NCBI RefSeq assembly: GCF_044704955.1 | Contig: NC_091989.1 | Location: 104,036,001-104,100,000, forward strand | DNA: 64,000 nt | Direction: 5' to 3' | From: Pristiophorus japonicus | Lineage: Eukaryota | Shown here: positions 1-64,000 of the stretch, piece by piece | How the letters are laid out: the number at the start of each line of letters is the position of its first letter | How positions within the stretch are numbered: the stretch's first letter is position 1 | Made by a program: the position numbers and the translations under genes | Notes under the pieces: generated by a model | The model's database searches: none | Told to the model about the DNA's origin: nothing | What the model saw: only the letters and a program-made list of their open reading frames with translations

Positions 1-2495
1 CTCAACTATGTAATCGTTTGAGCAAGGGATCGCAAGGACGTGTGCATTACCCGTGCCATGACAGGAGCCAATGACTGCTGGATGGACCACCGCTTAATCT
101 GTTTGGTCATCAACATTCATATAGCCCCAAAGTGACGACATCAACAGAAGCAATGCCGCAGAAACATCAACGCCGGGGCATTCAAGGGCCCAGCTAAGAG
201 AGCCCTATACAGCCAGCGACTCTCTGCTAACCTCAATGACGCCAAGATGCAGTGTGCCCACAGTGCTTCTTCTGCAATATAGGCCACCATAACCAGTGCC
301 TGTGAAGAGAGGCTCGGTCACTCAACCAGGAAACACTAGGACTGGTTTCATGAGAATGACGAGGAGATCCAAGAGCTCATAAACCACAAGCGAGTACATT
401 TCTGAAATTAAAGCTACAATCTAACTCAGGAGCAGCAAACCAGCATTACAGATGGCTGAAGGCCAATGTCCAAACAAAAAATTTACAACCCAAAGAATAG
501 ATGGTGGGTGGAGAAACCACAGGACATTCAGCAGCTGGCCGGCAGCCATGATGTACGAGGATTTTTCACCGCAGTCAATCCACCTATGGTACAAGCACAC
601 AAGGCCTACCCCACAGCTGGCCAGGAATGGGGAGACACTCATCAAGGACACTGAGGCAGTCACGACCGACTGGAAGGAGGATTTGAAAATCTCCTTAATT
701 AAGACTCTGCTTTAAAACGAGTGTCCTCGATTCCATCCCGCAGCATGCTACCCGCCACCACCTCAGTGAGAACCCAGCCTTTCAGAAAATGCCATCCATT
801 TGCTCAAGAACAACATGGCATCAGGAGGAGATGGAATCCCCGCTGAGGCACTAAAGTATGGCAGAGAGGCACTCTTGGCAGGAATGCATGACCTCATCTC
901 TTTCATCTGGAATAAGGAGTGCATGCCTGGCGATGTCATAATCATGACCATCTTTAAAAAAAGGGGACAAGTCCGACTGCGGCAACTACAGAGGAATCTC
1001 CCTGTTGTCAGCCACTGGGAAAGTCATTGCTAGAATCCTTCTCAACCGTCTTCTCACTGTGGCTGAGGAGCTCCTACAGGAGTCACAGTGCAGATTCTGT
1101 CCACTATGAAGTACAATGGCCATGATTTATGGCGCAACAACTGCAAGAGAAATGCAGGGAACAGCACCAACCCTTGTACATGGCCATCTTTGAACTTTCG
1201 TAGCCCTCTGATACTGTTAAGCATGAGATTATGGCATGCCCTCCTCCATTTTGGCTGCCCCCAAAAGTTTGTCGCCATCCTCCGCCTGCTGACATGCAAG
1301 CCATGATCGTGACCAACAGATCCACCATAGATGCAATTCATGTCTGGACCGGAGTCAAGCAGGGCTGCGTCATCGATCTTCCTCATGCAATGCTCCACCT
1401 CACACTCAATAAGCTCCTCGCTGGAATGGAACTAAATTATAGAACCAATGAGAACCTGTTCAACCTTCGTCACCTCGAGGCTAGATCCAAGGTCGTTCCA
1501 TCCTCTTTCGTCGAAAATGTACGCGAACATATTCAGAGGCTGAGATCCAAGCCATCATCAACATCTTCACTGAGGCCTATGAAAGCATGGGCCTTACACT
1601 AAACATCCATAAGACAATGGGCCTCCACCAACCTGACCCCGCCACACAGCACTGCCCGCATGTCATCAAAATCCACGGCACGGCCTTGGATAATTTGGAC
1701 CTTTTTCCATAACTCAGGAGCCTATTATCAGCAAAGGCAGACATTGACGATGAAGTCCAGCACCACCTCCATTGCGCTAGCGCAGTCTTCGGTCACCTGA
1801 GGAAGAGAGTGTTTGAAGATCAGTTCCTCAAATCTGGCACCAAGCTTATTGCCTACAGGGCTGTAGTGATACCCACCCTCTTCTGGCTCAGTGACATGGA
1901 CCATATACAGTAGACACCTCAAATCTCTGGAGAAATACCACCAACGATGTCTCTGCAAGATCCTGCAAATATTCTGGGAGGATAGTTGCACAAATTCAAT
2001 GCTCTCAATCAGACCAACAACCACAGCATCAAAGACTGAACACACTCGACCAGCTCCATTGGGTCACATTGTTCGCATGCCCGACACAAGACTCCCAAAG
2101 CAGCCGCACTTCTCGGAACTTCTACATGGCAGGCAATCCCCAGGTGGGCAGAGGAAACGTTTCAAGGACACCTTCAAAGCCTCCTTGATAAAATGCAACA
2201 TCCCCACTAGCACCTTGGAATCCCTGGACAAAGATCGCCCTAACTGGAGGAAGAGCATCCGGGAGGGCATTGAGCACCTTGAGTCTCATTGTCTAAAGCC
2301 TGCAGAAAGCATGCACAGGCAGCGGAAGGAGCATGCGGCAAACCGGACTCCCCATCCACGCTTTCCTTCAACAACTGTCTGTCCCACCTGTGACAGAGGC
2401 CATCATTGCAGTATTAGATTGCAAAGTCACTTGCAAACTCACTTTTAGAGTGGAAGCAAATCTTCCTCAATTTCGAGGGACAGCCTATGATGATC
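1..2495 (+). mobile_element. RTE-clade (RTE-1/BovB-like) LINE, decayed ORF2 3' portion (RT domain and C-terminal Cys/His finger), runs off the window start
   Basis: Frameshifted RT motifs: KASGGDGIPAEALKYG, KKGDKSDCGNYRGISLL, GVKQGCV, WTIYSRHLKSLEKYHQRCL, RMPDTRLPKQ, GGQRKRFKD. C-terminal CPTC...HLQTH, ending in a (TGA)n-like tail near 2490. Confidence 0.9.
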
Positions 2496-2499
2496 AATC

Positions 2500-4450
2500 A
2501 TGATGGAACATCCCAACTGTTGACCTTATGTTGGAGGGAAGGACATTGTTGAATTAGGTAAAGATGGTTAGGCCTAAGAAATTGCCCTGAGGAAATCTTG
2601 CAGCAATGTCCTGGGGCTGGGATGCTTGGCCTCCAACAACCACAACTATCTTCCCTTGTTCTAGTTATGACTCTACCCGGTGAAGATTTTCCACCTGATT
2701 CCTATTGATTTCAATTTTACTCAGCTCCTTGATGCTACACTCACTCAAATGCTGCCTTGCTGTCTAGAGTTGTCACTCTCACCTCACTTCTGCAATTCAG
2801 TTCTTTTATCCATGTTTCGACTAATTTGTAATGATTTGTAGAGATGAGTGATCCTGACATAATCCAAACTGAGCATCAGTGAGCAGGTTAGTGGTGAACA
2901 AATGCAACTTGATAACACTGCTGATAACTGCTTCTGTCATTTTGTTGATGGAGAGTAGACTGAGCAAGCAATAATTGCCGGATCGGGTTTGTTTCTATGG
3001 ACGGGAAATAGCTGGGCAAATTTCCCCTTTGTCGATAGATGCTAGTGTTATAGCTGTATTGGATAAGCTTGGTTATAGGCATGGCTATTTCTGGAGCACA
3101 GGTAGTCAGCTCTACAGTCAGACTGCTTCGTGGCCCATAGCCTTTGTTGTATCCAGTAGGTTCAGCCATTCCTTTGCAAAGGACTGGCTTCAGTGGTCAT
3201 GGCGGCCTCAGGAGGCGCCAAGCTGTATTATTCATTTTGCACTTCTAGCTGAAGATGGTTGCAAATGCATCTGCTTTTCGTTTGACTTCATGTTTTGTGC
3301 TCCGCCATCATTTGATAGGGATTTTAACAGAGCCTCACCTGTTAGTTGTTACCCCACCACATTCACGACTGGATGTTGCAGGACTGCAGAGCTTTAATCA
3401 GACCATTGCTTGTGGAATCACTTAGCGCTATCTATATCATGCTACTTCCACTGTTTTAACTGCCTCTAGACATGTGGTGTAGCTTCACCACGTTGGTACT
3501 TGATTGCGAGGTATACCAGGTGCTGCTGCAGACATGCACTTCTACGCTCCCCATTGAACTAGCATTCATCCCTGGCCTTGATGGTAATGGTAGAATGATG
3601 GATGTGCTGGGTTACAGATTGTGATGGAATAAAATTTTGCTGAATCTGATGGCCCACAACATTTCATGAATGAACAATTTTGAGCTGCTATATCTGTTCT
3701 GAATCTAACTTGTATAGCACAGTGGAAATGCCACACAACACGATGGGAAGCGTCCCAAGTGTGAAGATTGGACTTCGTCTCCACAAGGTCTGTGTAGTGG
3801 TCACTCCTACCAGCACATGGACGTATGCATCTGAGACAGGTAGATTGGTGAGGATGCAGAGAAGTAGGTTTTTCCCTCGTGTTGGTTCTCTCTCCACCTG
3901 CCAGAGGCGCAGAGGCAGCTATTTCCTTCAGGGCTCGGCCAGCTCAGTCAACAATGCTGCTACAGAATCATTCTTCATGATGGACTTTGAAGTACTCCAC
4001 CCAGAGTACATTCTGTGCCCTTGCTGCCATCAGTGCTTCTTCCAACTGCTGTTCAAACTGATTGATCAGCTGAGGGAGGGCAGTTTGTGGTAATCAGCAG
4101 GAAGTTTCCTTGCCCATGTTTGGCCTGGTTCCATGAAAATTCATAGGGTCTGTAGTCAATATTGCGAACTCCCATGATCACTCTCTCCCGTCTTGTACGA
4201 CTGTGCTGCCACCTTTGGTGGGTCAGTCCTGCCGGTGGAACAGCGCATATTCAGAGATGGTGATTAAATATTCTGGGACATTCCATGAATTGTATGATTC
4301 TGTGAGTATGACTATGTCAGGCTGTTGCTTGACTTGTGTGTAGGACAACATTCATAATTTTGACACAAGTCTTCATGTGGTAGTGAGAAGGACTTTACAG
4401 GATCCACTGGACACGAATCCTAGGTCGAGGCTGGGTGGTCCGTCTGGAGC
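2500..4450 (-). mobile_element. Old, decayed LINE (CR1/L2-type) fragment covering endonuclease-RT on the minus strand
   Basis: Reverse-strand remnants of APE/RT motifs (GDFNVHH-like at ~3975-3995; a PQG-like segment at ~2580-2620), broken by many stops. Family assignment is approximate. Confidence 0.6.
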
Positions 4451-4889
4451 TGTTCTAATGAAGATTATTTTAAATGTTCCATAAGTGATGACTTTCGATA
4501 GTCTGTGCCATAAGATTTGGAAGGGAGTGTGAAGTTACTCCGCAATTCTGGTAAGTGCAGAGCCTATCCCTTTATTCAGAAGTTGTCTTACGTGAATTTG
4601 ACTCTATCCACTGGATTGTCTGAATGTATCACTTAGGTTGGTTACCGGAAGAAGGTAGCAGCATTTAGAAAACAAAACGCGAATTGTTCCTTTTTAATCA
4701 AATAAATTATTGTCTCTAATACATTGAGTTTTTTTATTTCAAAGAAATGGCACCACGTCTATTTTATTAAACAATTGCAGTCTCTCCATGGTGTTGCTCA
4801 CAGGTTTGGAGATTCTCTAAGAACAGGTGCCTAATGGAAGTTTTGTAGTGTTATAGAATGAAATATGATTAAGGTGCATTGAGCCAGCC

Positions 4890-5052
4890 CTGGACAGATT
4901 TTAGAGCAATAAGATTGTAAAGGTTTATGGGGAGCGGGCAGGGAAGTGGAGCTGAGTCCATGATCAGATCAGTCATGATCTCATTGAATGGCGGAGTAGG
5001 GTCAAGGTTCCAAATGGCCTACTCCTGCTCCTATTTCTTATGTTCTTATGTT
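4890..5052 (+). mobile_element. CR1 LINE 3' tail fragment
   Basis: KGYGERAGKWS-type ORF2 end followed by GGCCTACTCCTGCTCCTATTTCTTATGTTCTTATG, the same tail as the other CR1 copies in the window. Confidence 0.85.
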
Positions 5053-5360
5053 CTCCCAAAGCCGCGACCTCTACCACCTAGAAGGACGAGGGCAGCAAGC
5101 ACATGGGAACACGACCACCTACACGTTCCCCTCCAAGTCACATACCATTATGATTTGGAAGCATATCGCCATTCCTTCATCGTTGCTGTAGTCAAAATCC
5201 TGTAACACCCTCCCTAACAGCAAGGTGAGTGTACCATCATCACACAAATTGCAACGGTTCCAGAAGATGCCACACCACCATCTTCTGAAGAGCAATTTGG
5301 GATGGGCAATAAATGCTGGCCTTGCAGTGATGCCCACATCCTTGGAACAAATAAAATAAA
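5053..5360 (+). mobile_element. 3' end of a second LINE family (L2/CR1-type; tail shared with the SINE at 61066)
   Basis: Ends GGGCAATAAATGCTGGCCTTGC...GATGCCCACATCC...AATAAAATAAA and aligns by eye with 15000-15265. Confidence 0.75.
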
Positions 5361-6231
5361 TGCCAGTTTATGAGCCATGAAATTACACAGTGATACCACA
5401 GTCTTTCAGCCATTTGCTCTGTTTCTCCAAGTTTTTGCTAGTCTATTGCCCAAATTTTGACAGACCAGGAGAAAGCACACTGAATTTAATGGGGCACTTT
5501 AATAAGCATAATATTTTGGTTGTGGAAACCGTGAGTCACAGGGTCACTAATCATGGGTTCTGTCTCTCACAGGTTATGCCTCAGCAGTTCACAACAGTGG
5601 ACAGCGTCTCTTAATAAATGCTATCACTTTCATGAAATAACTATTTAAGACTACAGCATGAAATTTATTTCAAACGTTTTTTGGAAAAAGCGAAGCAATT
5701 CTTGAACAATCAAGACTGGCCCCCTACTCTTCAATTCCTATTGATGCAGACAGTATGTAGGCCTATTCTGAAAACTGGACGTGCTCACAATACTCAAGTT
5801 GCATGTTGTGACATTCGGAATGCACAGAATGAATGTGCCCCTCCAATTGATGTGAGATGATCAAATATCCAATTGAAGTCTTGAGAGAAATGGAGTCCTT
5901 GAAACAAAAGACTAGACTTTCCACTTTGTTGGCTATGTTCCAGCATTGGCGATGTGTCAGCCTTCACGATTGCTGGAAGATCGCCCATTTTTTGCATCAT
6001 GACTTTCGGCTCAGCGATAGCCCACTGATGTGAACTGGGTGAAGCAATATCACAGTGATGTTAAATGGGCCCAGTGATAGCCCAGCAATGTGAAATTGGC
6101 CCAGTGATGTGGAAGGTAAAGCTTCCCTAGCAACGGCCTTCTGCGCATGCATTTTGTTTTGGTGGACAGCTTTTCCCACATTTCGGGAGGTCAAGGGTCA
6201 TCCACACATGGCAGAAGGCAAAGGGAATGGG

Positions 6232-6350
6232 GGAGAGAGAGAGAGAGAGAAGAGGATAGCGTGAGAGGAGGAAGGCAGACAAAGAGTAGAGAGTAAAGAG
6301 AGAGAGAGAGAATATTACAGCAAGAGAGAGAGAGATAAAGAGAAAGAGAT
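6232..6350. repeat. (GA)n-rich low-complexity tract
   Basis: Several imperfect GAGAGA runs seen directly. Confidence 0.8.
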
Positions 6351-6369
6351 GTCTGATTCAGAAAACAGT

Positions 6370-8320
6370 ATGCATGATGCGGAGGGGGCGAGGAAGAGGG
6401 CCAAACCATTTCCCGATGAGGCCAACTAGGCACTCATTGTGGAGGTGTACTCCCGGTGGGCGCAACTAACCTGGCATGCCCACGGGAAACCTCCACCCCG
6501 GGCATATCAGAAAATATGGGGCGAGATCGGCAACATGGTCAGCTCGGCTTCCCATGAGGTGAGGGGATCCAACCAATGCCGGAAGCACTGGAACAGGCAA
6601 GTTACTTCGGCAAGAGTAAGTAGGATTTTATATTGTAATGATGCAAATTGTAGTTCTATTTAATCTCCTGAATTGAATTTAAGCTTATTATTATTACATA
6701 TATTCCCCACTAAGATCCGGACAGGGCTATGAACCTGTGCTCTTATTAAATCTCTCTGGCTGCTGTCACTTACACATTGACCCATTATGGACTGGGGGAA
6801 GAGCTGCCCTTGCTCACTGTCTGCCCTGGGACACTTCTGTACATTAGCTCCAGCCATTGCCGAGTTCAATGGAGATTGTAGTCGAGAGAGATGAAGTGTC
6901 AAGCATTAGCTCCTAAACACAATCTTTGTTATAACTGTGCATCAATTGTGGATTAAAACCCCATTAGCTTATAATGTTGGAAACTGTTGACTTTCCATGA
7001 CTGTTCAGCCATGGAAAGTCAACAGTCAACTCATTGAATAGTGGTGCAGGCTCGAAGGGCCGAATGGCCTACTGCTGCACCTATTTTCTATGTTTCTATG
7101 ATAGTACCTTAGCTCATGCCATGCTCTTGTCACATTTGCAGAGAAATTTATCTAACAATAGGAGGGAGCAGAGCCACACCGGACGAGGCCCTGCTCAGCT
7201 CTAGCAGCTGTCTGAGATCAATGAGCATGCAGCGGCGCTTGTGGTGACCGACAGTCGCTTGGCCACCACCTGAGGTGTTGCAAAACCCACGCATGCATCA
7301 CGTGAATAATGTGTCAAGCAGTGCTAAATTAATGTTAATATAATGTAGCATCATTTAATTATAACGTACGATTGATATCATGTTATGCATGCAGCATCCA
7401 TGCTACTCTCAGGTTGACAACATAAGAACATAACATAAGAGCAGGAGCATGCCATCTGTCCATTGTCCCCTTCTCTGTCCGCTCCCCATAAACCTTCAGT
7501 CCCTTATCATTCTGTCTATCTCTGAATTATCCAGCCTCCACAGCTCTCTGGGGCACTGAATTCAACATAGATGTACTACCATATGCATTAAACTGTAATG
7601 TCTCTCTGTCACATTTATTGCAATAGTGCTTTTCCTCATACGTATGCCAGCGCAGCGCAAGATTCATGTGCACCCTTCAGCTTAATTGTGTTTTGCAGGT
7701 CGCCCTGCACCAGAGGTGCAAAGGGAGGCACAAGCAACAACACCAGCACCGCTGGAGTTGCTCATGACCACCGGTGGTGAAGAGGAGGAAGAAGAGAGAG
7801 CATGAGACTACTGAGACTGAGGACGGAGGATGAGGATGCCCCTAACATCTATAACATCACTGAGACAACTGTTGAACCTGTGGGACCTGTGGGAGTTTGT
7901 TTTTGAACGAGGAGGTAGCGGGACAAAGCAGCGTGCAGCCGGCAATGCCAAGGCACTCATTAGTGCTCACGCAGACCCCACGGATGTCGGGTCAGCGAGG
8001 TCAGCACAAAACTAACCTTACCAATCGGATTGAGAGCTTGACAAGACTGTGCGGGGAGATTTGCGATTAGTCGCGAACATCTACAAACATTTGTGCAGTT
8101 CACATGAGACTTTTCCTGGGTGTCTGCTCGCCAAGCGGATGCATCGCAGCTGACGCTCATGGAGATGCGTGCACAGACCGCCGCCACCAATGCCTTGCGG
8201 CATGCGTCGTTTTCGTGATATGGCGCTGCACCCCAAGATGCCCTGTTTCGACACACCACAAGCACCAGCGCACAAGCGAGTCAGGAGGAAACACTTCCTT
8301 CTGACTCAAGAGTTGATGCC
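6370..8320 (+). pseudogene. Harbinger Myb/SANT-like DNA-binding protein gene, spliced and disrupted
   Basis: Exon 1 (6370-6615) reads MHDAEGARKRAKPFPDEAN*ALIVEV...YQKIWGEIG...RGSNQCRKHWN, followed by a GTAAGT donor. Exon 2 starts at 7142 after TTTGCAG and reads RNLSNNRREQSHTGRGP. An acidic exon starts near 7699. In-frame TAG at 6427. The 3' end is approximate. Confidence 0.8.
7001..7100 (+). mobile_element. CR1 3' tail fragment in the Myb gene intron
   Basis: AACTCATTGAAT...GGCCGAATGGCCTACT...CCTATTTTCTATGTTTCTATG. Confidence 0.75.
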
Positions 8321-8814
8321 ATAGCTTCGTTTTCCCATCCAACAGCCGATCACGCCACCATCACCCCCATCACGTCTGGAAGTCTTGACATTGCCTGCTA
8401 CACGCCAGCATCGTCTCGGAAACCAGCGACCAAAATGGGCGGGTGGGGCTAGGACATGGGAGGTGGGGGGGGCGGTCCAGGATCTGAAAGGAAATGTGGC
8501 CGCAGGTAGGGTGTAATGTTTTTTATATTGTTCAAATTGTTTTTTGTTATTGGTTCACTGTTGGAGTGTGGGTTGGGGGCTGGGTGGGTGTTATCTCAAA
8601 ATAGTTCACAAAATTTGTTAATTTAATATAAAAATGTATTTAACTTTGCAATGGTTGTGCAGTGTCTTCTAATAACATAAGTTAAGGTAAAACATGAATG
8701 CAACTGTTGTAAAACAATGGCCAGGTCAGCCCAGGGAAGGATGAAATGTAACTCAATGCAAATTATTGTCTTTCCATAGCGATAACTGTAACTGTGACTG
8801 TCCCCAATGTAAGT

Positions 8815-10078
8815 TCATGCAAAGCATTCATTTATGAGCTGCTGGCACAACTGCTTTGCAGCCGCATAACTTCCATGGGGTTTTTGCTGCCTTGGCGGGG
8901 GTCGAGGTGGAGGTGGGGGTGTGGGTGGGGGTGGGGGTGAGGGGGGGTGGGAACATGGATTCAACACCAGGCGGATTTTCCTCTCTGAGGTCCTCACCAG
9001 CCTCCTCCTCGTCCTGCTCCTCGTCATCTGCCTCTTCTGCCTCAAATCCTTCCTGAGGTGCACCGGCAGCCCCATCTGGCAATTGTTGTCCTCTCCTTAT
9101 AGCTAGATTATGCAACACGCAGCACACTACAATAAACTCAGCGATCCAGTTAGGGTGGTATTGTAGGTTGCCTCCAGAGTAGTCCAGGCATCTGAAGCAC
9201 TACTTCAGCACCCAATTATCTTTTCAACGATATTGCGTGTAGCTATGTGGCTTTTGTTGTAATGCTCCTCTCCTTCCATCAGGGGATTATGCAGGCGGGG
9301 TTATGAGCAACCTGGCAAGGTCCCCCAGCATCCAACCATGACGTTGTGGCTGACTATCAAAAAGGTCAGAGACAACACTCTCACGCAGAATGTGCGCATC
9401 ACAGATGCTGCCTAGATATTTAGCATTAACTGCCATGATTATTTGGTTGAGGTCGACAACGAGCTGCACATTCAGGGAGTGGAATCACTTTCAGTTACAA
9501 AACGCCTCCATGTTCTGTAAACATGCTTTCAGGGCGATGTGCATGCAGTCTATTACACCCTGCAACTTGGGGAAGTTTGTTATTCTCGAGAAACCGAAAG
9601 CCCTCCCGATCTGTACCTCCCTGGTCATAGCGAAGCTTATAAAGTCCATCCTGCTAGCGTAAAGGGCTTCAGTCACCTGTCGAATGGAGCAGTGTGTGGC
9701 GTACTGAGAAAGACCAGAAATGTTGCCAGCTGAAGCCTGAAAGGAGCCCAATGCATAGAAGGATAGTGCCACAATAACCTTTACCTCAACGGGCAGTGCG
9801 GTCCTGAAGGTGCTAGTAAGCTGCAAATACCTCTTGATGAGCTGGCATATCTCATCGCTGACCTACTTTCGGAAGCGCAGCCTCCTAAGGCGCGTGTTAT
9901 CAGACAAGTGGAGGTAAGATTTATTTTCCCTGTAAGTTCATCGGCTGTACATCCTCCATCTCCGCATTCGTCTGCCCCCTCTATGATTGGCCCCTTCACT
10001 AAACCCTTCACTTAACTCAACTTCAGACACCAGCCTGTGAGCAGTTACAAGTAAGGGTAGAGAAGCTACAGGCCCCAT
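8815..10078 (-). pseudogene. Harbinger (HARBI1-like) DDE transposase, frameshifted
   Basis: Motifs ALPVEVKVIVALSFYALGSFQ, FPKLQGVIDCMHIAL, VNAKYLGSICDAHIL, GWMLGD, HIATRNIVE, CCVLHNLAI, and an acidic C-terminus. ATG at 10078. Confidence 0.92.
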
Positions 10079-10122
10079 CACTATATCACTATTATCACTA
10101 TTATCACTATTATCACTATCAC
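10077..10122. repeat. Short tandem repeat (ATCACTATT)n just upstream of the transposase start
   Basis: About 5 imperfect 9-bp units seen directly. Confidence 0.8.
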
Positions 10123-10577
10123 TGTTGATATAAATGCACTTTCTACTAAATTAAGTAAAAATATAAATATATGTACAAATGTGAGTGGATCTATCAGTAA
10201 AATACCCTTAAACAACTCACAAATTATAAGCCCCTTGTTTATGCAGCTTCCTCACTTCCTCCAATGTTCAAAATGGCATCCGTAGTACTGAGATTCTGTG
10301 AAGAAGGCAAGGTAAAAGCAGCTTTTCTCCAGCGATGTTCTCGGCGAGCATTCAGGCTGGCGATGTGTGGACGATATGCCAAAAGTTGCGCTGGGCGAGG
10401 TGTGGGCGATCACCTTCGTGATTATCTCGACGATGTGAGCTGAAAGTTGGGTTGGCAATTTTCCAGCGATATTCCGGCCCAATTTACCACTTTTGTGTCA
10501 AAATGGGCGATAGCAGGCCTTTTTGGGCGATATATGGGCACGAGCCCTGCGATGTCAAGTGGAAAGTCTAGCCCTTA

Positions 10578-11540
10578 AGGGCACATGTTTTCCCTGATCC
10601 TTCTGGATCTCCTCCTTGAATGCCTCCAACTGTTGCGACACTGATTTAGCTTCAAGTAGCTGTTTCCAGCCCACTGTGGCCAGATCACTTATCTACTCAA
10701 CAAAGTTAGCTTTTCCACAATTTGGGACATTTTTTCATGGTCTATTCCTGTCCTTATCCATACCTACCTCGAATCTGACTGAATTATGGTCACTGACACC
10801 CAAGTGCTCTCCCACTGATACCGTATCCACCTGCCCAGCTTCATTCCGCAAAACTAAATCCATAACCGCCCCCTCCTGTGTTGGGCTTGTTACATACTGA
10901 TTTAAAAGGGAATTCCACACCCTCTACCCTTCACACTATATTTGTCCCAATCAATATTAGGAAAGTTCAAATCCCCTACTATTACTGCCCTATGATTTTT
11001 GGATTTCACAGTAATGTGCCTACATATTTGCTCTTCTATCTCCCTCCCACTTTTTGGGGGTCTATAATACATGTCCAACAGTTTGATCATCCTTTTTTTA
11101 TTATTCAGTTCGACCCATATGACCTCATCTGATGATCCCTCTAACATCTCATCCCTCCTCACAGCTGTAATAGTTTCTTTAATCGTTACCAGAACATCCC
11201 CACCCCCCCCCCCCTTTACGCTCCTCTCTATCCTGTCTAAAAATCCTATAACCAGGAATATTGAGCTGCCAAATCTGCCCCTCCTTCAGCCATGTCTCTG
11301 TAATGGCTATAATGTCATACTCCCAAGTGTCTACCTGTGTTCTCAGCTCATCTCCCTTTTTTGCTATATTCCTTGCATTGAAGTATATACCTCTTAGCTC
11401 AGGAAGACGTCCTTGATGACTACTTACTAACCCTTTTTTCCTCTGTCTTACAGATTCACATTCTGTATTCTTGCTGTCAAATTTCAGCTTTACTTCCTTC
11501 TCTGGTGACTTTGGTCTTAGGTTCGCCTCCCCATCCAAAC
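10578..11540 (-). mobile_element. CR1 LINE 5' part (ORF2 endonuclease), decayed
   Basis: YFNARNI, YDIIAITETWL, YYRPP, VIVGDLNFPNIDW, PTQEGAVMDLVL, LGVSDHNSV. Confidence 0.9.
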
Positions 11541-11559
11541 CCACATCAATCATTTCACA

Positions 11560-13470
11560 TCAAAGTGGCGGCCAAATCCGAAAGCTTAGCAGTCGTACTG
11601 TGCCAGCAGGTGTAAGGCGCACTACAACGATCGTGTATGCATCTCACATCCTGACACGAATTGAGAAGACGTTCAATCCGTGTGAGCGACACCTTCAAGC
11701 AACTTCTGGGCAGTAACGTATTTTCATTATATCACCAGGTGACAAACTTTCGTGCTGCATGCTCCCTAAACCCCTCTGTACTTGTTACCATAATCTGCTG
11801 GCACAGTGGTCTCCTTGCCACGCCCGAACCACTAGACATTGCTGCTGATGGAATGTGACATCCAGATCTCCGCTAAAAAGACAATGCTCATGCGGCATCT
11901 TTTATTATCACACGCCCCTTACCGATCATTCAGTTTCATCGTCATCCAGTGCGAAATAACCTGAGAGATGATATGCAAAACACTTACATTGACGGCTTAT
12001 CCTATAACGTGAATGGGCAGCCATGTATCGGATTTGCGATGGTAACCCCTGAGCAGGTGTACCAGTACAAATATAACATACACTCTGCAGCGTATGCTGA
12101 ATTAGCGGCCTTACTAATGGCTGTTCATATCCGGTGTGGCTACCAACATCTATTCTGATAGTGCTTATGTCGTCAACATAGTTGCTGCTTTTTTGCAGCC
12201 CAGAAACCACAGGTACATGCAGGAATGCCTTCCCAACTTTGGGTGGTGCGACAAGAAAGGAGGGCACACCACCACCTTCTCAAGGGCAATTAGCAACACC
12301 TACATCCCGTGAATGAATATAAGAAAACCTACTTCGCGTAAATCAAGGCTCATAGCAAAACGGAATACATGCACTCCCACGGTAACTCGTTGGCTGATCA
12401 ACATGCTAAGGTGGCAATGAACATGGGGTGCCATGAGAACCTACTCCCATGCGGCAGGTCTCAGTGGTGGCCAATTCCCTGTTAGGCACCCAGTTAGGCA
12501 GAGGACTTGATCAAATGTTTTACTTATCACCTACGGATGGTCATGCGCTATTAGAAGTGGGCTAGAAATTCATTGTAGCCTAGGAATGGGCAGTATAATT
12601 AGAAAAGGTGGAGAATTAGCGGCAGGTGGCAATCGTTAGATTGCAGCAAATTCATGCTCACTGCTCCCGGGCGATAACTGTTAAATTGCATTTGTTAGGG
12701 GGCTGCCACAAGCGTCGGGTGGTATTTTTCACTGTCTAGTCATCTCAGATAAGTTTCCTAGAACCTTTGCCGGTACGCAAATGCACAGCTTTAACCACAT
12801 TAACCGATATTATTGTGCGAGTTAATCTGCAGCTGGGGAATACCATTGGACAATGATCAAGATTCACACTTCACAGGGACATTTTTCGCCGAACTTCAGG
12901 CAATCATGCCACATCACCCACAATCCGCAGTGGTAGTAGAAAGACAGAATGCAACCTAAAAACAACGCTCAGCAAATGTTGTACCAATCACTCTGTAAAA
13001 TAGGAAAATATGATTCCTATGTGTTTAATGTTTATTAAAGCCACCCCATATATTACAACTGGCATATCGCCATATGAAGCGATGGCCGGAAGTTTGATGA
13101 GGACAATTGTTAACCCCAACTGCTACACCAATGTTGCAGGGAACAGTTACTGAAAATTGGGTACAAAAATGGAAAAATCAATCAGAATCACAAACATATA
13201 CATCACTAAAAAAATGGGCAAATCAAAAAAACAAGTGAAAAGATTTTTCGCCGAAAAGATACGATCTTTTGAGTATCAGATCGGCGAAACATTAATGGTA
13301 ATGGATAATGGCAGAAAGAACATCCCTTTGCACCTAAATGGAAAGCACCTTCCACATAATCAACAAGGCTATTCCATCAGTATACCTGATTCAGGGTACC
13401 GGGAAGAAGAATGTGAAAAGTAACAGTTGGTATCAAATCAAGCAACTTAAAACAACTGGTTAAGAATTAT
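11560..13470 (+). mobile_element. Old retrovirus-like pol remnant (tether + RNase H + integrase), possibly loki/spuma-related
   Basis: IVYASHILTRIEKTFNPCERHL (tether), then a second RNase H (YIDGLSY...SAAYAELAA...YSDSAYV...IKAHSK...GNSLADQHAK), then integrase (DNDQDSHFTG, PHHPQSA-VVERQN, TGISPYE). Many frameshifts. Confidence 0.7.
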
Positions 13471-14404
13471 ATTTTAGAATGAGACAATGAGAAATGCAAT
13501 GCTTGGTTGACAGAACTAAAGCTGGAAATGGAGATTGGATGGTATCTACAGCTCTGATCGCTATCCGACCTGTGGGTAGGACCACAGCCAAAGACTCAAG
13601 CATGTAACTTCATGGTCGAAGGCGATAGAGTTCAGAGTGGAACCAATACATAGTGGAACAACCAATACCAGGACTATATATTGGGGACAGAAAGCTTAAA
13701 AGAGTGCTCTGAATGAAACCATACCAGATCCCAGATGGGTTTGGAGTTTGAATTAAATGTTTATGTATTTGGGACCCTATCCTTGCGGAGGCACCAGATA
13801 TACATTTTGGGGAATGGTCTAGTGATAACCACATCCCAGGTATAATTAAATCTCGGAGAATGAGAGAGAAAGGAGTACAACAAATTCTCCATGGGAAAAA
13901 CAGCACTGACAACAAGAACATTGAGACGATATGTTGGCCCCAGTTTTGGAAGCACAACTACGGTTATTTCACGTATCCCAGAGAGACGTATTTTTAACAT
14001 CTTGGGGAGTTAAGGGTTAGCAGTGTATCTTGTTTTAACAGGCTTTCCGGATTTACAATATAAAACAGGATGGCTTTGAATTATTGTAAGGAGAAAGCTT
14101 GTCCTCTGGTATGTAAAGTGCTTGTGTAAGCAAACTAGTGTAGGTAATAACATGTAACTTTAGTCTTAGGGTAATAAAACAAGGGTAGCGCGCCCATTTG
14201 CTAAATATAGCAGTGGGTAAAGGCAGTTCTGTTTAAGGGAAGTTGATTTGAACTAAACATTTGCAAACAGTTTACATGGATATTCTATTTTCAAGTGGCT
14301 TAGAAAATACATACATCATTCTGACATTTTTCATTGAGGTAGTCAAAATAGCGTGTATAAAGGATCATAGTTTTCAACGATATCTCAGAAGGTGCTCAAA
14401 AGAT

Positions 14405-15265
14405 GCAGAAGTGGGATGTTCGCTGATGACTGCACAGCGTTCAGTGCCATTCGCCACTCCTCAGATGATGAAACAAGCTATGCCGAGATGTAGCAAAGTT
14501 TGGACAACGATCAGGCTTGGGCAGCAAGTTATATTCGGGCCACACAAATACCAGGCGATGACTATCGCCAACAAGAGAGTGCCTAACCATCGCCCCTGGA
14601 CTTTGAACAGCGTCACCTTCACCGAATTGCCCAACATCAACATTTGGGGGTCACCATTGACCAGAAAAGTAACTGAATCTGCCACATAAATTCTGTGGCT
14701 TCAACAGCAGGTCAGAGGCAGGGTATTCTGTGGTGTCTTACTTCCTGACTCCTTAAAGCCATTCCACCATCTACAAGGCACAAGACAAGAGTATGATGGA
14801 ATACTCTCCAATTTCTGGGATGAGTGCAGCTACAACAATCTACAAGGTCGACACAGTCCAACATGAAGCAGCTTGCTTGATTGGTGCCCCATCCACTACC
14901 AGAAACATACATACCCTCCACCATCGGTGCACCGTGCCTTCAGCGTGTACCATCTACAAGATCACTAAGGCTTCTTCAACAGCACCTCCCAAATCATGAC
15001 CTCTACCAACTAGAAGGACAAGGGCAGCAGGTGCATGGGAACAACATCAACTCCAAGTTCCCCTCCAAGTCACGCAAAATCCAGACTTGGAAACATATCA
15101 CCGTTCCTTCAAAGACGCTGCGACAAAATTCTGGAATTCCCTTCCGAACAGCACTGTGGGAGTACCTTCACCATACAGACTGCAGTGATTTTCTTGAGGG
15201 CAATTAAGGATAGGCAATAAATTCTGGCCTTGCCAGCGATGTCCATCTCCCAGGAATGAATAAAA
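14405..15265 (+). mobile_element. LINE 3' portion (L2/CR1-type RT C-terminus and 3' UTR)
   Basis: MFADD at ~14416, TIYKAQ..MEYSP, and the same tail as 5053-5360. Confidence 0.8.
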
Positions 15266-15712
15266 GAAACAGGATAAAAGCACTCTCTTTATGCATTTAA
15301 AGGCTGATCATCTTCACCGTTTATCAATAAAGTCTGTTCCCATATACTGTACTACGAACTCTCCTGCTTACTCAAAGCTGTTGTTTTGAACCATAGGAGA
15401 AAGGGGATTGACTGCTAACAGTTTACTAATGTCAGTAGTCAATAACCAGTGGAATGCCTCCCACAACAATGGGGCTTGCCACTTACACAGTGAAATGGGT
15501 GGAAATAACAGTGACGTTTGCACGGCCTCCATGGAACTGGGGCAATGCTTTCACTCAAAGTTCATTCATTGCTGCGACATCAACCCATCCATCAAAATAG
15601 AGAAATTAGATGCTAATAATCTGGAGCTAGTTTCCCTTATGCGGGAGGGTGGAGACGACTGGTCGTCCTGTTCCAGAATCAGAACTATGTTTTTCACCCT
15701 CAAGGGGGGAAT

Positions 15713-16216
15713 TGTTAGTTAACCTCGTTGGCTGTAAGATGGTTGCAACAAGACAGGGTGGAGCCAAATAGAATGTGTACCATACCATTTTCACTGTTAG
15801 ATGGCTTTTTGATGTAACTTTGGACATAACTTTGTCAGCTGTTGTCAACATATCAATTGTTTGCTTTGATAATTGACTACAGGGAAGTAATACCTAATTG
15901 CAGGCATACAATGGCACAAGTCTGTGTAAAATAATGGCTGGTTAAAACTAGACAGGGTGCAGCCAATGAGTTTCGGCTGATAATAGGCATGGTAGCATCT
16001 ATTTGCATCACTAGATTTCTGATTGTTCCCCTTTAAAGGACAAGGCCAGATTTCTGATCATTATCCTTGGTGGACAAGACACAGACAACAGTTTGTCTGG
16101 AATGTATAATTTGATCTTGCCTGTTGTACACAGCCCTACAAAAAGTTATTTGCTCCAGTCTTGCCAGATTACAGAATGTACAGACTATAAAGGTAGACCA
16201 GGAATACAAGTTCACA
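15713..16216 (+). mobile_element. Probable 3' LTR of an LTR element, preceded by a polypurine tract
   Basis: AAGGGGGGAA (15702-15711) immediately precedes TGTTAG. The segment ends ...TTCACA where CR1 sequence begins. No second copy was found in the window. Confidence 0.45.
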
Positions 16217-16453
16217 ATCGGGGTAAAGCCAATTTTGCTGAGCTGAGATAGGATCTGGCCAACGTGGACTGGAAACAGCTACTTGATAGTAGATCAGTGT
16301 CAGAGCAGTGGGAGGCATTCAAGGACGAGATCCTGAGGGTACAGACCAAGTATGTTCCCTTAAAAAATATGGTGGGGCTAACAAATCTATAGCCCCCTGG
16401 ATATCAAGGGACACACAGGGTAAGACAAAGAAAAAAAGGGAAGCTTATGATAG
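16217..16453 (+). mobile_element. CR1 LINE ORF2, left part, split by ERV-A
   Basis: ANFAELR*DLANVDWKQL...APWISRD...KKKREAY. Continues at 31245 after the duplicated ATAG. Confidence 0.85.
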
Positions 16454-16820
16454 TGTTGGACTTTGTGAGTCCATGCACGGTAAGAAAAAGTACACAGTTT
16501 ATTATTCAGAGCGCTCTGGGAGAAGAGACAGAGATTCCACAATCTCGTTCCCATCTTCTTCCCGAGATTGGCCTGCTGTTTACAATTATATCCCTGGGGA
16601 CGTCATTGCCTCTCTACATCATCCAATCAATTCATGTTGGAGTGTAGCATTGCCTTATATGGCCGTGATCTGGCACACAATTCACTCACGTATAGAATGG
16701 CAGGACGTACATCACATGGGTGCACGTAAGCTGTTTTTTTTAAAGAGGACCGTTCAGTAGGCTGTACATGTTTATACACAGTTTATAAAGATAATTAATG
16801 GCTACAAATTCCCTCCAACA
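16454..16820 (-). repeat. ERV-A 3' LTR
   Basis: Matches 21388-21650 plus 31136-31244. Polypurine tract (minus-strand AAAAAGAGAGAA) at 16821-16832. Minus-strand AATAAA at ~16498-16503. Confidence 0.93.
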
Positions 16821-16849
16821 TTCTCTCTTTTTGATCTTTTCCCATACCA

Positions 16850-17540
16850 TGCGGAGAAGAGCAGCCACAAATCACAGCCGGACTGATTCTTCCAGTGTCG
16901 GTGGCCGCTGATGGTATCATTGTGCCCGGTGCTGTAGTTTCTGATACTCTGAGGCAGGAACTGGAGTTGGTCAGGAGATGCTGGTAGCGTTAGCGTGTGT
17001 TGCCGAGAACACTGATGCCGTTATACACAAGTTTGACATACACATCTTAATTATCATAACAGCAATGTATAGGGTGATACATATTCATGCAAATAGTACT
17101 AATCCTTGTACAATGCTCTGTCCGACGCCTGACATCCAGCTCCCCAACCAACCAAACCGGTTGTCAGTGGATTTCAGCTCTTCCACCTCCTTTTTTATGT
17201 GTCCTGCTAAATTAGTTATATCTTCAGAGTTATTGGGGATGTACATACAGCATTCAGCTCCTATTAGAGCGCAAGTGCCCCCCGCTTTCTGCCAAGACAT
17301 AGTCTAATGCCACACGGTTTTGTAGTACCGTGGTTCGTATTGCCGCCGTAATACCTTCCAGAGCATCGGCCGTGCCATTGGCTGTCTGCTCCAGCAACTA
17401 GAGACGTTACTATTCTTTGCATAAATGTAGGACATATAGAGGAATGTATTGACGTGGAACTCTCGTGTCTGCCTCTTTACCACCGAGATACATGCAATAC
17501 AGACTGAAGTTATCACACAGATCGCGGCATACAATTTCAT
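16850..17540 (-). pseudogene. env: ERV-A env remnant: signal peptide joined almost directly to TM (SU deleted), gamma-type
   Basis: Signal peptide MKLYAAICVITSVCIAC...NVSSCW. After a junction at ~17393: LEQTANGTADALEGIT, ISD VLQNRVALDYVLA, CX6CC (CALIGAECC), and a hydrophobic membrane anchor. Frameshifts and stops. Confidence 0.88.
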
Positions 17541-17639
17541 CTCATTATTACTCTATGTTAACAATTACTCAAAGGCAAAATGATCGTTCTATCTTGCTTG
17601 AAGAGTTGTCACTGACCTGTAGGTAGATAGGTACTTTCA

Positions 17640-20600
17640 TTAAGTGGCAGGCTGAAAAATTTTAAGCTGGGTCCAATGTTTCCATTGCCCTTTCCCTCTG
17701 ACATCAATACAAGCACACGTATCTCCACTAATCATAATCTCGTAAGGTCCTACCCACTTCGGGGCGAACCCGGGTTTTCCTGGTGGAACTTTCACCATCA
17801 CACGGGTCCCTGCCTGAGGTACGTCCGGGAAGGCGGTGGCCTCCAGTTTCTTATCGCATTGAGTCTGCCTTTCTCTGGTCTGTTTCCTCATTTCCTGGAG
17901 ACCATTACTCATTTCTAATATATATCTCCTAATTCTATCCCTTAGAGGTCCTACATCTGCCCCTCCTGTAAAAATTCCTTCTGGGAGTTGCATCGCCCTT
18001 CCCATCATTAACTCATAAGGTGATAAGCCCGTTGTTGTACTAGGGACTGCCCTTAGTTTCATCAGGATGATGGGTAACACATCAACCCATGTGGTCCCCA
18101 TCTCGTGGATTGCTTTCGCGATCGTTATCTTAAGGGTTCGATTCATCCGTTCTACCATTCCTGAGCTTTGGGGGTGGTACAGTATATGGAATTTCTGTTT
18201 TATCCCCATTCGTTTACATACGGCCTTTACTACCTTCCCCGTGAAGTGGGTGCCTTGGTCCGAGTCTATCGATAACAGCACCCCCCACCTAGGGATTATT
18301 TCTTCCGCCAGAATTCTAGCTACACTAGTGGCCGTACAGTTCCTTGTTGGGTAAGCTTCCACCCATCGGGTGAACTGATCTATTACCACTAAGCAATATC
18401 GTTTCCCCCTTGAGTTAGGCAGTGGTCCGGTGAAATCTATTTGTATGTTTTCCCATGGCCCTCGGGGTATTGGCTGATGTGCCATTCGTATCTTAATTGG
18501 CTTACCGGGGTTATGTTGTGCACACGTGATACAGCGCGGAGAGTGTTTGGCTATATCCTGCCCCATTCCGGACCACCACCAATCATTTGTGAGCAACTCC
18601 ATCATGGGTCCCCTGCCCACATGAGTCACTCCATGGTGTAATTCCAGCAAGGTTTATTGAATGTAGTTTGGGGCTATGACTTTTCCACCATTTCTCCACA
18701 CTGAATCTATACCAGGTGCCCCGCCCTTGGCCTTCTATGCCTCCTGTTCCTCCAGTGAAACATCGGCGTGTAACCTGACTATATCCACTTCATCCCTCAT
18801 TAAGCTCCCCACCGCCTCAGTCCTTTCTTCCTCGTCTTGCTCCAGAGCTCACTGTGCGGCGGCGTCGGCCGCCTGATTACCTTCCTGCTCCCGGCTTTGT
18901 ACCCTTTAGTGAGCCTTTATTTTTATCACAGCAGCTTGCAGTGGCCCTTCGGCTGCATGCAGTAGAGCCTGGAATCTTTCCTGATGTCAGATGTGTTCTC
19001 CCCCTGTTGTGATGAACCCCCTGCGCTCCTATGCTATCATATAATCATGTACAACTCCAAACGTGTAGCAACTATCTATATAGATATTAACAGTCTTGCC
19101 CCTCGCCAGTTTCAGGGCCTCGGTAAGGGTCACAATCTCAGCAACCTAGGCCAAGAACCCCCCATCTAATTTATCAGATGCCACAGTTTGTAACTGACCA
19201 TTTACCACGGCCCACCCGGTCCGTGGTGTTCCTTCAACATACTTTCTAGACCCATCAACATAGAGGGTCATCTGTGCCCCAATTAGGGGTTCGTTTCCCA
19301 GGCGGCCTTCTATATTTTCACTATCCACTTCCTCACACTGATGCGGCTCTCCTGCCCCCAGGAGGCCGTCAGCTGGGTTTCCTCCTGTCTCCCTGATAAT
19401 TACCACTGACTGATCTACTGGCAATAAGTCGGCCTCCCAGCGTGCTCGGCGCATATTGGAAACCAACCTCAGTTTTCCGGTGTTCAGCATCTCCACTAAA
19501 GTGTGTTTGGTATGCAAGACAATGTCCCCGGTCATAACGGTAGGCTCACTAACCCTCACCGCTCAAGCGGCGCAATCAAGGGCTGCCACAAATCTTGACA
19601 GCCCAGACACCATGGGGGTCTGCTGTGTGGAGCAATATGCAACTGGCCGCTTCTGATCCCCATGTTGTTGTGTTACCACCGCCGCGTAGAATCCTCCCTC
19701 ATTCTCACAATAAATATGGAATAGTTTTTTTGTGTCGGGTAGTCCTAACCCTGGGGCGGACACCAGGGCTTGTTTGAGCAGCTTATAGGCCTTTTCCTGT
19801 TCCTTTTCCCACTCTATAGGATCAGTTGTGGGCCTCCCGCCCTTTACCAATCTCTGAATCGGTTCGGCTAGTTTTTCAAAATCAGGGATAAAGTTCCCAC
19901 TGTAGTTGAATAGCCCCAGTACTTTTCTGACCCCTCGTACAGAAACCGGTCGGGTAATCATCTGTATTGCTACCTTTTGGTCGTTGGGCATGGTTCTGAC
20001 CCCTTGGGATATCTCCTGTCCCAGGTAGGTTACAATTTCCTTACCGATTTGAACCTGAACGGGATTCACCTTAAATCCTCCCTTTTCTAATGTCTCCAAA
20101 ACCGATATGAGCGCTGAACAGTGACCTTCATGGTCCTCCGTGGCTATCAGCAAATCATCCACATACTGTAGCATATTGCTACGATAAAGTGTCAAGTCTA
20201 CGGATTTTAGTATGGAGCTCCTAGCTCTGTGAAATATCGGCGGGCTATTGTGAAACACCTGGGGCAGTCTGGTCCACGTATACTGTCTCCCTCCAAACGT
20301 GAAGGCAAGCTTCTCTTGCAACTCTTGGTCGAGGGGTAGGGACCAGAATCTGTTCATGATATCTAGTACCGTAAATATCTAATGTTGTGGGCTTAGGCCA
20401 TTTAAAATGGTAGCCGGATTTGCCACTATGGGGTGTAGTTTGGGAGTAACCTTGTTCAAGGCTGTATAATCTATAGTAAGCCGGTATGGCCCGTCGTGTT
20501 TCATGACTGGCCACACCGGGGAGTTCGTGGCGCTCTCCGTCTCTCTAATTATTCCCTTTCTTGCCAGGTCAAGTACGATTTTCGATACCACATCTGCTGT

Positions 20601-20940
20601 CTCTGGGTTTATCAGGTATTGCCTGTGTGCCTGGTGCTTGGGCCCTGGGATGTTAATCGGCATCATATTAACGAGGCCCGTGTCCTGCTTCGTTCTAGCC
20701 CAGACCATTTCTAGGGCCTCACATATGACTCGGTACTCCCCCTGCTCTTGTTTCCAATCTCGGACCAATGGTTTGACGCTGCCTATCTTCGCGATGTTGC
20801 ATAAGGGCGCGTCCAAATTGGTCTTATGCCTTTCCGCTTCCGGCCAAATTATTTTGCTCTGTCCAGCATCTATTAATAATTTAAATTCCCTTATCAAATC
20901 TATTCCCAGAATAGTCCCTTTCTTTCGGTCATGTATAATC
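17640..20940 (-). pseudogene. pol: ERV-A pol (protease C-terminus, RT, tether/RNase H, integrase), disrupted
   Basis: GTILGIDLI; NSPVWPV; YRLTIDYTALNK; LDIMNRFWS; TWTRLPQVFHNSP; QYVDD; LYVDGS; IKIKAH; HHCC zinc finger, IDFTGPLP, SDQGTHFTG, HPQSSGMVER; KWVGPY. The integrase ORF 17640-18650 is open. Confidence 0.93.
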
Positions 20941-21366
20941 TGGTGAGGGACCCCGGGGGGGCCCCACTCCGTTTCCTTACTGGTCATTGTAGTCTCACGT
21001 CACGGTCTCACGACTGTCAGATGTACGCCCGGTATTACTCACTCCTACCAGATGAACTTCCAGTCTCTATCATCAGAGGTGTTCTATCACACTTGCGATT
21101 CGTCAAAATGGCCTCGGCGACTTACTACGATCTTCCTCCTTTGTTTTACACATGACCCTTGGTATCTCTGACCTGTGTGACTTAAGATGACAAACTTAAT
21201 TTACAACCCGCGGCAGATCTGTGATTTCTCACCGTTCATGGACGTCCGTTCTTTGGTGAATCGGGGCTCCGGAGCCACCTTTCCCGCGGCCCAATTTGAT
21301 GGACGGTCAAACTTTTGACTACTCGTCTTCCTCCACCGGTCGGGCGACCTGAAGTAACCCAAATTC

Positions 21367-21384
21367 ACCCTTCTTGCAGCGGCA
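21367..21384 (-). promoter_or_regulatory. ERV-A primer binding site, degenerate tRNA-Ser type
   Basis: Minus strand TGCCGCTGCAAGAAGGGT, 3 nt after the LTR ...AAACA. About 14/18 match to a recalled tRNA-Ser PBS (TGGCGCAGCGAGCAGGGT). Confidence 0.55.
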
Positions 21385-21387
21385 ATT

Positions 21388-21650
21388 TGTTTGGGAATAA
21401 AACCCACTTTGAGTCCATGCACGGTAAAAAAAAATAGTTTATTATTCAGAGCGCTCTGGGAGAAGAGACAGAGATTCCGCAATCTCGTTCCCACCTTCTC
21501 CCCGAGCATGGCCATCTGTTTACAATTACATCCCTGGGGATGTCATCGCCTCCCTACATCATCCAATCAATTCATGTTGTAGTGTAGCATTGCCTTATAT
21601 TACCGTGATCTGGCACACAATTCACTCACGTATAGAACGGCAGGACGTAC
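21388..21650 (-). repeat. ERV-A 5' LTR, U5/R part (U3 part at 31136-31244)
   Basis: Aligns with 16454-16710 and is interrupted at CGTAC by ERV-B. Confidence 0.92.
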
Positions 21651-22112
21651 TGTCGAGGAAATTTCTAAGTTAAATTAACTCAGGCGGAGGCTTTCAGAGT
21701 CGTGCTTCGAGACAATTTTATTTAAAAAAGCGAGATATCTCGGAGAGCCTGCTTGGACCGTACCAAGGCAGAAAACTCTCCTGTCCATGCAAATTGTCCC
21801 TATCTTTATACAGAAATAGAATACAGAAATAGAAAAGGAATCTTATTCATTAGTTCCGTGAGGACAAAGGTCGTCTCGGGAGGCACACACTCTATCTGTC
21901 CTTGCATAGTTTCTCCCTGTTCACAGTCTGTTAAGCAGAATATCAGGAGACTCCCTTTTAATACCGGATAGTCATTTAATTACATTTCTAAGTTTCAAGG
22001 CTAAAAAGTGTGGGTGTTGTTCTAGTCCTATTATTTCTTCAAATATAGCAAAAACAGAATTTAACCCTTCCCTTTACCATAAGCCATGGATTCATAGATT
22101 CTTTCTTCCACA
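21651..22112 (-). repeat. ERV-B 3' LTR
   Basis: Near-identical to 30683-31130 (about 9 substitutions plus a few indels by hand count). PPT AAGGAGGGAA on the minus strand at 22114-22123. Confidence 0.95.
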
Positions 22113-22119
22113 ATTCCCT

Positions 22120-24118
22120 CCTTGTTGATCTTTTTTTTTCAGATCAACACAATTTCCTATATTTTCTTCTTGCGCAAAAGGGGGTTCATATCCTTCAGGA
22201 TAGGGTCGCATTTTGAGATATTCGTCTTCATCAAACTTTTCCTCTAAGCGACTTAACCTTCCTTTCATGCATACACTTTTCCTTTCTATTTCGGAGATCA
22301 GGCCTATTGACCAATTACATTTTTTAATTTCGTCCACATTCCGCAAAGGATTATAACCACACCTACGATTACTATGGGCTGTATAGCAAGCTTCAGTACT
22401 GCTGCAGCTTTTGGGGACCACCCGGTAAACACATCCCATCAGTGGTGTACTGTCAAAGAGGTGACTTCGTCTGCGATTCTCACTAGTTGCCCCTTCTTGT
22501 AACTCATTTCGACTCTAAATTGGTGGATGTCTCTGCCTTGCTTTGACAGAGCTTCCTCAATTTTCTTGTCATTCCGTATCAAATTGTGCAGTCTGGTCAG
22601 ATTAATTACGGGGTGTAAGGGTTCAATCTTGTGCATAGACAGATATTTTCTACATTTTGCCATTGCCCAAAGGTATAAGTTCTTTTTACTTCAGGGTCAT
22701 ACAGGGTGTAGACTCTTCTCACGCATTTATTTGTTGGCTTTAATTACCATTTACATACTCCAATGGAGTGCTGCAGTGAGCATGGTTCGTATATGGCGGT
22801 CTGATAGGGACATACTATTCCGAATGGCCACCTAGCACATCCCCTCTGGTGATGTGTCATATTCTTCTCATCGACTCAATCTCCTTTAAATTCTGGGTAC
22901 CAGAAGTTCTGTCCAAACAGCTGGGACATTACTTGGAACTGACACCAAATTTATTTTCGTGTCTTACTTACTATCTCCGCAGTAACGTTACATCCTTTTG
23001 AATTTCAACTGGTATATCTTTTTTTGAGGGTTAATGGTTAAATTAAGAAGCTTATCCCTTTTGTTAATTTCCAGCAACCTTTCCCATGTGTTAGCATGGA
23101 AGGATAATATTTTCCTTTCTAACTCGGCTCTTAATATTTGTCTGATCATTTCTTTAAACAGGCAATGGGTGTACTTGTTTACTCCCTGTTGTTCCTTTAT
23201 TAGGTTCTCCATTTCCTTCTCTGCCCTTTCATTCTGTTCCCAGGTCATTTCGTTTATGACGCAACCTGATATTTGTAATTGCTGTAATCCTTCATCCCAG
23301 GCATTTCTGATTTTTATATCTTCCCCTACCAGTCCTCCGACGGCCTGGATTTTATTTTGTAGGGTCTCGATATCCATGGAGTTCAATGCTCCTATTCCTA
23401 CTCCCACTCCACCTAACACAGTCTCTAATACATCCCATTTCTTTCTTTGGGGTCTTTCTTTTTCAAAAGATACCTTAACACTGGTTGTGTGGTAACCATC
23501 TTCTTTCTTTGGGGGATATTTAATTCGTATTGTTAGATTTAATACACCTGGGGATCTTACCACTGGGATGCAAGTGGTCAGTAATCTTTTTAGATGTCCC
23601 GGGTCCCGGTCTTCTGGGTGGCCAGATTCTTTTACTGACCATTTTACCATGAATGGGTCTCCTCCATTCACCGGGGTGTTATTCATGCACAACATCCGCT
23701 GCCCTTCTACCATACTTGAAAATGAATAACAGAGAAAGTCTTTTCTCTCATCCAGCCCTCCTATGTACCCCCATGTCTTGTTTTTCCCCGTGCTGTGGGT
23801 ACACTTCATCCACACATCGGCCTGGTATTCTATGAACAACTGATACCCTTTCCCCAATATAAACTGGAATTCCCCTCTTTCTTCTTTCATTCCACATGCC
23901 TCACATCATGCCGTAAAGTTCCCTACTTTACAACTTTGGCCTACTGGGCATATAAAATTGCCTTGTTGCCTTGCACTATTACTTCTTTCCCATACCATAT
24001 TTCCCTTCCATACTCTTCCTTCTTTTAGAACTTCTTCCTCCTTCCGGGAGTTCCCTGTCGCTAAAATGATCAGCATACCTAACGTCCATTTATAATTTTT
24101 CCAAGAGTCCCTTCCCAT
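22120..24118 (-). pseudogene. env: ERV-B env, class III (HERV-S/ERV-L-related)-type, multiple stops and frameshifts
   Basis: Signal peptide MGRDSW...LGMLIILATG. Furin site RKK(R>W) at ~23435, then DVLETVLGGVGVGIGALNSMDIETLQNKI and heptad repeats. Cys-rich region. HH*WDVFTGWSPKA at ~22445, followed by the TM IQPIVIVGVVIILCG. No ISD or CX6CC. Confidence 0.82.
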
Positions 24119-24205
24119 CTTCCCTTTCTTGTTTGTTTCTATACCACTCTTGAATTAAGTCATTACAATAACAACACGTCCACACGATAGTAACAGTGGC
24201 CCAAA

Positions 24206-24397
24206 TAATAAAGTTAATATATTCAAAAAGGAGTTAGATGAGGTCCTTACTGCTAGGGGGATCAAGGGGTATGGCGAGAAAGCAGGAATGGGGTACTGAA
24301 GTTGAATGTTCAGCCATGAACTCATTGAATGGCGGTGCAGGCTAGAAGGGCCGAATGGCCTACTCCTGCACCTATTTTCTATGTTTCTATGTTTCTA
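24206..24397 (+). mobile_element. 5'-truncated CR1 tail inserted between ERV-B pol and env
   Basis: KGYGEKAGMGY* and (TTTCTATG)n tail, flanked by the 9-bp duplication TGGCCCAAA at 24197-24205 and 24398-24406. Confidence 0.9.
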
Positions 24398-24525
24398 TGG
24401 CCCAAACTGGCACACAAATGAGCTCTGACATCCGTTCCTGAACTTTTGGGCAGTACTTTCAAGTCCAAATATTTAATTTGATACAAGAGCAGGTACAGTT
24501 CTTCAGCGAGAAGATGGCCTTTTTC

Positions 24526-27500
24526 TTAGTCAGGCAATCGTAGTACGTCCTGGTTCGATGCCTTTTCTTTTGGCTGTATTTCGTCGGGAAAATAATATTT
24601 ACAACAGGTTGCATGCACCCAATTTGGATGCTTTTCCAACTTCAGCGCGGTTTGTGTTGTGAGAATTATCTGATATGGTCCTTTCCACCTAGGAGAAAAG
24701 GATTCTTTGTTTAATGTTTTTACCAACACTTGGTCTCCAGGCCTGAAAGGGTGCATATTTCCTTCCGACGGGGGCACCTGTGTCTGCTTTATTTGTTCAT
24801 GCAGACTCCTTGCTATTTCACACATGGCCTGAGCATACTTTAGTGATTTTTCATCATTCCAAATTAATGCTATTTTTTCAGCTGCCAGTGGTGGTTTTAT
24901 GCCAGTAGGCATTGGTCTTCCCAATAAGGCTTCATGTGGTGTCAAACCAGTGTTTCGGTTTTTCTGGTTTCTCATTGTATACAATACCAATAGTAAGGCA
25001 TCTGGCCACTTTAGTCCAGTCTCCTGACATACCTTGGTAAGGGTAGATTTTATTATCCCATTTACTCTTTCTACCATTCCCGAGGACTGTGGCTGATATG
25101 GTAGATGTAACTTCCACTGGAAACCTGACGTTTCTGCAAGATTTTGCACTATTTTTCCAGTGAAGTGTGTTCCCCTGTCACTGTTGATTCCCATAGGTAT
25201 CCCATTACTTGGTACTATTTCTTTAAATAGAATTTGTACTACTATTCGGGCATCGTCTCTCCCAGTGGCGTATGCTTCTACCCACCTTGTGAACATGTCT
25301 ATTATGACTAATAGGTACTTAAGACCTGATACTGGAGGCATGTGGACAAAATCAATTTGCAAATTTTCAAAGGGCATACTTGGCTGGGGTAGAAGATCAT
25401 ATTCAGCAGGTGTTTTACCTCTGTTATTTTGTTGACAAATTTGGCATGTTCTAGCAACTTTCTCAATTACTACTGTTATTCCTGGTGCATACCACTGTGC
25501 ATTAATAGCATGTATCATCCATCCTTTGCCCATGTGAGCCTGACCATGTGCTAGGCGAGACAGGGGCAAAAATAGAGATCTAGGGCAAACAGTTCGCCCA
25601 TCAGGGTGACACCAGATGTCGTTTTTGAGAAAACAACCCTGGTTTTCCCAAGTTCTTATTTCCTGCATGGTAACTTGTTGTTGGGCTGTTTTAAGTTGTT
25701 GGATGTCAAGTACCTGTGGAAGGGAAACTGAGACTGCTTGAAGGCAGTCTGCCTGTGCTGAAGCGGCCTGTTTGGCTGCTTCGTCAGCCCTCCTACTGAT
25801 ACTTCATCCTCACCGGTTGTGTGAGCTGCACATTTGATAATGGCTACCTTACTTGGCAACTGAATGGCATCTAATAGATTAAGCACCAGTTGAGAGTGCT
25901 TAATATGCTTTCCACCAGAGGTGGTAAAGCCTCTGTTTTTCCACAGTTGTCCAAAATCATGGACTACACCGAATGCATATCTGGAATCAGTATAGATATT
26001 AGCAGTTTGATCTTTAGCTATTATACAAGCTCTAGTGAGGGCAAACAATTCAGCAGCCTGAGCCGAGGTTCCGGGAGGCAGGGCGAATGCTTCAACAGTT
26101 TCGTGGGGATTTACAATAGCATAGCCTGCCAACAGCAAGTCATCCGACGGCCTGTACGATGATCCATCCGTATAGAGAATAAGATCAGGATTGTCCATGG
26201 GCTCTGTGAGCAAATCTGGTTTTGGTAAGGTGGCTATTTCCCCTGTTAACAGACAATCATGCTGGTCTGGATCCTCTATTTCTCTAGTAGGAAGAAAGGT
26301 GGCTGGGTTTACTACCGGTGCGCGTCGAAAGGTATAGTTAGGGTGTGACAGCAGTAATACTTCATAACCTGTTCTTCTAGACGCTGTAAAGTGTTGCGTG
26401 GCAGCTGAATTCAAAAGTAATAACACAGCATGGGCTGTAATGACAGCACATGGATAATACAAAACAATAGGTACCGACTTCTCCACCATGACTGCAGTAG
26501 CAGCTACAGCACGAAGACATGCTGGCATTCCCCTTACTACTGGAGGCAGCAAAACCGAATAATAAGCAACTGGTCTATTTCCCCCACCATGTTCTTGGGT
26601 TAGTACTGCGGTTGCAAATCCTTCTTTCTCATTCACATACATCTGAAAAGGTTTACGATAATTCGAAGTCCCAACGCAGGAGCATTAGTAATGGCTTTCT
26701 TTAACTGTTTAAATGCCTCCTCTCTCTCTGGGGTCCACTCCACCTTGGGTGGGGCATCATTTAGGGCAGCTGATCTTAGGACCGCATCCCATTCTCGATA
26801 ATCGGGGATCCATTGTCTACAGTACCCAACCATCCCCAAAAATGACAAGATATCCTTCTTTGTCTTTGGTATGGTGGCACTTTGAATTGTCTGAATTCTT
26901 TCTGGTCCTAGCTGCCTCTGCCCTTGAGATATGTGAAAACCCAGGTACTGGACTTGAGTCTGACAAAATTGTAACTTTGGTAACGACACTCGGTGCCCTC
27001 TTTTACATAGGTGCTGTAACAGTTTCAGGGAGTCTTGCATGCACCTGTATCCGTGGCTAGAAGCCACAAGCAAATCATCCGCATACTGCAACAGCACAGA
27101 CTGGTCTGATAATGAACAGTCTTCAAGGTCTCTTTTTACTGCTGCTGCATATACTGCGGGGCTTTCGGTGTATCCTTGGGGCAATCTGGTCCATGTGTAC
27201 TGCTGCTTCTTGTGGGTGAAAGCAAACAGATACTGACTTTCTTGATTTAACGGGATGGAGAAAAAAGCTGAACACAGGTCTATCACAGTAAAGACAGTTG
27301 CTGTTGGTGGTATCGCAGATAGTATAATGTTGGTGTCCGGTACCACAGGGGTGATAGGGACTACTATCTTATTAATAGCTCTCAGATCTTGCACTAATCT
27401 CCATTCATTCGGCCTATTAACCTTTGGTATGGGCAGTATCGGAGTGTTACACGGGATCTGTGTCTTTTTTAAAACTCCTTGTTCCAACAATGCAGAAATG

Positions 27501-28681
27501 ACTGGCTCTATCCTATCTTCTGCCTCTGGAGGCTGTCTGTACTGCCTAATGCTTGGCAACACGGCGTTCTTTATCAATTATACCCGATGGGGTACTGCAG
27601 AATGTACTTGCCCAACATATTTCTTATGCTTTGCCCAAAGTTCAGAAGATACTTGATTCAATGCCATTGGCAGCTTAGGGCTTGGTTGTTCCGGGGGTTG
27701 CTGTTTTTCAAAAGTGGAGGCATGATTTTTACCTTTCCACTGGAGAATCCCCCCGTTGTGGGTGATAAAGTCTATCTGAACATTTTGCAGTTTTATTACT
27801 GCCCAAGGTTGATAGCCTTGTTGCTGTTTTTCTTTTTCTATTCCTACAATCATCGGACCCATATCTTTAGGTTTCGCTGGCGGTTTTGTAGCCAATGTCA
27901 GATGGGGTGTCGAGTTCACTTTTCTATACCGCTGCTGCTGTAAGGGTGTCAAATCAATGGCTACCCCCAATCCTTCTGGTCCAAAATAAATGTGGGGCGT
28001 AGCTTCTACTATTTCTTCTTTTTTTAAAAAGGATTGTACCAGACACTGGTAAGTTTCAGCTTTTTGTCGAATGTACCAGGCTGTACAATGAAGCTGAACT
28101 GCCTCAAAGCTTGTCAAAATTATATACATCAATTCTTCAGTATTAGGGTCGATTTTAGCTTTTAAATTTTGTATAACTTCATGTATCAAAGGGGAGTAGA
28201 AGTTGCCATTCAATTGCCAACAATAGAGGGCAGCCTTTTCTTTGTTATCCTCCCTTTTCTCTTCTTTAATCCCATTAAAGAACTGATGAATTTTATTTGG
28301 AGGGAGCTCCATGAACATTCCTTCCTTTGTGTAATAAATTGTGGCTCCTAGTTTGCACAAAGTCTGTCTTCCCAATAAAGAGAGAGGTGTTGTTTTCGAG
28401 ACTATCAAAGTCTCATCATTAACTGATTGTCCTTCAATTATCAATTTGGTAGGTTCAGATAAAAATTCTTTCATGGGGATACCGGCCACACCCATACTTA
28501 AGACGGTTGTGTTGCTTACAGGTAATCCCACAGAGGATGGTACAGAAGACATAGTAGCACCGGTATCCACCAGGAATTTCACATAAGCGTCTCCTACTTT
28601 TACTACTGCCAAAAGGTTTTCTTCTATGTCTGCTGATAAGTGGAGGGCTGCCGCCTGTACCACTAAGCCTCCGGGGCATCC
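24526..28681 (-). pseudogene. pol: ERV-B pro-pol: protease, 2H-phosphoesterase-like insert, RT, RNase H, integrase
   Basis: FLVDTGA and LLGRQTL; LHCTA...PHLTL; CNTPILP, WRLVQDLRAIN, IDLCSAFFSIP, TWTRLPQGY, QYADD; YTDGS, SAQAAEL, YTDSRY; H-H-C-C, QIDF, SDRGTHF, PQSSGMVER, WKGPY. One stop at 27578 and frameshifts near 26640 and 25700-25800. Confidence 0.96.
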
Positions 28682-30344
28682 CTATGCTGATTGGTGCGGG
28701 TTGGGGTTAGAGAACGAAAACTGAGGGGCCAATGAAGGTGGAGGTTCGGGGAAATCCCCTTGTAACCCTCCACCCTGTTTCCTCCACCCTGTTTCGGGGG
28801 GCATCTGCAATCGCGAGCCGAATGCCCTTTCCTTCCGCAATTTCTATACTCATCTTGGGAGCGGTCTCGTTGGGGCCACTGTTCTCTCCCTCTTCCTCGT
28901 CCTCGTCCCCCAAACCCTCCTCTATTATTCTGTGCTTGTCCTCTTCCCTTTTGCTGATAGTACTGACCTGCTGTTTTAGCCTTATTTTCCTTATAGGTGA
29001 ATAGTCCCTCCCTATCCATGTTGGCCAAGACTGTAATTGTTTCCATCCAACTTTTTCCTTGCCAGTCCAAAACCTTAATTTTATAGGTTCTCGCGTGTTG
29101 CGGCAACATACAATTTAACAAGGTTTGCACTGCCAAATGTTCATTTTGATCCATTGGTATTCCTGCATGCTCGTCCCAACTATTTTTCCATCTGCCTGCA
29201 AAATCTATTATTGATTCTTCTGCTTTCTGCAGACAGCTCATGACTTCCCCTATATCTCCATGCTTTTTAGCTCCCTTTAGTATGGCATCCTTGCCCCTGT
29301 GCTGCAACCAATGTTCCCGGGACTCATTTCCTTCTTCCTCATTATCTTCCGTTTTCTCCGGCGGGTATAGGGAACATATCTTTTACCCCCTGCCAAGAGG
29401 ACCCATATGCTGCCTGCAGTAATAATTTCACATCTCCGGGGAGGGGGTTATAAATGGTACAGGTTTGCTCAAGCCAGTTGTGAAAGGCTACTGGCTTCTT
29501 AACAGGATTAGGGGCAGCTGATATCATATCCCGAGCTTCCCCCGGGATATGTCCAGGGCTTTAGGACAGCCGTGGTTCCAATCATTACACGGGGGGCTTG
29601 TGTCGTTGGGGTAGTGGTGGAATCGGCCTGTCTTATGGTATTCCTGGTATTCATTCCAGGGTCAGGGTTGGGGTTTTTGCCTTCGGCTCCTCCACTTGCC
29701 TCTCCTTCCCCGTTTTCATCCTCTGGTGGGTTTTGGGGTCGTGCTTGCATTCGTCGCCTAGAGGCCTGATCTAGCTGGGCAGCCACTATTTCTATGATCT
29801 CCTGCCAATCATCCGGCTTGGTGGTTGGAAGACGGTAATATAAGCCGACAGGTGAAGCGGTCATAACCGGGACACTCGGGGGACTATAAGAGGGAAGGGG
29901 GTTCTCCTTACCCTCCTCCTCTTTCTTTTTATTTTTAGGGGGCTGGTGCCTTTTTGCCACCTCTGTCCATTTTTTAAAACAATTCTCCATATAATCTTTA
30001 TCCCAAGTGGGGTCCCCCACCTCATCTTTGGTGGTCTGTCTCCATTCCTCAATTAAGGACAATTTAAAACTTCCTCCATATGGCCAATCCCCATCAGACC
30101 AACCATACAAATCACCACTAAACGTTACCGCGTATCTGTCGTCTCCTGTTTCTTTAATTACAGTGTCCGCCGGCGAGCCGGGCGGCACAATAGGATCTCC
30201 TACCTTCTCTCGTTGCTTTGCTACCTTACGGATGCTTTTCTCAGTCTTAGGATGTACTTTCATTCTTTCAGTTGAGAGGTCGTCTTTCTTTCCTTTTATA
30301 GGAGCTGGGCGTGAGCGCCCTGCTCGACTAGAGCCGTTTCCCAT
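28682..30344 (-). pseudogene. gag: ERV-B gag, frameshifted; ends in a TAG read-through codon
   Basis: Myristoylation-type start MGNGSS, WPYGGSF, LPSYSPP, capsid-like region, zinc knuckle E(C>Y)RNCGRKGHSARDC. In the pol frame ...NPHQSA-TAG(28684-28682)-GGA TGC CCC. Confidence 0.9.
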
Positions 30345-30664
30345 TCTTCCGGGTGCAACGTCTCGCGATCTTTTCTGAAATGAGAGTTAGGACAATCCTA
30401 CAAAATATACAATAATTTACAAAGCGCTCACCGGTGTTCTCTTATCCGCTCAGCTCGGGGTCTCCTTTTGCCTTTTTGTTATTTTAGCTTCTTTGCGGTA
30501 ACTACCTTAAATTATGCCTCACCCTCCAGGGGATCTCGGCAGCTCGTTCCCCTTTCAGATGGGACGGCCTAGGCACCTTCCTCCTTTAAGCTAGGAAGGT
30601 CCTTAAAATTCCTCTTTTCTCTTTAAAAGTTAAATTTAGTTCTTTTGGATCTCGTTTTTTAGAG

Positions 30665-30683
30665 ATCCTGCCTGACTACGCCT
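30665..30683 (-). promoter_or_regulatory. ERV-B primer binding site, tRNA-Ser type
   Basis: Minus strand GGCGTAGTCAGGCAGGAT versus the canonical Ser PBS TGGCGTAGTCGGCAGGAT. Confidence 0.8.
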
Positions 30684-31130
30684 AAATTAACTCAGGCGGA
30701 GGCTTTCAGAGTCGTGCTTCGAGACAATTTTATTTTAAAAAGCGAGATATCTCGGAGAGCCTGCTTGGACCGTACCAAGGCAGAAAACTCTCCTGTACAA
30801 GCAAATTGTCCCTATCTTTATACAGAAATAGAATACAGAAATAGAAAAGGAATCTTATTCATTAGTTCCGTGGTCATCTAGGGAGGCACACACTCTATCT
30901 GTCCTTGCATAGTTTCTCCCTGTTCACAGTCTGATAAGCAGAATATCAGGAGACTCCCTTTTAATACCGGATAGTCATTTAATTACATTTCTAAATTTCA
31001 AGACTAAAAAGTGTGGGTGTTGTTCTAGTCCTATTATTTCTTTAAATATAGCAAAAACAGAATTTAACCCTTCCCTTTACCATAAGCTTAATAAGATTCC
31101 TTTTCTAATTCATAGATTCTTTCTTCCACA
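30683..31130 (-). repeat. ERV-B 5' LTR (lacks the terminal 20 bp of U5)
   Basis: Matches 21671-22112. Confidence 0.95.
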
Positions 31131-31135
31131 CATAC

Positions 31136-31244
31136 ATCACATGGGTGCACGTAAGCTGTTTTTTTTAAAGGGGACCGTTCAGTAGGCTGTACATGTTATA
31201 CACAGTTTATAAAGATAATTAATGGCTACAAATTCCCTCCAACA
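31136..31244 (-). repeat. ERV-A 5' LTR, U3 part
   Basis: Matches 16711-16820 (ATCACATGGGTGCACG...CCCTCCAACA). Confidence 0.93.
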
Positions 31245-33165
31245 ATAGATACCGAGAACACAATACTGCAGAAACTCTAGAGGAGTATAAGAAGTGTAGG
31301 GGTGAAATTAAAAAAGATAACAGTAAAGCAGAGAGATGGCATGTAAGAATATTGGCAAGTAAAATCAGGGAAAACCCAAAGATGTTTTACAAATACATTA
31401 AGAGCAAGAGGATAACTAGAGAATGATTGGGGCCTATTAGAGATTATAAAAGTAATCTGTTTGTTGAGGCAGAAAGTGTGGGTATGATTCTTAATGAATA
31501 CTTTGCATCCGTTTTCACAAAAGGGGTGTGCAATTCAGACAATACAGAGGGAGGAGGAGTATGAAATATTAGACGAGATAAACATAGTGAGAGCGGAAGT
31601 ATTAAGTGGCTTAGCAGCTTTGAAAATGGGTAAATCCCTAGACTTGGATGAAATGCATCACAGGCTGTTAACGGAAGCAAAAGAGGAAATAGCAGAGGCT
31701 CTAACCATCACTTTCCAGTCCTCTCTGGCTACAGGTGTGGTGCCAGAGGACTGGAGGACTGCTAATGGTATACCTTTGTTTAAAAAGGGAGAATGGGATA
31801 GACCGAGTAATTACAGACCAGTCAGCCTAACCTTGGTGATGGGAAAATTATTGAAAAAAATCCAGAGGGCCAGGATTAATCTTCATTGGGAAAGACATGC
31901 ATTAATCAAGGACAGTCAGCATGGATTTGTTAAGGGAAGTCGTGTCTGACTATCTTGATTGAATTTTTCGAGGAGATTACCAGGAATTTCAATGTTGTGT
32001 TTGGATTTTAGCAAGGCTTTTGATAAGGTCCCACATGGCAGACTGGTCACGAAAGTAAAAGCCCATGGGATCCAGAGCAAAATGGCAAGTTGTATCCAAA
32101 TTGGCTAAGAGGCAGGAAGCAAAGGGTCATGGTTGAAGGGTATTTTTGTGACTACAATGCTGTATCCAGCGGGGTTCCGCAGGGCTCAGTGCTGAGTCTC
32201 TAACTTTTTGTGGTATATATCAATCACTTGGTCTTGATTGTTGGGGGTATGATTAAGAACTTTGCGGACAAAACTAAAATAGGCTGTGAGGTTGGTAAGG
32301 AAAAAGAAAGCGGCGGACTGCAGGAACATATCAATATACTGGTCAGGTGGGTAGAACAGTGGCAAATGGAATTCAATCTGGATAAATGTGAGTTAATGCA
32401 TTTGGGGAGGTCTAACAAGGCAAGGGAATACACATTAAATGGTATGACACTGAAAAGTGTAGAAGAACAAAGGGACCTTGGAATGCAGGTCCACAGATCC
32501 CTGAAGGTAGCAGGCCAGGTAGATAAGGTGGTTAAGAGGCATATGCAATATTTGCCTTTATTAGTCGATGCATGGAATAGTAAGGGCGTTATGCATGAAC
32601 TGTATAAAACATTGATAGGCTGCAGCTGGAGTATTGTGTGCAGTTCTGGTCACCACATTGCAGGATAGAGGTGATTGTACTGGACGGGGTGCAGAGAAGT
32701 TTTACCAAAATGTTGCTGGCCTGGAGGTTTTTGATATGAGGAAAGATTGGAGATGCTGGGCCTGTTTTCTTTAGAACAGAGGAGGCCTGATTGAGATGTA
32801 TAAAATTATGAGGGGCCTGGATAGAGTGGATAGGAAGGACCTGTTTCCTTTGGCAGAGGGATCAACAACCAGGGGGCATAGATTTAAAGTAATTGGAGGG
32901 AGGTTTAGAGGAAATATGAGGGAAAGTGTCTTCACTCAGAGGGTGGTGAGGGTCTGGAACTCACTGCTTGAAAGGGTGGTAGAGGAAGAAACCCTCACCA
33001 TATTTAAACAATACTTGGATGAGCACTTAAAGTCCGGTATCTAGAGGGTTACAGACCAAGAGCTGGAAAGTGGGATTAGGCTGGATAGCTCATGTTCGAC
33101 CAGCACGGAAATGATGGGCTGAAATGGCCTCGTTCTGTGTTGTAAATTTCTATGATTCTATGATT
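31245..33165 (+). mobile_element. CR1 LINE ORF2 RT and 3' tail, right part of the element split by ERV-A
   Basis: PEDWRTAN, NYRPVSLT, QHGFVKG, DFSKAFD, GVPQGSVL, FADKT, WNSL, and (TTCTATGA)n tail. Confidence 0.92.
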
Positions 33166-34093
33166 GTATATAGTTAGCTTTGTGAAGATCATATATTAAT
33201 AATATTGTGCAATGTTACTTTTATTTGTCATTGGTAGGTAAAATAAAATACTTTATAATCTAATTAGTCTGTAAATAATTCTTTGGAGTTTCATGTTTTT
33301 TTTTCTTTCTGTAAGTGATGTAAAAAATGATTTAATTTGGAATGAATGGTTCGGGTGTGGGGGGGTCCATGTGTGTGGCGCCTGGAAATCTGGTGGATCA
33401 GTGTCTGTGAGGTCCATTTTTGGGGGGAGCATGTGTATGAGAGCCGTGTGTGGGGGCTTCGTGTGTGTGGGTTCCATGTGCGTGAGTTCTGTGTGTATGT
33501 ATCAAAGTGTCAGAAACAAATTGTTAGAACTGCAATCCTATGCTGTATTGGAGAAATTAGACATATTGAGGGGGAGATTCGGAATGTTAGCGCATCCCAT
33601 TAGCGCCTAGGCGGGCCGTGGCAAATCCAGTGCTGCACGCTTAATTCACCAGGAAATTAGCGCTGGCATGAACATTTAGCACCTAAGCCTTTACTACTTG
33701 CCAGATCATGACATCAGTGCATTTGGAGCGCCCTGTTAACGAACCAGATGCAAAATTGACTGTCGCCTCCAGCCTTTACGCTTGGTGTGAACAATGGCAG
33801 GAACACGAGGCATAATGGATCGTATTTTCGCTGTTGGTGCAGTATTTAAAGGGTTCAACATCCAGCTTCATTTTAGTCCCAGTCAATGCTGCTTTCTCAA
33901 TTGCAAACAGACGTTTTTAGTGAGTTAATTGTTTCTTACTTTCAGAAGTGTTCTGCCTGCTAAAGATTTGTCACTTTCATTCTGCTGAGATTCCGAACAC
34001 CTACACTTGTATATGTTAATTGGATCTGTACTGGCAACCGACATCGCCCTGTAGCATCAACATCGGAGACAGAGAGAAAGATTGGAATATGGG

Positions 34094-34352
34094 AACATCA
34101 CCTTCTATTGAATATTCCCCATCTCTCAGGACCCACTCTCCTGGGTAAGAGTGTATTGGTGGAAACAGGGTGAGAATGAATACCTGCGCACAAGCACCGA
34201 CAACAGAAAACGAATTGGTCTGGAAGCTAAAGCGAGCGGTTACTTTCAGTTGCTGAGTGCGACTTTCCAAGACTCTGGGGTCTATCAGTGCGCAGTGTTC
34301 CATCGGGGAGTAGTTCGAGGAAATGGAAATGGCTCACAACTAATTGTACATG
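34094..34352 (+). pseudogene. Copy 1 V(J)-type Ig exon, 5'-truncated
   Basis: NITFY*IFP...VYWWKQ...DSGVYQCAV...GNGNGSQLIVH, followed by G|GTAAGT. Confidence 0.9.
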
Positions 34353-35373
34353 GTAAGTGTGAAACACCGTAGAGCGGAACCGTCGGAAATATATCGAATG
34401 TAATAAACAGGGATGTTTTGTAATTGTTTTACTGGACATTTTCTGGCAGTATATAAACATGTCTATTAATACATTTTGCGATAAGTTAAATTGTATGTCC
34501 ATGTTCTCTGTGTAGACATCCAATGTCACAGGCAGAGTACTACTAAATATATTAATATTAAACAATTGGACTAGAATTCCACTAACAATTTATACACTTG
34601 ATGTGTGATAGCAGAAGTTCAGAATAAATTACAAGCATATAACTGAATGTAAACCGTTTATATTAATGCGCCTCTCCCAACGTATACAAGGCTCTTAGCC
34701 CGTTTATGATGCTCTGTCTGCCCCCAGTGCTGTCTTTGGGGGTTAAAATTCCTCAAATTAATTCTAACATAATGTTAGTGTCAGGGATTAGAAAGCCAGC
34801 CTGCAACTAACTGTTGATCAAGGGGTTCACTCAACAAACTGGAGTTTGGAAACCCAAGTTTTCATCTCACTACTCTCCAATAAATAAAACAACACAGAGG
34901 AGCCGTGTGGCAAAACCTCCTGAGGTTCAACTGAACACACTTTATTTCAGAAAATGTCATGCTTCGGCTGTGAGATTTGTTCGATACCTACCAAGCGTTC
35001 GTTTTATCATCGACAAAATACAGATTACTCGTCATTCTCAAACACGGAGCGACTCGGCGCACCACATCTCCCAGGGTTTAATTAATTAATACTTCGGACT
35101 ATGAAGCACAAACATCGATTAGCAATCGTTGCGATGTCTGAGTAACTGCTGATTAACGCATGTCTTGGAATTGATGACGCAGGTAAATTTGAACAGATGC
35201 GGGATTCCATGGATGGGGAGTGTGTAGGTATTGTGCGTAGCATTAACATGACAAGAGGTTGTGCTTTGGAATCATACTATGAAAATAAAATAGACCGAAG
35301 GCAAATTAGGATAATGTTTAATTTCTCCCAATGCTGCCCAGTAAATCGACTTTATTCATTCTCTGTTCCGCAG

Positions 35374-35685
35374 CGGCCCCAACACCACTGAAGATTGTCT
35401 CTGGGGCAACTGAACGAAATTCATCTGCGTCTCTGACTCTTGTGTGTAAAACGCCTGAGTTTTATCCGGAAAACGTCACCCTCACTTGGTATAAAAATGG
35501 CGTCGAAACTTCATTCGTAACAGATACCATTAAAGTGCAGAACACGGAGGGACTGTATGAAGTTTCCAGCTCTTTGGCTGAGACGCAGCCTGTCCCGAGC
35601 GACACCAATTATACCTGTTTGGTATCTCATGTCTCCCTCCAGACTCCAGCCATGGTCACATATACTGTTTCTAAATCTAACAAAG
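35374..35685 (+). CDS. Copy 1 Ig C1-set exon
   Basis: TLVCKTPEFYPENVTLTWYKNG...YEVSSSL...YTCLVSHVSL. 312 bp, phase 1/1. Confidence 0.92.
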
Positions 35686-35939
35686 GTAGGTGGACAACAG
35701 TCCAAAAAGGTGAAACAGCTACTGTTATATTCGTAAAGAGATATATCGTACAGTTTGTAGTTTGTACATGCTGACAATCATAAAGTTAGTCCACAGAAGT
35801 CCCATGGGAGATATCAACGAAAGCATTAAATTCACGTTTTAATATATAACATAATTAAACCCGATCAGTTGAAAAACATATATTCTCAGTCAAACCTAAT
35901 TTGCTTTCCCATTCCTCTATTTGATGTATAACAAATATA

Positions 35940-36740
35940 AGAACATAAGAACATGACAACGTAAGAAATAGGAGCAACAGTGGCACATACGGCCCATCGA
36001 ACCTGCTCCACCATTCAATAAGATCATGGCTGAACTTCTACCTCAACTCCATTTCCCCGTCCTATCCTCATATCCCTTGATTCCTTTAGTGCCTAAAAGT
36101 CTATAGATCTCAGTCTTGAATATTTTTATCGAGTGATCGTCCGCAGCCCACTGGGGCAGAGTATTCCGAAGATTCACGAAAATCTGAATGAAGACATTTC
36201 TCCTTGTTCCAGATTCTCCAGCCGGGGGAAACGTCTTGTCAGTATCTACCCTGTCATGCCTGCTAAGTGGAGGTACGGTAGCATAGTGGTTATGTTACTG
36301 GACTAGTAACCCAGCGACCTGGAATAATATTCCCAAAATCTGAATTCAACTCCCACCAATGGCAGCTGGGGAATTTAAATTCCGTTAGTTTATTAAATCT
36401 GGATATCACTAATGGTGACCATGAAACAATCGGACCAAACTACAAGATTATTGTAAAAACCCATCTGTTTCACGAAAAACGAATAAATAACAAAAGACCT
36501 CCAAGAATTTTATATATTTCAATGAGATCATCTTTCATTCTTCTAAACTCCAGACAATATCGGCCCATTGTATTCAATCTCTCTTATCCCTGGAATCAAA
36601 CTGAACCTTCGTTGCACTCCCTCTCAGGCAAGAATATCTTTCCTTAGGTAAGAAGAACAAAACTGTAAACAGTACCTCTGTCTCACCAACGCCCTATATA
36701 ATTGCAGTAAGAATTTCTTACTCTTATTCTTCAATGCCCT
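35940..36740 (-). mobile_element. CR1 3' fragment in the copy 1 intron, interrupted by a SINE
   Basis: AACATAAGAA tail and reverse-complement CR1 3' UTR and ORF end. Confidence 0.8.
36270..36475 (+). mobile_element. tRNA-derived SINE, 3'-truncated (same family as 61066-61430)
   Basis: Pol III A-box-like GGTAGCATAGTGG and B-box-like GAATTCAACTCCC, with a shared body (GGTGACCATG...AAAAACCCATCTG). Confidence 0.75.
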
Positions 36741-37836
36741 TGAAATATAATCAACAATGTATATTTTATCCCATTATATTTCTTCACCTGCTTATTATTA
36801 ATAATAATTTTCAGTTTCTTCTGTTTCTATGTTAATATTGTTTTATGCTTTACCATTGTCTGTTCGCCTTGCAACAATTTTACCAAGAGCAACAGTCATG
36901 TCGTTGGTGCTCAGGTTATTCCCAATGCAGTTCACGATCCTGACCCCACTTTCGGATAATTCAGCTAAATATCACCAAGAGGTTTATCTTTGTTGTTCCA
37001 TTATATTTCATATGCTGGCCTTTAGTAATCATTGTTTGTTTGTTTCCATGATAAAATGATTTTATATTTTTACATTATCTAGTTTTCCTACATCAAGATT
37101 GTTATCAGGAGCGGCAGTGAAGCTACCTGCATTCGCGCTTCTCCCAATGCAGTTTAAGATCATGACCTCCCTTTTCCGCGATTCCTGGTGAAGTTGTCTG
37201 AAATTAACCCTCTGGCCAAATCTTACACTTCATCGATCCATGGCATTGCTGTTAGACCTGTCGCATATATTTAATTTAAACTGTGCTCAAAATTTGGCTG
37301 CAGCAAAGCCGGTTATAATGTTTTAATAACTACTGATTGCCTCGCCAGACAATCATTAATAAACTACCGCGCATCGCTCTCCTTTACTTAGAGACATTGT
37401 TACTTCAATACATGCGATGTATATATTTCGGGTTTAACCGATTTCTTTAATTCGGCATTTATGCTGGCAATGCCTAAACAATTGTTACCATCAAACAATC
37501 AAGTAAACAACACAATAAAAGTCAAGAACATTAACAAACTATTCGGTCCAGGGAAATTGTCCCTCTCGTATTCGACCTCCACTACGCCAGTATTCGGAAG
37601 CCTTACATTTGGTATCCTGCTTCACAAATTATTCTAAATCCTTCTCATCCATTGGACAATGAAGTTCGCTTTAATATTTTATGTAAAAATAATTATTGAA
37701 ACTTCATTTTCCGTTCTATACTTCGAAGTTACAGAAAACACGATTAGTTTAACCAATAAACCCTGGTTAGGCCACTTTTTACAAAACACCCACCATAATG
37801 TACCACTTACTATATATGCTCCGATTAATCTTGCAG

Positions 37837-37950
37837 ATATTATCAGTATGTCGGCTTATTACTCGTGTTTTAGATATGCGGTGGGTGGACTGGTGATTCT
37901 AGTAATCTTCATCATCATTGGGACGCACTGCCAATTTCAGATTAATAAAG
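37837..37950 (+). CDS. Copy 1 transmembrane exon
   Basis: TTGCAG|ATATT...AATAAAG|GTAAG encoding YAVGGLVILVIFIIIG. Homologous to 60349-60459. Confidence 0.85.
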
Positions 37951-38582
37951 GTAAGATCTACTGTAAGCGTTTAATTTTAATACAAAAATTCAGAGAGCGG
38001 ACGGGGGAGGGGGAGTGAGAGTTTCGGAATAATGCAGAGCAAGGGGAACTCTATTCGCCCTTAAACTTGAAGTCAGTGTTTTCTGTTTTCAGGGTCCACT
38101 GATCCAAACAGTAATAAATTCTGCAGTTCAAAACGCAGAAAGATTCCCACAATCAAATTAAAAATGGATCCGATTATCTTCATAAATGCCACCGAAATTT
38201 CCACTTTACAGTAAGTGCTGAATGAAATTTTCCCTGACATACAATTACTTTCCAAATCAGTCTGTCTGGGTCAGCCATTAGTTTGAGTGAAGCGGTGTGA
38301 CGCTCCGGTCCTAAATGCCTGTAGAAGAAGGGTGCAAGATGCCTTTGTGACGTCTTTTAACATGGGGTGGCCGTTGCACGCCAGCTACCACAGGGGCTTG
38401 GTAGAGCAAGGTCTTGGTCCAAGGCAAGAGGATAGAAGATGATTGGAGACCAGGCTCCTCTGCATGGGTCGAGTACCCACACACATTCGACTCTGAGGGA
38501 CTGCCTAAGACGAAATGGCTGCCGACCATTGCTGCTGGCTGCAGGGGCTGGAATGTCGGCAAAATCTGAAATTGATAATCAT

Positions 38583-39885
38583 AACATAACATAAGAACAT
38601 AAGAATTAGGAACAGGAGTAGGCCATCTAGCCCCTCGAGCCTGCTCCGCCATTCAACAAGATCATGGCTGATCTGGCCGTGGACTCAGCTCCACTTACCC
38701 GCCCGCTCCCCATAACCCTTAATTCCCTTATTGGTTAAAAATATATCTATCTGTAATTTGAATACATTCAATGAGCTAGCCTCAATTGCTTCCTTGGGCA
38801 GAGAATTCCACAGATTCACAACCCTCTGGGAAAAGAAATTCCTTCTCAACTCGGTTTTAAATTGGCTCCCCCGTATTTTGAGGCTGTGCCCCCTAGTTCT
38901 AGTCTCCCCAACCAGTGGAAACAACCTCTCTGCCTCTATCTTGTCTATCCCTTTCATTATTTTAAATGTTTCTATAAGATCACCCCTCATCCTTCTGAAC
39001 TCCAGCGAGTAAAGACTCAGTCTACTCAATCTATCATCATAAGGTAACCCCCTCATCTCCGGAATCAGCCTAGTGAATCGTCTCTGTACCCCCTCCAAAG
39101 CTAGTATATCCTTCCTTAAGTTTGGTGACCAAAACTGCACGCAGTACTCCAGGTGCAGCCTCACCAATACCCAGTACAATTGCAGCAGGACCTCCCTGCT
39201 TTTGTACTCCATCCCACTCACAATGAAGGCCAACATTCCAGTCACCTTCCTGATTACCTGCTGCACCTGCAAACTAACTTTTTGGCATTCATGCACAAAG
39301 ACCTCCAGGTCCCTCTGCACCGCAGCATGTTGTAATTTCTCTCCATTCAAATAATATTCACTTTTACTTTTTTTTTCCAAGGTGGATGACCTCACATTTT
39401 CCGACATTGTATTCCATCTGCCAAACCTTAGCCCACTCACTTAACCTGTCTAAATCTCTTTGCAACCTCTCTGTGTCCTCTATACAACCCACTTTCCCAC
39501 TAATCTTTGTGTCATCTGCAAATTTTGTTACATTACACTCTGTCCCCTCTTCCAGGTCATCTATGTATATTGTAAACAGTTGTGGCCCCAGCACCGATCC
39601 CTGTGGCACACCACTAACCACCGATTTCCAACCCAAAAAGGATCCATTTATCCTGACTCTCTGCTTTCTGTTAGCCAACCAATTCTCGATCCATGCTAAT
39701 ACATTTCCTCCGACTCCGCATACCTTTATCTTCTGCAGTAACCTTTTGTGTGGCACCTTATCGAATGCCTTTTGGAAATCTAAATACACCACATCCATCG
39801 GTACACCTCTATCCACCATGCTCGTTATATCCTCAAAGAATTCCAGTAAATTAGTGAAACATGACTTCCCCTTCATGAATCCATG
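38583..39885 (-). mobile_element. CR1 LINE, relatively young, 5'-truncated
   Basis: YLDFQKAFDKV, GVPQGSVLGP, FADD, LEYCVQFW, KGYGERAGKWS*, and (CATAAGAA)n tail. Confidence 0.95.
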
Positions 39886-39987
39886 TTCGACTTATTACGT
39901 TCTCGAGAAATGTGTTTGAAACCACTTACATAGAAATTGAGTAAATACGTCAATCATTCATTATGATTATACGGCATTAATTCTCAG

Positions 39988-40028
39988 ATAAAAACGGTGT
40001 TAAAGAAGCGCAACGCTGTGAGGAACCG
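39988..40028 (+). CDS. Copy 1 short cytoplasmic exon
   Basis: TTCTCAG|AT AAA AAC...GAA CCG|GTAAGT, encoding DKNGVKEAQRCEEP. Phase 1 to 0, which links the TM exon to the last exon. Confidence 0.6.
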
Positions 40029-40673
40029 GTAAGTTGATTCATCCATCTCCGCAAACGGTTGAAATATGAAAAAAGGTTTTTGTATTGGAGATATGTTATC
40101 CTGAACATGTCAGAAAAGTTTATCTTTTTTCTAAAACTATTTGTCCTGCGTAATGGATCATTCAAATCGTGTTTCGAAAGATGTTTAACACCAGGAGCTC
40201 GGGATGATATTGGTCTTCCGGAAAATAAAATCGGGCGTGGTGTAAAACCGGCTGCCGATTCGCTATCGCTGGTTTCGTGCTAATTTCTCACCCGCACCCG
40301 ATGCGTACTGTTATAAATGGGTAAAGAGCAGCAACGAAAACTGTCAGTTTCGTTGAAAGTTTATCTAGGTAACAATTGTTTATAGAGCCAATAATATTTG
40401 TTTTGGGGGAAAGTGCTTAACGAATCCGTGTTATAGAACTACTGCACATTTAATTATTTCTGTATCTATTTTGTAGAGATAACATCGATATATTTAAATA
40501 TTAGTTACAGTGACTGCAGTAATTATCGGCCTTCATATTCACGCTTATTTAAAGATAGTCATTTTGGTATTTGTGCTTTATCTCTTGCCCAGACCATTCT
40601 GTTCAATGTTTCAGTTGTGTGTAAACTGGTGAAGGCAATGTAACAGACACATAACAAAGTATTTTATTTCTAG

Positions 40674-40830
40674 CCCATGTAGGAAGCAAAGGCTGAAATC
40701 GCTAATATGCAGCAGTAGATCTGAGCAGAATTATATAAACTCCAAGTCTTAAACTTAAACTAGAGAGGGCCGAGGGCTGAGAAGCGGATAAGACAGACGC
40801 AATATCACGGACATTCATGCAACAACGGAG
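40674..40830 (+). pseudogene. Copy 1 terminal cytoplasmic exon with degraded ITIM/ITSM-like motifs
   Basis: After TTTTATTTCTAG: PM*EAKAEIA(fs)YAAVDLSR, and later TQY(fs)TDI. AATAAA at ~41235. Confidence 0.55.
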
Positions 40831-41749
40831 AATATAAGGTTGGCTGACTCGAGTCGTGTATTGTAGCTCAGGCAGTTTGTGTGTTGTTCTGATGGCTACT
40901 TTGAGCAGCTGCCAGGAAACTGGTAAAACGACCAATTAACAATCTTTCTAAACACGGCTTTAGCGAACAAATAAGGAACCAACGCGACTCTAGAATTATC
41001 AGGGTCCAACAATGAAATGAAAACAGAGTAACTTATACCAGTATTATATCATAGAATGTAGGTGTAATGTTATGTTATCGCTTCAATATTTGAGGAGTTT
41101 TCATTTAATTACTTGTAACAAAATAATTATTGCTTGTACATTTTTGATCAATCTGTAGTACTTAATAGATGACAAATATCTGCAATAATGCGCTATTTCC
41201 TTTGCTGTATCAAGTTATCACTATATATAAATTCAATAAAAATAATACTATTAAATCTCTCTCTCATTAATCAACCATTTATGATTAAAACTACAAAGCC
41301 TGAGTTTTGATGTGTGTGTTGGGTCACTGTATCCTGACTTCAAGTGCAGGCCCTTCTCCTGATTTGGACGATCCAGTCTATGAACTATTCCATAAACCCT
41401 TTGAGCACAGCTTGCAGATGATGGAGCATGAGATGCACTTCTCTAAATTCTGTATTACTATCCATTCCTATTTGAAACGATGCTCCCAGACAACTTCAAG
41501 TTGCTAAGAAAGGAATGGCCTCGATTATTCTCACTGGCCGTTTCCACCATTACACTGTGAGTATTGAGGACGGAGATCACTAGACTTACAGTGCTCAAAC
41601 ATTGCGCGGCAAGTTACTGGAAGAAATGCATCCCAACAGTTCCAGTGACAAGCCTTTAGCTCAGAATTTAAAGATAATAAAAGACGAAGTGAATCCGTTG
41701 CCTCTTCTGCTGAATTATTCTGGTTTGATGACTGTGTGAATTAACATGC

Positions 41750-42900
41750 ATTTTAGAATGATAAATGTTACAGCACAGATTCAGGTCAGGATGCTCTAAA
41801 AGTCGGTACTTTTCTTATGAAACACTTCGTTAATTCCAATTTCCTTTTATATTTCTATTATCTTTAATATACCTCTTTATCAAGCTACTAATTCACTTCT
41901 AAAATAATTGCTGGCCAGTGATTCAACAACGTTCTGTGGCAGAAAACGTCCGCAGCTCATATTCCAACCAGCATTTTACTGCTTTATGTTTTGCGGTTAT
42001 GTTGAAGTTACGCTCACGCTTACCGTCTATTTGTTATTGGAAATATTCTATCACTACTTGCTTATTATAAAGGTTTATAGTCTTGAAAATCTCTATCAGA
42101 TCACTCCTCAATCTTTTCCGCTTGTGAAAGATGTGCACTTGGCCATTTAGACGGCACCTGTTAATTTTATTTTGTATTCTTCCATAGTTTGATGACAAGC
42201 TCTTACCTCGTGTGAGCATTACCTCCCTGCTAGTATATGCTCTGTCACCAAATTCTAAACCGAGATCTCCCTTTACACTTTTACTGCATAATAAATGTAT
42301 GTTGCCATCATTCGTTGAGGTCCCTCTGCTCGCTGCACCATTAAAAAGCCTACCATTCAAGATGCATTTCTTATTCTGACTTTTACCTCCAAAAATGTGC
42401 CATTTCTCATTTCTCTGCATTCTACATCAAACATGTATCTGCCCTCCGAGCTAACGATCGATGCCGCCTGCAGCAATTCAGGATCTGCTTCATAATTGCC
42501 TTCTCGACTTCTCTTTAGTTACCATCTGCAAATTTTAATGTTGTTCCCTCAATTTTCCAACAAGATCATTGATGTTTAAAGTCAACAAAAGCAGTCTAAC
42601 ACAATGTCCCTGTATCACCATTCGGGGTGTCTTGCCAATCCTAGAAACGTCCGTTTTCCTTAAACGTTTTTGTTTTCTGTCTTCCAACCATCTCCCTATC
42701 CATCTGGCCACGGAGCCCTCACTTCCGTGTGCCTTCTTCACATGTGGTACCGCATCAACTGCGTTTTTAAAATTCACATCAACTGCATCTGTTGCATTTC
42801 ATTTATCTATTCTCTCTCTTATTTCTTCAGTGAATTCTGTAATTGAAGCACGATCTGTCTTTTACAAAATTCGTGCTGACTCGACGAGATTAGCTCAGCA
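41750..42900 (-). mobile_element. Old, highly decayed CR1 fragment
   Basis: Remnants NFKNAVDAVPH, LRSDLIEIFK, and a FADG-like motif. Confidence 0.65.
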
Positions 42901-43965
42901 TTCTGCAGGAGATTAGCAGATTTATCCCAAATGATACAGGGCCTGCGAGTTGTAAGTAAATGTGCAACTGTTTACCTATCATTATGTTGCAATCTATATC
43001 ACATGATATTTTCTCATCTAAGAACAACTCGTTGTTTTGGAGATGGTGATTAAATCAGCGTGAAGTAAATTACGTAAACGAAAGTAACGTGCAGGAGTAA
43101 AACATAACCATTCGAACATTCTATCAGTCCTCGGTTCCGGTTGATTGAAAGGTATAACGGAGATGTTCACCACTCTTTTTTAGCTGCACGAGATGTGTTG
43201 CTAAATATTAACACGAGTGTATCGCTTTATCGACCTAAGTAAACACCATGGCTCAGTAGTTCCGCTCGAAGCACCAACTGTTCAAAGTTTAAATTTAGCT
43301 CTGTTAATTGCAACATCATGAACACGCGTTGAGTGTCGAATAATGATTGTTATTAAGCACCATGTTCCAATATAATTGCAACAACATATGACACTCAGAT
43401 GTAACAGCGATTCAATTTCAGATATGCCTTTGTAAGATAGCAACCTCACCAATGATACAGTCTGCAATATTTATTCGATCCGCTTTAACGCGTTAACGTG
43501 TTAGTGCAAGGCAAGCCGCTGAAATGTTTCTTGAATGCATTTTCTGGCGTTTAATTCATTGGTCCACACAGAAGTGCATTTTACTCAAATTGGTTAAATC
43601 GCTGCCATTTGATGCAATTTCTTTACGCATTGCAATACTGTAATATTGATCACATTGGCTCCCAAAATGCAGCTCTTTAGATTGTCCATAATTTAACTAG
43701 ACAATTATAAAATGATGCGCATGTTATTAAATAGCCCCATTAATATAAATATTTTTAGAGGAATGTTACTAATTCCGTTGCAAACGATTTTAATGCGGCA
43801 TCTTTGAGACTAACTCCTCCAAATCCTGATATGGATTCATGCTGCACGTTTTATTTATTCTCCAACACAAAATTTGAATACGGTAACATCGGTTAAATCC
43901 CTGACACACGGTGCAATGTCTTCATGTATTACAATATTGCAACATTGATCACATCGGCTCAGAAG

Positions 43966-44097
43966 TTGTAGGTTCTGGACAAATGTCTAAAATCCAACAG
44001 AGTTCGGTAAGTAAAGCAGATATTTCCCAATAATTGTAACCATTTGCGCTTTACTGACCTAACTGTTGGATTTTAGACATTTGTCCATAGCCTACAA
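43966..44097. repeat. Fold-back inverted repeat (MITE-like hairpin)
   Basis: 43966-44000 versus 44063-44097, 33/35 complementary. Inner arms extend the stem. Confidence 0.8.
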
Positions 44098-44404
44098 TTT
44101 TCTGAAAAATGTTACTTATTCAAGTTGTTCCTGTCACAGTGTTTTACACCTTAAAACTAAAAGTTGAAGGCGATCAAAGATTTACAAAGAATTTCTAATG
44201 TGGTATCATACCGTGCGGCTTCAACCACGTCAGCACAGTAGACCGATGCAAGACAACGTCATTCGGGATGTCACAGGAGAGGTACCGCCAGACGGAAATT
44301 CTGCTCGCAGACTGCCTGCAACCAGCAGGTCAGCATCATAACAAGAGTGACTGGCAGACAGTAGCAAGTGCAAAGGTATTTCCCGTTGTAACATTGAAGG
44401 AATA

Positions 44405-44505
44405 AAAATACCGAAAGTGCTGGAAAACAACCAGCAGGTCAGGCAGCTTTTGTGGAGAGAAACACAGGGTTAACGTTGCAGGTTGATAACCATTCATCAG
44501 TTCTG
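44405..44505 (+). repeat. Short interspersed repeat; other copies at ~47895-47980 (-) and ~56645-56745 (+)
   Basis: Shared motif GCTGGAAA..CAGCAGGTCAGGCAGC...GTGGAGAGA.ACAG.GTTAACGTT in three places. Confidence 0.65.
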
Positions 44506-44531
44506 TTTCTCTCTTATTATTTAAATGGAAA

Positions 44532-47150
44532 CAGAGAAACATAGAAACATAGAAAACAGGTGCAGGAGTAGGCCATTCGGCCCTTCTAGCCTGCACCGCC
44601 ATTCAATGAGTTCATGACTGAACATGCAACTTCAGTGCCCTATTCCTGCTTTCTCACCATACCCCTTGATCCCCCTAGTAGTAAGGACTTCATCTAACTC
44701 CTTTTTGAATATATTTAGTGAATTGGCCTCAACAACTTTCTGTGTTAGTGAATTCCACAGGTTCACCACTCTCTGGGTGAAGAAGTTTCTCCTCATCTCG
44801 GTCCTAAATGGCTTACCTCTTATCCTTAGATTGTGGACTTCCCCAACATTGGGAACATTCTTCCTGCATCTAACCTGTCTGAACCCATCAGAATTTTAAA
44901 CGTTTCTATGAGGTCCCCTCTCATTCTTCTGAACTCCAGTGAATACAAGCCCAGTCTTTCTTGATAGGTCGGTCCCGCCATCCCGGGAATCAGTCTGGTG
45001 AACCTTCGCTGCACTCCTTCAATAGCAAGAATGTCCTTCCTCAAGTTAGAAGACCAAAACTGTACACAATACTCTAGGTGTGGCCTCACCAAGGCCCTGT
45101 ACAACTGTAGCAACACCTCCCTGCCCCTGTACTCAAATCCCCTCGCTATGAAGGCCAACATGCCATTTGCTTTCTTAACCGCCTACTGTACCTGCATGCC
45201 AACCTTCAATGACTGATGTACATGACACCCAGGTCTCGTTGCACCTCCCCTTTTCCTAATCTGTCACCATTCAGATAATAGTCTGTCTCTCTGTTTTTAC
45301 CACCAAAGTGGATAACCTCACATTTATCCACATTATACTTCATCTGCCATGCATTTGCCCACTCACCTAACCTATCCAAGTCACTCTGCAGCCTCATAGC
45401 ATCCTCCTTGCAGCTCACACTGCCACCCAACTTAGTGTCATCCGCAAATTTGGAGATACTACATTTAAATCATTAATGTACAGTGTAAACAGTTGGGGCC
45501 CCAGCACAGAACCTTGCAGTACCCCACTAGTCACTGCCTGCCATTCTGAAAAGTACCCATTTACTCCTACTCTTTGCTTCCTGTCTGACAACCAGTTCTC
45601 AATCCATGTCAGCACACTACCCCCAATCCCATGGGCTTTAACTTTGCACATTAATCTCTTGTGTGAGACCTTGTCGAAAGCCTTCTGAAAGTCCAAATAT
45701 ACCATGTCAACTGCGTCTCCCTTGTCCACTCTACTGGAAACATCCTCAAAAAATTCCAGAAGATTTGTCAAGCATGATTTCCCTTTCACAAATCCATGCT
45801 GACTTGGACCTATCATGTCACCTCTTTCCAAATGCGCTGCTATAACATCCTTAATAATTGATTCCATCATTTTACCCACTACTGAGGTCAGGCTGACCGG
45901 TCTATAATTCCCTGTTTTCTCTCTCCCTCCTTTTTTAAAAAGTGGGGTTACATTGGCTACCCTCCACTCGATAGGAACTGATCCAGAGTCTATGGAATGT
46001 TGGAAAATGACTGTCAATGCATCCGCTATTTCCAAGGCCACCTCCTTAAGTACTCTGGGATGCAATCCATTAGGCCCTGGGGATTTATCGGCCTTCAATC
46101 CCATCAATTTCCCCAACACAATTTCCCAACTAATAAGGATTTCCCTCAGTTCCTCCTACTTTCTAGACCTCTGACCTCTTTTATATCCGGAAGGTTGTTT
46201 GTGTCCTCCTTAGTGAATACCGAACCAAAGTACTTGTTCAGTTGGTCTGCCATTACTTGGTCCCCATTATGACTTCCCCTGATTCTGACTGCAGGGGACC
46301 TATGTTTGTCTTTACTAGCCTTTTTCTCTTTACATATCTATAGAAACTTTTGCAATCCGTCTTAATGTTCCCTGCAAGCTTCATCTCGTACTCCATTTTC
46401 CCTGTCCTAATCAAACCCTTTGTTCTCCTCTGCTGAGTTCTAAATTTCTCCCAGTCCCCGGGTTCGCTGCTATTTCTGGCCAATTTGTATGCCACTTCCT
46501 TGGCTTTAATACTATCCCTGATTTCCCTTGATAGTCACGGTTGAGCCACCTTCCTTTTTTATTTTTATGCCAGACAGGAATGTACAATTGTTGTAGTTCA
46601 TCCATGCGGTCTCTAAATGTCTGCCATTGCCCATCCACAGTCAACCCCTTAAGTATCATTCGCCAATCCATCCTATCCAATTCACGCCTTCAAAGTTAGC
46701 TTTCTTTACGTTCTGGACCATGGTCTCTGAATTAACTGTTTCATTCTCCATCCTAATGAAGAATTCCACCATATTCCCCAAGGGGCCTCGCACAACGAGA
46801 TTGCTAATTAATCCTCCCTCATTACACAACACCCAGTCTAAGATGGCCTCCCCCTTAGTTGGTTCCTCGACATATTGGTCCAGAAAACCATCCCTTATGC
46901 ACTCCAGGAAATCCTCCTCCACCGTATTGTTTCCAGTTTGGTTAGCCCAATCTTTGTGCATATTAAAGTCACCCATTATAACTACTGCACCTTTATTGCA
47001 TGCACTCCTAATTTCCTGTTTGATGCCCTCCCCAGCATCACTACTACTGTTTGGAGGTCTGTACACAACTCCCACTAACGTTTTTTGCCCTTTGGTGTTC
47101 TGCAGCTCTACCCATATAGATTCCACATCATCCAAGCTAATGTCCTTACT
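44532..47150 (-). mobile_element. CR1 LINE, most of ORF2 (endonuclease + RT), frameshifted
   Basis: VESIWVEL, GVVYRPP, MGDFN, KSPGPNGLHP, NYRPVSLTS, YLDFQKAFD, FADD, and (CATAGAAA)n tail. Confidence 0.95.
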
Positions 47151-47892
47151 AAGTGAGATTACAAAATGCTGCGCTACAGAGGGACCGGTGGTTCCTTGTG
47201 CAAAGGCACAAAAAGTATGCAGGTATAGCAAGTAATCAGGAAGGCAAATAAAATGTTGGCCTTTATTGTATGGGGGATGGAGTATAATAACAGGGCAGTC
47301 ATGCTATAATTGTTCAGGGTATTGGTGAGACCACAGCTAGAATACTGCATACAGTTTTGACATCCTTATGTAAGGAGGGATATATTTGCATTGGAGGCAG
47401 TTCAGCAAAGGATCACTAGGTTGATTCCTGAGATGAAGGGGTTGATTTATGAAGAAAGGTTGATCAGGTTGGGCCTACACTTATTGGAGATGAAAATAAT
47501 GAGAGGTGATCTTATTGAAACATATAAAATACTGTGGGGCTTGACAGGGTAGATGCAGAGAGAACGTTCCCACTCGTGGGGAAATCTAGAACAAGGGGGC
47601 ATAGTTTCAGTATAAGGCTATACCCATTTAGAACCGAGATTAGGAGGAATTTCCTCTCTCAGAGTATCATAAATCTGTGGTATTCTCTGCCCCAGAAAGC
47701 TGAGGAGGCTGGGTCATTGAATATATTTAAGGGGCAGATAAAGAGATTTTTGAACGACAAGGGAGTGAAGGGTTATGGCGATCGGGCATGTTAGTGGTGC
47801 TGAGCAAAACATCAGATCAGGCACGATCTTATTAAATGGTGGAGCATGCTCGACGGGCCAACTGCCCTACTCTTGCTCCTATTTTCATGTTC
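47151..47892 (+). mobile_element. CR1 3' fragment
   Basis: LEYCIQF, MRGDLIETYK, KGVKGYG, and CR1 3' UTR. Confidence 0.88.
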
Positions 47893-48371
47893 TATCTTCA
47901 GAGATGCTGCCTGATCTGCTGGGTGTTTTCCAAAATTTTGCGTTTTAATTCAGATTTCCAGCAACCGCAGTATACTCCATTTGTGGACTGAATAGAGGAC
48001 AGGTCAGAAGATTGCGCTTCCTCTTACAGAATACAATGTCTGTAATTATGTACGAGATTGTTGAACTATTATAAATACTTACTAAATATAAATAGAATCA
48101 TGTATATAGGCCAAGAAACACAACTTACATTTTTACTGGCTGTAGGAGGACCGCTTGTCTTTCTTCGTATAATTGGAGATATTTACTTTTTGCTGCTGGT
48201 GTAATGCTCAAGTAGTCATTGTTGCAATTGCACAGTTTTAGTTTACATTACAATGAGCACACAATAAAAGTAACAACAAGGTCTGGTGATAGGTTGATAG
48301 GGTTAGATGAAGTAGAGTGGGAGGATTTTGTGTGGAACATAACCACTGGAATAGACCAGTTGGGCCGAGTG

Positions 48372-50750
48372 AACATAAGAAAATAAGAAATAGGAGCAGG
48401 CATCGGTCTTTTGGCCTCTCGAGCCTGCACCGCCATTCAATAAGATAATGTCTGATGTGATCTTGGCCGCAACTCCAATTTCCTGCTCACTCCCCATAAC
48501 TCCTAACTCCCTTGTAGTTCAAAATTCTGTCTATCTCCACCTTAAATATATTCAATGGCGTAGCTTCCACAGCTCTCTGGTGTAGAGAATTCCAAAGATT
48601 CATGACCCTCTGAGAGAAGAAATTCCCTCTGTTTTAAATGGGTGACCCTTTATTCTAAAACTATACCTCCGAGTTCTAGGTTGCCCCAAGAGGGGAAACA
48701 TCCGCTCTGAATCTGCTCTGACAAGCACCCTCAAAATCATATGTTTTAATAATCAGCCAGGACCTTATTGAATGTAGAGCATGCTCGATGGGCCACAGGA
48801 CCTACTCCTGCTCCTATATTCGTATGTTCTCATGTTCTTAATAAGACCACCTCTAATTCAAACTGTAAGCAGTACACCAGGTGTGAAGTCACCAATGCCT
48901 TGTACAGTTGTGGCAGAACCTCCCTGCTTTTATACTCCATCCCCCTTGCAATAAAGGCCAACATTCCATTTGCTTTTCTAATGGCTTGCTCTACCTGCAT
49001 GCAAATTATTTTGTGTTTCATGTCCGAAGACCCCGCCATCCCTTGGTATCATAGGATGTTGTAGTCTCTCTCCATTTAAATAATAATTTGTTGTTTTTAT
49101 TCTTCTTACCAAAATGGATAATCTCGCATTTTTCCACACTATACTCCATCTGATATTTTTTTCCACACTCACTTAAACTCTCTATGTCCCTTTGCAGATT
49201 TTTTGAATCCTGCTCACAACTTGCTTTCCCACCTATCTTTGTTTCATTAGCAAATTTGGCTACAGTACACTCGCTCTCTTCATCCAAGTCATTAATATAG
49301 ATTGTAAATAGTTGAGGCCCCAGCACTGATCCCTGTGGCACCCCACTAGTTACAGTTTGCCAACCTGAAAGTGACCCATTTATGCCAATTCTCATTTTTC
49401 TGTCAGTGAGCAAATCCGTGCTAATATATTACCCCAAAACCCATGAGGTCTTATCTTGTACAGTAACCTTTTATTTGGCACCTCATCGAATGCCTTCTGG
49501 AAATCCAAATAACATACATCTACTCATTCCCCTTCTTCCATGCTGCTCATTACATCCTCAAAGCTCTCTAGTAAATCCTTTCATAAAACCATGTTGACTC
49601 TGCTTGATTGTGTTATGATTTTCTAAATTTCCTGTCACTCCTTTCTTAATAATGGGTTCCAGCATTTTACCAATTACAGATGTTAGACTAACTGCTCTAT
49701 AGTTTCCTGCTTTCTGTCTCCACCCTTTCTTGTAGAGGGGCGTTACATTTGCAGTTTTCCAATTCTCTGGTACCTCTCCAGAATCCATGGAATTTTGGTA
49801 GATTAAAACCAATGCATCCAGTACCACTTCTATTAAGATGCTAGGATGCAGGCCATCAGGTACAGGGGGCTTGTCCACTTTAGCCCCATTAGTTTACCCA
49901 GTATGTTTTCTCCAGCGATTATGATTGTTTTAAGTTCCACCCTCCCTATAGCCCCATGATTATCTACTTTTAGTTCTTCTACCGTGAATACTGATGGAAA
50001 ATATTTGTTCAACATCTCTACCATTTCCCTGATTCCCATTACTAATTTCCTCAGTCTCATATTCTAAGGGACCAACGTTTACTTTAGCATCTCTCTTCTG
50101 TGTTATATACATGTAGAAGCTCTTACTGCCTGTTTATAAATTTCTTGCTAGTTTACTGTCATAATCTATCTTCTCCCTCTTTGTTATTTTTTTAGTCATC
50201 CTTTGTTGGCTTCTAAATAAATCCCAATTCTCTGGTCTACTACTAATCTTCACAACTTTGTATGCCTTTCATTTCAATTTGATACCATTATTAACTTACC
50301 TAGTTAGCCATGGATGGTTCGCCATTCTCGTAGTCTCTTTCTTTCACAATGGAATATATATATTGGCTAAGAGTTATGAAATATCACCTTAAATGCCTGC
50401 CACTGCTTATCTACCGTCTTACCCTTTAGTCTATGATCCCAGTCCAATTTAACCAAGTCTGTCTTCATACCTTTGTAATTGCCTTTATTTAAGTTTAGGA
50501 CACAAGTTTCAGAACCAGGTTTCTCACCTTCAAACTGAATTTGAAATTCTAACATGATATGATCACTCTTCCCCAGAGGATTCTTTACTATGATAGCAAT
50601 AATGAATCCTATCTCATTACACAATACCAGATCTAAAATAGCCTGCTCGCTGGTTGGTTCCACAAAATATTGTTCTAAGAAACCATCCCAAATATACTCT
50701 ATGAACTCGTCCTCAAGGCCAAAATTTCCAATTTGGTTTGTCCAATCTAA
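48372..50750 (-). mobile_element. CR1 LINE, decayed (its 5' endonuclease part continues at ~52010-52600)
   Basis: GVPQGSVLGP, NYRAVSLTS, EPTSEQAILDLVL, KSDHIM. A small + strand CR1 tail piece lies at ~48750-48840. Confidence 0.88.
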
Positions 50751-50754
50751 ATGA

Positions 50755-51982
50755 AACAGGGTGGACAAGGGGGAATCAGTGGATGCCATATATTTGGATT
50801 TCCAGAAGGCATTCTATAAGTTGCCATATTAAAGGTTACTGCATAAGATAAAATTTCACGGGGTTGGGGTAATATATTAGCATGGATAGAGGATTGGCTG
50901 TCTAACAGAAAACAGAGATTTGTGATAAATGGGTCATTTTCTGGTTGGCAAACAGTAACTAGTGGGGTGCCACAGGGAATGGTGCTGGGGCCTCAACTAT
51001 TCACAATCTGTATTAATCATTTGGATCAAGGGACCGACTGCAATGTAGCCAAGTTTGCTGATGATACAAAGATGGGTGGGAAAGCAAGTTGTGAGGAGGA
51101 CACACAAATCTGCAAAGAGATATAGACAGGCTAAGTGCGTTGGCAAAAATTTGGCAGATGGAGTATAATGTGGGAAAATGTGAGGTTATCCACCTTGACA
51201 GTTAAAATAAAAAAGCAAATTATTATTAAATTTGAGAAAAATTACAAAATGCTGCAGTACAGAGGGACGTGCCGATCTTTGTGCATGAAACACGAAAAGT
51301 TAGTATGCAGGTGCAGCACATAATCAGGAAGGCAAAAAGAATGTTGGCATTTATTGCAATGGGGATGGGCTATAAAAGCAGAGAAGTCCTGCTTCAATTG
51401 TACAAGGTATTGGTGAGGCCACACCTGGAGCACTGCGTATAGTACGGGTCTCCTTATTTAAGGAAGGATATACTTGCATTGGAGGCAGTTCAGAGAAGGT
51501 TCACTAGGTTGATTCTTGAGATGAAGGAGTTGACTTATGAAGAAAGGTTGGGCTTGTACTCATTGGAATTTAGAAGAATGAGAGGTGATCTTATTAAAAC
51601 ATGTAAGATAATGACGGAGCTCGATAAGGTGAATGCTGAAAGGATGTTTTAACTCAAGGGGGAATCTAGAATTAGGGGGCATAGTTTCAGAAAAAGGGGT
51701 CGCCCATTTATAACTGAGACGAGGAGAAATGTATTCTCTCAAAGGTTGTAAATCTGTGGAATTAGCTGCCATAGAGAGCTGTGGAGGCTGGGTCATTGAA
51801 TATATGGAAGGCAGAGTTTGAAAGATTTTTGAACGATAAGGTAATAAAGGTTTATGGGGAGTGGGAAGCAAAGTGGAGCTGAACCCAAGATCAGATCAGC
51901 CATGATCTTATTAAATGGCAGCGCAGGCTCGAGGGGCCAAATGGCCTACTCCTGCTCCTATTATTTATGTTCTTATGTTCTT
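50755..51982 (+). mobile_element. CR1 LINE 3' half inserted into the minus-strand CR1
   Basis: YLDFQKAF, GVPQG, FADD, and TTCTTATG tail. Confidence 0.9.
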
Positions 51983-52009
51983 ATTAAAATCGCTCATGAT
52001 TATTGCGGG

Positions 52010-52610
52010 AATTTTCTTCAAAGCCCTCCATTATTTCTTGATTTATACTCTGTTGTAAGATGTAGCTACTGTTAGGGGCCTATAGGCTACACCCAAGAAT
52101 GACTTATTTACCTTACTATTTCTGATCTCCACCCAAACTGATTCTACATCTTGATTTTCTGAGCCAATATCATTTCTCACGACTGCACTGGTCTCATCCT
52201 TTTTTAACAGAGCTACCCCACCTCGTTTTCCTTCCTTCCTATCCTTCTTAAATGTCAAATAGCCCTGAATAGTCAGTTCCCAGTCTTGGTCACCTTGCAA
52301 CCACGTTTCTGTAATGGCTATCAGCTCATACCCATTTATTTCTATTAGTGCCGTCAACGGATCTATCTTGTTACGATGCATTCAGATAAAGAGCCTTTAA
52401 TTTTGTCGTATTATCACTTTCCCTATTCTGACGCTAATAGCTGCTGCACTTCGATGTTTCTACCCTCTGTCCCTTCCTGTCACACTGTGTTTATCGTTAC
52501 CCCTATCCCAACCCTGCACTATTGTCTTCTCCTTTCTCTTTGACTTTTTAAATTTCCCCTCACCGGAACACTCTACCGCCCACTATTTAATTTAAATCCC
52601 ATCCCACAGC
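52010..52610 (-). mobile_element. CR1 LINE 5' part (endonuclease N-terminus)
   Basis: RNKIDPL, IAITETWL, GGVAL, VESVWVEI, GVAYRP. Confidence 0.85.
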
Positions 52611-54414
52611 CCCAGAATGAACTGTTTCTGTGCTGTGAATTCTAATTCTACATAATAATATGTGAATAAGAATAGATAATCCACTTAACGGTCTCAAACT
52701 TATTAAAGTTCTGCTTTTTATTTTCATGGTCTCTGCAGTAACCCAGTGCAAACATGTTGTCTTTTCTCACACCCCCTATTCGCCAATTCTGTATTAATCG
52801 CTTGCTGCAGATTATCGTTACAATTCTTAGTCGGGACAAAATGGAGCTTTCATTATATCCAGCAAATGGATTCCGCAGTTTGCAATCGGGACCTCTGAAC
52901 CCACGCAAGCAATTGGTTTCCTTGTTGTAGTTGATTTCGCCACAGTAAACAATCGACGTGAAAAACGAGTTTGTAGCTAGCTCCGAAGGCTATACCATTC
53001 TTTATTGATAACACATTATTTAAACTCTATTCAGTTTTAAAACAAAATGGGTATGGTTACAATAGCAGTGTACTATCCGACAGTGTGAAAAGTGTATTTG
53101 CAGTCCCGATCCTATGGTTCTCAGCGTGAAATGTAGTTTAGTATAAAATGTGGAAATAAATATCAGCAAAAGGGATCCACTGGGAACTTTATTGTTGAAC
53201 TTAATTTTCATTCAGACCGAGGTTAGATTCGGTGCGGCTGTCGAAGCCCGGTGCAGCGAGCGCAACTCTTCCAGTTCAGGCCATGATTTCGATGCATGCC
53301 GGAAGTTACAAATCGGGGACAAGCCGAAACCACTTCACGTAGGAAGACAAAGTTGATGGCAATTAAATCTAACGGTTTTCACCCATTACTCATAAACCAC
53401 ACTCGATTTCGAACATCCCAGGAGAAATTAATACTTTCGCAAGATTCAGAGATTCCTCCACTTTCGAACATTTATTGCCATGTTGTCAATGAGGAATTCC
53501 ACTGTTAAACAGAGAAACAGTTCATTACTAAAAGAGTTTTCAGATTTTTAAATTTAAAAATGAGTTTTTAGTCGGAATGCATCCCCTTGGTTGTAGAGTA
53601 GTCCCGTGGGTTACGCTATTCGTAGCCTAATACAATAAGATGTCATTCGGGGCTAAGCCACTACTCGTAATGTAGGTTTGTAAGAAGGAACCTGCAACAT
53701 GAGACAAACGTTCCCCGGATACAAACACCTCGATGCTCGTTGCATTATTCAGTTGAGAGAAAGTTAAAAGCTGGTTAATCAGTCTATCATTTGTTAAACA
53801 TTTGTTAAGTAATGCACTGCATTGAAACTGGGTGTATATTTAGGTTGTGTCCACCGACAGATACGTGCAGACATCCACATTGAAGTGCAATGGACCGCAA
53901 GTCAGGTGCAGCCGGCCGAACCATCTCTCCCTGAAAGCTAGATTTCGCACCGGGAGCGCACGGCTACGGAACTACCGCTGAAATTCCTTTGATGGGTGGA
54001 GCTGACAGCCAGAGAAATCAAAGCTCTAGTTGCAGATTTGTTTCTCTGTAAAATGGGTGGAAGCGGGATTGGTGATTCCTCTTCTCTCCATACCGAACGA
54101 CATTGAAATTGTCTTCTGAAGATTCCACACAGTTAGAAATAGCGAATGGAGAACTTCTTCACAAACGCATTCAGGATTCGCTACAGCCATCAATGTTTTA
54201 CGTAAGTAAAATTCTTCTAAGTACTTAGCGGAAAATTATTGAAAAATCATATTGAAATAGTAAACAAACTGAAGGGAGGAAATGCCGAAAAAAACTCTGG
54301 AGGGGTGCTGTAAAAGAGTTGGGTCTTGAGGATGTCGTTAAGACACAGAAGAAAGTTAAACCAATATAAAACAAAAGGTACCTAGACAAAATATGTAACA
54401 AATTTGCAAACTTA

Positions 54415-55290
54415 AGAACATACATAAAAACATAACAAATAGGAACAGGAGTAGGCCATACGGCTCCTCGAGCCTGCTCCGCCATTCAATAAGATCATGG
54501 CTGATCTGACCATGGATTCAGCTTGACTTTCCTGCCCACTCCCAAACCCCCTTATCCCCTTATCATTTCAGAAACTGTCTATTTCTGTCTTAAATTTATT
54601 TAATGTCCCAGCTTCCACAGCTCTCCGAGGCAGCGAATTCCACAGATTTAAAACCCTCTGAGAGAAGAAATTTCTCCTCATCTCTGTTTTAAATGGGCGG
54701 CCCCTTATTCTAAGATAATGCCCTCTAGTTCTAGTCTCCCCCATTAGTGGAGACACCCCCTCTGCATCCACCTTGTCAAGCCCCCTCATACTCCTATAAG
54801 TTTCGATAAGATCACCTCACATTCTTCTGAATTCCAATGAGTAGAGGCCCAAACTACTCTTCCTTTCTTCATAAGTCAACCACTTCATCTCCAGAAGCAA
54901 CCTAGTGAACCTTTTCTGAACTGCCTCTAAAGCAAGTATGTCCTTTAGTAAATATGGAAAACAAAAAACGGCATGCGGTATTCCAGGTGTGGCCTCACCA
55001 ATACCCTGTATAGCTGTAGCATGACTTCCCTGCTTTTATACTCTGTCACCTTCGCCATAAAGGCCAACATTCCATTTACCTTTATGATCACTTGCTGTAC
55101 CTGCATACTATCCTTGTTGAGTCTCATGCACAATTACCCCCAGGTCCCGCTGTACTGCGGCAATTTGCAATCTGTCTCCAATTAAATAATATCTTGCTCT
55201 TTGATTTTTTTTCTGCCAAAGTGCATGACCTCACACTTTCAAACATTATACACCATCTGCCAAATTTTTGCCCATTCACTTAGCCTGTCC
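54415..55290 (-). mobile_element. CR1 3' fragment
   Basis: LVRPHLEY, TRTRGH, NLWNSLP, and CR1 tail. Confidence 0.9.
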
Positions 55291-55848
55291 ACGTGATTAA
55301 CAGAAACTGTCAAAATAAACTTGTCACATGTAGGCACCCCTTGTCACCGGTGAAGGCGCTACTGAGCCATGATCAGCAGGACCGTGTAATCAGAGCTTGA
55401 CAACTTTACCTCGGCAGTGCAATTTACATTTATTGCAGAAATAATTACAAACAATCGATAAATGTTCCCAGTTTGTTTAGAATTTACATCTCTAATATAT
55501 TGTGTGACGTTAACAGCAGCATACAAACGAAGCGAAGTGTAAGGAAACTACCTCAGGAGATTCTCTACAAGGAATGTTCACATTCCACATCTTAATCTCG
55601 GAGAAACCAACACTGGCTCAGCGATTGATGGTAAATTCTCCATTTGAAATGCGGACAATCTTTTTCCAATTTAGAGTAGAACCGTCATCAAATTTCACTT
55701 CAGAGACGAAAGCGATTTTGTGAACCACCAGTTACAGGATGTGAAACGTCATTGCGTTGCATTTCAGATTAAACAATCTGCAAACCCTTCTTACAGTGGC
55801 AAACACACGGTCAGTGCAGTCAATGATCAACTGAATCTTCTGCTCGGG

Positions 55849-55909
55849 ATGTTGCAGACAGTGATGTTTCTGTTCCTGTCCCTGTCTCTCCCGGGGATCA
55901 TTTACACAG
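55849..55909 (+). CDS. Copy 2 leader (signal peptide) exon
   Basis: MLQTVMFLFLSLSLPGIIYT, then G|GTACC. Short intron to the V exon. Confidence 0.85.
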
Positions 55910-58900
55910 GTACCTGTTTATTTTCTACCCAATCGTCTCAATAAAAAAATTCTAATTATTTACCACACCAATTGAATGAAATTTAGTTTGTCCCTCTGTA
56001 ATCTTTCTTTTTTTGATTTCCATGTATAAATGTGCTCAGAAGTGCTTGGTTCCGCAGAGAATACAATTGACCAAACTTTGAATATATTTTCTAACAGCTG
56101 CGGAGCGCAGTTGGATCAGCGTGCTTCAAATTCCCGAACAAGTAATTAAATTAAGGGGAACGAACATCACCTTCCACTGCGTAATCCCCCTTACTCATGA
56201 CAATTGGGGGGTAGATGTGCGTTGGTGGAAACGGGGTGAGAATGAATATCTACAAACAGGAGCCGACAACAGAAAACAATTTAGTGTTAAAAATAAAGGA
56301 GACGGTTTATTTGAGTTGCTGAACGTGACTATCCAGGACACTGGATTCTATCATTGTGCAGTGATCCGTCAGGGAAGAATTATTGGAAATGGAACAGGAT
56401 CACATCTGACTGTGGGCGGTAAGTGACCGGAGTGAGTGGGAAGGTCCACATGCATCAACTATAACAAGGATGATTTTTGTCGTTGTTTGATTGTATCGTC
56501 TTTGATATTATAAAACAATTATATTAAGACTGAAGCTCTGCACACAATTGCTAATTATGCGGCACAATATTACGTTTAATTTGCTGAGTTGTGTAAAATG
56601 CCATCAATTTTAACCAGAGTAATTAACATGCCACTAAGGCAATGTTGGAAATCTGAAATATAAACAGAACATGTTGGAAATACTCAACAGTTCAGGCAGC
56701 ATCTGCGGAGAAAGGAACAGAGTTAACGTTTCAAGTCTATGACCTGTCGCAAGTAGCATGATACCGGATTCATCTCAAAATGTATTTTTTCCATCAGAAT
56801 TCTGATGATGGAAGATGCAGAACAAATTCCAAATATATTGATGACGAGCTGAAAATATTTTCTATTAATGCCCCGCTCCCGACTTATGCACGATTCTTGC
56901 TCCATTTTAAATACTCTGTTTGTCCCTGTGGCTGTAAGTGAGGTTTGACAATTTCTCTTTTGAAATTAATGCTAACAAACTGACAGGTTGATTCTCGTGA
57001 CGGACTTCAAATCAGGTTAACTGTTAATGGATTCACTCAACAAACTGAACCACGAACCGCGATTTTGCCGCGTCTTTCGCCTCCAATACATACAACATTC
57101 CCCAGAGACTATGTTGTTGAAATCTGTTGACGTTCAAGGGGACGTAATTTCGCTCAGCCGCTATTATGTTCCGGCTGTGTGAGCTGTCTGATATCCATTT
57201 CGCTCCTGCTTTATTATTGGTAATGTACATATTAGTCATTTCTCTCTTGGGGAGACAAGCAGACGGACCTAGTTTTACTAACATACAGGGAACGACTGAG
57301 GATACCATTCTGCTCCCATGTCTGATATATAATACACCCCACCCCCACCCAGTAACATGATTTTCCCCATTCTCTATTCCACAGCTGTCCCAACTCCATT
57401 GAAGATTGTCTCCACGACATCCAAGAGCCATTCATCTTCATCTCTGACTCTTGTGTGTGAAACGGCAGAGTTTTACCCAGGTGATTTAACCCTCGTTTGG
57501 TATAAAAATGGTACTAAAACCGCAACTGGAATGAATTCCACTCCCCGACAGAACACAGAGGGACTGTATAGAGTGTCAAGCTCTTTGGAAGAGACGCAGC
57601 CTGTGCCGAACGGGAAAGTTTACATCTGTTTGGTGACACATGCCTCCCTTGAGGCTCCCGCTATTGCCATCCACACTGTTGCTAATTGCGACCCAGGTAC
57701 GAGGCCAACAGGCCAAGAAATTAGGTCAGCTACTTTTAAATTCTGAAAGGCTATTTCATAGAGTGTGTTAATATTAATAATCATAAAGATAGTTAGAAAA
57801 ATTTCCCGGGAAATTTAAATATCAAAGAAAGAACATTAATGTTTCGATGAAAAATATTATTGACCCGGTCTTGTGTAAAACAGGAAGTAATAATACCGCC
57901 CTCTATCCAGAAACTCCGTGTTAAATCTCGGCAGCTACCAAATTTCCCCCCAAAAATGAGGAAGTGCTGTAGCTCTTCCAATCAATTATTTTAAATCTCT
58001 TTCTTAGTATTAAACATTCAAATGTATCCTCTTGTTGAATTGATTTTATTCTTTCTCATTATCTGGTTTCCTTACATTAGCTGCAAGACCAGAAGAACAT
58101 AAGAACATAAGAATTAGGAACAGGAGTAGGCCATCTAGCCCCTCGAGCCTGCTCCGCCATTCAATAAGATCATGGCCGATATGGTCGTGGAGTCAGCTCC
58201 ACTTACCCGCCCTCTCCCCGTAACCCTTAATTCCCTTATTCCTTAAAAATCTATCTATCTTTAACTTGAAAACATTCAATGAGCCAGCCCCAACTGCTTC
58301 CTTGGGCAGAGAATTCCACAAATTCACAACCCTCTGGGAGAAGAAATTCTTTCTCAACTCGGTTTTAAATTGGCTCCTCCGTATTTTGAGGCTGTGCCCC
58401 CTAGTTCTAGTCTCCCCCACCAATGGAAACAACCTCTCTGCCTCTATCTTGTCTATCCCCTTCATGATTTTAAATGTTTCTTTAAGATCACCCCTCATCC
58501 TTCTGAACTCCAGCGAGTAAAGACCCAGTCTACTCAATCTATCATCATAAGGTAACCCCCTCATTTCTCGAATCAGCCTAGTGAATCATCTCTGTACCTC
58601 TTCCAAAGCTAGTATATCCTTCCTTAAGTAAGGTGACCAAAACTGCACGCAGTACTCCAGGTGCGGCCTTACCAATACCTTATACAGTTGCAGCAACACC
58701 TCCCTGCTTTTGTACTCCATCCCTTTCGCAATGAAGGCCAACATTCCATTTGCCTTCCAGTTTACCTGCTGCACCTGCAAACTAACCTTTTGGGATTCAT
58801 GCACAAGGACCCCCAGGTCCCTCTGCACCACAGCATGTTGTAATTTCTCCCCATTCAAATAATATTCCCTTTTACTGTTTTTTTTCCCAAGATGGATGAC

Positions 58901-60459
58901 CTCACACTTTCCAACATTGTATTCCATCTGCCAAACCTTAGCCCATTCGCTTAACCTATCCAAATCTCCTTGCAGCCTCTCTGAGTCTTCTACACAACCC
59001 GCTTTCCCACTAATCTTTGTGTCATCTGCAAATTTTGTTGCACTACGCTCTGTCCCCTCCTCTAGGTTATCTATGTATATTGTAAACAGTTGTGGTCCCA
59101 GCACTGATCCCTGTGGCACACCATTAACCACTGATTTCCAACCGGAAAAGGACCCATTTATTCCGACTCTCTGCTTTCTGTTCGCCAACCAATTCTCTAT
59201 CCATGCTAATACATTTCCTCTGACTCCGCGTACCTTTATCTTCTGCAGTAACCTTTTGTGTGGCACCTTATACAATGCCTTTTGGAAATCTAAATACACC
59301 ACATCCATCGGTACACCTCTATCCACCATGCTCGTTATATCCTCAAGAATTCCAGTAAGTTAGTTAAACATGATTTCCCTTTCATGAATCCATGCTGCGT
59401 CTGCTTGATTGCACTATTCCTATCCAGATGTCCCGCTATTTCTTTCTTAATGATAGTTTCAAGCATTTTCCCCACTACAGATGTTAAACTAACCGGCCTA
59501 TAGTTACCTGCCTTTTGCCTGCCCCCTTTTTTAAACAGAGGCGTTACATTAGCTGCTCTCCAATCCGCTGGTACTTCCCCAGAGTCCAGAGAATTTTGGT
59601 AGATTATAAAAATGCATCTGCTATACCTTCCACCATCTCTTTTAATACCCTGGGATGCATTTCATCAGGACATGGGGACTTGTCTACCTTGAGTCCCATT
59701 AGTCTGTCCAGCACTACCTCCCGAGTGATAGTGATCATCTTAAGGTCCTCCCTTCCCACATTCCTATGACCAGCAATTTTTGGCATGGTTTTTGTGTCTT
59801 CCACTGTGACCCAGGTCTGTTTCTACAATCGGTTGCAAGACTTCGGTTTACCGCCACCTATTTCTTTGTAATTAACAACGAACCACGTGCGGCTTTCCTT
59901 TCATGTCAGTGACGGTTTTATTTCAGTAAATACACTGCAGAGAATCGAATTTGCATTTTAGCCCAATTTGAATCACTGAATTGCCGCAATTTCAGCAAAT
60001 AATAGTTTAAGAGCGAAAGAAGAGTCAACTGCAAGAACAAGCTATTCTCTCCATCGTAAATGATTCATCTGGTATCCTAATTCTCCCAAACCAATGTTCA
60101 GAACTTCCCAAACTGATATCCTCCCTCGCAGATTATTCATGCCGTGCATGATCCTTTGTGGGAAGTTCCTTTTGATCCCAGATCTAAAAGATAAATTCGG
60201 ATAATTTTCAAATGCCCCTCTTCTCGTGCTATACTGCGTAGTTGCTGTAACTGTGAGCAGCAGTTTAACCAACAAATAATCCCGAGGTCTCTTTTTCAAG
60301 TAGACAATCACACATTAGAAATCCGTATCTATCCTTTTAATCTTGCAGATTCTGATGGTAAACATTGTTATATCTGGGGTTCTGGATGTGCGCTGGGTGT
60401 ATTATCCTTTCTGATGTTGATGATCATCATTAGCACCAGGTGGAGTTTGAAGAATAAAG
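55849..60459 (+). CDS. Non-rearranging VJ-C1-TM Ig superfamily receptor, copy 2 (open from leader to TM; cytoplasmic exons not found in window)
   Basis: Exons 55849-55909, 56098-56418, 57385-57696 and 60349-60459 splice in frame (all phase 1, canonical AG/GT) with no stops. Confidence 0.9.
56098..56418 (+). CDS. Copy 2 V-set exon with germline J-like motif
   Basis: SVLQIP...NITFHC...VRWWK...LLNVTIQDTGFYHCAV...GNGTGSHLTV, then G|GTAAGT. Confidence 0.93.
57385..57696 (+). CDS. Copy 2 Ig C1-set exon
   Basis: TLVCETAEFYPGDLTLVWYKNG...YRVSSSL...YICLVTHASL. 312 bp, the same length as in copy 1. Confidence 0.93.
58093..59810 (-). mobile_element. CR1 LINE, young, same subfamily as 38583-39885, in the copy 2 C1-TM intron
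   Basis: Long RT ORF 58586-59329, near-identical protein to the 38.6-39.9 kb copy. Confidence 0.95.
60349..60459 (+). CDS. Copy 2 transmembrane exon
   Basis: DSDGKHCYIWGSGCALGVLSFLMLMIIISTRWSLKNK, flanked by TTGCAG and GTAAGT. Confidence 0.88.
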
Positions 60460-61065
60460 GTAAGTGCTACGTTACTCGATTGCTGTAATACAAATCTCGA
60501 GAGGGATAGCGAGAGCGGCCTGACCGGCACAGGAGGAGAACAGCGCGATTATTACTTAAAGTTTAAGCTATTATTACCTGATGTCACAAAACATAAATCG
60601 TTTTTAGCAAATTGCACTGAATTCAGCATCTTGTAATGAAAGAATAACCACAGAATGAGCCTATAAAGGATTTGATCATCTTGATATTAACAACGGAAAT
60701 TTCCACTTTATGGCAGATGATGAATAAAATCTGATCGATTGTTTCATGATTTTGAGGCCTGTGACTAGTTCGGGTAAACTTTGTCGAGTCACGAGTCGAT
60801 GTACACGACTGTTGATGGTTGCAGTAATTGGGATTTCCAAAACAGCCCGAAAAATGTGATTATCAGAAAATAATTGCGGATCCACCCCGACAGATAGAAT
60901 CTTTCCCCCAGTGTAGAATCAAGCTGTTTGTTAAGGGCCCAGGTCGCATGTGGATTTCTCTGTAATGAAGAATTTCCTGACATAATGTCTAAAACCCTCA
61001 CTTACTAGTTTTTAACAGTGACCTGAGTTCGGGTCTCACAGATAAATATCTGGCACCGTATGTGT

Positions 61066-61430
61066 ACGGTAGTGTAGTGCTTATGTTGCTGAACTGTTAA
61101 TCCAAAGGTCTGGAATTATAACCCAGCGAAGGTGGGGGAAACCCGACCATGGCATTTTTGAGAATTTGGATTTAGCTTCTAACATTTGGAAATAATAAGC
61201 CGGTATCAGAAAAAGACAATTGACCATGTGGCTGTCATAAAATGCTAAATAATTCACTAATGTCCCTTACAGACGGAAAAGTGCCGTTTTTACCCGGTAG
61301 GGTCACGTCAGTTCCACACCAATATAGTGAACACTTAACTGCCCTCTGAAGTGGTCCAGTTGTTCAGTTGTCTATAATTAAGGGCAAATAAAGATGGGCA
61401 ATAAATGTTGCCTTTTCAATGACCGCACCT
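61066..61430 (+). mobile_element. tRNA-derived SINE with LINE-derived tail (shark SacSINE1/DeuSINE-like)
   Basis: A-box-like GGTAGTGTAGTG, central TTAACTGCCCTCTGAA, and tail AAGGGCAA..GATGGGCAATAAATG shared with the LINE ends at 5300 and 15200. Confidence 0.7.
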
Positions 61431-61473
61431 GCTCAGAAAGAAAGAAGCAAAACTGTGGATTAACTTTTTCTAT

Positions 61474-64000
61474 ACATAGAAACAGAAAGTCGGTGCAGGA
61501 GTAGGCCATTCGGCTCTTCGAGCCTGCACCACCATTCAATATGTTCATCGCTCATCATGCAACTTCAGTACCCCATTCCTGCTTTCTCCCCATATCCCTT
61601 GATCCCTTTAGCAGTCAGGGCCACATCTAACTTCCTTTTGAATATATCTAATGAACTGGCCTTAACAATGTTCTGTGGTACAGAATTCCACAGGTTCGCT
61701 GTTCTCTGAGTGAAGAAGTTCCTACTCATCTTGATCCAAAATGGCTCACCCCTTATCGTTAGACTCTGACCCCTGGTTCTGGACTTCCCCAACATTGGGA
61801 ACATTCTTCCTGCATCTATCCTGTCAGAATTTTATATGTTTCTATGAGATCCCGTCTCATTCTTCTAAATTGAAGTGAATATAAGCCTAGTCGATCCAGT
61901 CTTTTTTCAAATGTCAGTCCTGCCTTCCTGCGAATCAGTCTGTGAACATTCGCTGCAGTCCCTCAATAGCAAGAATGTCCTTCCTCAGATTAGGAGAACA
62001 AAACTGCACACAATAGTCAAGGTGTGGTCTCACCAAGGCCCTGTACAACTGCATTAAGACCTCCCTGCTTATTTAATCAAATCCTCTCGCTATGAAGGCC
62101 AGCATGCCAGTTGCATTCTTTACTGCCTGCTGTACCTGCATGCCTACCTTCAATGACTAATGTACCATCACAGCCAGGTCTCGTTGCACCTCCACTTTTA
62201 CAATCTGGCACGATTCAGATAATAATCTGCCTTCCTGTTTTTGACACCAAAGTGGATAACCTCACACTTATTCACATTATACTGCATCTGCCATGCATTT
62301 GTCCATTCACCTAAACTGTCCAAGTCCCCCCGCAGCCTCCTAGCATCCTCCTCGCAGCTCGCACTGCCACCCAGCTTAGTATCATCTGCAAGCTTGGAGA
62401 TATTACATTCAATTCCTTCGTCCAAATCATTAATGTACATTGTAAATAGCTGGGATCCCAGCACTGAACTCTGCGGCACCCCACTAGTGACTGTCTGCCA
62501 TTCTGAAAAGGACCCGTTTATTCCCACTCTTTGCTTCCTGTCTGCCAACCAGTTCTCTATCCATGTCAATACATTAGCCCAATACCATGTGTCTTAATTT
62601 TGCACACTAATCTCTTGTGTGGGACCTTGTCAAAAGCCTTTTGAAAGTCCAAATGCACCACATCCACTGGTTCTCCCTTATCCACTCTACTAGTTACATC
62701 CTCAAAAAACTCTACAAGATTTGTCAAGTATGATTTCCCTTTCATAAATCCATGCTGACTTGGACTGATCCTGTCACTGCTTTCCAAATGCGCTGCTGTT
62801 ACATCTTTAATAATTGATTCCAGCATTTTCCCCACCGTTGATGTCAGGCTAACCGGTCTATAATTGCCTGTTTTCTCTCTCCCTCCTCTTTTAAAAAGTG
62901 GGGTTACATTAACTACCCTCCAATCCATAGGAACAGAACCAGAGTCCATGGAATGTCGGAAAATGACCACCAATGCACCTACTATTTCTAGAATCACTTC
63001 CTTAATAATCTGGGATGCAGACTATCAGGCTTTGGAGATTAACAGCCTTCAGTCCCTTCAATTTCCCTAACACCATTTCCTGACTATTAAGGATTTTGCT
63101 CAGTTCCCCCTTCTCGCTAGACCCTCGGACCCATAGTATTTTCTGGAGGTTATTCGTGTCTTCCTTAGTGAAGACAGAACCAAAGTATTTGTTCAATTGG
63201 TCTGCCATTTCCTTGTTCCCCATTCTGAATTCCCCTGATTCTGGCTGAAAGGTACCTACATTAGTCTTCACTAATCATTTTCTCTTCACATATCTACAGA
63301 GCTTTTGCAGTCAGTTTTTATGCTCCGTGCAAGCTTACTCCAATACTCTATTTTCCCCCTCCTAATTAAACCCTTAGTTCTCCTCTGCTGAATTCTAAAT
63401 TTCTCCCAGTCCTCAGGTTTGCTGCTTTTTCTGGCCAATTTTTATGCCTTTTCCTTGGATTTAACAGTTTCCCTAATTTCCCTTGTTAGCCAATATTGAG
63501 CCACCTTCCCTTTTTTATTCTTATGCCACACAGTGATGCAAAATTGTTGTAGTTCATCCATGTGATATTTAACTGTCTGCCATTGCCTATCCACCGTCAA
63601 CCCTTTAAGTATCATTCTCCAGTCTATCCTAGACAATTCATGTCTCATAGCGCCGAAGTTTCCTTCCTTTAAGTTCAAGACCATAGTCTGTGAATTAACT
63701 GTGTCACTGTTCATCTTAATGAAGAATTCTACCATATTATGTTCAGTCTTCCCCAAGGAGCCCCGCATGACCAGATTGCTAATTAATCCTCTCTTGTTAC
63801 ACAAGACCCAGTCTAGGATGGCCTGCTCTCTAGTTTTTTTCCTCGACATATTGGTCTAGAAAACCATCCCTTATACATTCCAGGAAATCCTCCTCCACAG
63901 TATTTCTAGCAGTTTGGTTAGCCCAATCAATATGTAGATTATAGTCACCTATGATAACTGCTGTACTCTTATTGCACGCGACCCTAATTTCCTGTTTGAT
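61474..64000 (-). mobile_element. CR1 LINE ORF2, frameshifted, runs off the window end
   Basis: AILDWVLCN, NYRPVSLTS, LDFQKAFDKV, LADD, KGYGEKAGMGY*. Confidence 0.94.

Follow-up and report, generated by a model that had tools for sequence, protein, structure and literature searches.

The window, the whole 64,000-nucleotide stretch of the Pristiophorus japonicus genome that was analysed (contig NC_091989.1, positions 104,036,001 to 104,100,000), contains a provirus of ~9.5 kb between two LTRs (Table 1). The gene order is LTR-gag-pro-pol-env-LTR, with an MLV-like reverse transcriptase (RT) and integrase C-terminus, and as the closest solved RT is of the MLV type, the element is a class I (gamma/epsilon-like) endogenous retrovirus (ERV). 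An in-frame TAA (27580-27578) lies just inside the RT, and the remains of gag, RT, RNase H and integrase are spread over several frames. The provirus is therefore unable to make Gag-Pol. Just past the 3' LTR, at 20001-20705 on the minus strand, lies a second, more distant RT-like stretch with 33% identity to P0001, and positions 31400-33050 and 35900-63900 hold many decayed LINE-like repeats sharing a 3' tail, which we take to be of the CR1 type. The tRNA-Ser 3'-end motif has 1179 exact matches in the host genome: two loci checked, on contigs other than C23, are tRNA-Ser(AGA) genes, and long arrays with a period of ~1950 bases carry the motif at 15-20 Mb of contig C23.

Table 1 Features of the provirus in window coordinates, in the order of the element; residue counts refer to the 107 homologs that span both motif sites.
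Feature	Position	Strand	Remarks
5' LTR	30683..31130	(-)	matches 21671-22112 over 457 columns: 12 mismatches, 3 gaps
Primer-binding-site-like stretch	30664..30683	(-)	imperfect complement of host tRNA-Ser(AGA) 3' end
gag remains, two frames; zinc knuckle in 3' piece	28663..30386	(-)	zf-CCHC E 0.001, under curated cut-off
Protease-insert-RT start frame	27578-28681	(-)	open reading frame
Retroviral aspartic protease	28337..28609	(-)	Pfam RVP E 1.5e-8
Predicted CNPase-like 2H phosphoesterase domain	27734..28252	(-)	lies between protease and RT; model residues 7-179
First-strand Tyr, likely equivalent to CNPase Tyr168	28223..28225	(-)	Tyr in 91/107; equivalence suggested by position
Catalytic-type motif 1, H-C-T (LHCTA)	28082..28090	(-)	His codon 28090-28088; His in 105/107
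Tyr at His1+5, offset of CNPase base-stacking Phe235	28073..28075	(-)	Tyr/Phe in 103/107
Catalytic-type motif 2, H-L-T (PHLTL)	27896..27904	(-)	His codon 27904-27902; His in 105/107, Ser/Thr in 104/107
Predicted counterpart of CNPase-specific helix alpha7, downstream of His2, with conserved Gly	27818..27871	(-)	model residues 134-151, pLDDT ~90
Reverse transcriptase	26633..27637	(-)	Pfam RVT_1 E 2.7e-27; interrupted by in-frame stop and later frame change
RT connection and RNase H, separate frame	25656..26684	(-)	Pfam RNase_H E 1.7e-19
Integrase, separate frame	24526..25803	(-)	Pfam rve and MLVIN_C
Probable env remnant	22988..23905	(-)	assigned by position; no Pfam match
3' LTR	21671..22112	(-)	preceded by purine-rich tract at 22113-22126

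The frame that starts with the protease carries, in order, DTGA (28567), LLGR (28378), LHCTA, PHLTL and the start of the RT at WAKH (27637). A sequence-only reading had reported paired histidine motifs in extra residues between protease and RT, and the two His codons, their spacing of 62 residues and the order protease-insert-RT are all as it described. Its estimate of about 200 additional residues proved somewhat high: DTGA and YxDD lie 496 aa apart here, whereas in reference retroviral genomes (measurable in 12 of 15) the distance is 314-320 aa, giving an insert of ~180 residues. Its open frame holds locally, with both motifs intact, but ends at the TAA just inside the RT. When the domain was shuffled, a pair of H-hydrophobic-T/S-hydrophobic motifs 50-90 residues apart arose by chance in 13 of 20000 shuffles, and a looser version of the pair in 88 of 20000. 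A profile of the domain run over all six frames of the window had this insert as its single significant match, and no second 2H domain was found in the probable env remnant.

The predicted model of the insert adopts a two-lobed 2H fold, with middling scores (mean pLDDT 70, pTM 0.67). CNPase headed the VIA-align search, whose top 21 rows were almost wholly 2H proteins, and Foldseek also pointed to a 2H fold. The nearest structure was CNPase (TM-score ~0.5, rmsd 4-5.5 Å, 15-19% identity), clearly ahead of the rest and much closer than AKAP7, ns2 or VP3, and likewise much closer than Acb1 or the poxvirus enzyme. Against Pfam the window domain matched no family, falling below the cut-off of CNPase (PF05881), and a weak CNPase match (E 0.011) was obtained for one of 60 domain members. 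The best matches in BFVD were a 1072-aa polyprotein (Q2VF30_1), followed by WEHV1 and WDSV proteins (Q9WHI8 and A4GTG3, E 5.5e-5 and 3.5e-4) labelled Envelope polyprotein, with Acb1-labelled proteins among the weaker matches (best E 4.9e-3). The two-lobed prediction, the CNPase-headed structural matches and the paired conserved motifs agree with the original call, and the insert is a 2H phosphoesterase domain that is conserved in related ERVs.

The model also predicts a CNPase-type active-site frame. In CNPase, Phe235 stacks the substrate base, and a helix (alpha7) after the second motif is reported to be unique to this enzyme (PMC4643303). At the offset of Phe235 the insert has the Tyr listed in Table 1, where the host CNPase exon has Phe, and the Gly of the predicted alpha7-like helix, at His2+15, occurs in 102 of the 107 homologs and in host CNPase. 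Two further CNPase positions are not kept: the Val321 offset (His2+12) is Lys or Arg in 93/107 homologs and the Arg307 offset (His2-2) is Ala or Val in 72/107, so that specificity may have shifted. 2H folds often switch substrates (PMC11410667).

A phmmer search of 1.84 billion representative sequences returned 16 matches, 14 of them with paired His motifs (one imperfect), the other two being a near-identical shark protein and a spurious repeat protein; a UniRef protein labelled Pristiophorus japonicus was 93% identical. A profile search added 160 further proteins of 56-672 aa (at least 120 listed) and 110 of 673-2000 aa, the named sources being mostly teleosts, but also rays, sharks, one newt and three lizard entries. 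Among the first-round proteins, the domain was found in 130 of 134, 107 of which span both sites; 97 of these 107 keep both H-x-T/S motifs, and a spacing of 61-63 residues was likewise seen in 97 homologs of the first-round set. In the long-protein set both motifs are kept in 89 of 101. Conservation of the motifs in related ERVs, which the sequence-only reading had set beforehand as a test of its call, was thus borne out. Median domain identity is ~40%, and intact motifs occur in ERVs of killifish, tilapia, pipefish and newt. One of the 15 reference retroviral genomes (L077) also carries the domain, just upstream of its RT and with both motifs intact.

Identities of the domain and of the RT covary across 86 related, non-independent sequences (Spearman 0.87), which fits one old acquisition. 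The RT tree, which holds no named WDSV or WEHV sequence, places one ERV (P0241) as sister to the window ERV family (support 0.87); its protease and RT are separated by a similarly long insert, in which neither HxT/S motifs nor a profile match was found, and which from its sequence is probably a degenerate or a different domain. In another protein (P0012) both motifs are present, preceded by an acidic low-complexity stretch in place of the protease.

The window ERV family is large in the 5.9-Gb host genome: 150 of 1264 candidates were scored, and all 150 shared 89-100% domain identity. Both motifs are kept in 19 of 20 fetched loci (the window included); in five of the 20 the domain is interrupted by a stop codon. 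The same genome holds a second ERV family, apparently younger, that is ~27% identical over protease and insert, and exhibits LHCTA/PHCTL motifs with the same 62-residue spacing, both kept in 30 of 30 loci; many of its 150 scored matches fall within open frames exceeding 1000 aa. On contig C3 (232.76-232.92 Mb), an internally deleted version of the window ERV is present in >20 head-to-tail copies spaced ~5355 bases apart, each unit including an LTR, part of the protease, the 2H domain and, in shifted frames, fragments of pol. The arrangement suggests that a defective provirus was amplified in tandem, rather than a gene array; smaller arrays are found on C10 and C11.

Pairwise dN/dS of the insert was 0.31 (0.19-0.55) in the window ERV family, where the RT gave 0.34, and 0.69 (0.38-1.32) in the second family versus 0.17 for the RT. 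This evidence is weak because copies were picked by protein score, and selection on the insert among genomic copies is only suggestive; the deep conservation is the real evidence for constraint. The lax value in the second family, together with the absence of the full motif pair from 10 of the 107 homologs, would suit a mainly non-catalytic domain, an RNA- or Gag-binding spacer whose fold is kept for structure. However, ERV copies that are dead can be expected to lose motifs, and at this level of overall divergence the best-kept residues are the catalytic His, Thr and Ser and the pocket aromatics, and we regard a mainly structural role as very unlikely.

Instead, the model and its CNPase-like features make it probable, by a modest measure, that the domain has 2',3'-cyclic phosphodiesterase activity and heals RNA ends or clears free nucleotides. 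Starting from the observed position, motifs and conservation, we infer its activity, packaging, substrate and benefit as follows. Synthesized as part of Gag-Pol, the domain would enter the particle, where the protease might free it. If catalysis resembles that of CNPase, the paired His-x-Thr motifs would hydrolyse a 2',3'-cyclic phosphate so as to leave a 2'-phosphate and a free 3'-OH, while the substrate base stacks on the conserved Tyr. Metal-independent nucleases leave cyclic-phosphate ends on RNA in and around the particle, such as the tRNA primer or nicked genomic RNA, and the most likely purpose would be cleaning such ends, or removing free 2',3'-cyclic nucleotides. Any benefit is not universal, since gamma-type retroviruses replicate without the domain, which was absent from 14 of the 15 reference retroviral genomes.

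End healing had been the second option of the sequence-only reading, and with a predicted fold nearest CNPase it appears to be the best fit. Its headline, a viral antagonist of nucleotide second messengers, is weakened, as all known 2-5A and cGAMP phosphodiesterases are structurally far more distant from the model than CNPase is; hydrolysis of 2',3'-cyclic phosphates is the likelier function, and an immune-antagonist role the less likely one. One form of this role would be that of coronavirus ns2 or rotavirus VP3: a 2',5'-phosphodiesterase that prevents RNase L from acting by destroying 2-5A. The host has the relevant sensors, with 16 genome matches to OAS-like genes and a cluster on C8, where ~five such genes lie in both orientations at 218.42-218.60 Mb. 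A study of the OAS-RNase L pathway reports that it works in a cartilaginous fish and that ray-finned fish, frogs and salamanders have lost it (PMC10400998). Yet the motifs are intact in ERVs of ray-finned fish and newt, and because they persist in lineages where the pathway is reported lost, 2-5A is unlikely as the conserved substrate; we consider this form highly improbable.

A second form also seems unlikely: specificity would have moved to cyclic dinucleotides, so that the domain degrades the 2'3'-cGAMP made on sensing of reverse transcripts and blunts STING. Its target is available, a STING ligand-binding domain being present in the host, and phages and avian poxviruses have turned 2H folds into cGAMP phosphodiesterases (PMC11410667). 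The weak BFVD matches to Acb1-labelled proteins point in the same direction, and the basic residue at the Val321 offset could hold an extra phosphate. Nothing structural points toward cGAMP cleavage, however, and four 2H enzymes tested in one study did not cut cGAMP (PMC8406329).

A CNPase-type enzyme could also be aimed at host signalling, by removing TLR7/8-stimulating 2',3'-cyclic nucleotides or by blocking religation of host RNAs that have been cleaved, for example XBP1 mRNA. This proposal shares the structural evidence for 2',3'-cyclic phosphodiesterase activity. 2',3'-cGMP is linked to endosomal TLR7, and CNPase to XBP1 splicing. A copy facing the cytosol on an ER-retained Env would suit a host target, and the WEHV1 and WDSV matches labelled Env may indicate one, as a cytoplasmic loop of ~170 residues is described for the WDSV Env (PMC3185748). 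The walleye viruses may therefore carry the domain in Env, with its location in the loop a guess from size. Leaning on this guess and on links to TLR7 and XBP1 that are general background, signalling as the target is improbable.

More broadly, a single capture of a CNPase catalytic domain, kept active in shark, ray, teleost and newt retroviruses and carried in the particle, mostly in Pol but possibly in the Env cytoplasmic loop of walleye viruses, might serve to destroy an innate-immune nucleotide (2',3'-cyclic nucleotides or cGAMP). We hold this to be doubtful, though if true it would constitute a retrovirus-encoded second-messenger nuclease. Our literature searches, mostly outside subscription papers, found neither a tested example of such a nuclease nor any functional test of a retroviral 2H domain, and the string "retrovir" is absent from the main text of two surveys of viral 2H enzymes (PMC10835031, PMC11410667). 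The locus itself is ordinary, one dead copy among many. Few accessory enzymes are known in retroviral Pol, the 2H domain having been outlined since 2002, and either answer, RNA end-healing or immune antagonism, bears on the needs of fish-type versus mammalian gamma-retroviruses. The question is now narrowed to a CNPase-like fold for which 2-5A is an unlikely conserved substrate.

Among known systems, the closest in setting are the 2H domains of fish-type (class I, epsilon-like) retroviruses. The 2H/CNPase-like domains of fish retroviruses were described by Mazumder et al. 2002, as cited in PMC9503650, and some epsilon-like fish ERVs encode a CNPase according to PMC4977317, which cites Basta et al. 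2009; both agree with the sequence-only reading, which had mentioned similar inserts in such viruses. The domain occurs in >200 ERV proteins from teleosts, cartilaginous fish and newt, and the insert is a new cartilaginous-fish member of this family, outlined two decades ago. The window ERV lineage differs in being only 20-40% identical to the other fish retroviral domains and in an extra segment of ~12 residues before His1, and its domain sits in Pol, whereas Env is the label of the matched WDSV and WEHV1 proteins. With the viral 2',5'-phosphodiesterases (MHV ns2, rotavirus VP3-CTD) and AKAP7/18 the insert shares the 2H fold and motifs, and with the cGAMP phosphodiesterases (phage Acb1, avian poxvirus PDE) it shares the 2H fold and a viral origin. 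The best structural and profile match is the catalytic domain of vertebrate CNPase and fish RICH (PF05881; PDB 2xmi, 1woj, 2i3e), which has in common with the insert the HxT motifs, the aromatic residue at His1+5 and the alpha7 helix with its Gly. The insert differs in its shorter His-His spacing (62) and in the changed Val321 and Arg307 offsets, and it is embedded in Pro-Pol, whereas the catalytic domain of CNPase follows an N-terminal domain of its own.

What the first reader, a model, noticed from the sequence alone, without database searches (positions are those of the whole stretch)
34094..60459. Tandem family of non-rearranging VJ-C1 antigen-receptor-like genes
Seen: two paralogues about 22 kb apart share an exon plan (V / C1 / TM; the leader is found only in copy 2). 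The V exon already contains the G strand with a J-like diglycine motif (GNGNGSQLIV, GNGTGSHLTV). It is followed directly by a splice donor, with no RSS heptamer/nonamer after YxC. The single C1 domain has the C-x4-FYP-x6-W and YxCxVxH signatures. Established: VJ+C1 is the architecture of TCR and Ig light chains, and germline-joined VJ domains with GxGxGT occur in NKp30 and SIRP-type receptors. Such genes have been proposed to resemble the pre-RAG ancestor of antigen receptors. Inference: this is part of a cartilaginous-fish innate (NK/myeloid) receptor cluster undergoing birth-and-death evolution, possibly MHC-linked or in an MHC paralogon, and probably only automatically annotated.
Basis: partly seen in the sequence, partly recalled or inferred. 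Interest (0 to 1): 0.8.

Follow-up and report, generated by a model that had tools for sequence, protein, structure and literature searches.

The report
Shark SIRP-like V-C1 receptor pair
The window holds one intact-looking and one dead gene of a large, non-rearranging shark immune-receptor family (one antibody-like V domain, one C1 domain, a membrane anchor) that databases predict under contradictory names; these are ordinary members, not a unique relic of the antigen-receptor ancestor.

Summary
Two + strand genes share a V (with built-in J-like strand) / C1 / TM plan with phase-1 junctions and no RSS.

Copy 2 (55849-60459) is intact as far as the window goes; its tail exons lie beyond the window end. 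Its V exon has no leader and no AG acceptor. It carries an in-frame TAG and a TGA at the first canonical cysteine codon, and its ITIM tail exon is decayed.

The copies are only about 50% identical. They fall into two separate, well-supported clades that each contain shark and ray orthologues, and an AU test rejects them as sisters (p = 0.0006). They are therefore old lineages lying side by side, not recent tandem duplicates.

At least 83 clusters (E under 1e-10) match the V exon. Every named single-V, single-C1 relative is a shark, ray or chimaera protein. All carry automatic names such as SIRP beta-1-like, PTPNS1-like, tapasin-related-like, CD276 homolog or Ig lambda-like. Members split into ITIM-tailed forms and forms with an arginine in the TM and a short tail, so this is a SIRP-like paired-receptor design.

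By sequence the ectodomain is as close to Ig light chains as to SIRP-alpha, and it has one C1 domain, not two. MHC linkage and expression could not be tested. This scan has found the same family many times elsewhere in this genome.

The parts
55849..55909 (+). Copy 2 leader exon (MLQTVMFLFLSLSLPGIIYT + 1 nt, GT donor at 55910)
   Evidence: Sequence read. The leader scan finds it as the only hit. It is 79% identical over 19 aa to the leader of Heterodontus P0195.
56098..56418 (+). Copy 2 V exon with fused J-like G strand (…YHCAVIRQGRIIGNGTGSHLTVG), phase 1 at both ends, intact
   Evidence: Pfam V-set E=4.5e-9. Best relative P0001, 75% identity, E=2e-45. AG acceptor and GT donor read. No RSS.
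57385..57696 (+). Copy 2 C1-set exon (312 nt, phase 1/1), intact; ends in a stalk Cys (…TVANCDP)
   Evidence: Pfam C1-set E=2.7e-14. 64-70% identical to the Heterodontus orthologues.
58085..59800 (-). Young LINE fragment (RT ORFs) inserted in the C1-TM intron of copy 2
   Evidence: Repeat families D1, D2, D6, D7: 90-95% identical to the copy at 38577-39900. RVT_1 E=1.2e-18.
60349..60459 (+). Copy 2 connecting-peptide/TM exon (DSDGKHCYIWGSGCALGVLSFLMLMIIISTRWSLKNK), no basic residue in the helix; phase 1/1; later exons lie outside the window
   Evidence: 60-69% identical to the TM exons of the ITIM-tailed orthologues P0195 and P0200. No tail match in 60460-64000.
34034..34352 (+). Copy 1 V pseudo-exon: in-frame TAG 34052-54, TGA 34109-11 at the Cys23 codon, no AG acceptor upstream, no leader; 3' half with J-like strand and GT donor preserved
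   Evidence: ATDIAL*HQ…GNITFY*IFPISQ… aligned to orthologues. (no leader within 6 kb upstream).
35374..35685 (+). Copy 1 C1-set exon, open, 312 nt, phase 1/1
   Evidence: Pfam C1-set E=2.2e-13. 77% identical to Heterodontus P0156.
37837..37950 (+). Copy 1 TM exon, open; Arg at the outer edge of the helix (…SCFRYAVGGLVILVIFIIIG…)
   Evidence: Matches S. canicula P0006 (…SGFRYTVGG…, short tail).
38577..39900 (-). LINE fragment inserted downstream of the copy 1 TM exon
39988..40028 (+). Copy 1 small cytoplasmic exon (DKNGVKEAQRCEEP), AG/GT flanked
   Evidence: Position and length match the EGKQGRVMGPTRHEEL segment of P0155. Weak evidence only, an inference.
40674..40838 (+). Copy 1 fossil ITIM exon with at least four in-frame stops (…*NR*YAAVDLSRII*TPSLKLKLER…)
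   Evidence: tblastn against the P0155 tail (YAALDLSKARKTPRLKGEEER), 57% over 21 aa, E=0.11. Sequence read.

Best explanation
The window carries two neighbouring members of a large receptor family, so far seen only in sharks, rays and chimaeras. The family is non-rearranging. Each gene has a leader exon, one V-set exon that already contains the J-like G strand, one C1-set exon and one connecting-peptide/TM exon, followed by cytoplasmic exons.

Copy 2 is the sawshark orthologue of predicted genes such as Heterodontus XP_067905827. It has no charged TM residue. By orthology, its tail (outside the window) carries ITIM/ITSM tyrosines. It most likely works as an inhibitory surface receptor: the V domain binds an unknown ligand and the phosphorylated tail recruits SHP-type phosphatases, as in SIRP-alpha. 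That mechanism is inferred, not shown.

Copy 1 belongs to a second, equally old lineage. It acquired, or kept, an arginine at the outer edge of the TM helix, the mark of adaptor-coupled activating partners. It lost its ITIM exon and later lost its V exon through two nonsense codons, a missing acceptor and a missing leader. It is now a pseudogene.

Overall the family behaves as a SIRP-like paired inhibitory/activating receptor system under birth-and-death evolution. It is not a rearranging antigen receptor.
For: Gene models and motifs.

Domain identity: Pfam V-set and C1-set.

No RSS.

Family size and range: 83 clusters at E<1e-10 for the V exon alone. In the two word-index searches that return names, every hit is a chondrichthyan protein with a contradictory automatic name (accessions).

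Orthology: copy 2 lies in a 6-row clade (100/97 support) with Heterodontus, Scyliorhinus, Mustelus, Chiloscyllium and Mobula proteins. Copy 1 lies in an 11-row clade (97/96) with proteins from Heterodontus, Heptranchias, Scyliorhinus, Mustelus, Stegostoma, Mobula and Hypanus. The C1 tree agrees. An AU test rejects the two copies as sisters, delta lnL 38.2, p=0.00055.

Inhibitory reading of copy 2: leader, V, C1 and TM all match the ITIM-tailed P0195 and P0200.

Paired design: S. canicula P0200 (no Arg, ITIM tail) and P0201/P0153 (Arg in TM, short tail) sit in one 90%-identity cluster. Of 44 relatives with a detectable TM, 19 have ITIMs and no basic TM residue, 10 have a basic TM residue and no ITIM, and 3 have both.

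Copy 1 defects.

SIRP resemblance: the family profile aligns over V plus C1 to SIRP-alpha d1-d2 (63.5 bits) and again to d3 (47.2 bits). The SIRP family definition comes from PMC12975943.
Against: - No transcript evidence: no RNA run was listed, so the splicing of copy 2 rests on consensus sites and on predicted orthologue models.
- The copy 2 tail is outside the window, so its inhibitory nature rests on orthology.
- The ectodomain is no closer to SIRP-alpha (63.5 bits) than to Ig lambda (68.6) or kappa (64.3). It has one C1 domain, not two.
- A search with the tail alone found no SIRP of bony vertebrates, but that search depends on shared 5-residue words.
- The ligand, the adaptor and phosphatase recruitment are all untested.
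- The nonsense codons of copy 1 were not checked against reads.
Confidence: 0.8

Rival explanations
1. The family is the true chondrichthyan co-orthologue of SIRP-alpha/beta. It shares descent with the SIRP cluster of bony vertebrates and differs only by lacking the second C1 domain. This is a narrower version of the best explanation, which leaves homology with SIRP open.
For: NCBI's pipeline names many members SIRP beta-1-like or PTPNS1-like. The profile hits SIRP-alpha d1-d2 contiguously and d3 as well. The family has a tail with several ITIM/ITSM tyrosines and paired Arg-TM forms, which is the defining SIRP logic.
Against: There is one C1 domain instead of two in both copies and in 58 of the 59 relatives kept for the trees. 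The only V-C1-C1 model, P0044, has two near-identical C1 domains, which points to a recent duplication or a model artefact. Ig light chains score as high as SIRP. No bony-vertebrate SIRP was retrieved by the profile or tail searches.
Confidence: 0.35
2. The genes are relics of the pre-RAG antigen-receptor lineage, closer to Ig/TCR, UrIg or PRARP than to innate paired receptors.
For: The VJ-C1 architecture has phase-1 exons. The AlphaFold model of relative P0008 matches Ig light chains and TCR beta chains best (E about 1e-16). Ig lambda is the top V-C1 sequence match (68.6 bits). The copy 2 lineage in sharks has a conserved stalk cysteine after C1.
Against: The PDB is dominated by antibodies and TCRs, so that ranking is not discriminating. 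UrIg2 scores lower (52.9 bits) than IgL and SIRP. UrIg and UrIg2 have many C domains (PMC12227049). The J-like strand lacks the F/W-GxGT form: it reads xGNGTGSxLxV, and 40 of 59 members carry an N-glycan sequon on it. The ITIM tails and Arg-TM partners are features of innate receptors.
Confidence: 0.1
3. Copy 1 is a working gene. On this view the stop codons are assembly or sequencing errors, or its V exon is replaced by another exon not recognised here.
For: The C1 and TM exons of copy 1 are open and have good splice sites. They are as conserved as those of copy 2: 77% identity to Heterodontus in C1.
Against: There are five independent defects: the leader is not found, there is no acceptor AG, there are two nonsense codons 57 nt apart, and the tail exon holds at least four stops. 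No other V exon exists in the window.
Confidence: 0.05

Closest known systems
SIRP family (SIRP-alpha / SIRP-beta / SIRP-gamma) of mammals
   Same: The N-terminal V-set domain has a germline J-like G strand and is followed by C1-set domain(s). Inhibitory members have several ITIM-type tyrosines. Near-identical partners have a basic TM residue and a short tail (paired receptors). The profile aligns to SIRP-alpha d1-d2 and d3.
   Different: There is one C1 domain instead of two. The basic residue is an Arg at the outer edge of the helix. No detectable sequence link goes beyond general V/C1 similarity, since Ig light chains score equally. The ligand is unknown. Single-V, single-C1 members are seen only in chondrichthyans.
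UrIg / UrIg2 (non-rearranging shark VJ-C genes; Flajnik et al. 2023, 2025)
   Same: Both are non-rearranging, have a single-exon VJ domain and C1-type constant domains, and occur in cartilaginous fish.
   Different: UrIg2 has nine C1-type domains and UrIg several, and UrIg2 forms an Fc-like homodimer. They are linked to the MHC or the AgR complex. Here there is a single C1 domain, ITIM or Arg-TM signalling, and the UrIg2 V-C1 scores only 52.9 bits.
Ig light chains and TCR chains
   Same: V plus one C1 domain. These are the best Foldseek matches and the best single V-C1 sequence score. The copy 2 lineage has a stalk Cys.
   Different: There is no RSS, no separate J segment and no rearrangement. 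Signalling tails are built into the chain.
NKp30 (NCR3)
   Same: Germline-joined V domain with a J-like strand (from established knowledge).
   Different: NKp30 has no C1 domain. No NKp30 chain is among the PDB sequence matches of the V exon up to E=0.16.
PRARP genes of chicken (Fu et al. 2019, J Immunol 202:1992; cited in PMC10751288)
   Same: [quoted passage not shown]
   Different: This could not be compared. Neither the paper nor the sequences are held.

Membership tests
SIRP family | N-terminal V-set domain (D1) with germline J-like G strand | tested here: met
   Pfam V-set. GNGTGSHLTV is followed by a donor. In the profile alignment the family GtGskLiV pairs with the corresponding strand of SIRP-alpha D1.
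SIRP family | [quoted passage not shown] | tested here: not met
   There is only one C1 exon between V and TM in both copies and one C1 domain in 58 of the 59 relatives kept for the trees. The sole V-C1-C1 model, P0044, has duplicated near-identical C1 domains. The definition is from PMC12975943.
SIRP family | Inhibitory member with ITIM tail recruiting SHP-1/SHP-2 | tested here: inconclusive
   The copy 2 tail lies outside the window. Its orthologues P0195, P0200 and P0203 carry ITIM/ITSM-type tyrosines. Copy 1 has only a fossil ITIM exon. Phosphatase binding is not testable here.
SIRP family | Paired activating member with basic TM residue and short tail | tested here: met
   P0201/P0153 (Arg in TM) and P0200 (ITIM tail) sit in one 90% cluster. 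Copy 1 has the Arg. Family counts: 19 ITIM only, 10 basic TM only, 3 both.
SIRP family | Sequence closer to SIRP than to other V-C1 proteins | tested here: inconclusive
   Profile V-C1 stretch scores: Ig lambda 68.6, kappa 64.3, SIRP-alpha 63.5, UrIg2 52.9 bits. No tree with real SIRP sequences could be built.
SIRP family | CD47 binding; conserved synteny with the SIRP cluster | not testable with these tools
Rearranging antigen receptors (IgL, TCR) | RSS (heptamer-spacer-nonamer) after V and a separate J segment | tested here: not met
   No heptamer, nonamer or RSS-like site lies between V and C1 in either copy. The J-like strand is in the V exon.
Rearranging antigen receptors (IgL, TCR) | V plus one C1 domain per chain | tested here: met
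UrIg / UrIg2 | VJ exon followed by several C domains | tested here: not met
   A single C1 exon here, against nine C1-type domains in nurse shark UrIg2.
UrIg / UrIg2 | Linkage to the MHC (UrIg) or to the IgH/TCR-alpha-delta complex (UrIg2) | not tested
   No marker gene lies in the window. Earlier MHC notes of this scan are on other pieces; that is a lead only.
NKp30 (NCR3) | Single V domain directly followed by stalk/TM, no C1 | tested here: not met
   A C1 exon is present in both copies. No NKp30 chain is among the PDB matches of the V exon.
PRARP | Sequence and architecture as defined by Fu et al. 2019 | not testable with these tools
   The paper and sequences are not held.

The most novel reading that the evidence does not exclude
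The V-single-C1 paired-receptor family, of which these are two members, may be the surviving chondrichthyan form of the ancestral non-rearranging VJ-C1 gene. Both the SIRP family (by adding a C1 domain) and the rearranging antigen-receptor chains (by RAG invasion) would descend from it. That would make it a second candidate ancestor beside UrIg/UrIg2. The conserved stalk cysteine in the copy 2 lineage would then reflect an old disulfide-linked dimer.
Probability: 0.08. Interest if true: 0.75.

Novelty: new member of a known kind. Interest (0 to 1): 0.3.

Why it matters
For this window alone, little: it adds one truncated intact gene and one pseudogene to a family that genome pipelines already predict in every chondrichthyan checked, and that this scan has met many times in this genome.

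For the family, somewhat more. No paper I could search describes it, and its automatic names are contradictory and misleading (tapasin-related, CD276, Ig lambda, MHC class II beta). It shows that paired inhibitory/activating V-C1 receptors with SIRP-type logic were already diversified before sharks and rays split.

Copy 1 also illustrates a plausible path from an inhibitory gene (ITIM exon) to an Arg-TM form and then to a pseudogene.

Tried and rejected
- RNA evidence: the look-up of sequencing runs with the whole of copy 2 (5.8 kb) listed no RNA run and the cap is one search. Read laying was therefore never used, and neither splicing nor the stop codons could be checked.
- The protein-atlas search could not read the tail of P0008.
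- A tail-only word search and a profile word search returned only chondrichthyan proteins. This does not exclude bony-vertebrate relatives, because both depend on shared 5-residue words.
- The Foldseek search and the PDB profile searches are swamped by antibodies and cannot separate SIRP from IgL/TCR.
- Literature: searches for SIRP with shark or cartilaginous fish, for PRARP and for 'primordial immune complex' found no description of this family. Fu 2019 and Flajnik 2023 are not held.
- A candidate cytoplasmic exon right after the copy 1 TM exon (38090-38213) was rejected. It is conserved intron sequence shared with copy 2, and the better candidate is 39988-40028.
- A leader for copy 1 was sought within 6 kb upstream and not found. 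The only hit is a low-complexity TG-rich ORF at 33431.
Every search used single exons or stored database proteins.

Full report
**What is there**

The window has no N and is rich in LINE and ERV sequence. Translating each proposed exon and running tblastn against the whole window finds exactly two V exons and two C1 exons, all on the + strand. Pfam gives V-set (E=4.5e-9 for copy 2, weaker for the truncated copy 1 ORF). It gives C1-set for both copies (E=2.2e-13 and 2.7e-14).

**Copy 2 gene model**
- Leader exon 55849-55909: MLQTVMFLFLSLSLPGIIYT plus one base.
- V exon 56098-56418.
- C1 exon 57385-57696.
- Connecting-peptide/TM exon 60349-60459.

Every junction is AG/GT and phase 1, and all four exons are open. 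The V exon ends …YHCAVIRQGRIIGNGTGSHLTVG and runs straight into GTAAGT, so the J-like G strand is germline-joined. No heptamer, nonamer or RSS-like site lies between V and C1 in either copy.

A young LINE (58085-59800, minus strand, RVT_1) sits in the C1-TM intron. No tail exon is found in 60460-64000, which is mostly another LINE. The gene therefore continues beyond the window.

**Copy 1 is a pseudogene**

Aligned to copy 2 and to orthologues, the copy 1 V exon (34034-34352) reads ATDIAL*HQHRRQRERLEYGNITFY*IFPISQ…. Its defects are:
- TAG at 34052-34054, in frame.
- TGA at 34109-34111, exactly where copy 2 has TGC and all orthologues have the first canonical cysteine.
- No AG dinucleotide in the roughly 40 nt upstream of the recognisable coding sequence, so the acceptor is gone.
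- No leader found. A leader scan that recovers the copy 2 leader finds nothing credible in the 6 kb upstream of copy 1.

The C1 exon (35374-35685) and the TM exon (37837-37950) are still open and have good splice sites. Downstream, past a LINE (38577-39900), lies a small AG/GT-flanked exon (39988-40028). Beyond it is a fossil ITIM exon (about 40674-40838). That exon still reads YAAVDLSRII*TPSLKLKLER against YAALDLSKARKTPRLKGEEER of Heptranchias P0155, but holds at least four stops. The match is weak (E=0.11) but lies in the right place and order. An earlier first-reader note on this window (s1-878854) pointed to the same stretch; I checked it here.

The copy 1 TM exon carries an arginine at the outer edge of the helix (…SCFRYAVGG…), as does S. 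canicula P0006, which ends in a short tail. My inferred reading: an inhibitory gene lost its ITIM exon and became an Arg-TM form, and later lost its V exon. The good conservation of its C1 exon (77% to Heterodontus P0156) suggests that the last step was recent.

**Relationship of the two copies**

They are 48-51% identical in protein for V and C1, and their introns are almost unalignable.

A phmmer search of the copy 2 V exon against 1.84 billion representatives found 183 proteins at E<0.001 and 83 at E<1e-10. The best was 75% identical.

In a V-domain tree of 59 relatives plus the two window exons, copy 2 falls in a 6-row clade (support 100/97). That clade holds proteins of Heterodontus, Scyliorhinus, Mustelus, Chiloscyllium and the ray Mobula. 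Copy 1 falls in an 11-row clade (97/96) with proteins of Heterodontus, Heptranchias, Scyliorhinus, Mustelus and Stegostoma, and of the rays Mobula and Hypanus (names). The C1 tree agrees with weaker support.

Forcing the two window copies together costs 38.2 log-likelihood units (AU p=0.00055). The caveat is that I named this group after seeing the tree. The two genes are therefore old lineages that predate the shark-ray split and happen to lie side by side; they are not recent tandem duplicates.

**What the family is**

The named single-V, single-C1 relatives are all chondrichthyan and all automatic predictions. Their names include:
- signal-regulatory protein beta-1-like
- tyrosine-protein phosphatase non-receptor type substrate 1-like
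- tapasin-related protein-like
- CD276 antigen homolog
- immunoglobulin lambda-1 light chain-like
- H-2 class II beta chain-like
- NCR3 ligand 1-like

Within a species the hits share one chromosome-sized contig.

Full-length members end in tails with two to four ITIM/ITSM-type tyrosines (for example VSYATLDL … TVYSETK … MTYATLDL … TEYAQLQ in P0008). Others have an Arg in the outer TM and a short tail. In S. canicula an ITIM-tailed protein (P0200) and Arg-TM proteins (P0201, P0153) fall in one 90%-identity cluster. Of 44 relatives with a detectable TM, a crude classifier gives 19 with ITIM only, 10 with a basic TM residue only, 3 with both and 12 with neither. This is the paired-receptor logic that defines SIRP-alpha and SIRP-beta (PMC12975943).

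Copy 2 matches the ITIM-tailed Heterodontus P0195 in leader (79%), V, C1 and TM (60%), and lacks the Arg. I therefore read it as an inhibitory member. Another first-reader note (s1-878855) reports a tyrosine-rich tail 1.5 kb beyond the window end; I could not check that.

**Is it a SIRP?**

A profile of 28 family members searched against PDB sequences puts SIRP-alpha fifth of more than 11,000 hits. The alignment is contiguous over V and C1 (63.5 bits) with a second hit to D3 (47.2 bits). The V-C1 part of an Ig lambda chain scores 68.6 bits, a kappa chain 64.3 and UrIg2 52.9.

An AlphaFold model of relative P0008 (Ig part pLDDT mostly above 90) matches Ig light chains and TCR beta chains at E about 1e-16. 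The PDB is dominated by such chains, so this ranking says little.

The family has one C1 domain, not two. The only V-C1-C1 model has two near-identical C1 domains. Neither a tail-only nor a profile word search retrieved a bony-vertebrate SIRP. The few non-chondrichthyan V-exon hits whose names I looked up are multi-V proteins of turtles, paddlefish and lungfish, at 25-35% identity.

So the family works like SIRP. A defining SIRP feature (two C1 domains) is not met, and common descent is plausible but unproven.

It is not UrIg or UrIg2, which have many C domains. It is not NKp30, which has no C1 domain and gives no sequence hit. It is not a rearranging receptor, since it has no RSS. PRARP could not be compared.

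**Mechanism and its status**
- Shown: exon structure, domain types, absence of RSS, the defects of copy 1, orthology, and the family-wide split into ITIM and basic-TM forms.
- Inferred: copy 2 is a type I membrane receptor whose V domain binds an unknown ligand and whose tail recruits SHP-type phosphatases.
- Inferred: Arg-TM members couple to an ITAM adaptor. An Arg near the outer leaflet is, from general knowledge, more typical of FcR-gamma partners than of DAP12 partners.
- Inferred: the conserved stalk cysteine of the copy 2 lineage in sharks (…NSC… / …ANCDP…) could make disulfide-linked dimers.
- Inferred: the N-G-T/S sequon on the J-like strand, present in 40 of 59 members, could put a glycan on the face that Ig/TCR V domains use for pairing.

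**Limits**
- MHC or paralogon linkage is untested. Earlier notes place other family copies at about +32, +128, +226, +717 and +773 kb and at -18 to -19 Mb on the same piece. They place MHC class I findings on other pieces. These are leads, not evidence.

**Verdict**

The interpretation as a non-rearranging, automatically annotated shark innate-receptor cluster holds. The antigen-receptor-ancestor and MHC-linkage ideas have no support here. This scan has already found the same family many times on other DNA of this genome, identified by earlier agents as Japanese sawshark. These two copies are ordinary members.

Noticed in passing
window 37556-37690: The C-terminal, apparently read-through part of the Heterodontus model P0001 (a copy-2-lineage gene) matches the copy 1 C1-TM intron at 53% over 45 aa (E=7e-12). 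No such match is seen in the copy 2 intron. It could be a conserved intronic element or an alternative (secreted-form?) exon shared across lineages, or a shared repeat.
   Followed up: partly
window 56385-56396 (copy 2) and family-wide: The J-like G strand carries an N-glycosylation sequon (GNGTGS). 40 of 59 relatives have N-G-[ST]-G at this bulge. Copy 1 has it shifted (GNGNGS). A glycan here would sit on the face used for V-V pairing in Ig/TCR.
   Followed up: partly
window 57685-57696 and 60349-60372: Copy 2 has cysteines in the stalk (…VANCDP / DSDGKHCY…). The first is conserved in shark orthologues (NSC in Scyliorhinus, Mustelus and Heterodontus) but not in Mobula or in the copy 1 lineage. 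This may be an interchain disulfide.
   Followed up: partly
window 38577-39900 and 58085-59800 (also 44527-47235, 48361-50789, 54410-55290, 61460-64000): Several minus-strand copies of one LINE family (RVT_1, Exo_endo_phos_2) fill the space between and within the two genes. The two copies next to the TM exons are 90-95% identical to each other but sit on opposite sides of the TM exon, so they are independent young insertions.
   Followed up: partly
proteins P0028, P0036, P0027, P0065: Four non-chondrichthyan hits to the V exon were looked up and all are multi-V proteins. Each has up to six J-like strands (GxGTxVTI) and in some cases ITIM tails. They come from turtles, paddlefish and lungfish and are named NCAM2, pIgR-like, titin-like, hemicentin-2-like and turtle-like. 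This may be an unrecognised receptor family of its own.
   Followed up: no
window 33293-33610: A TG-rich low-complexity stretch gives overlapping Cys/Val/Gly-rich ORFs just upstream of copy 1. It was the only false hit of the leader scan.
   Followed up: no
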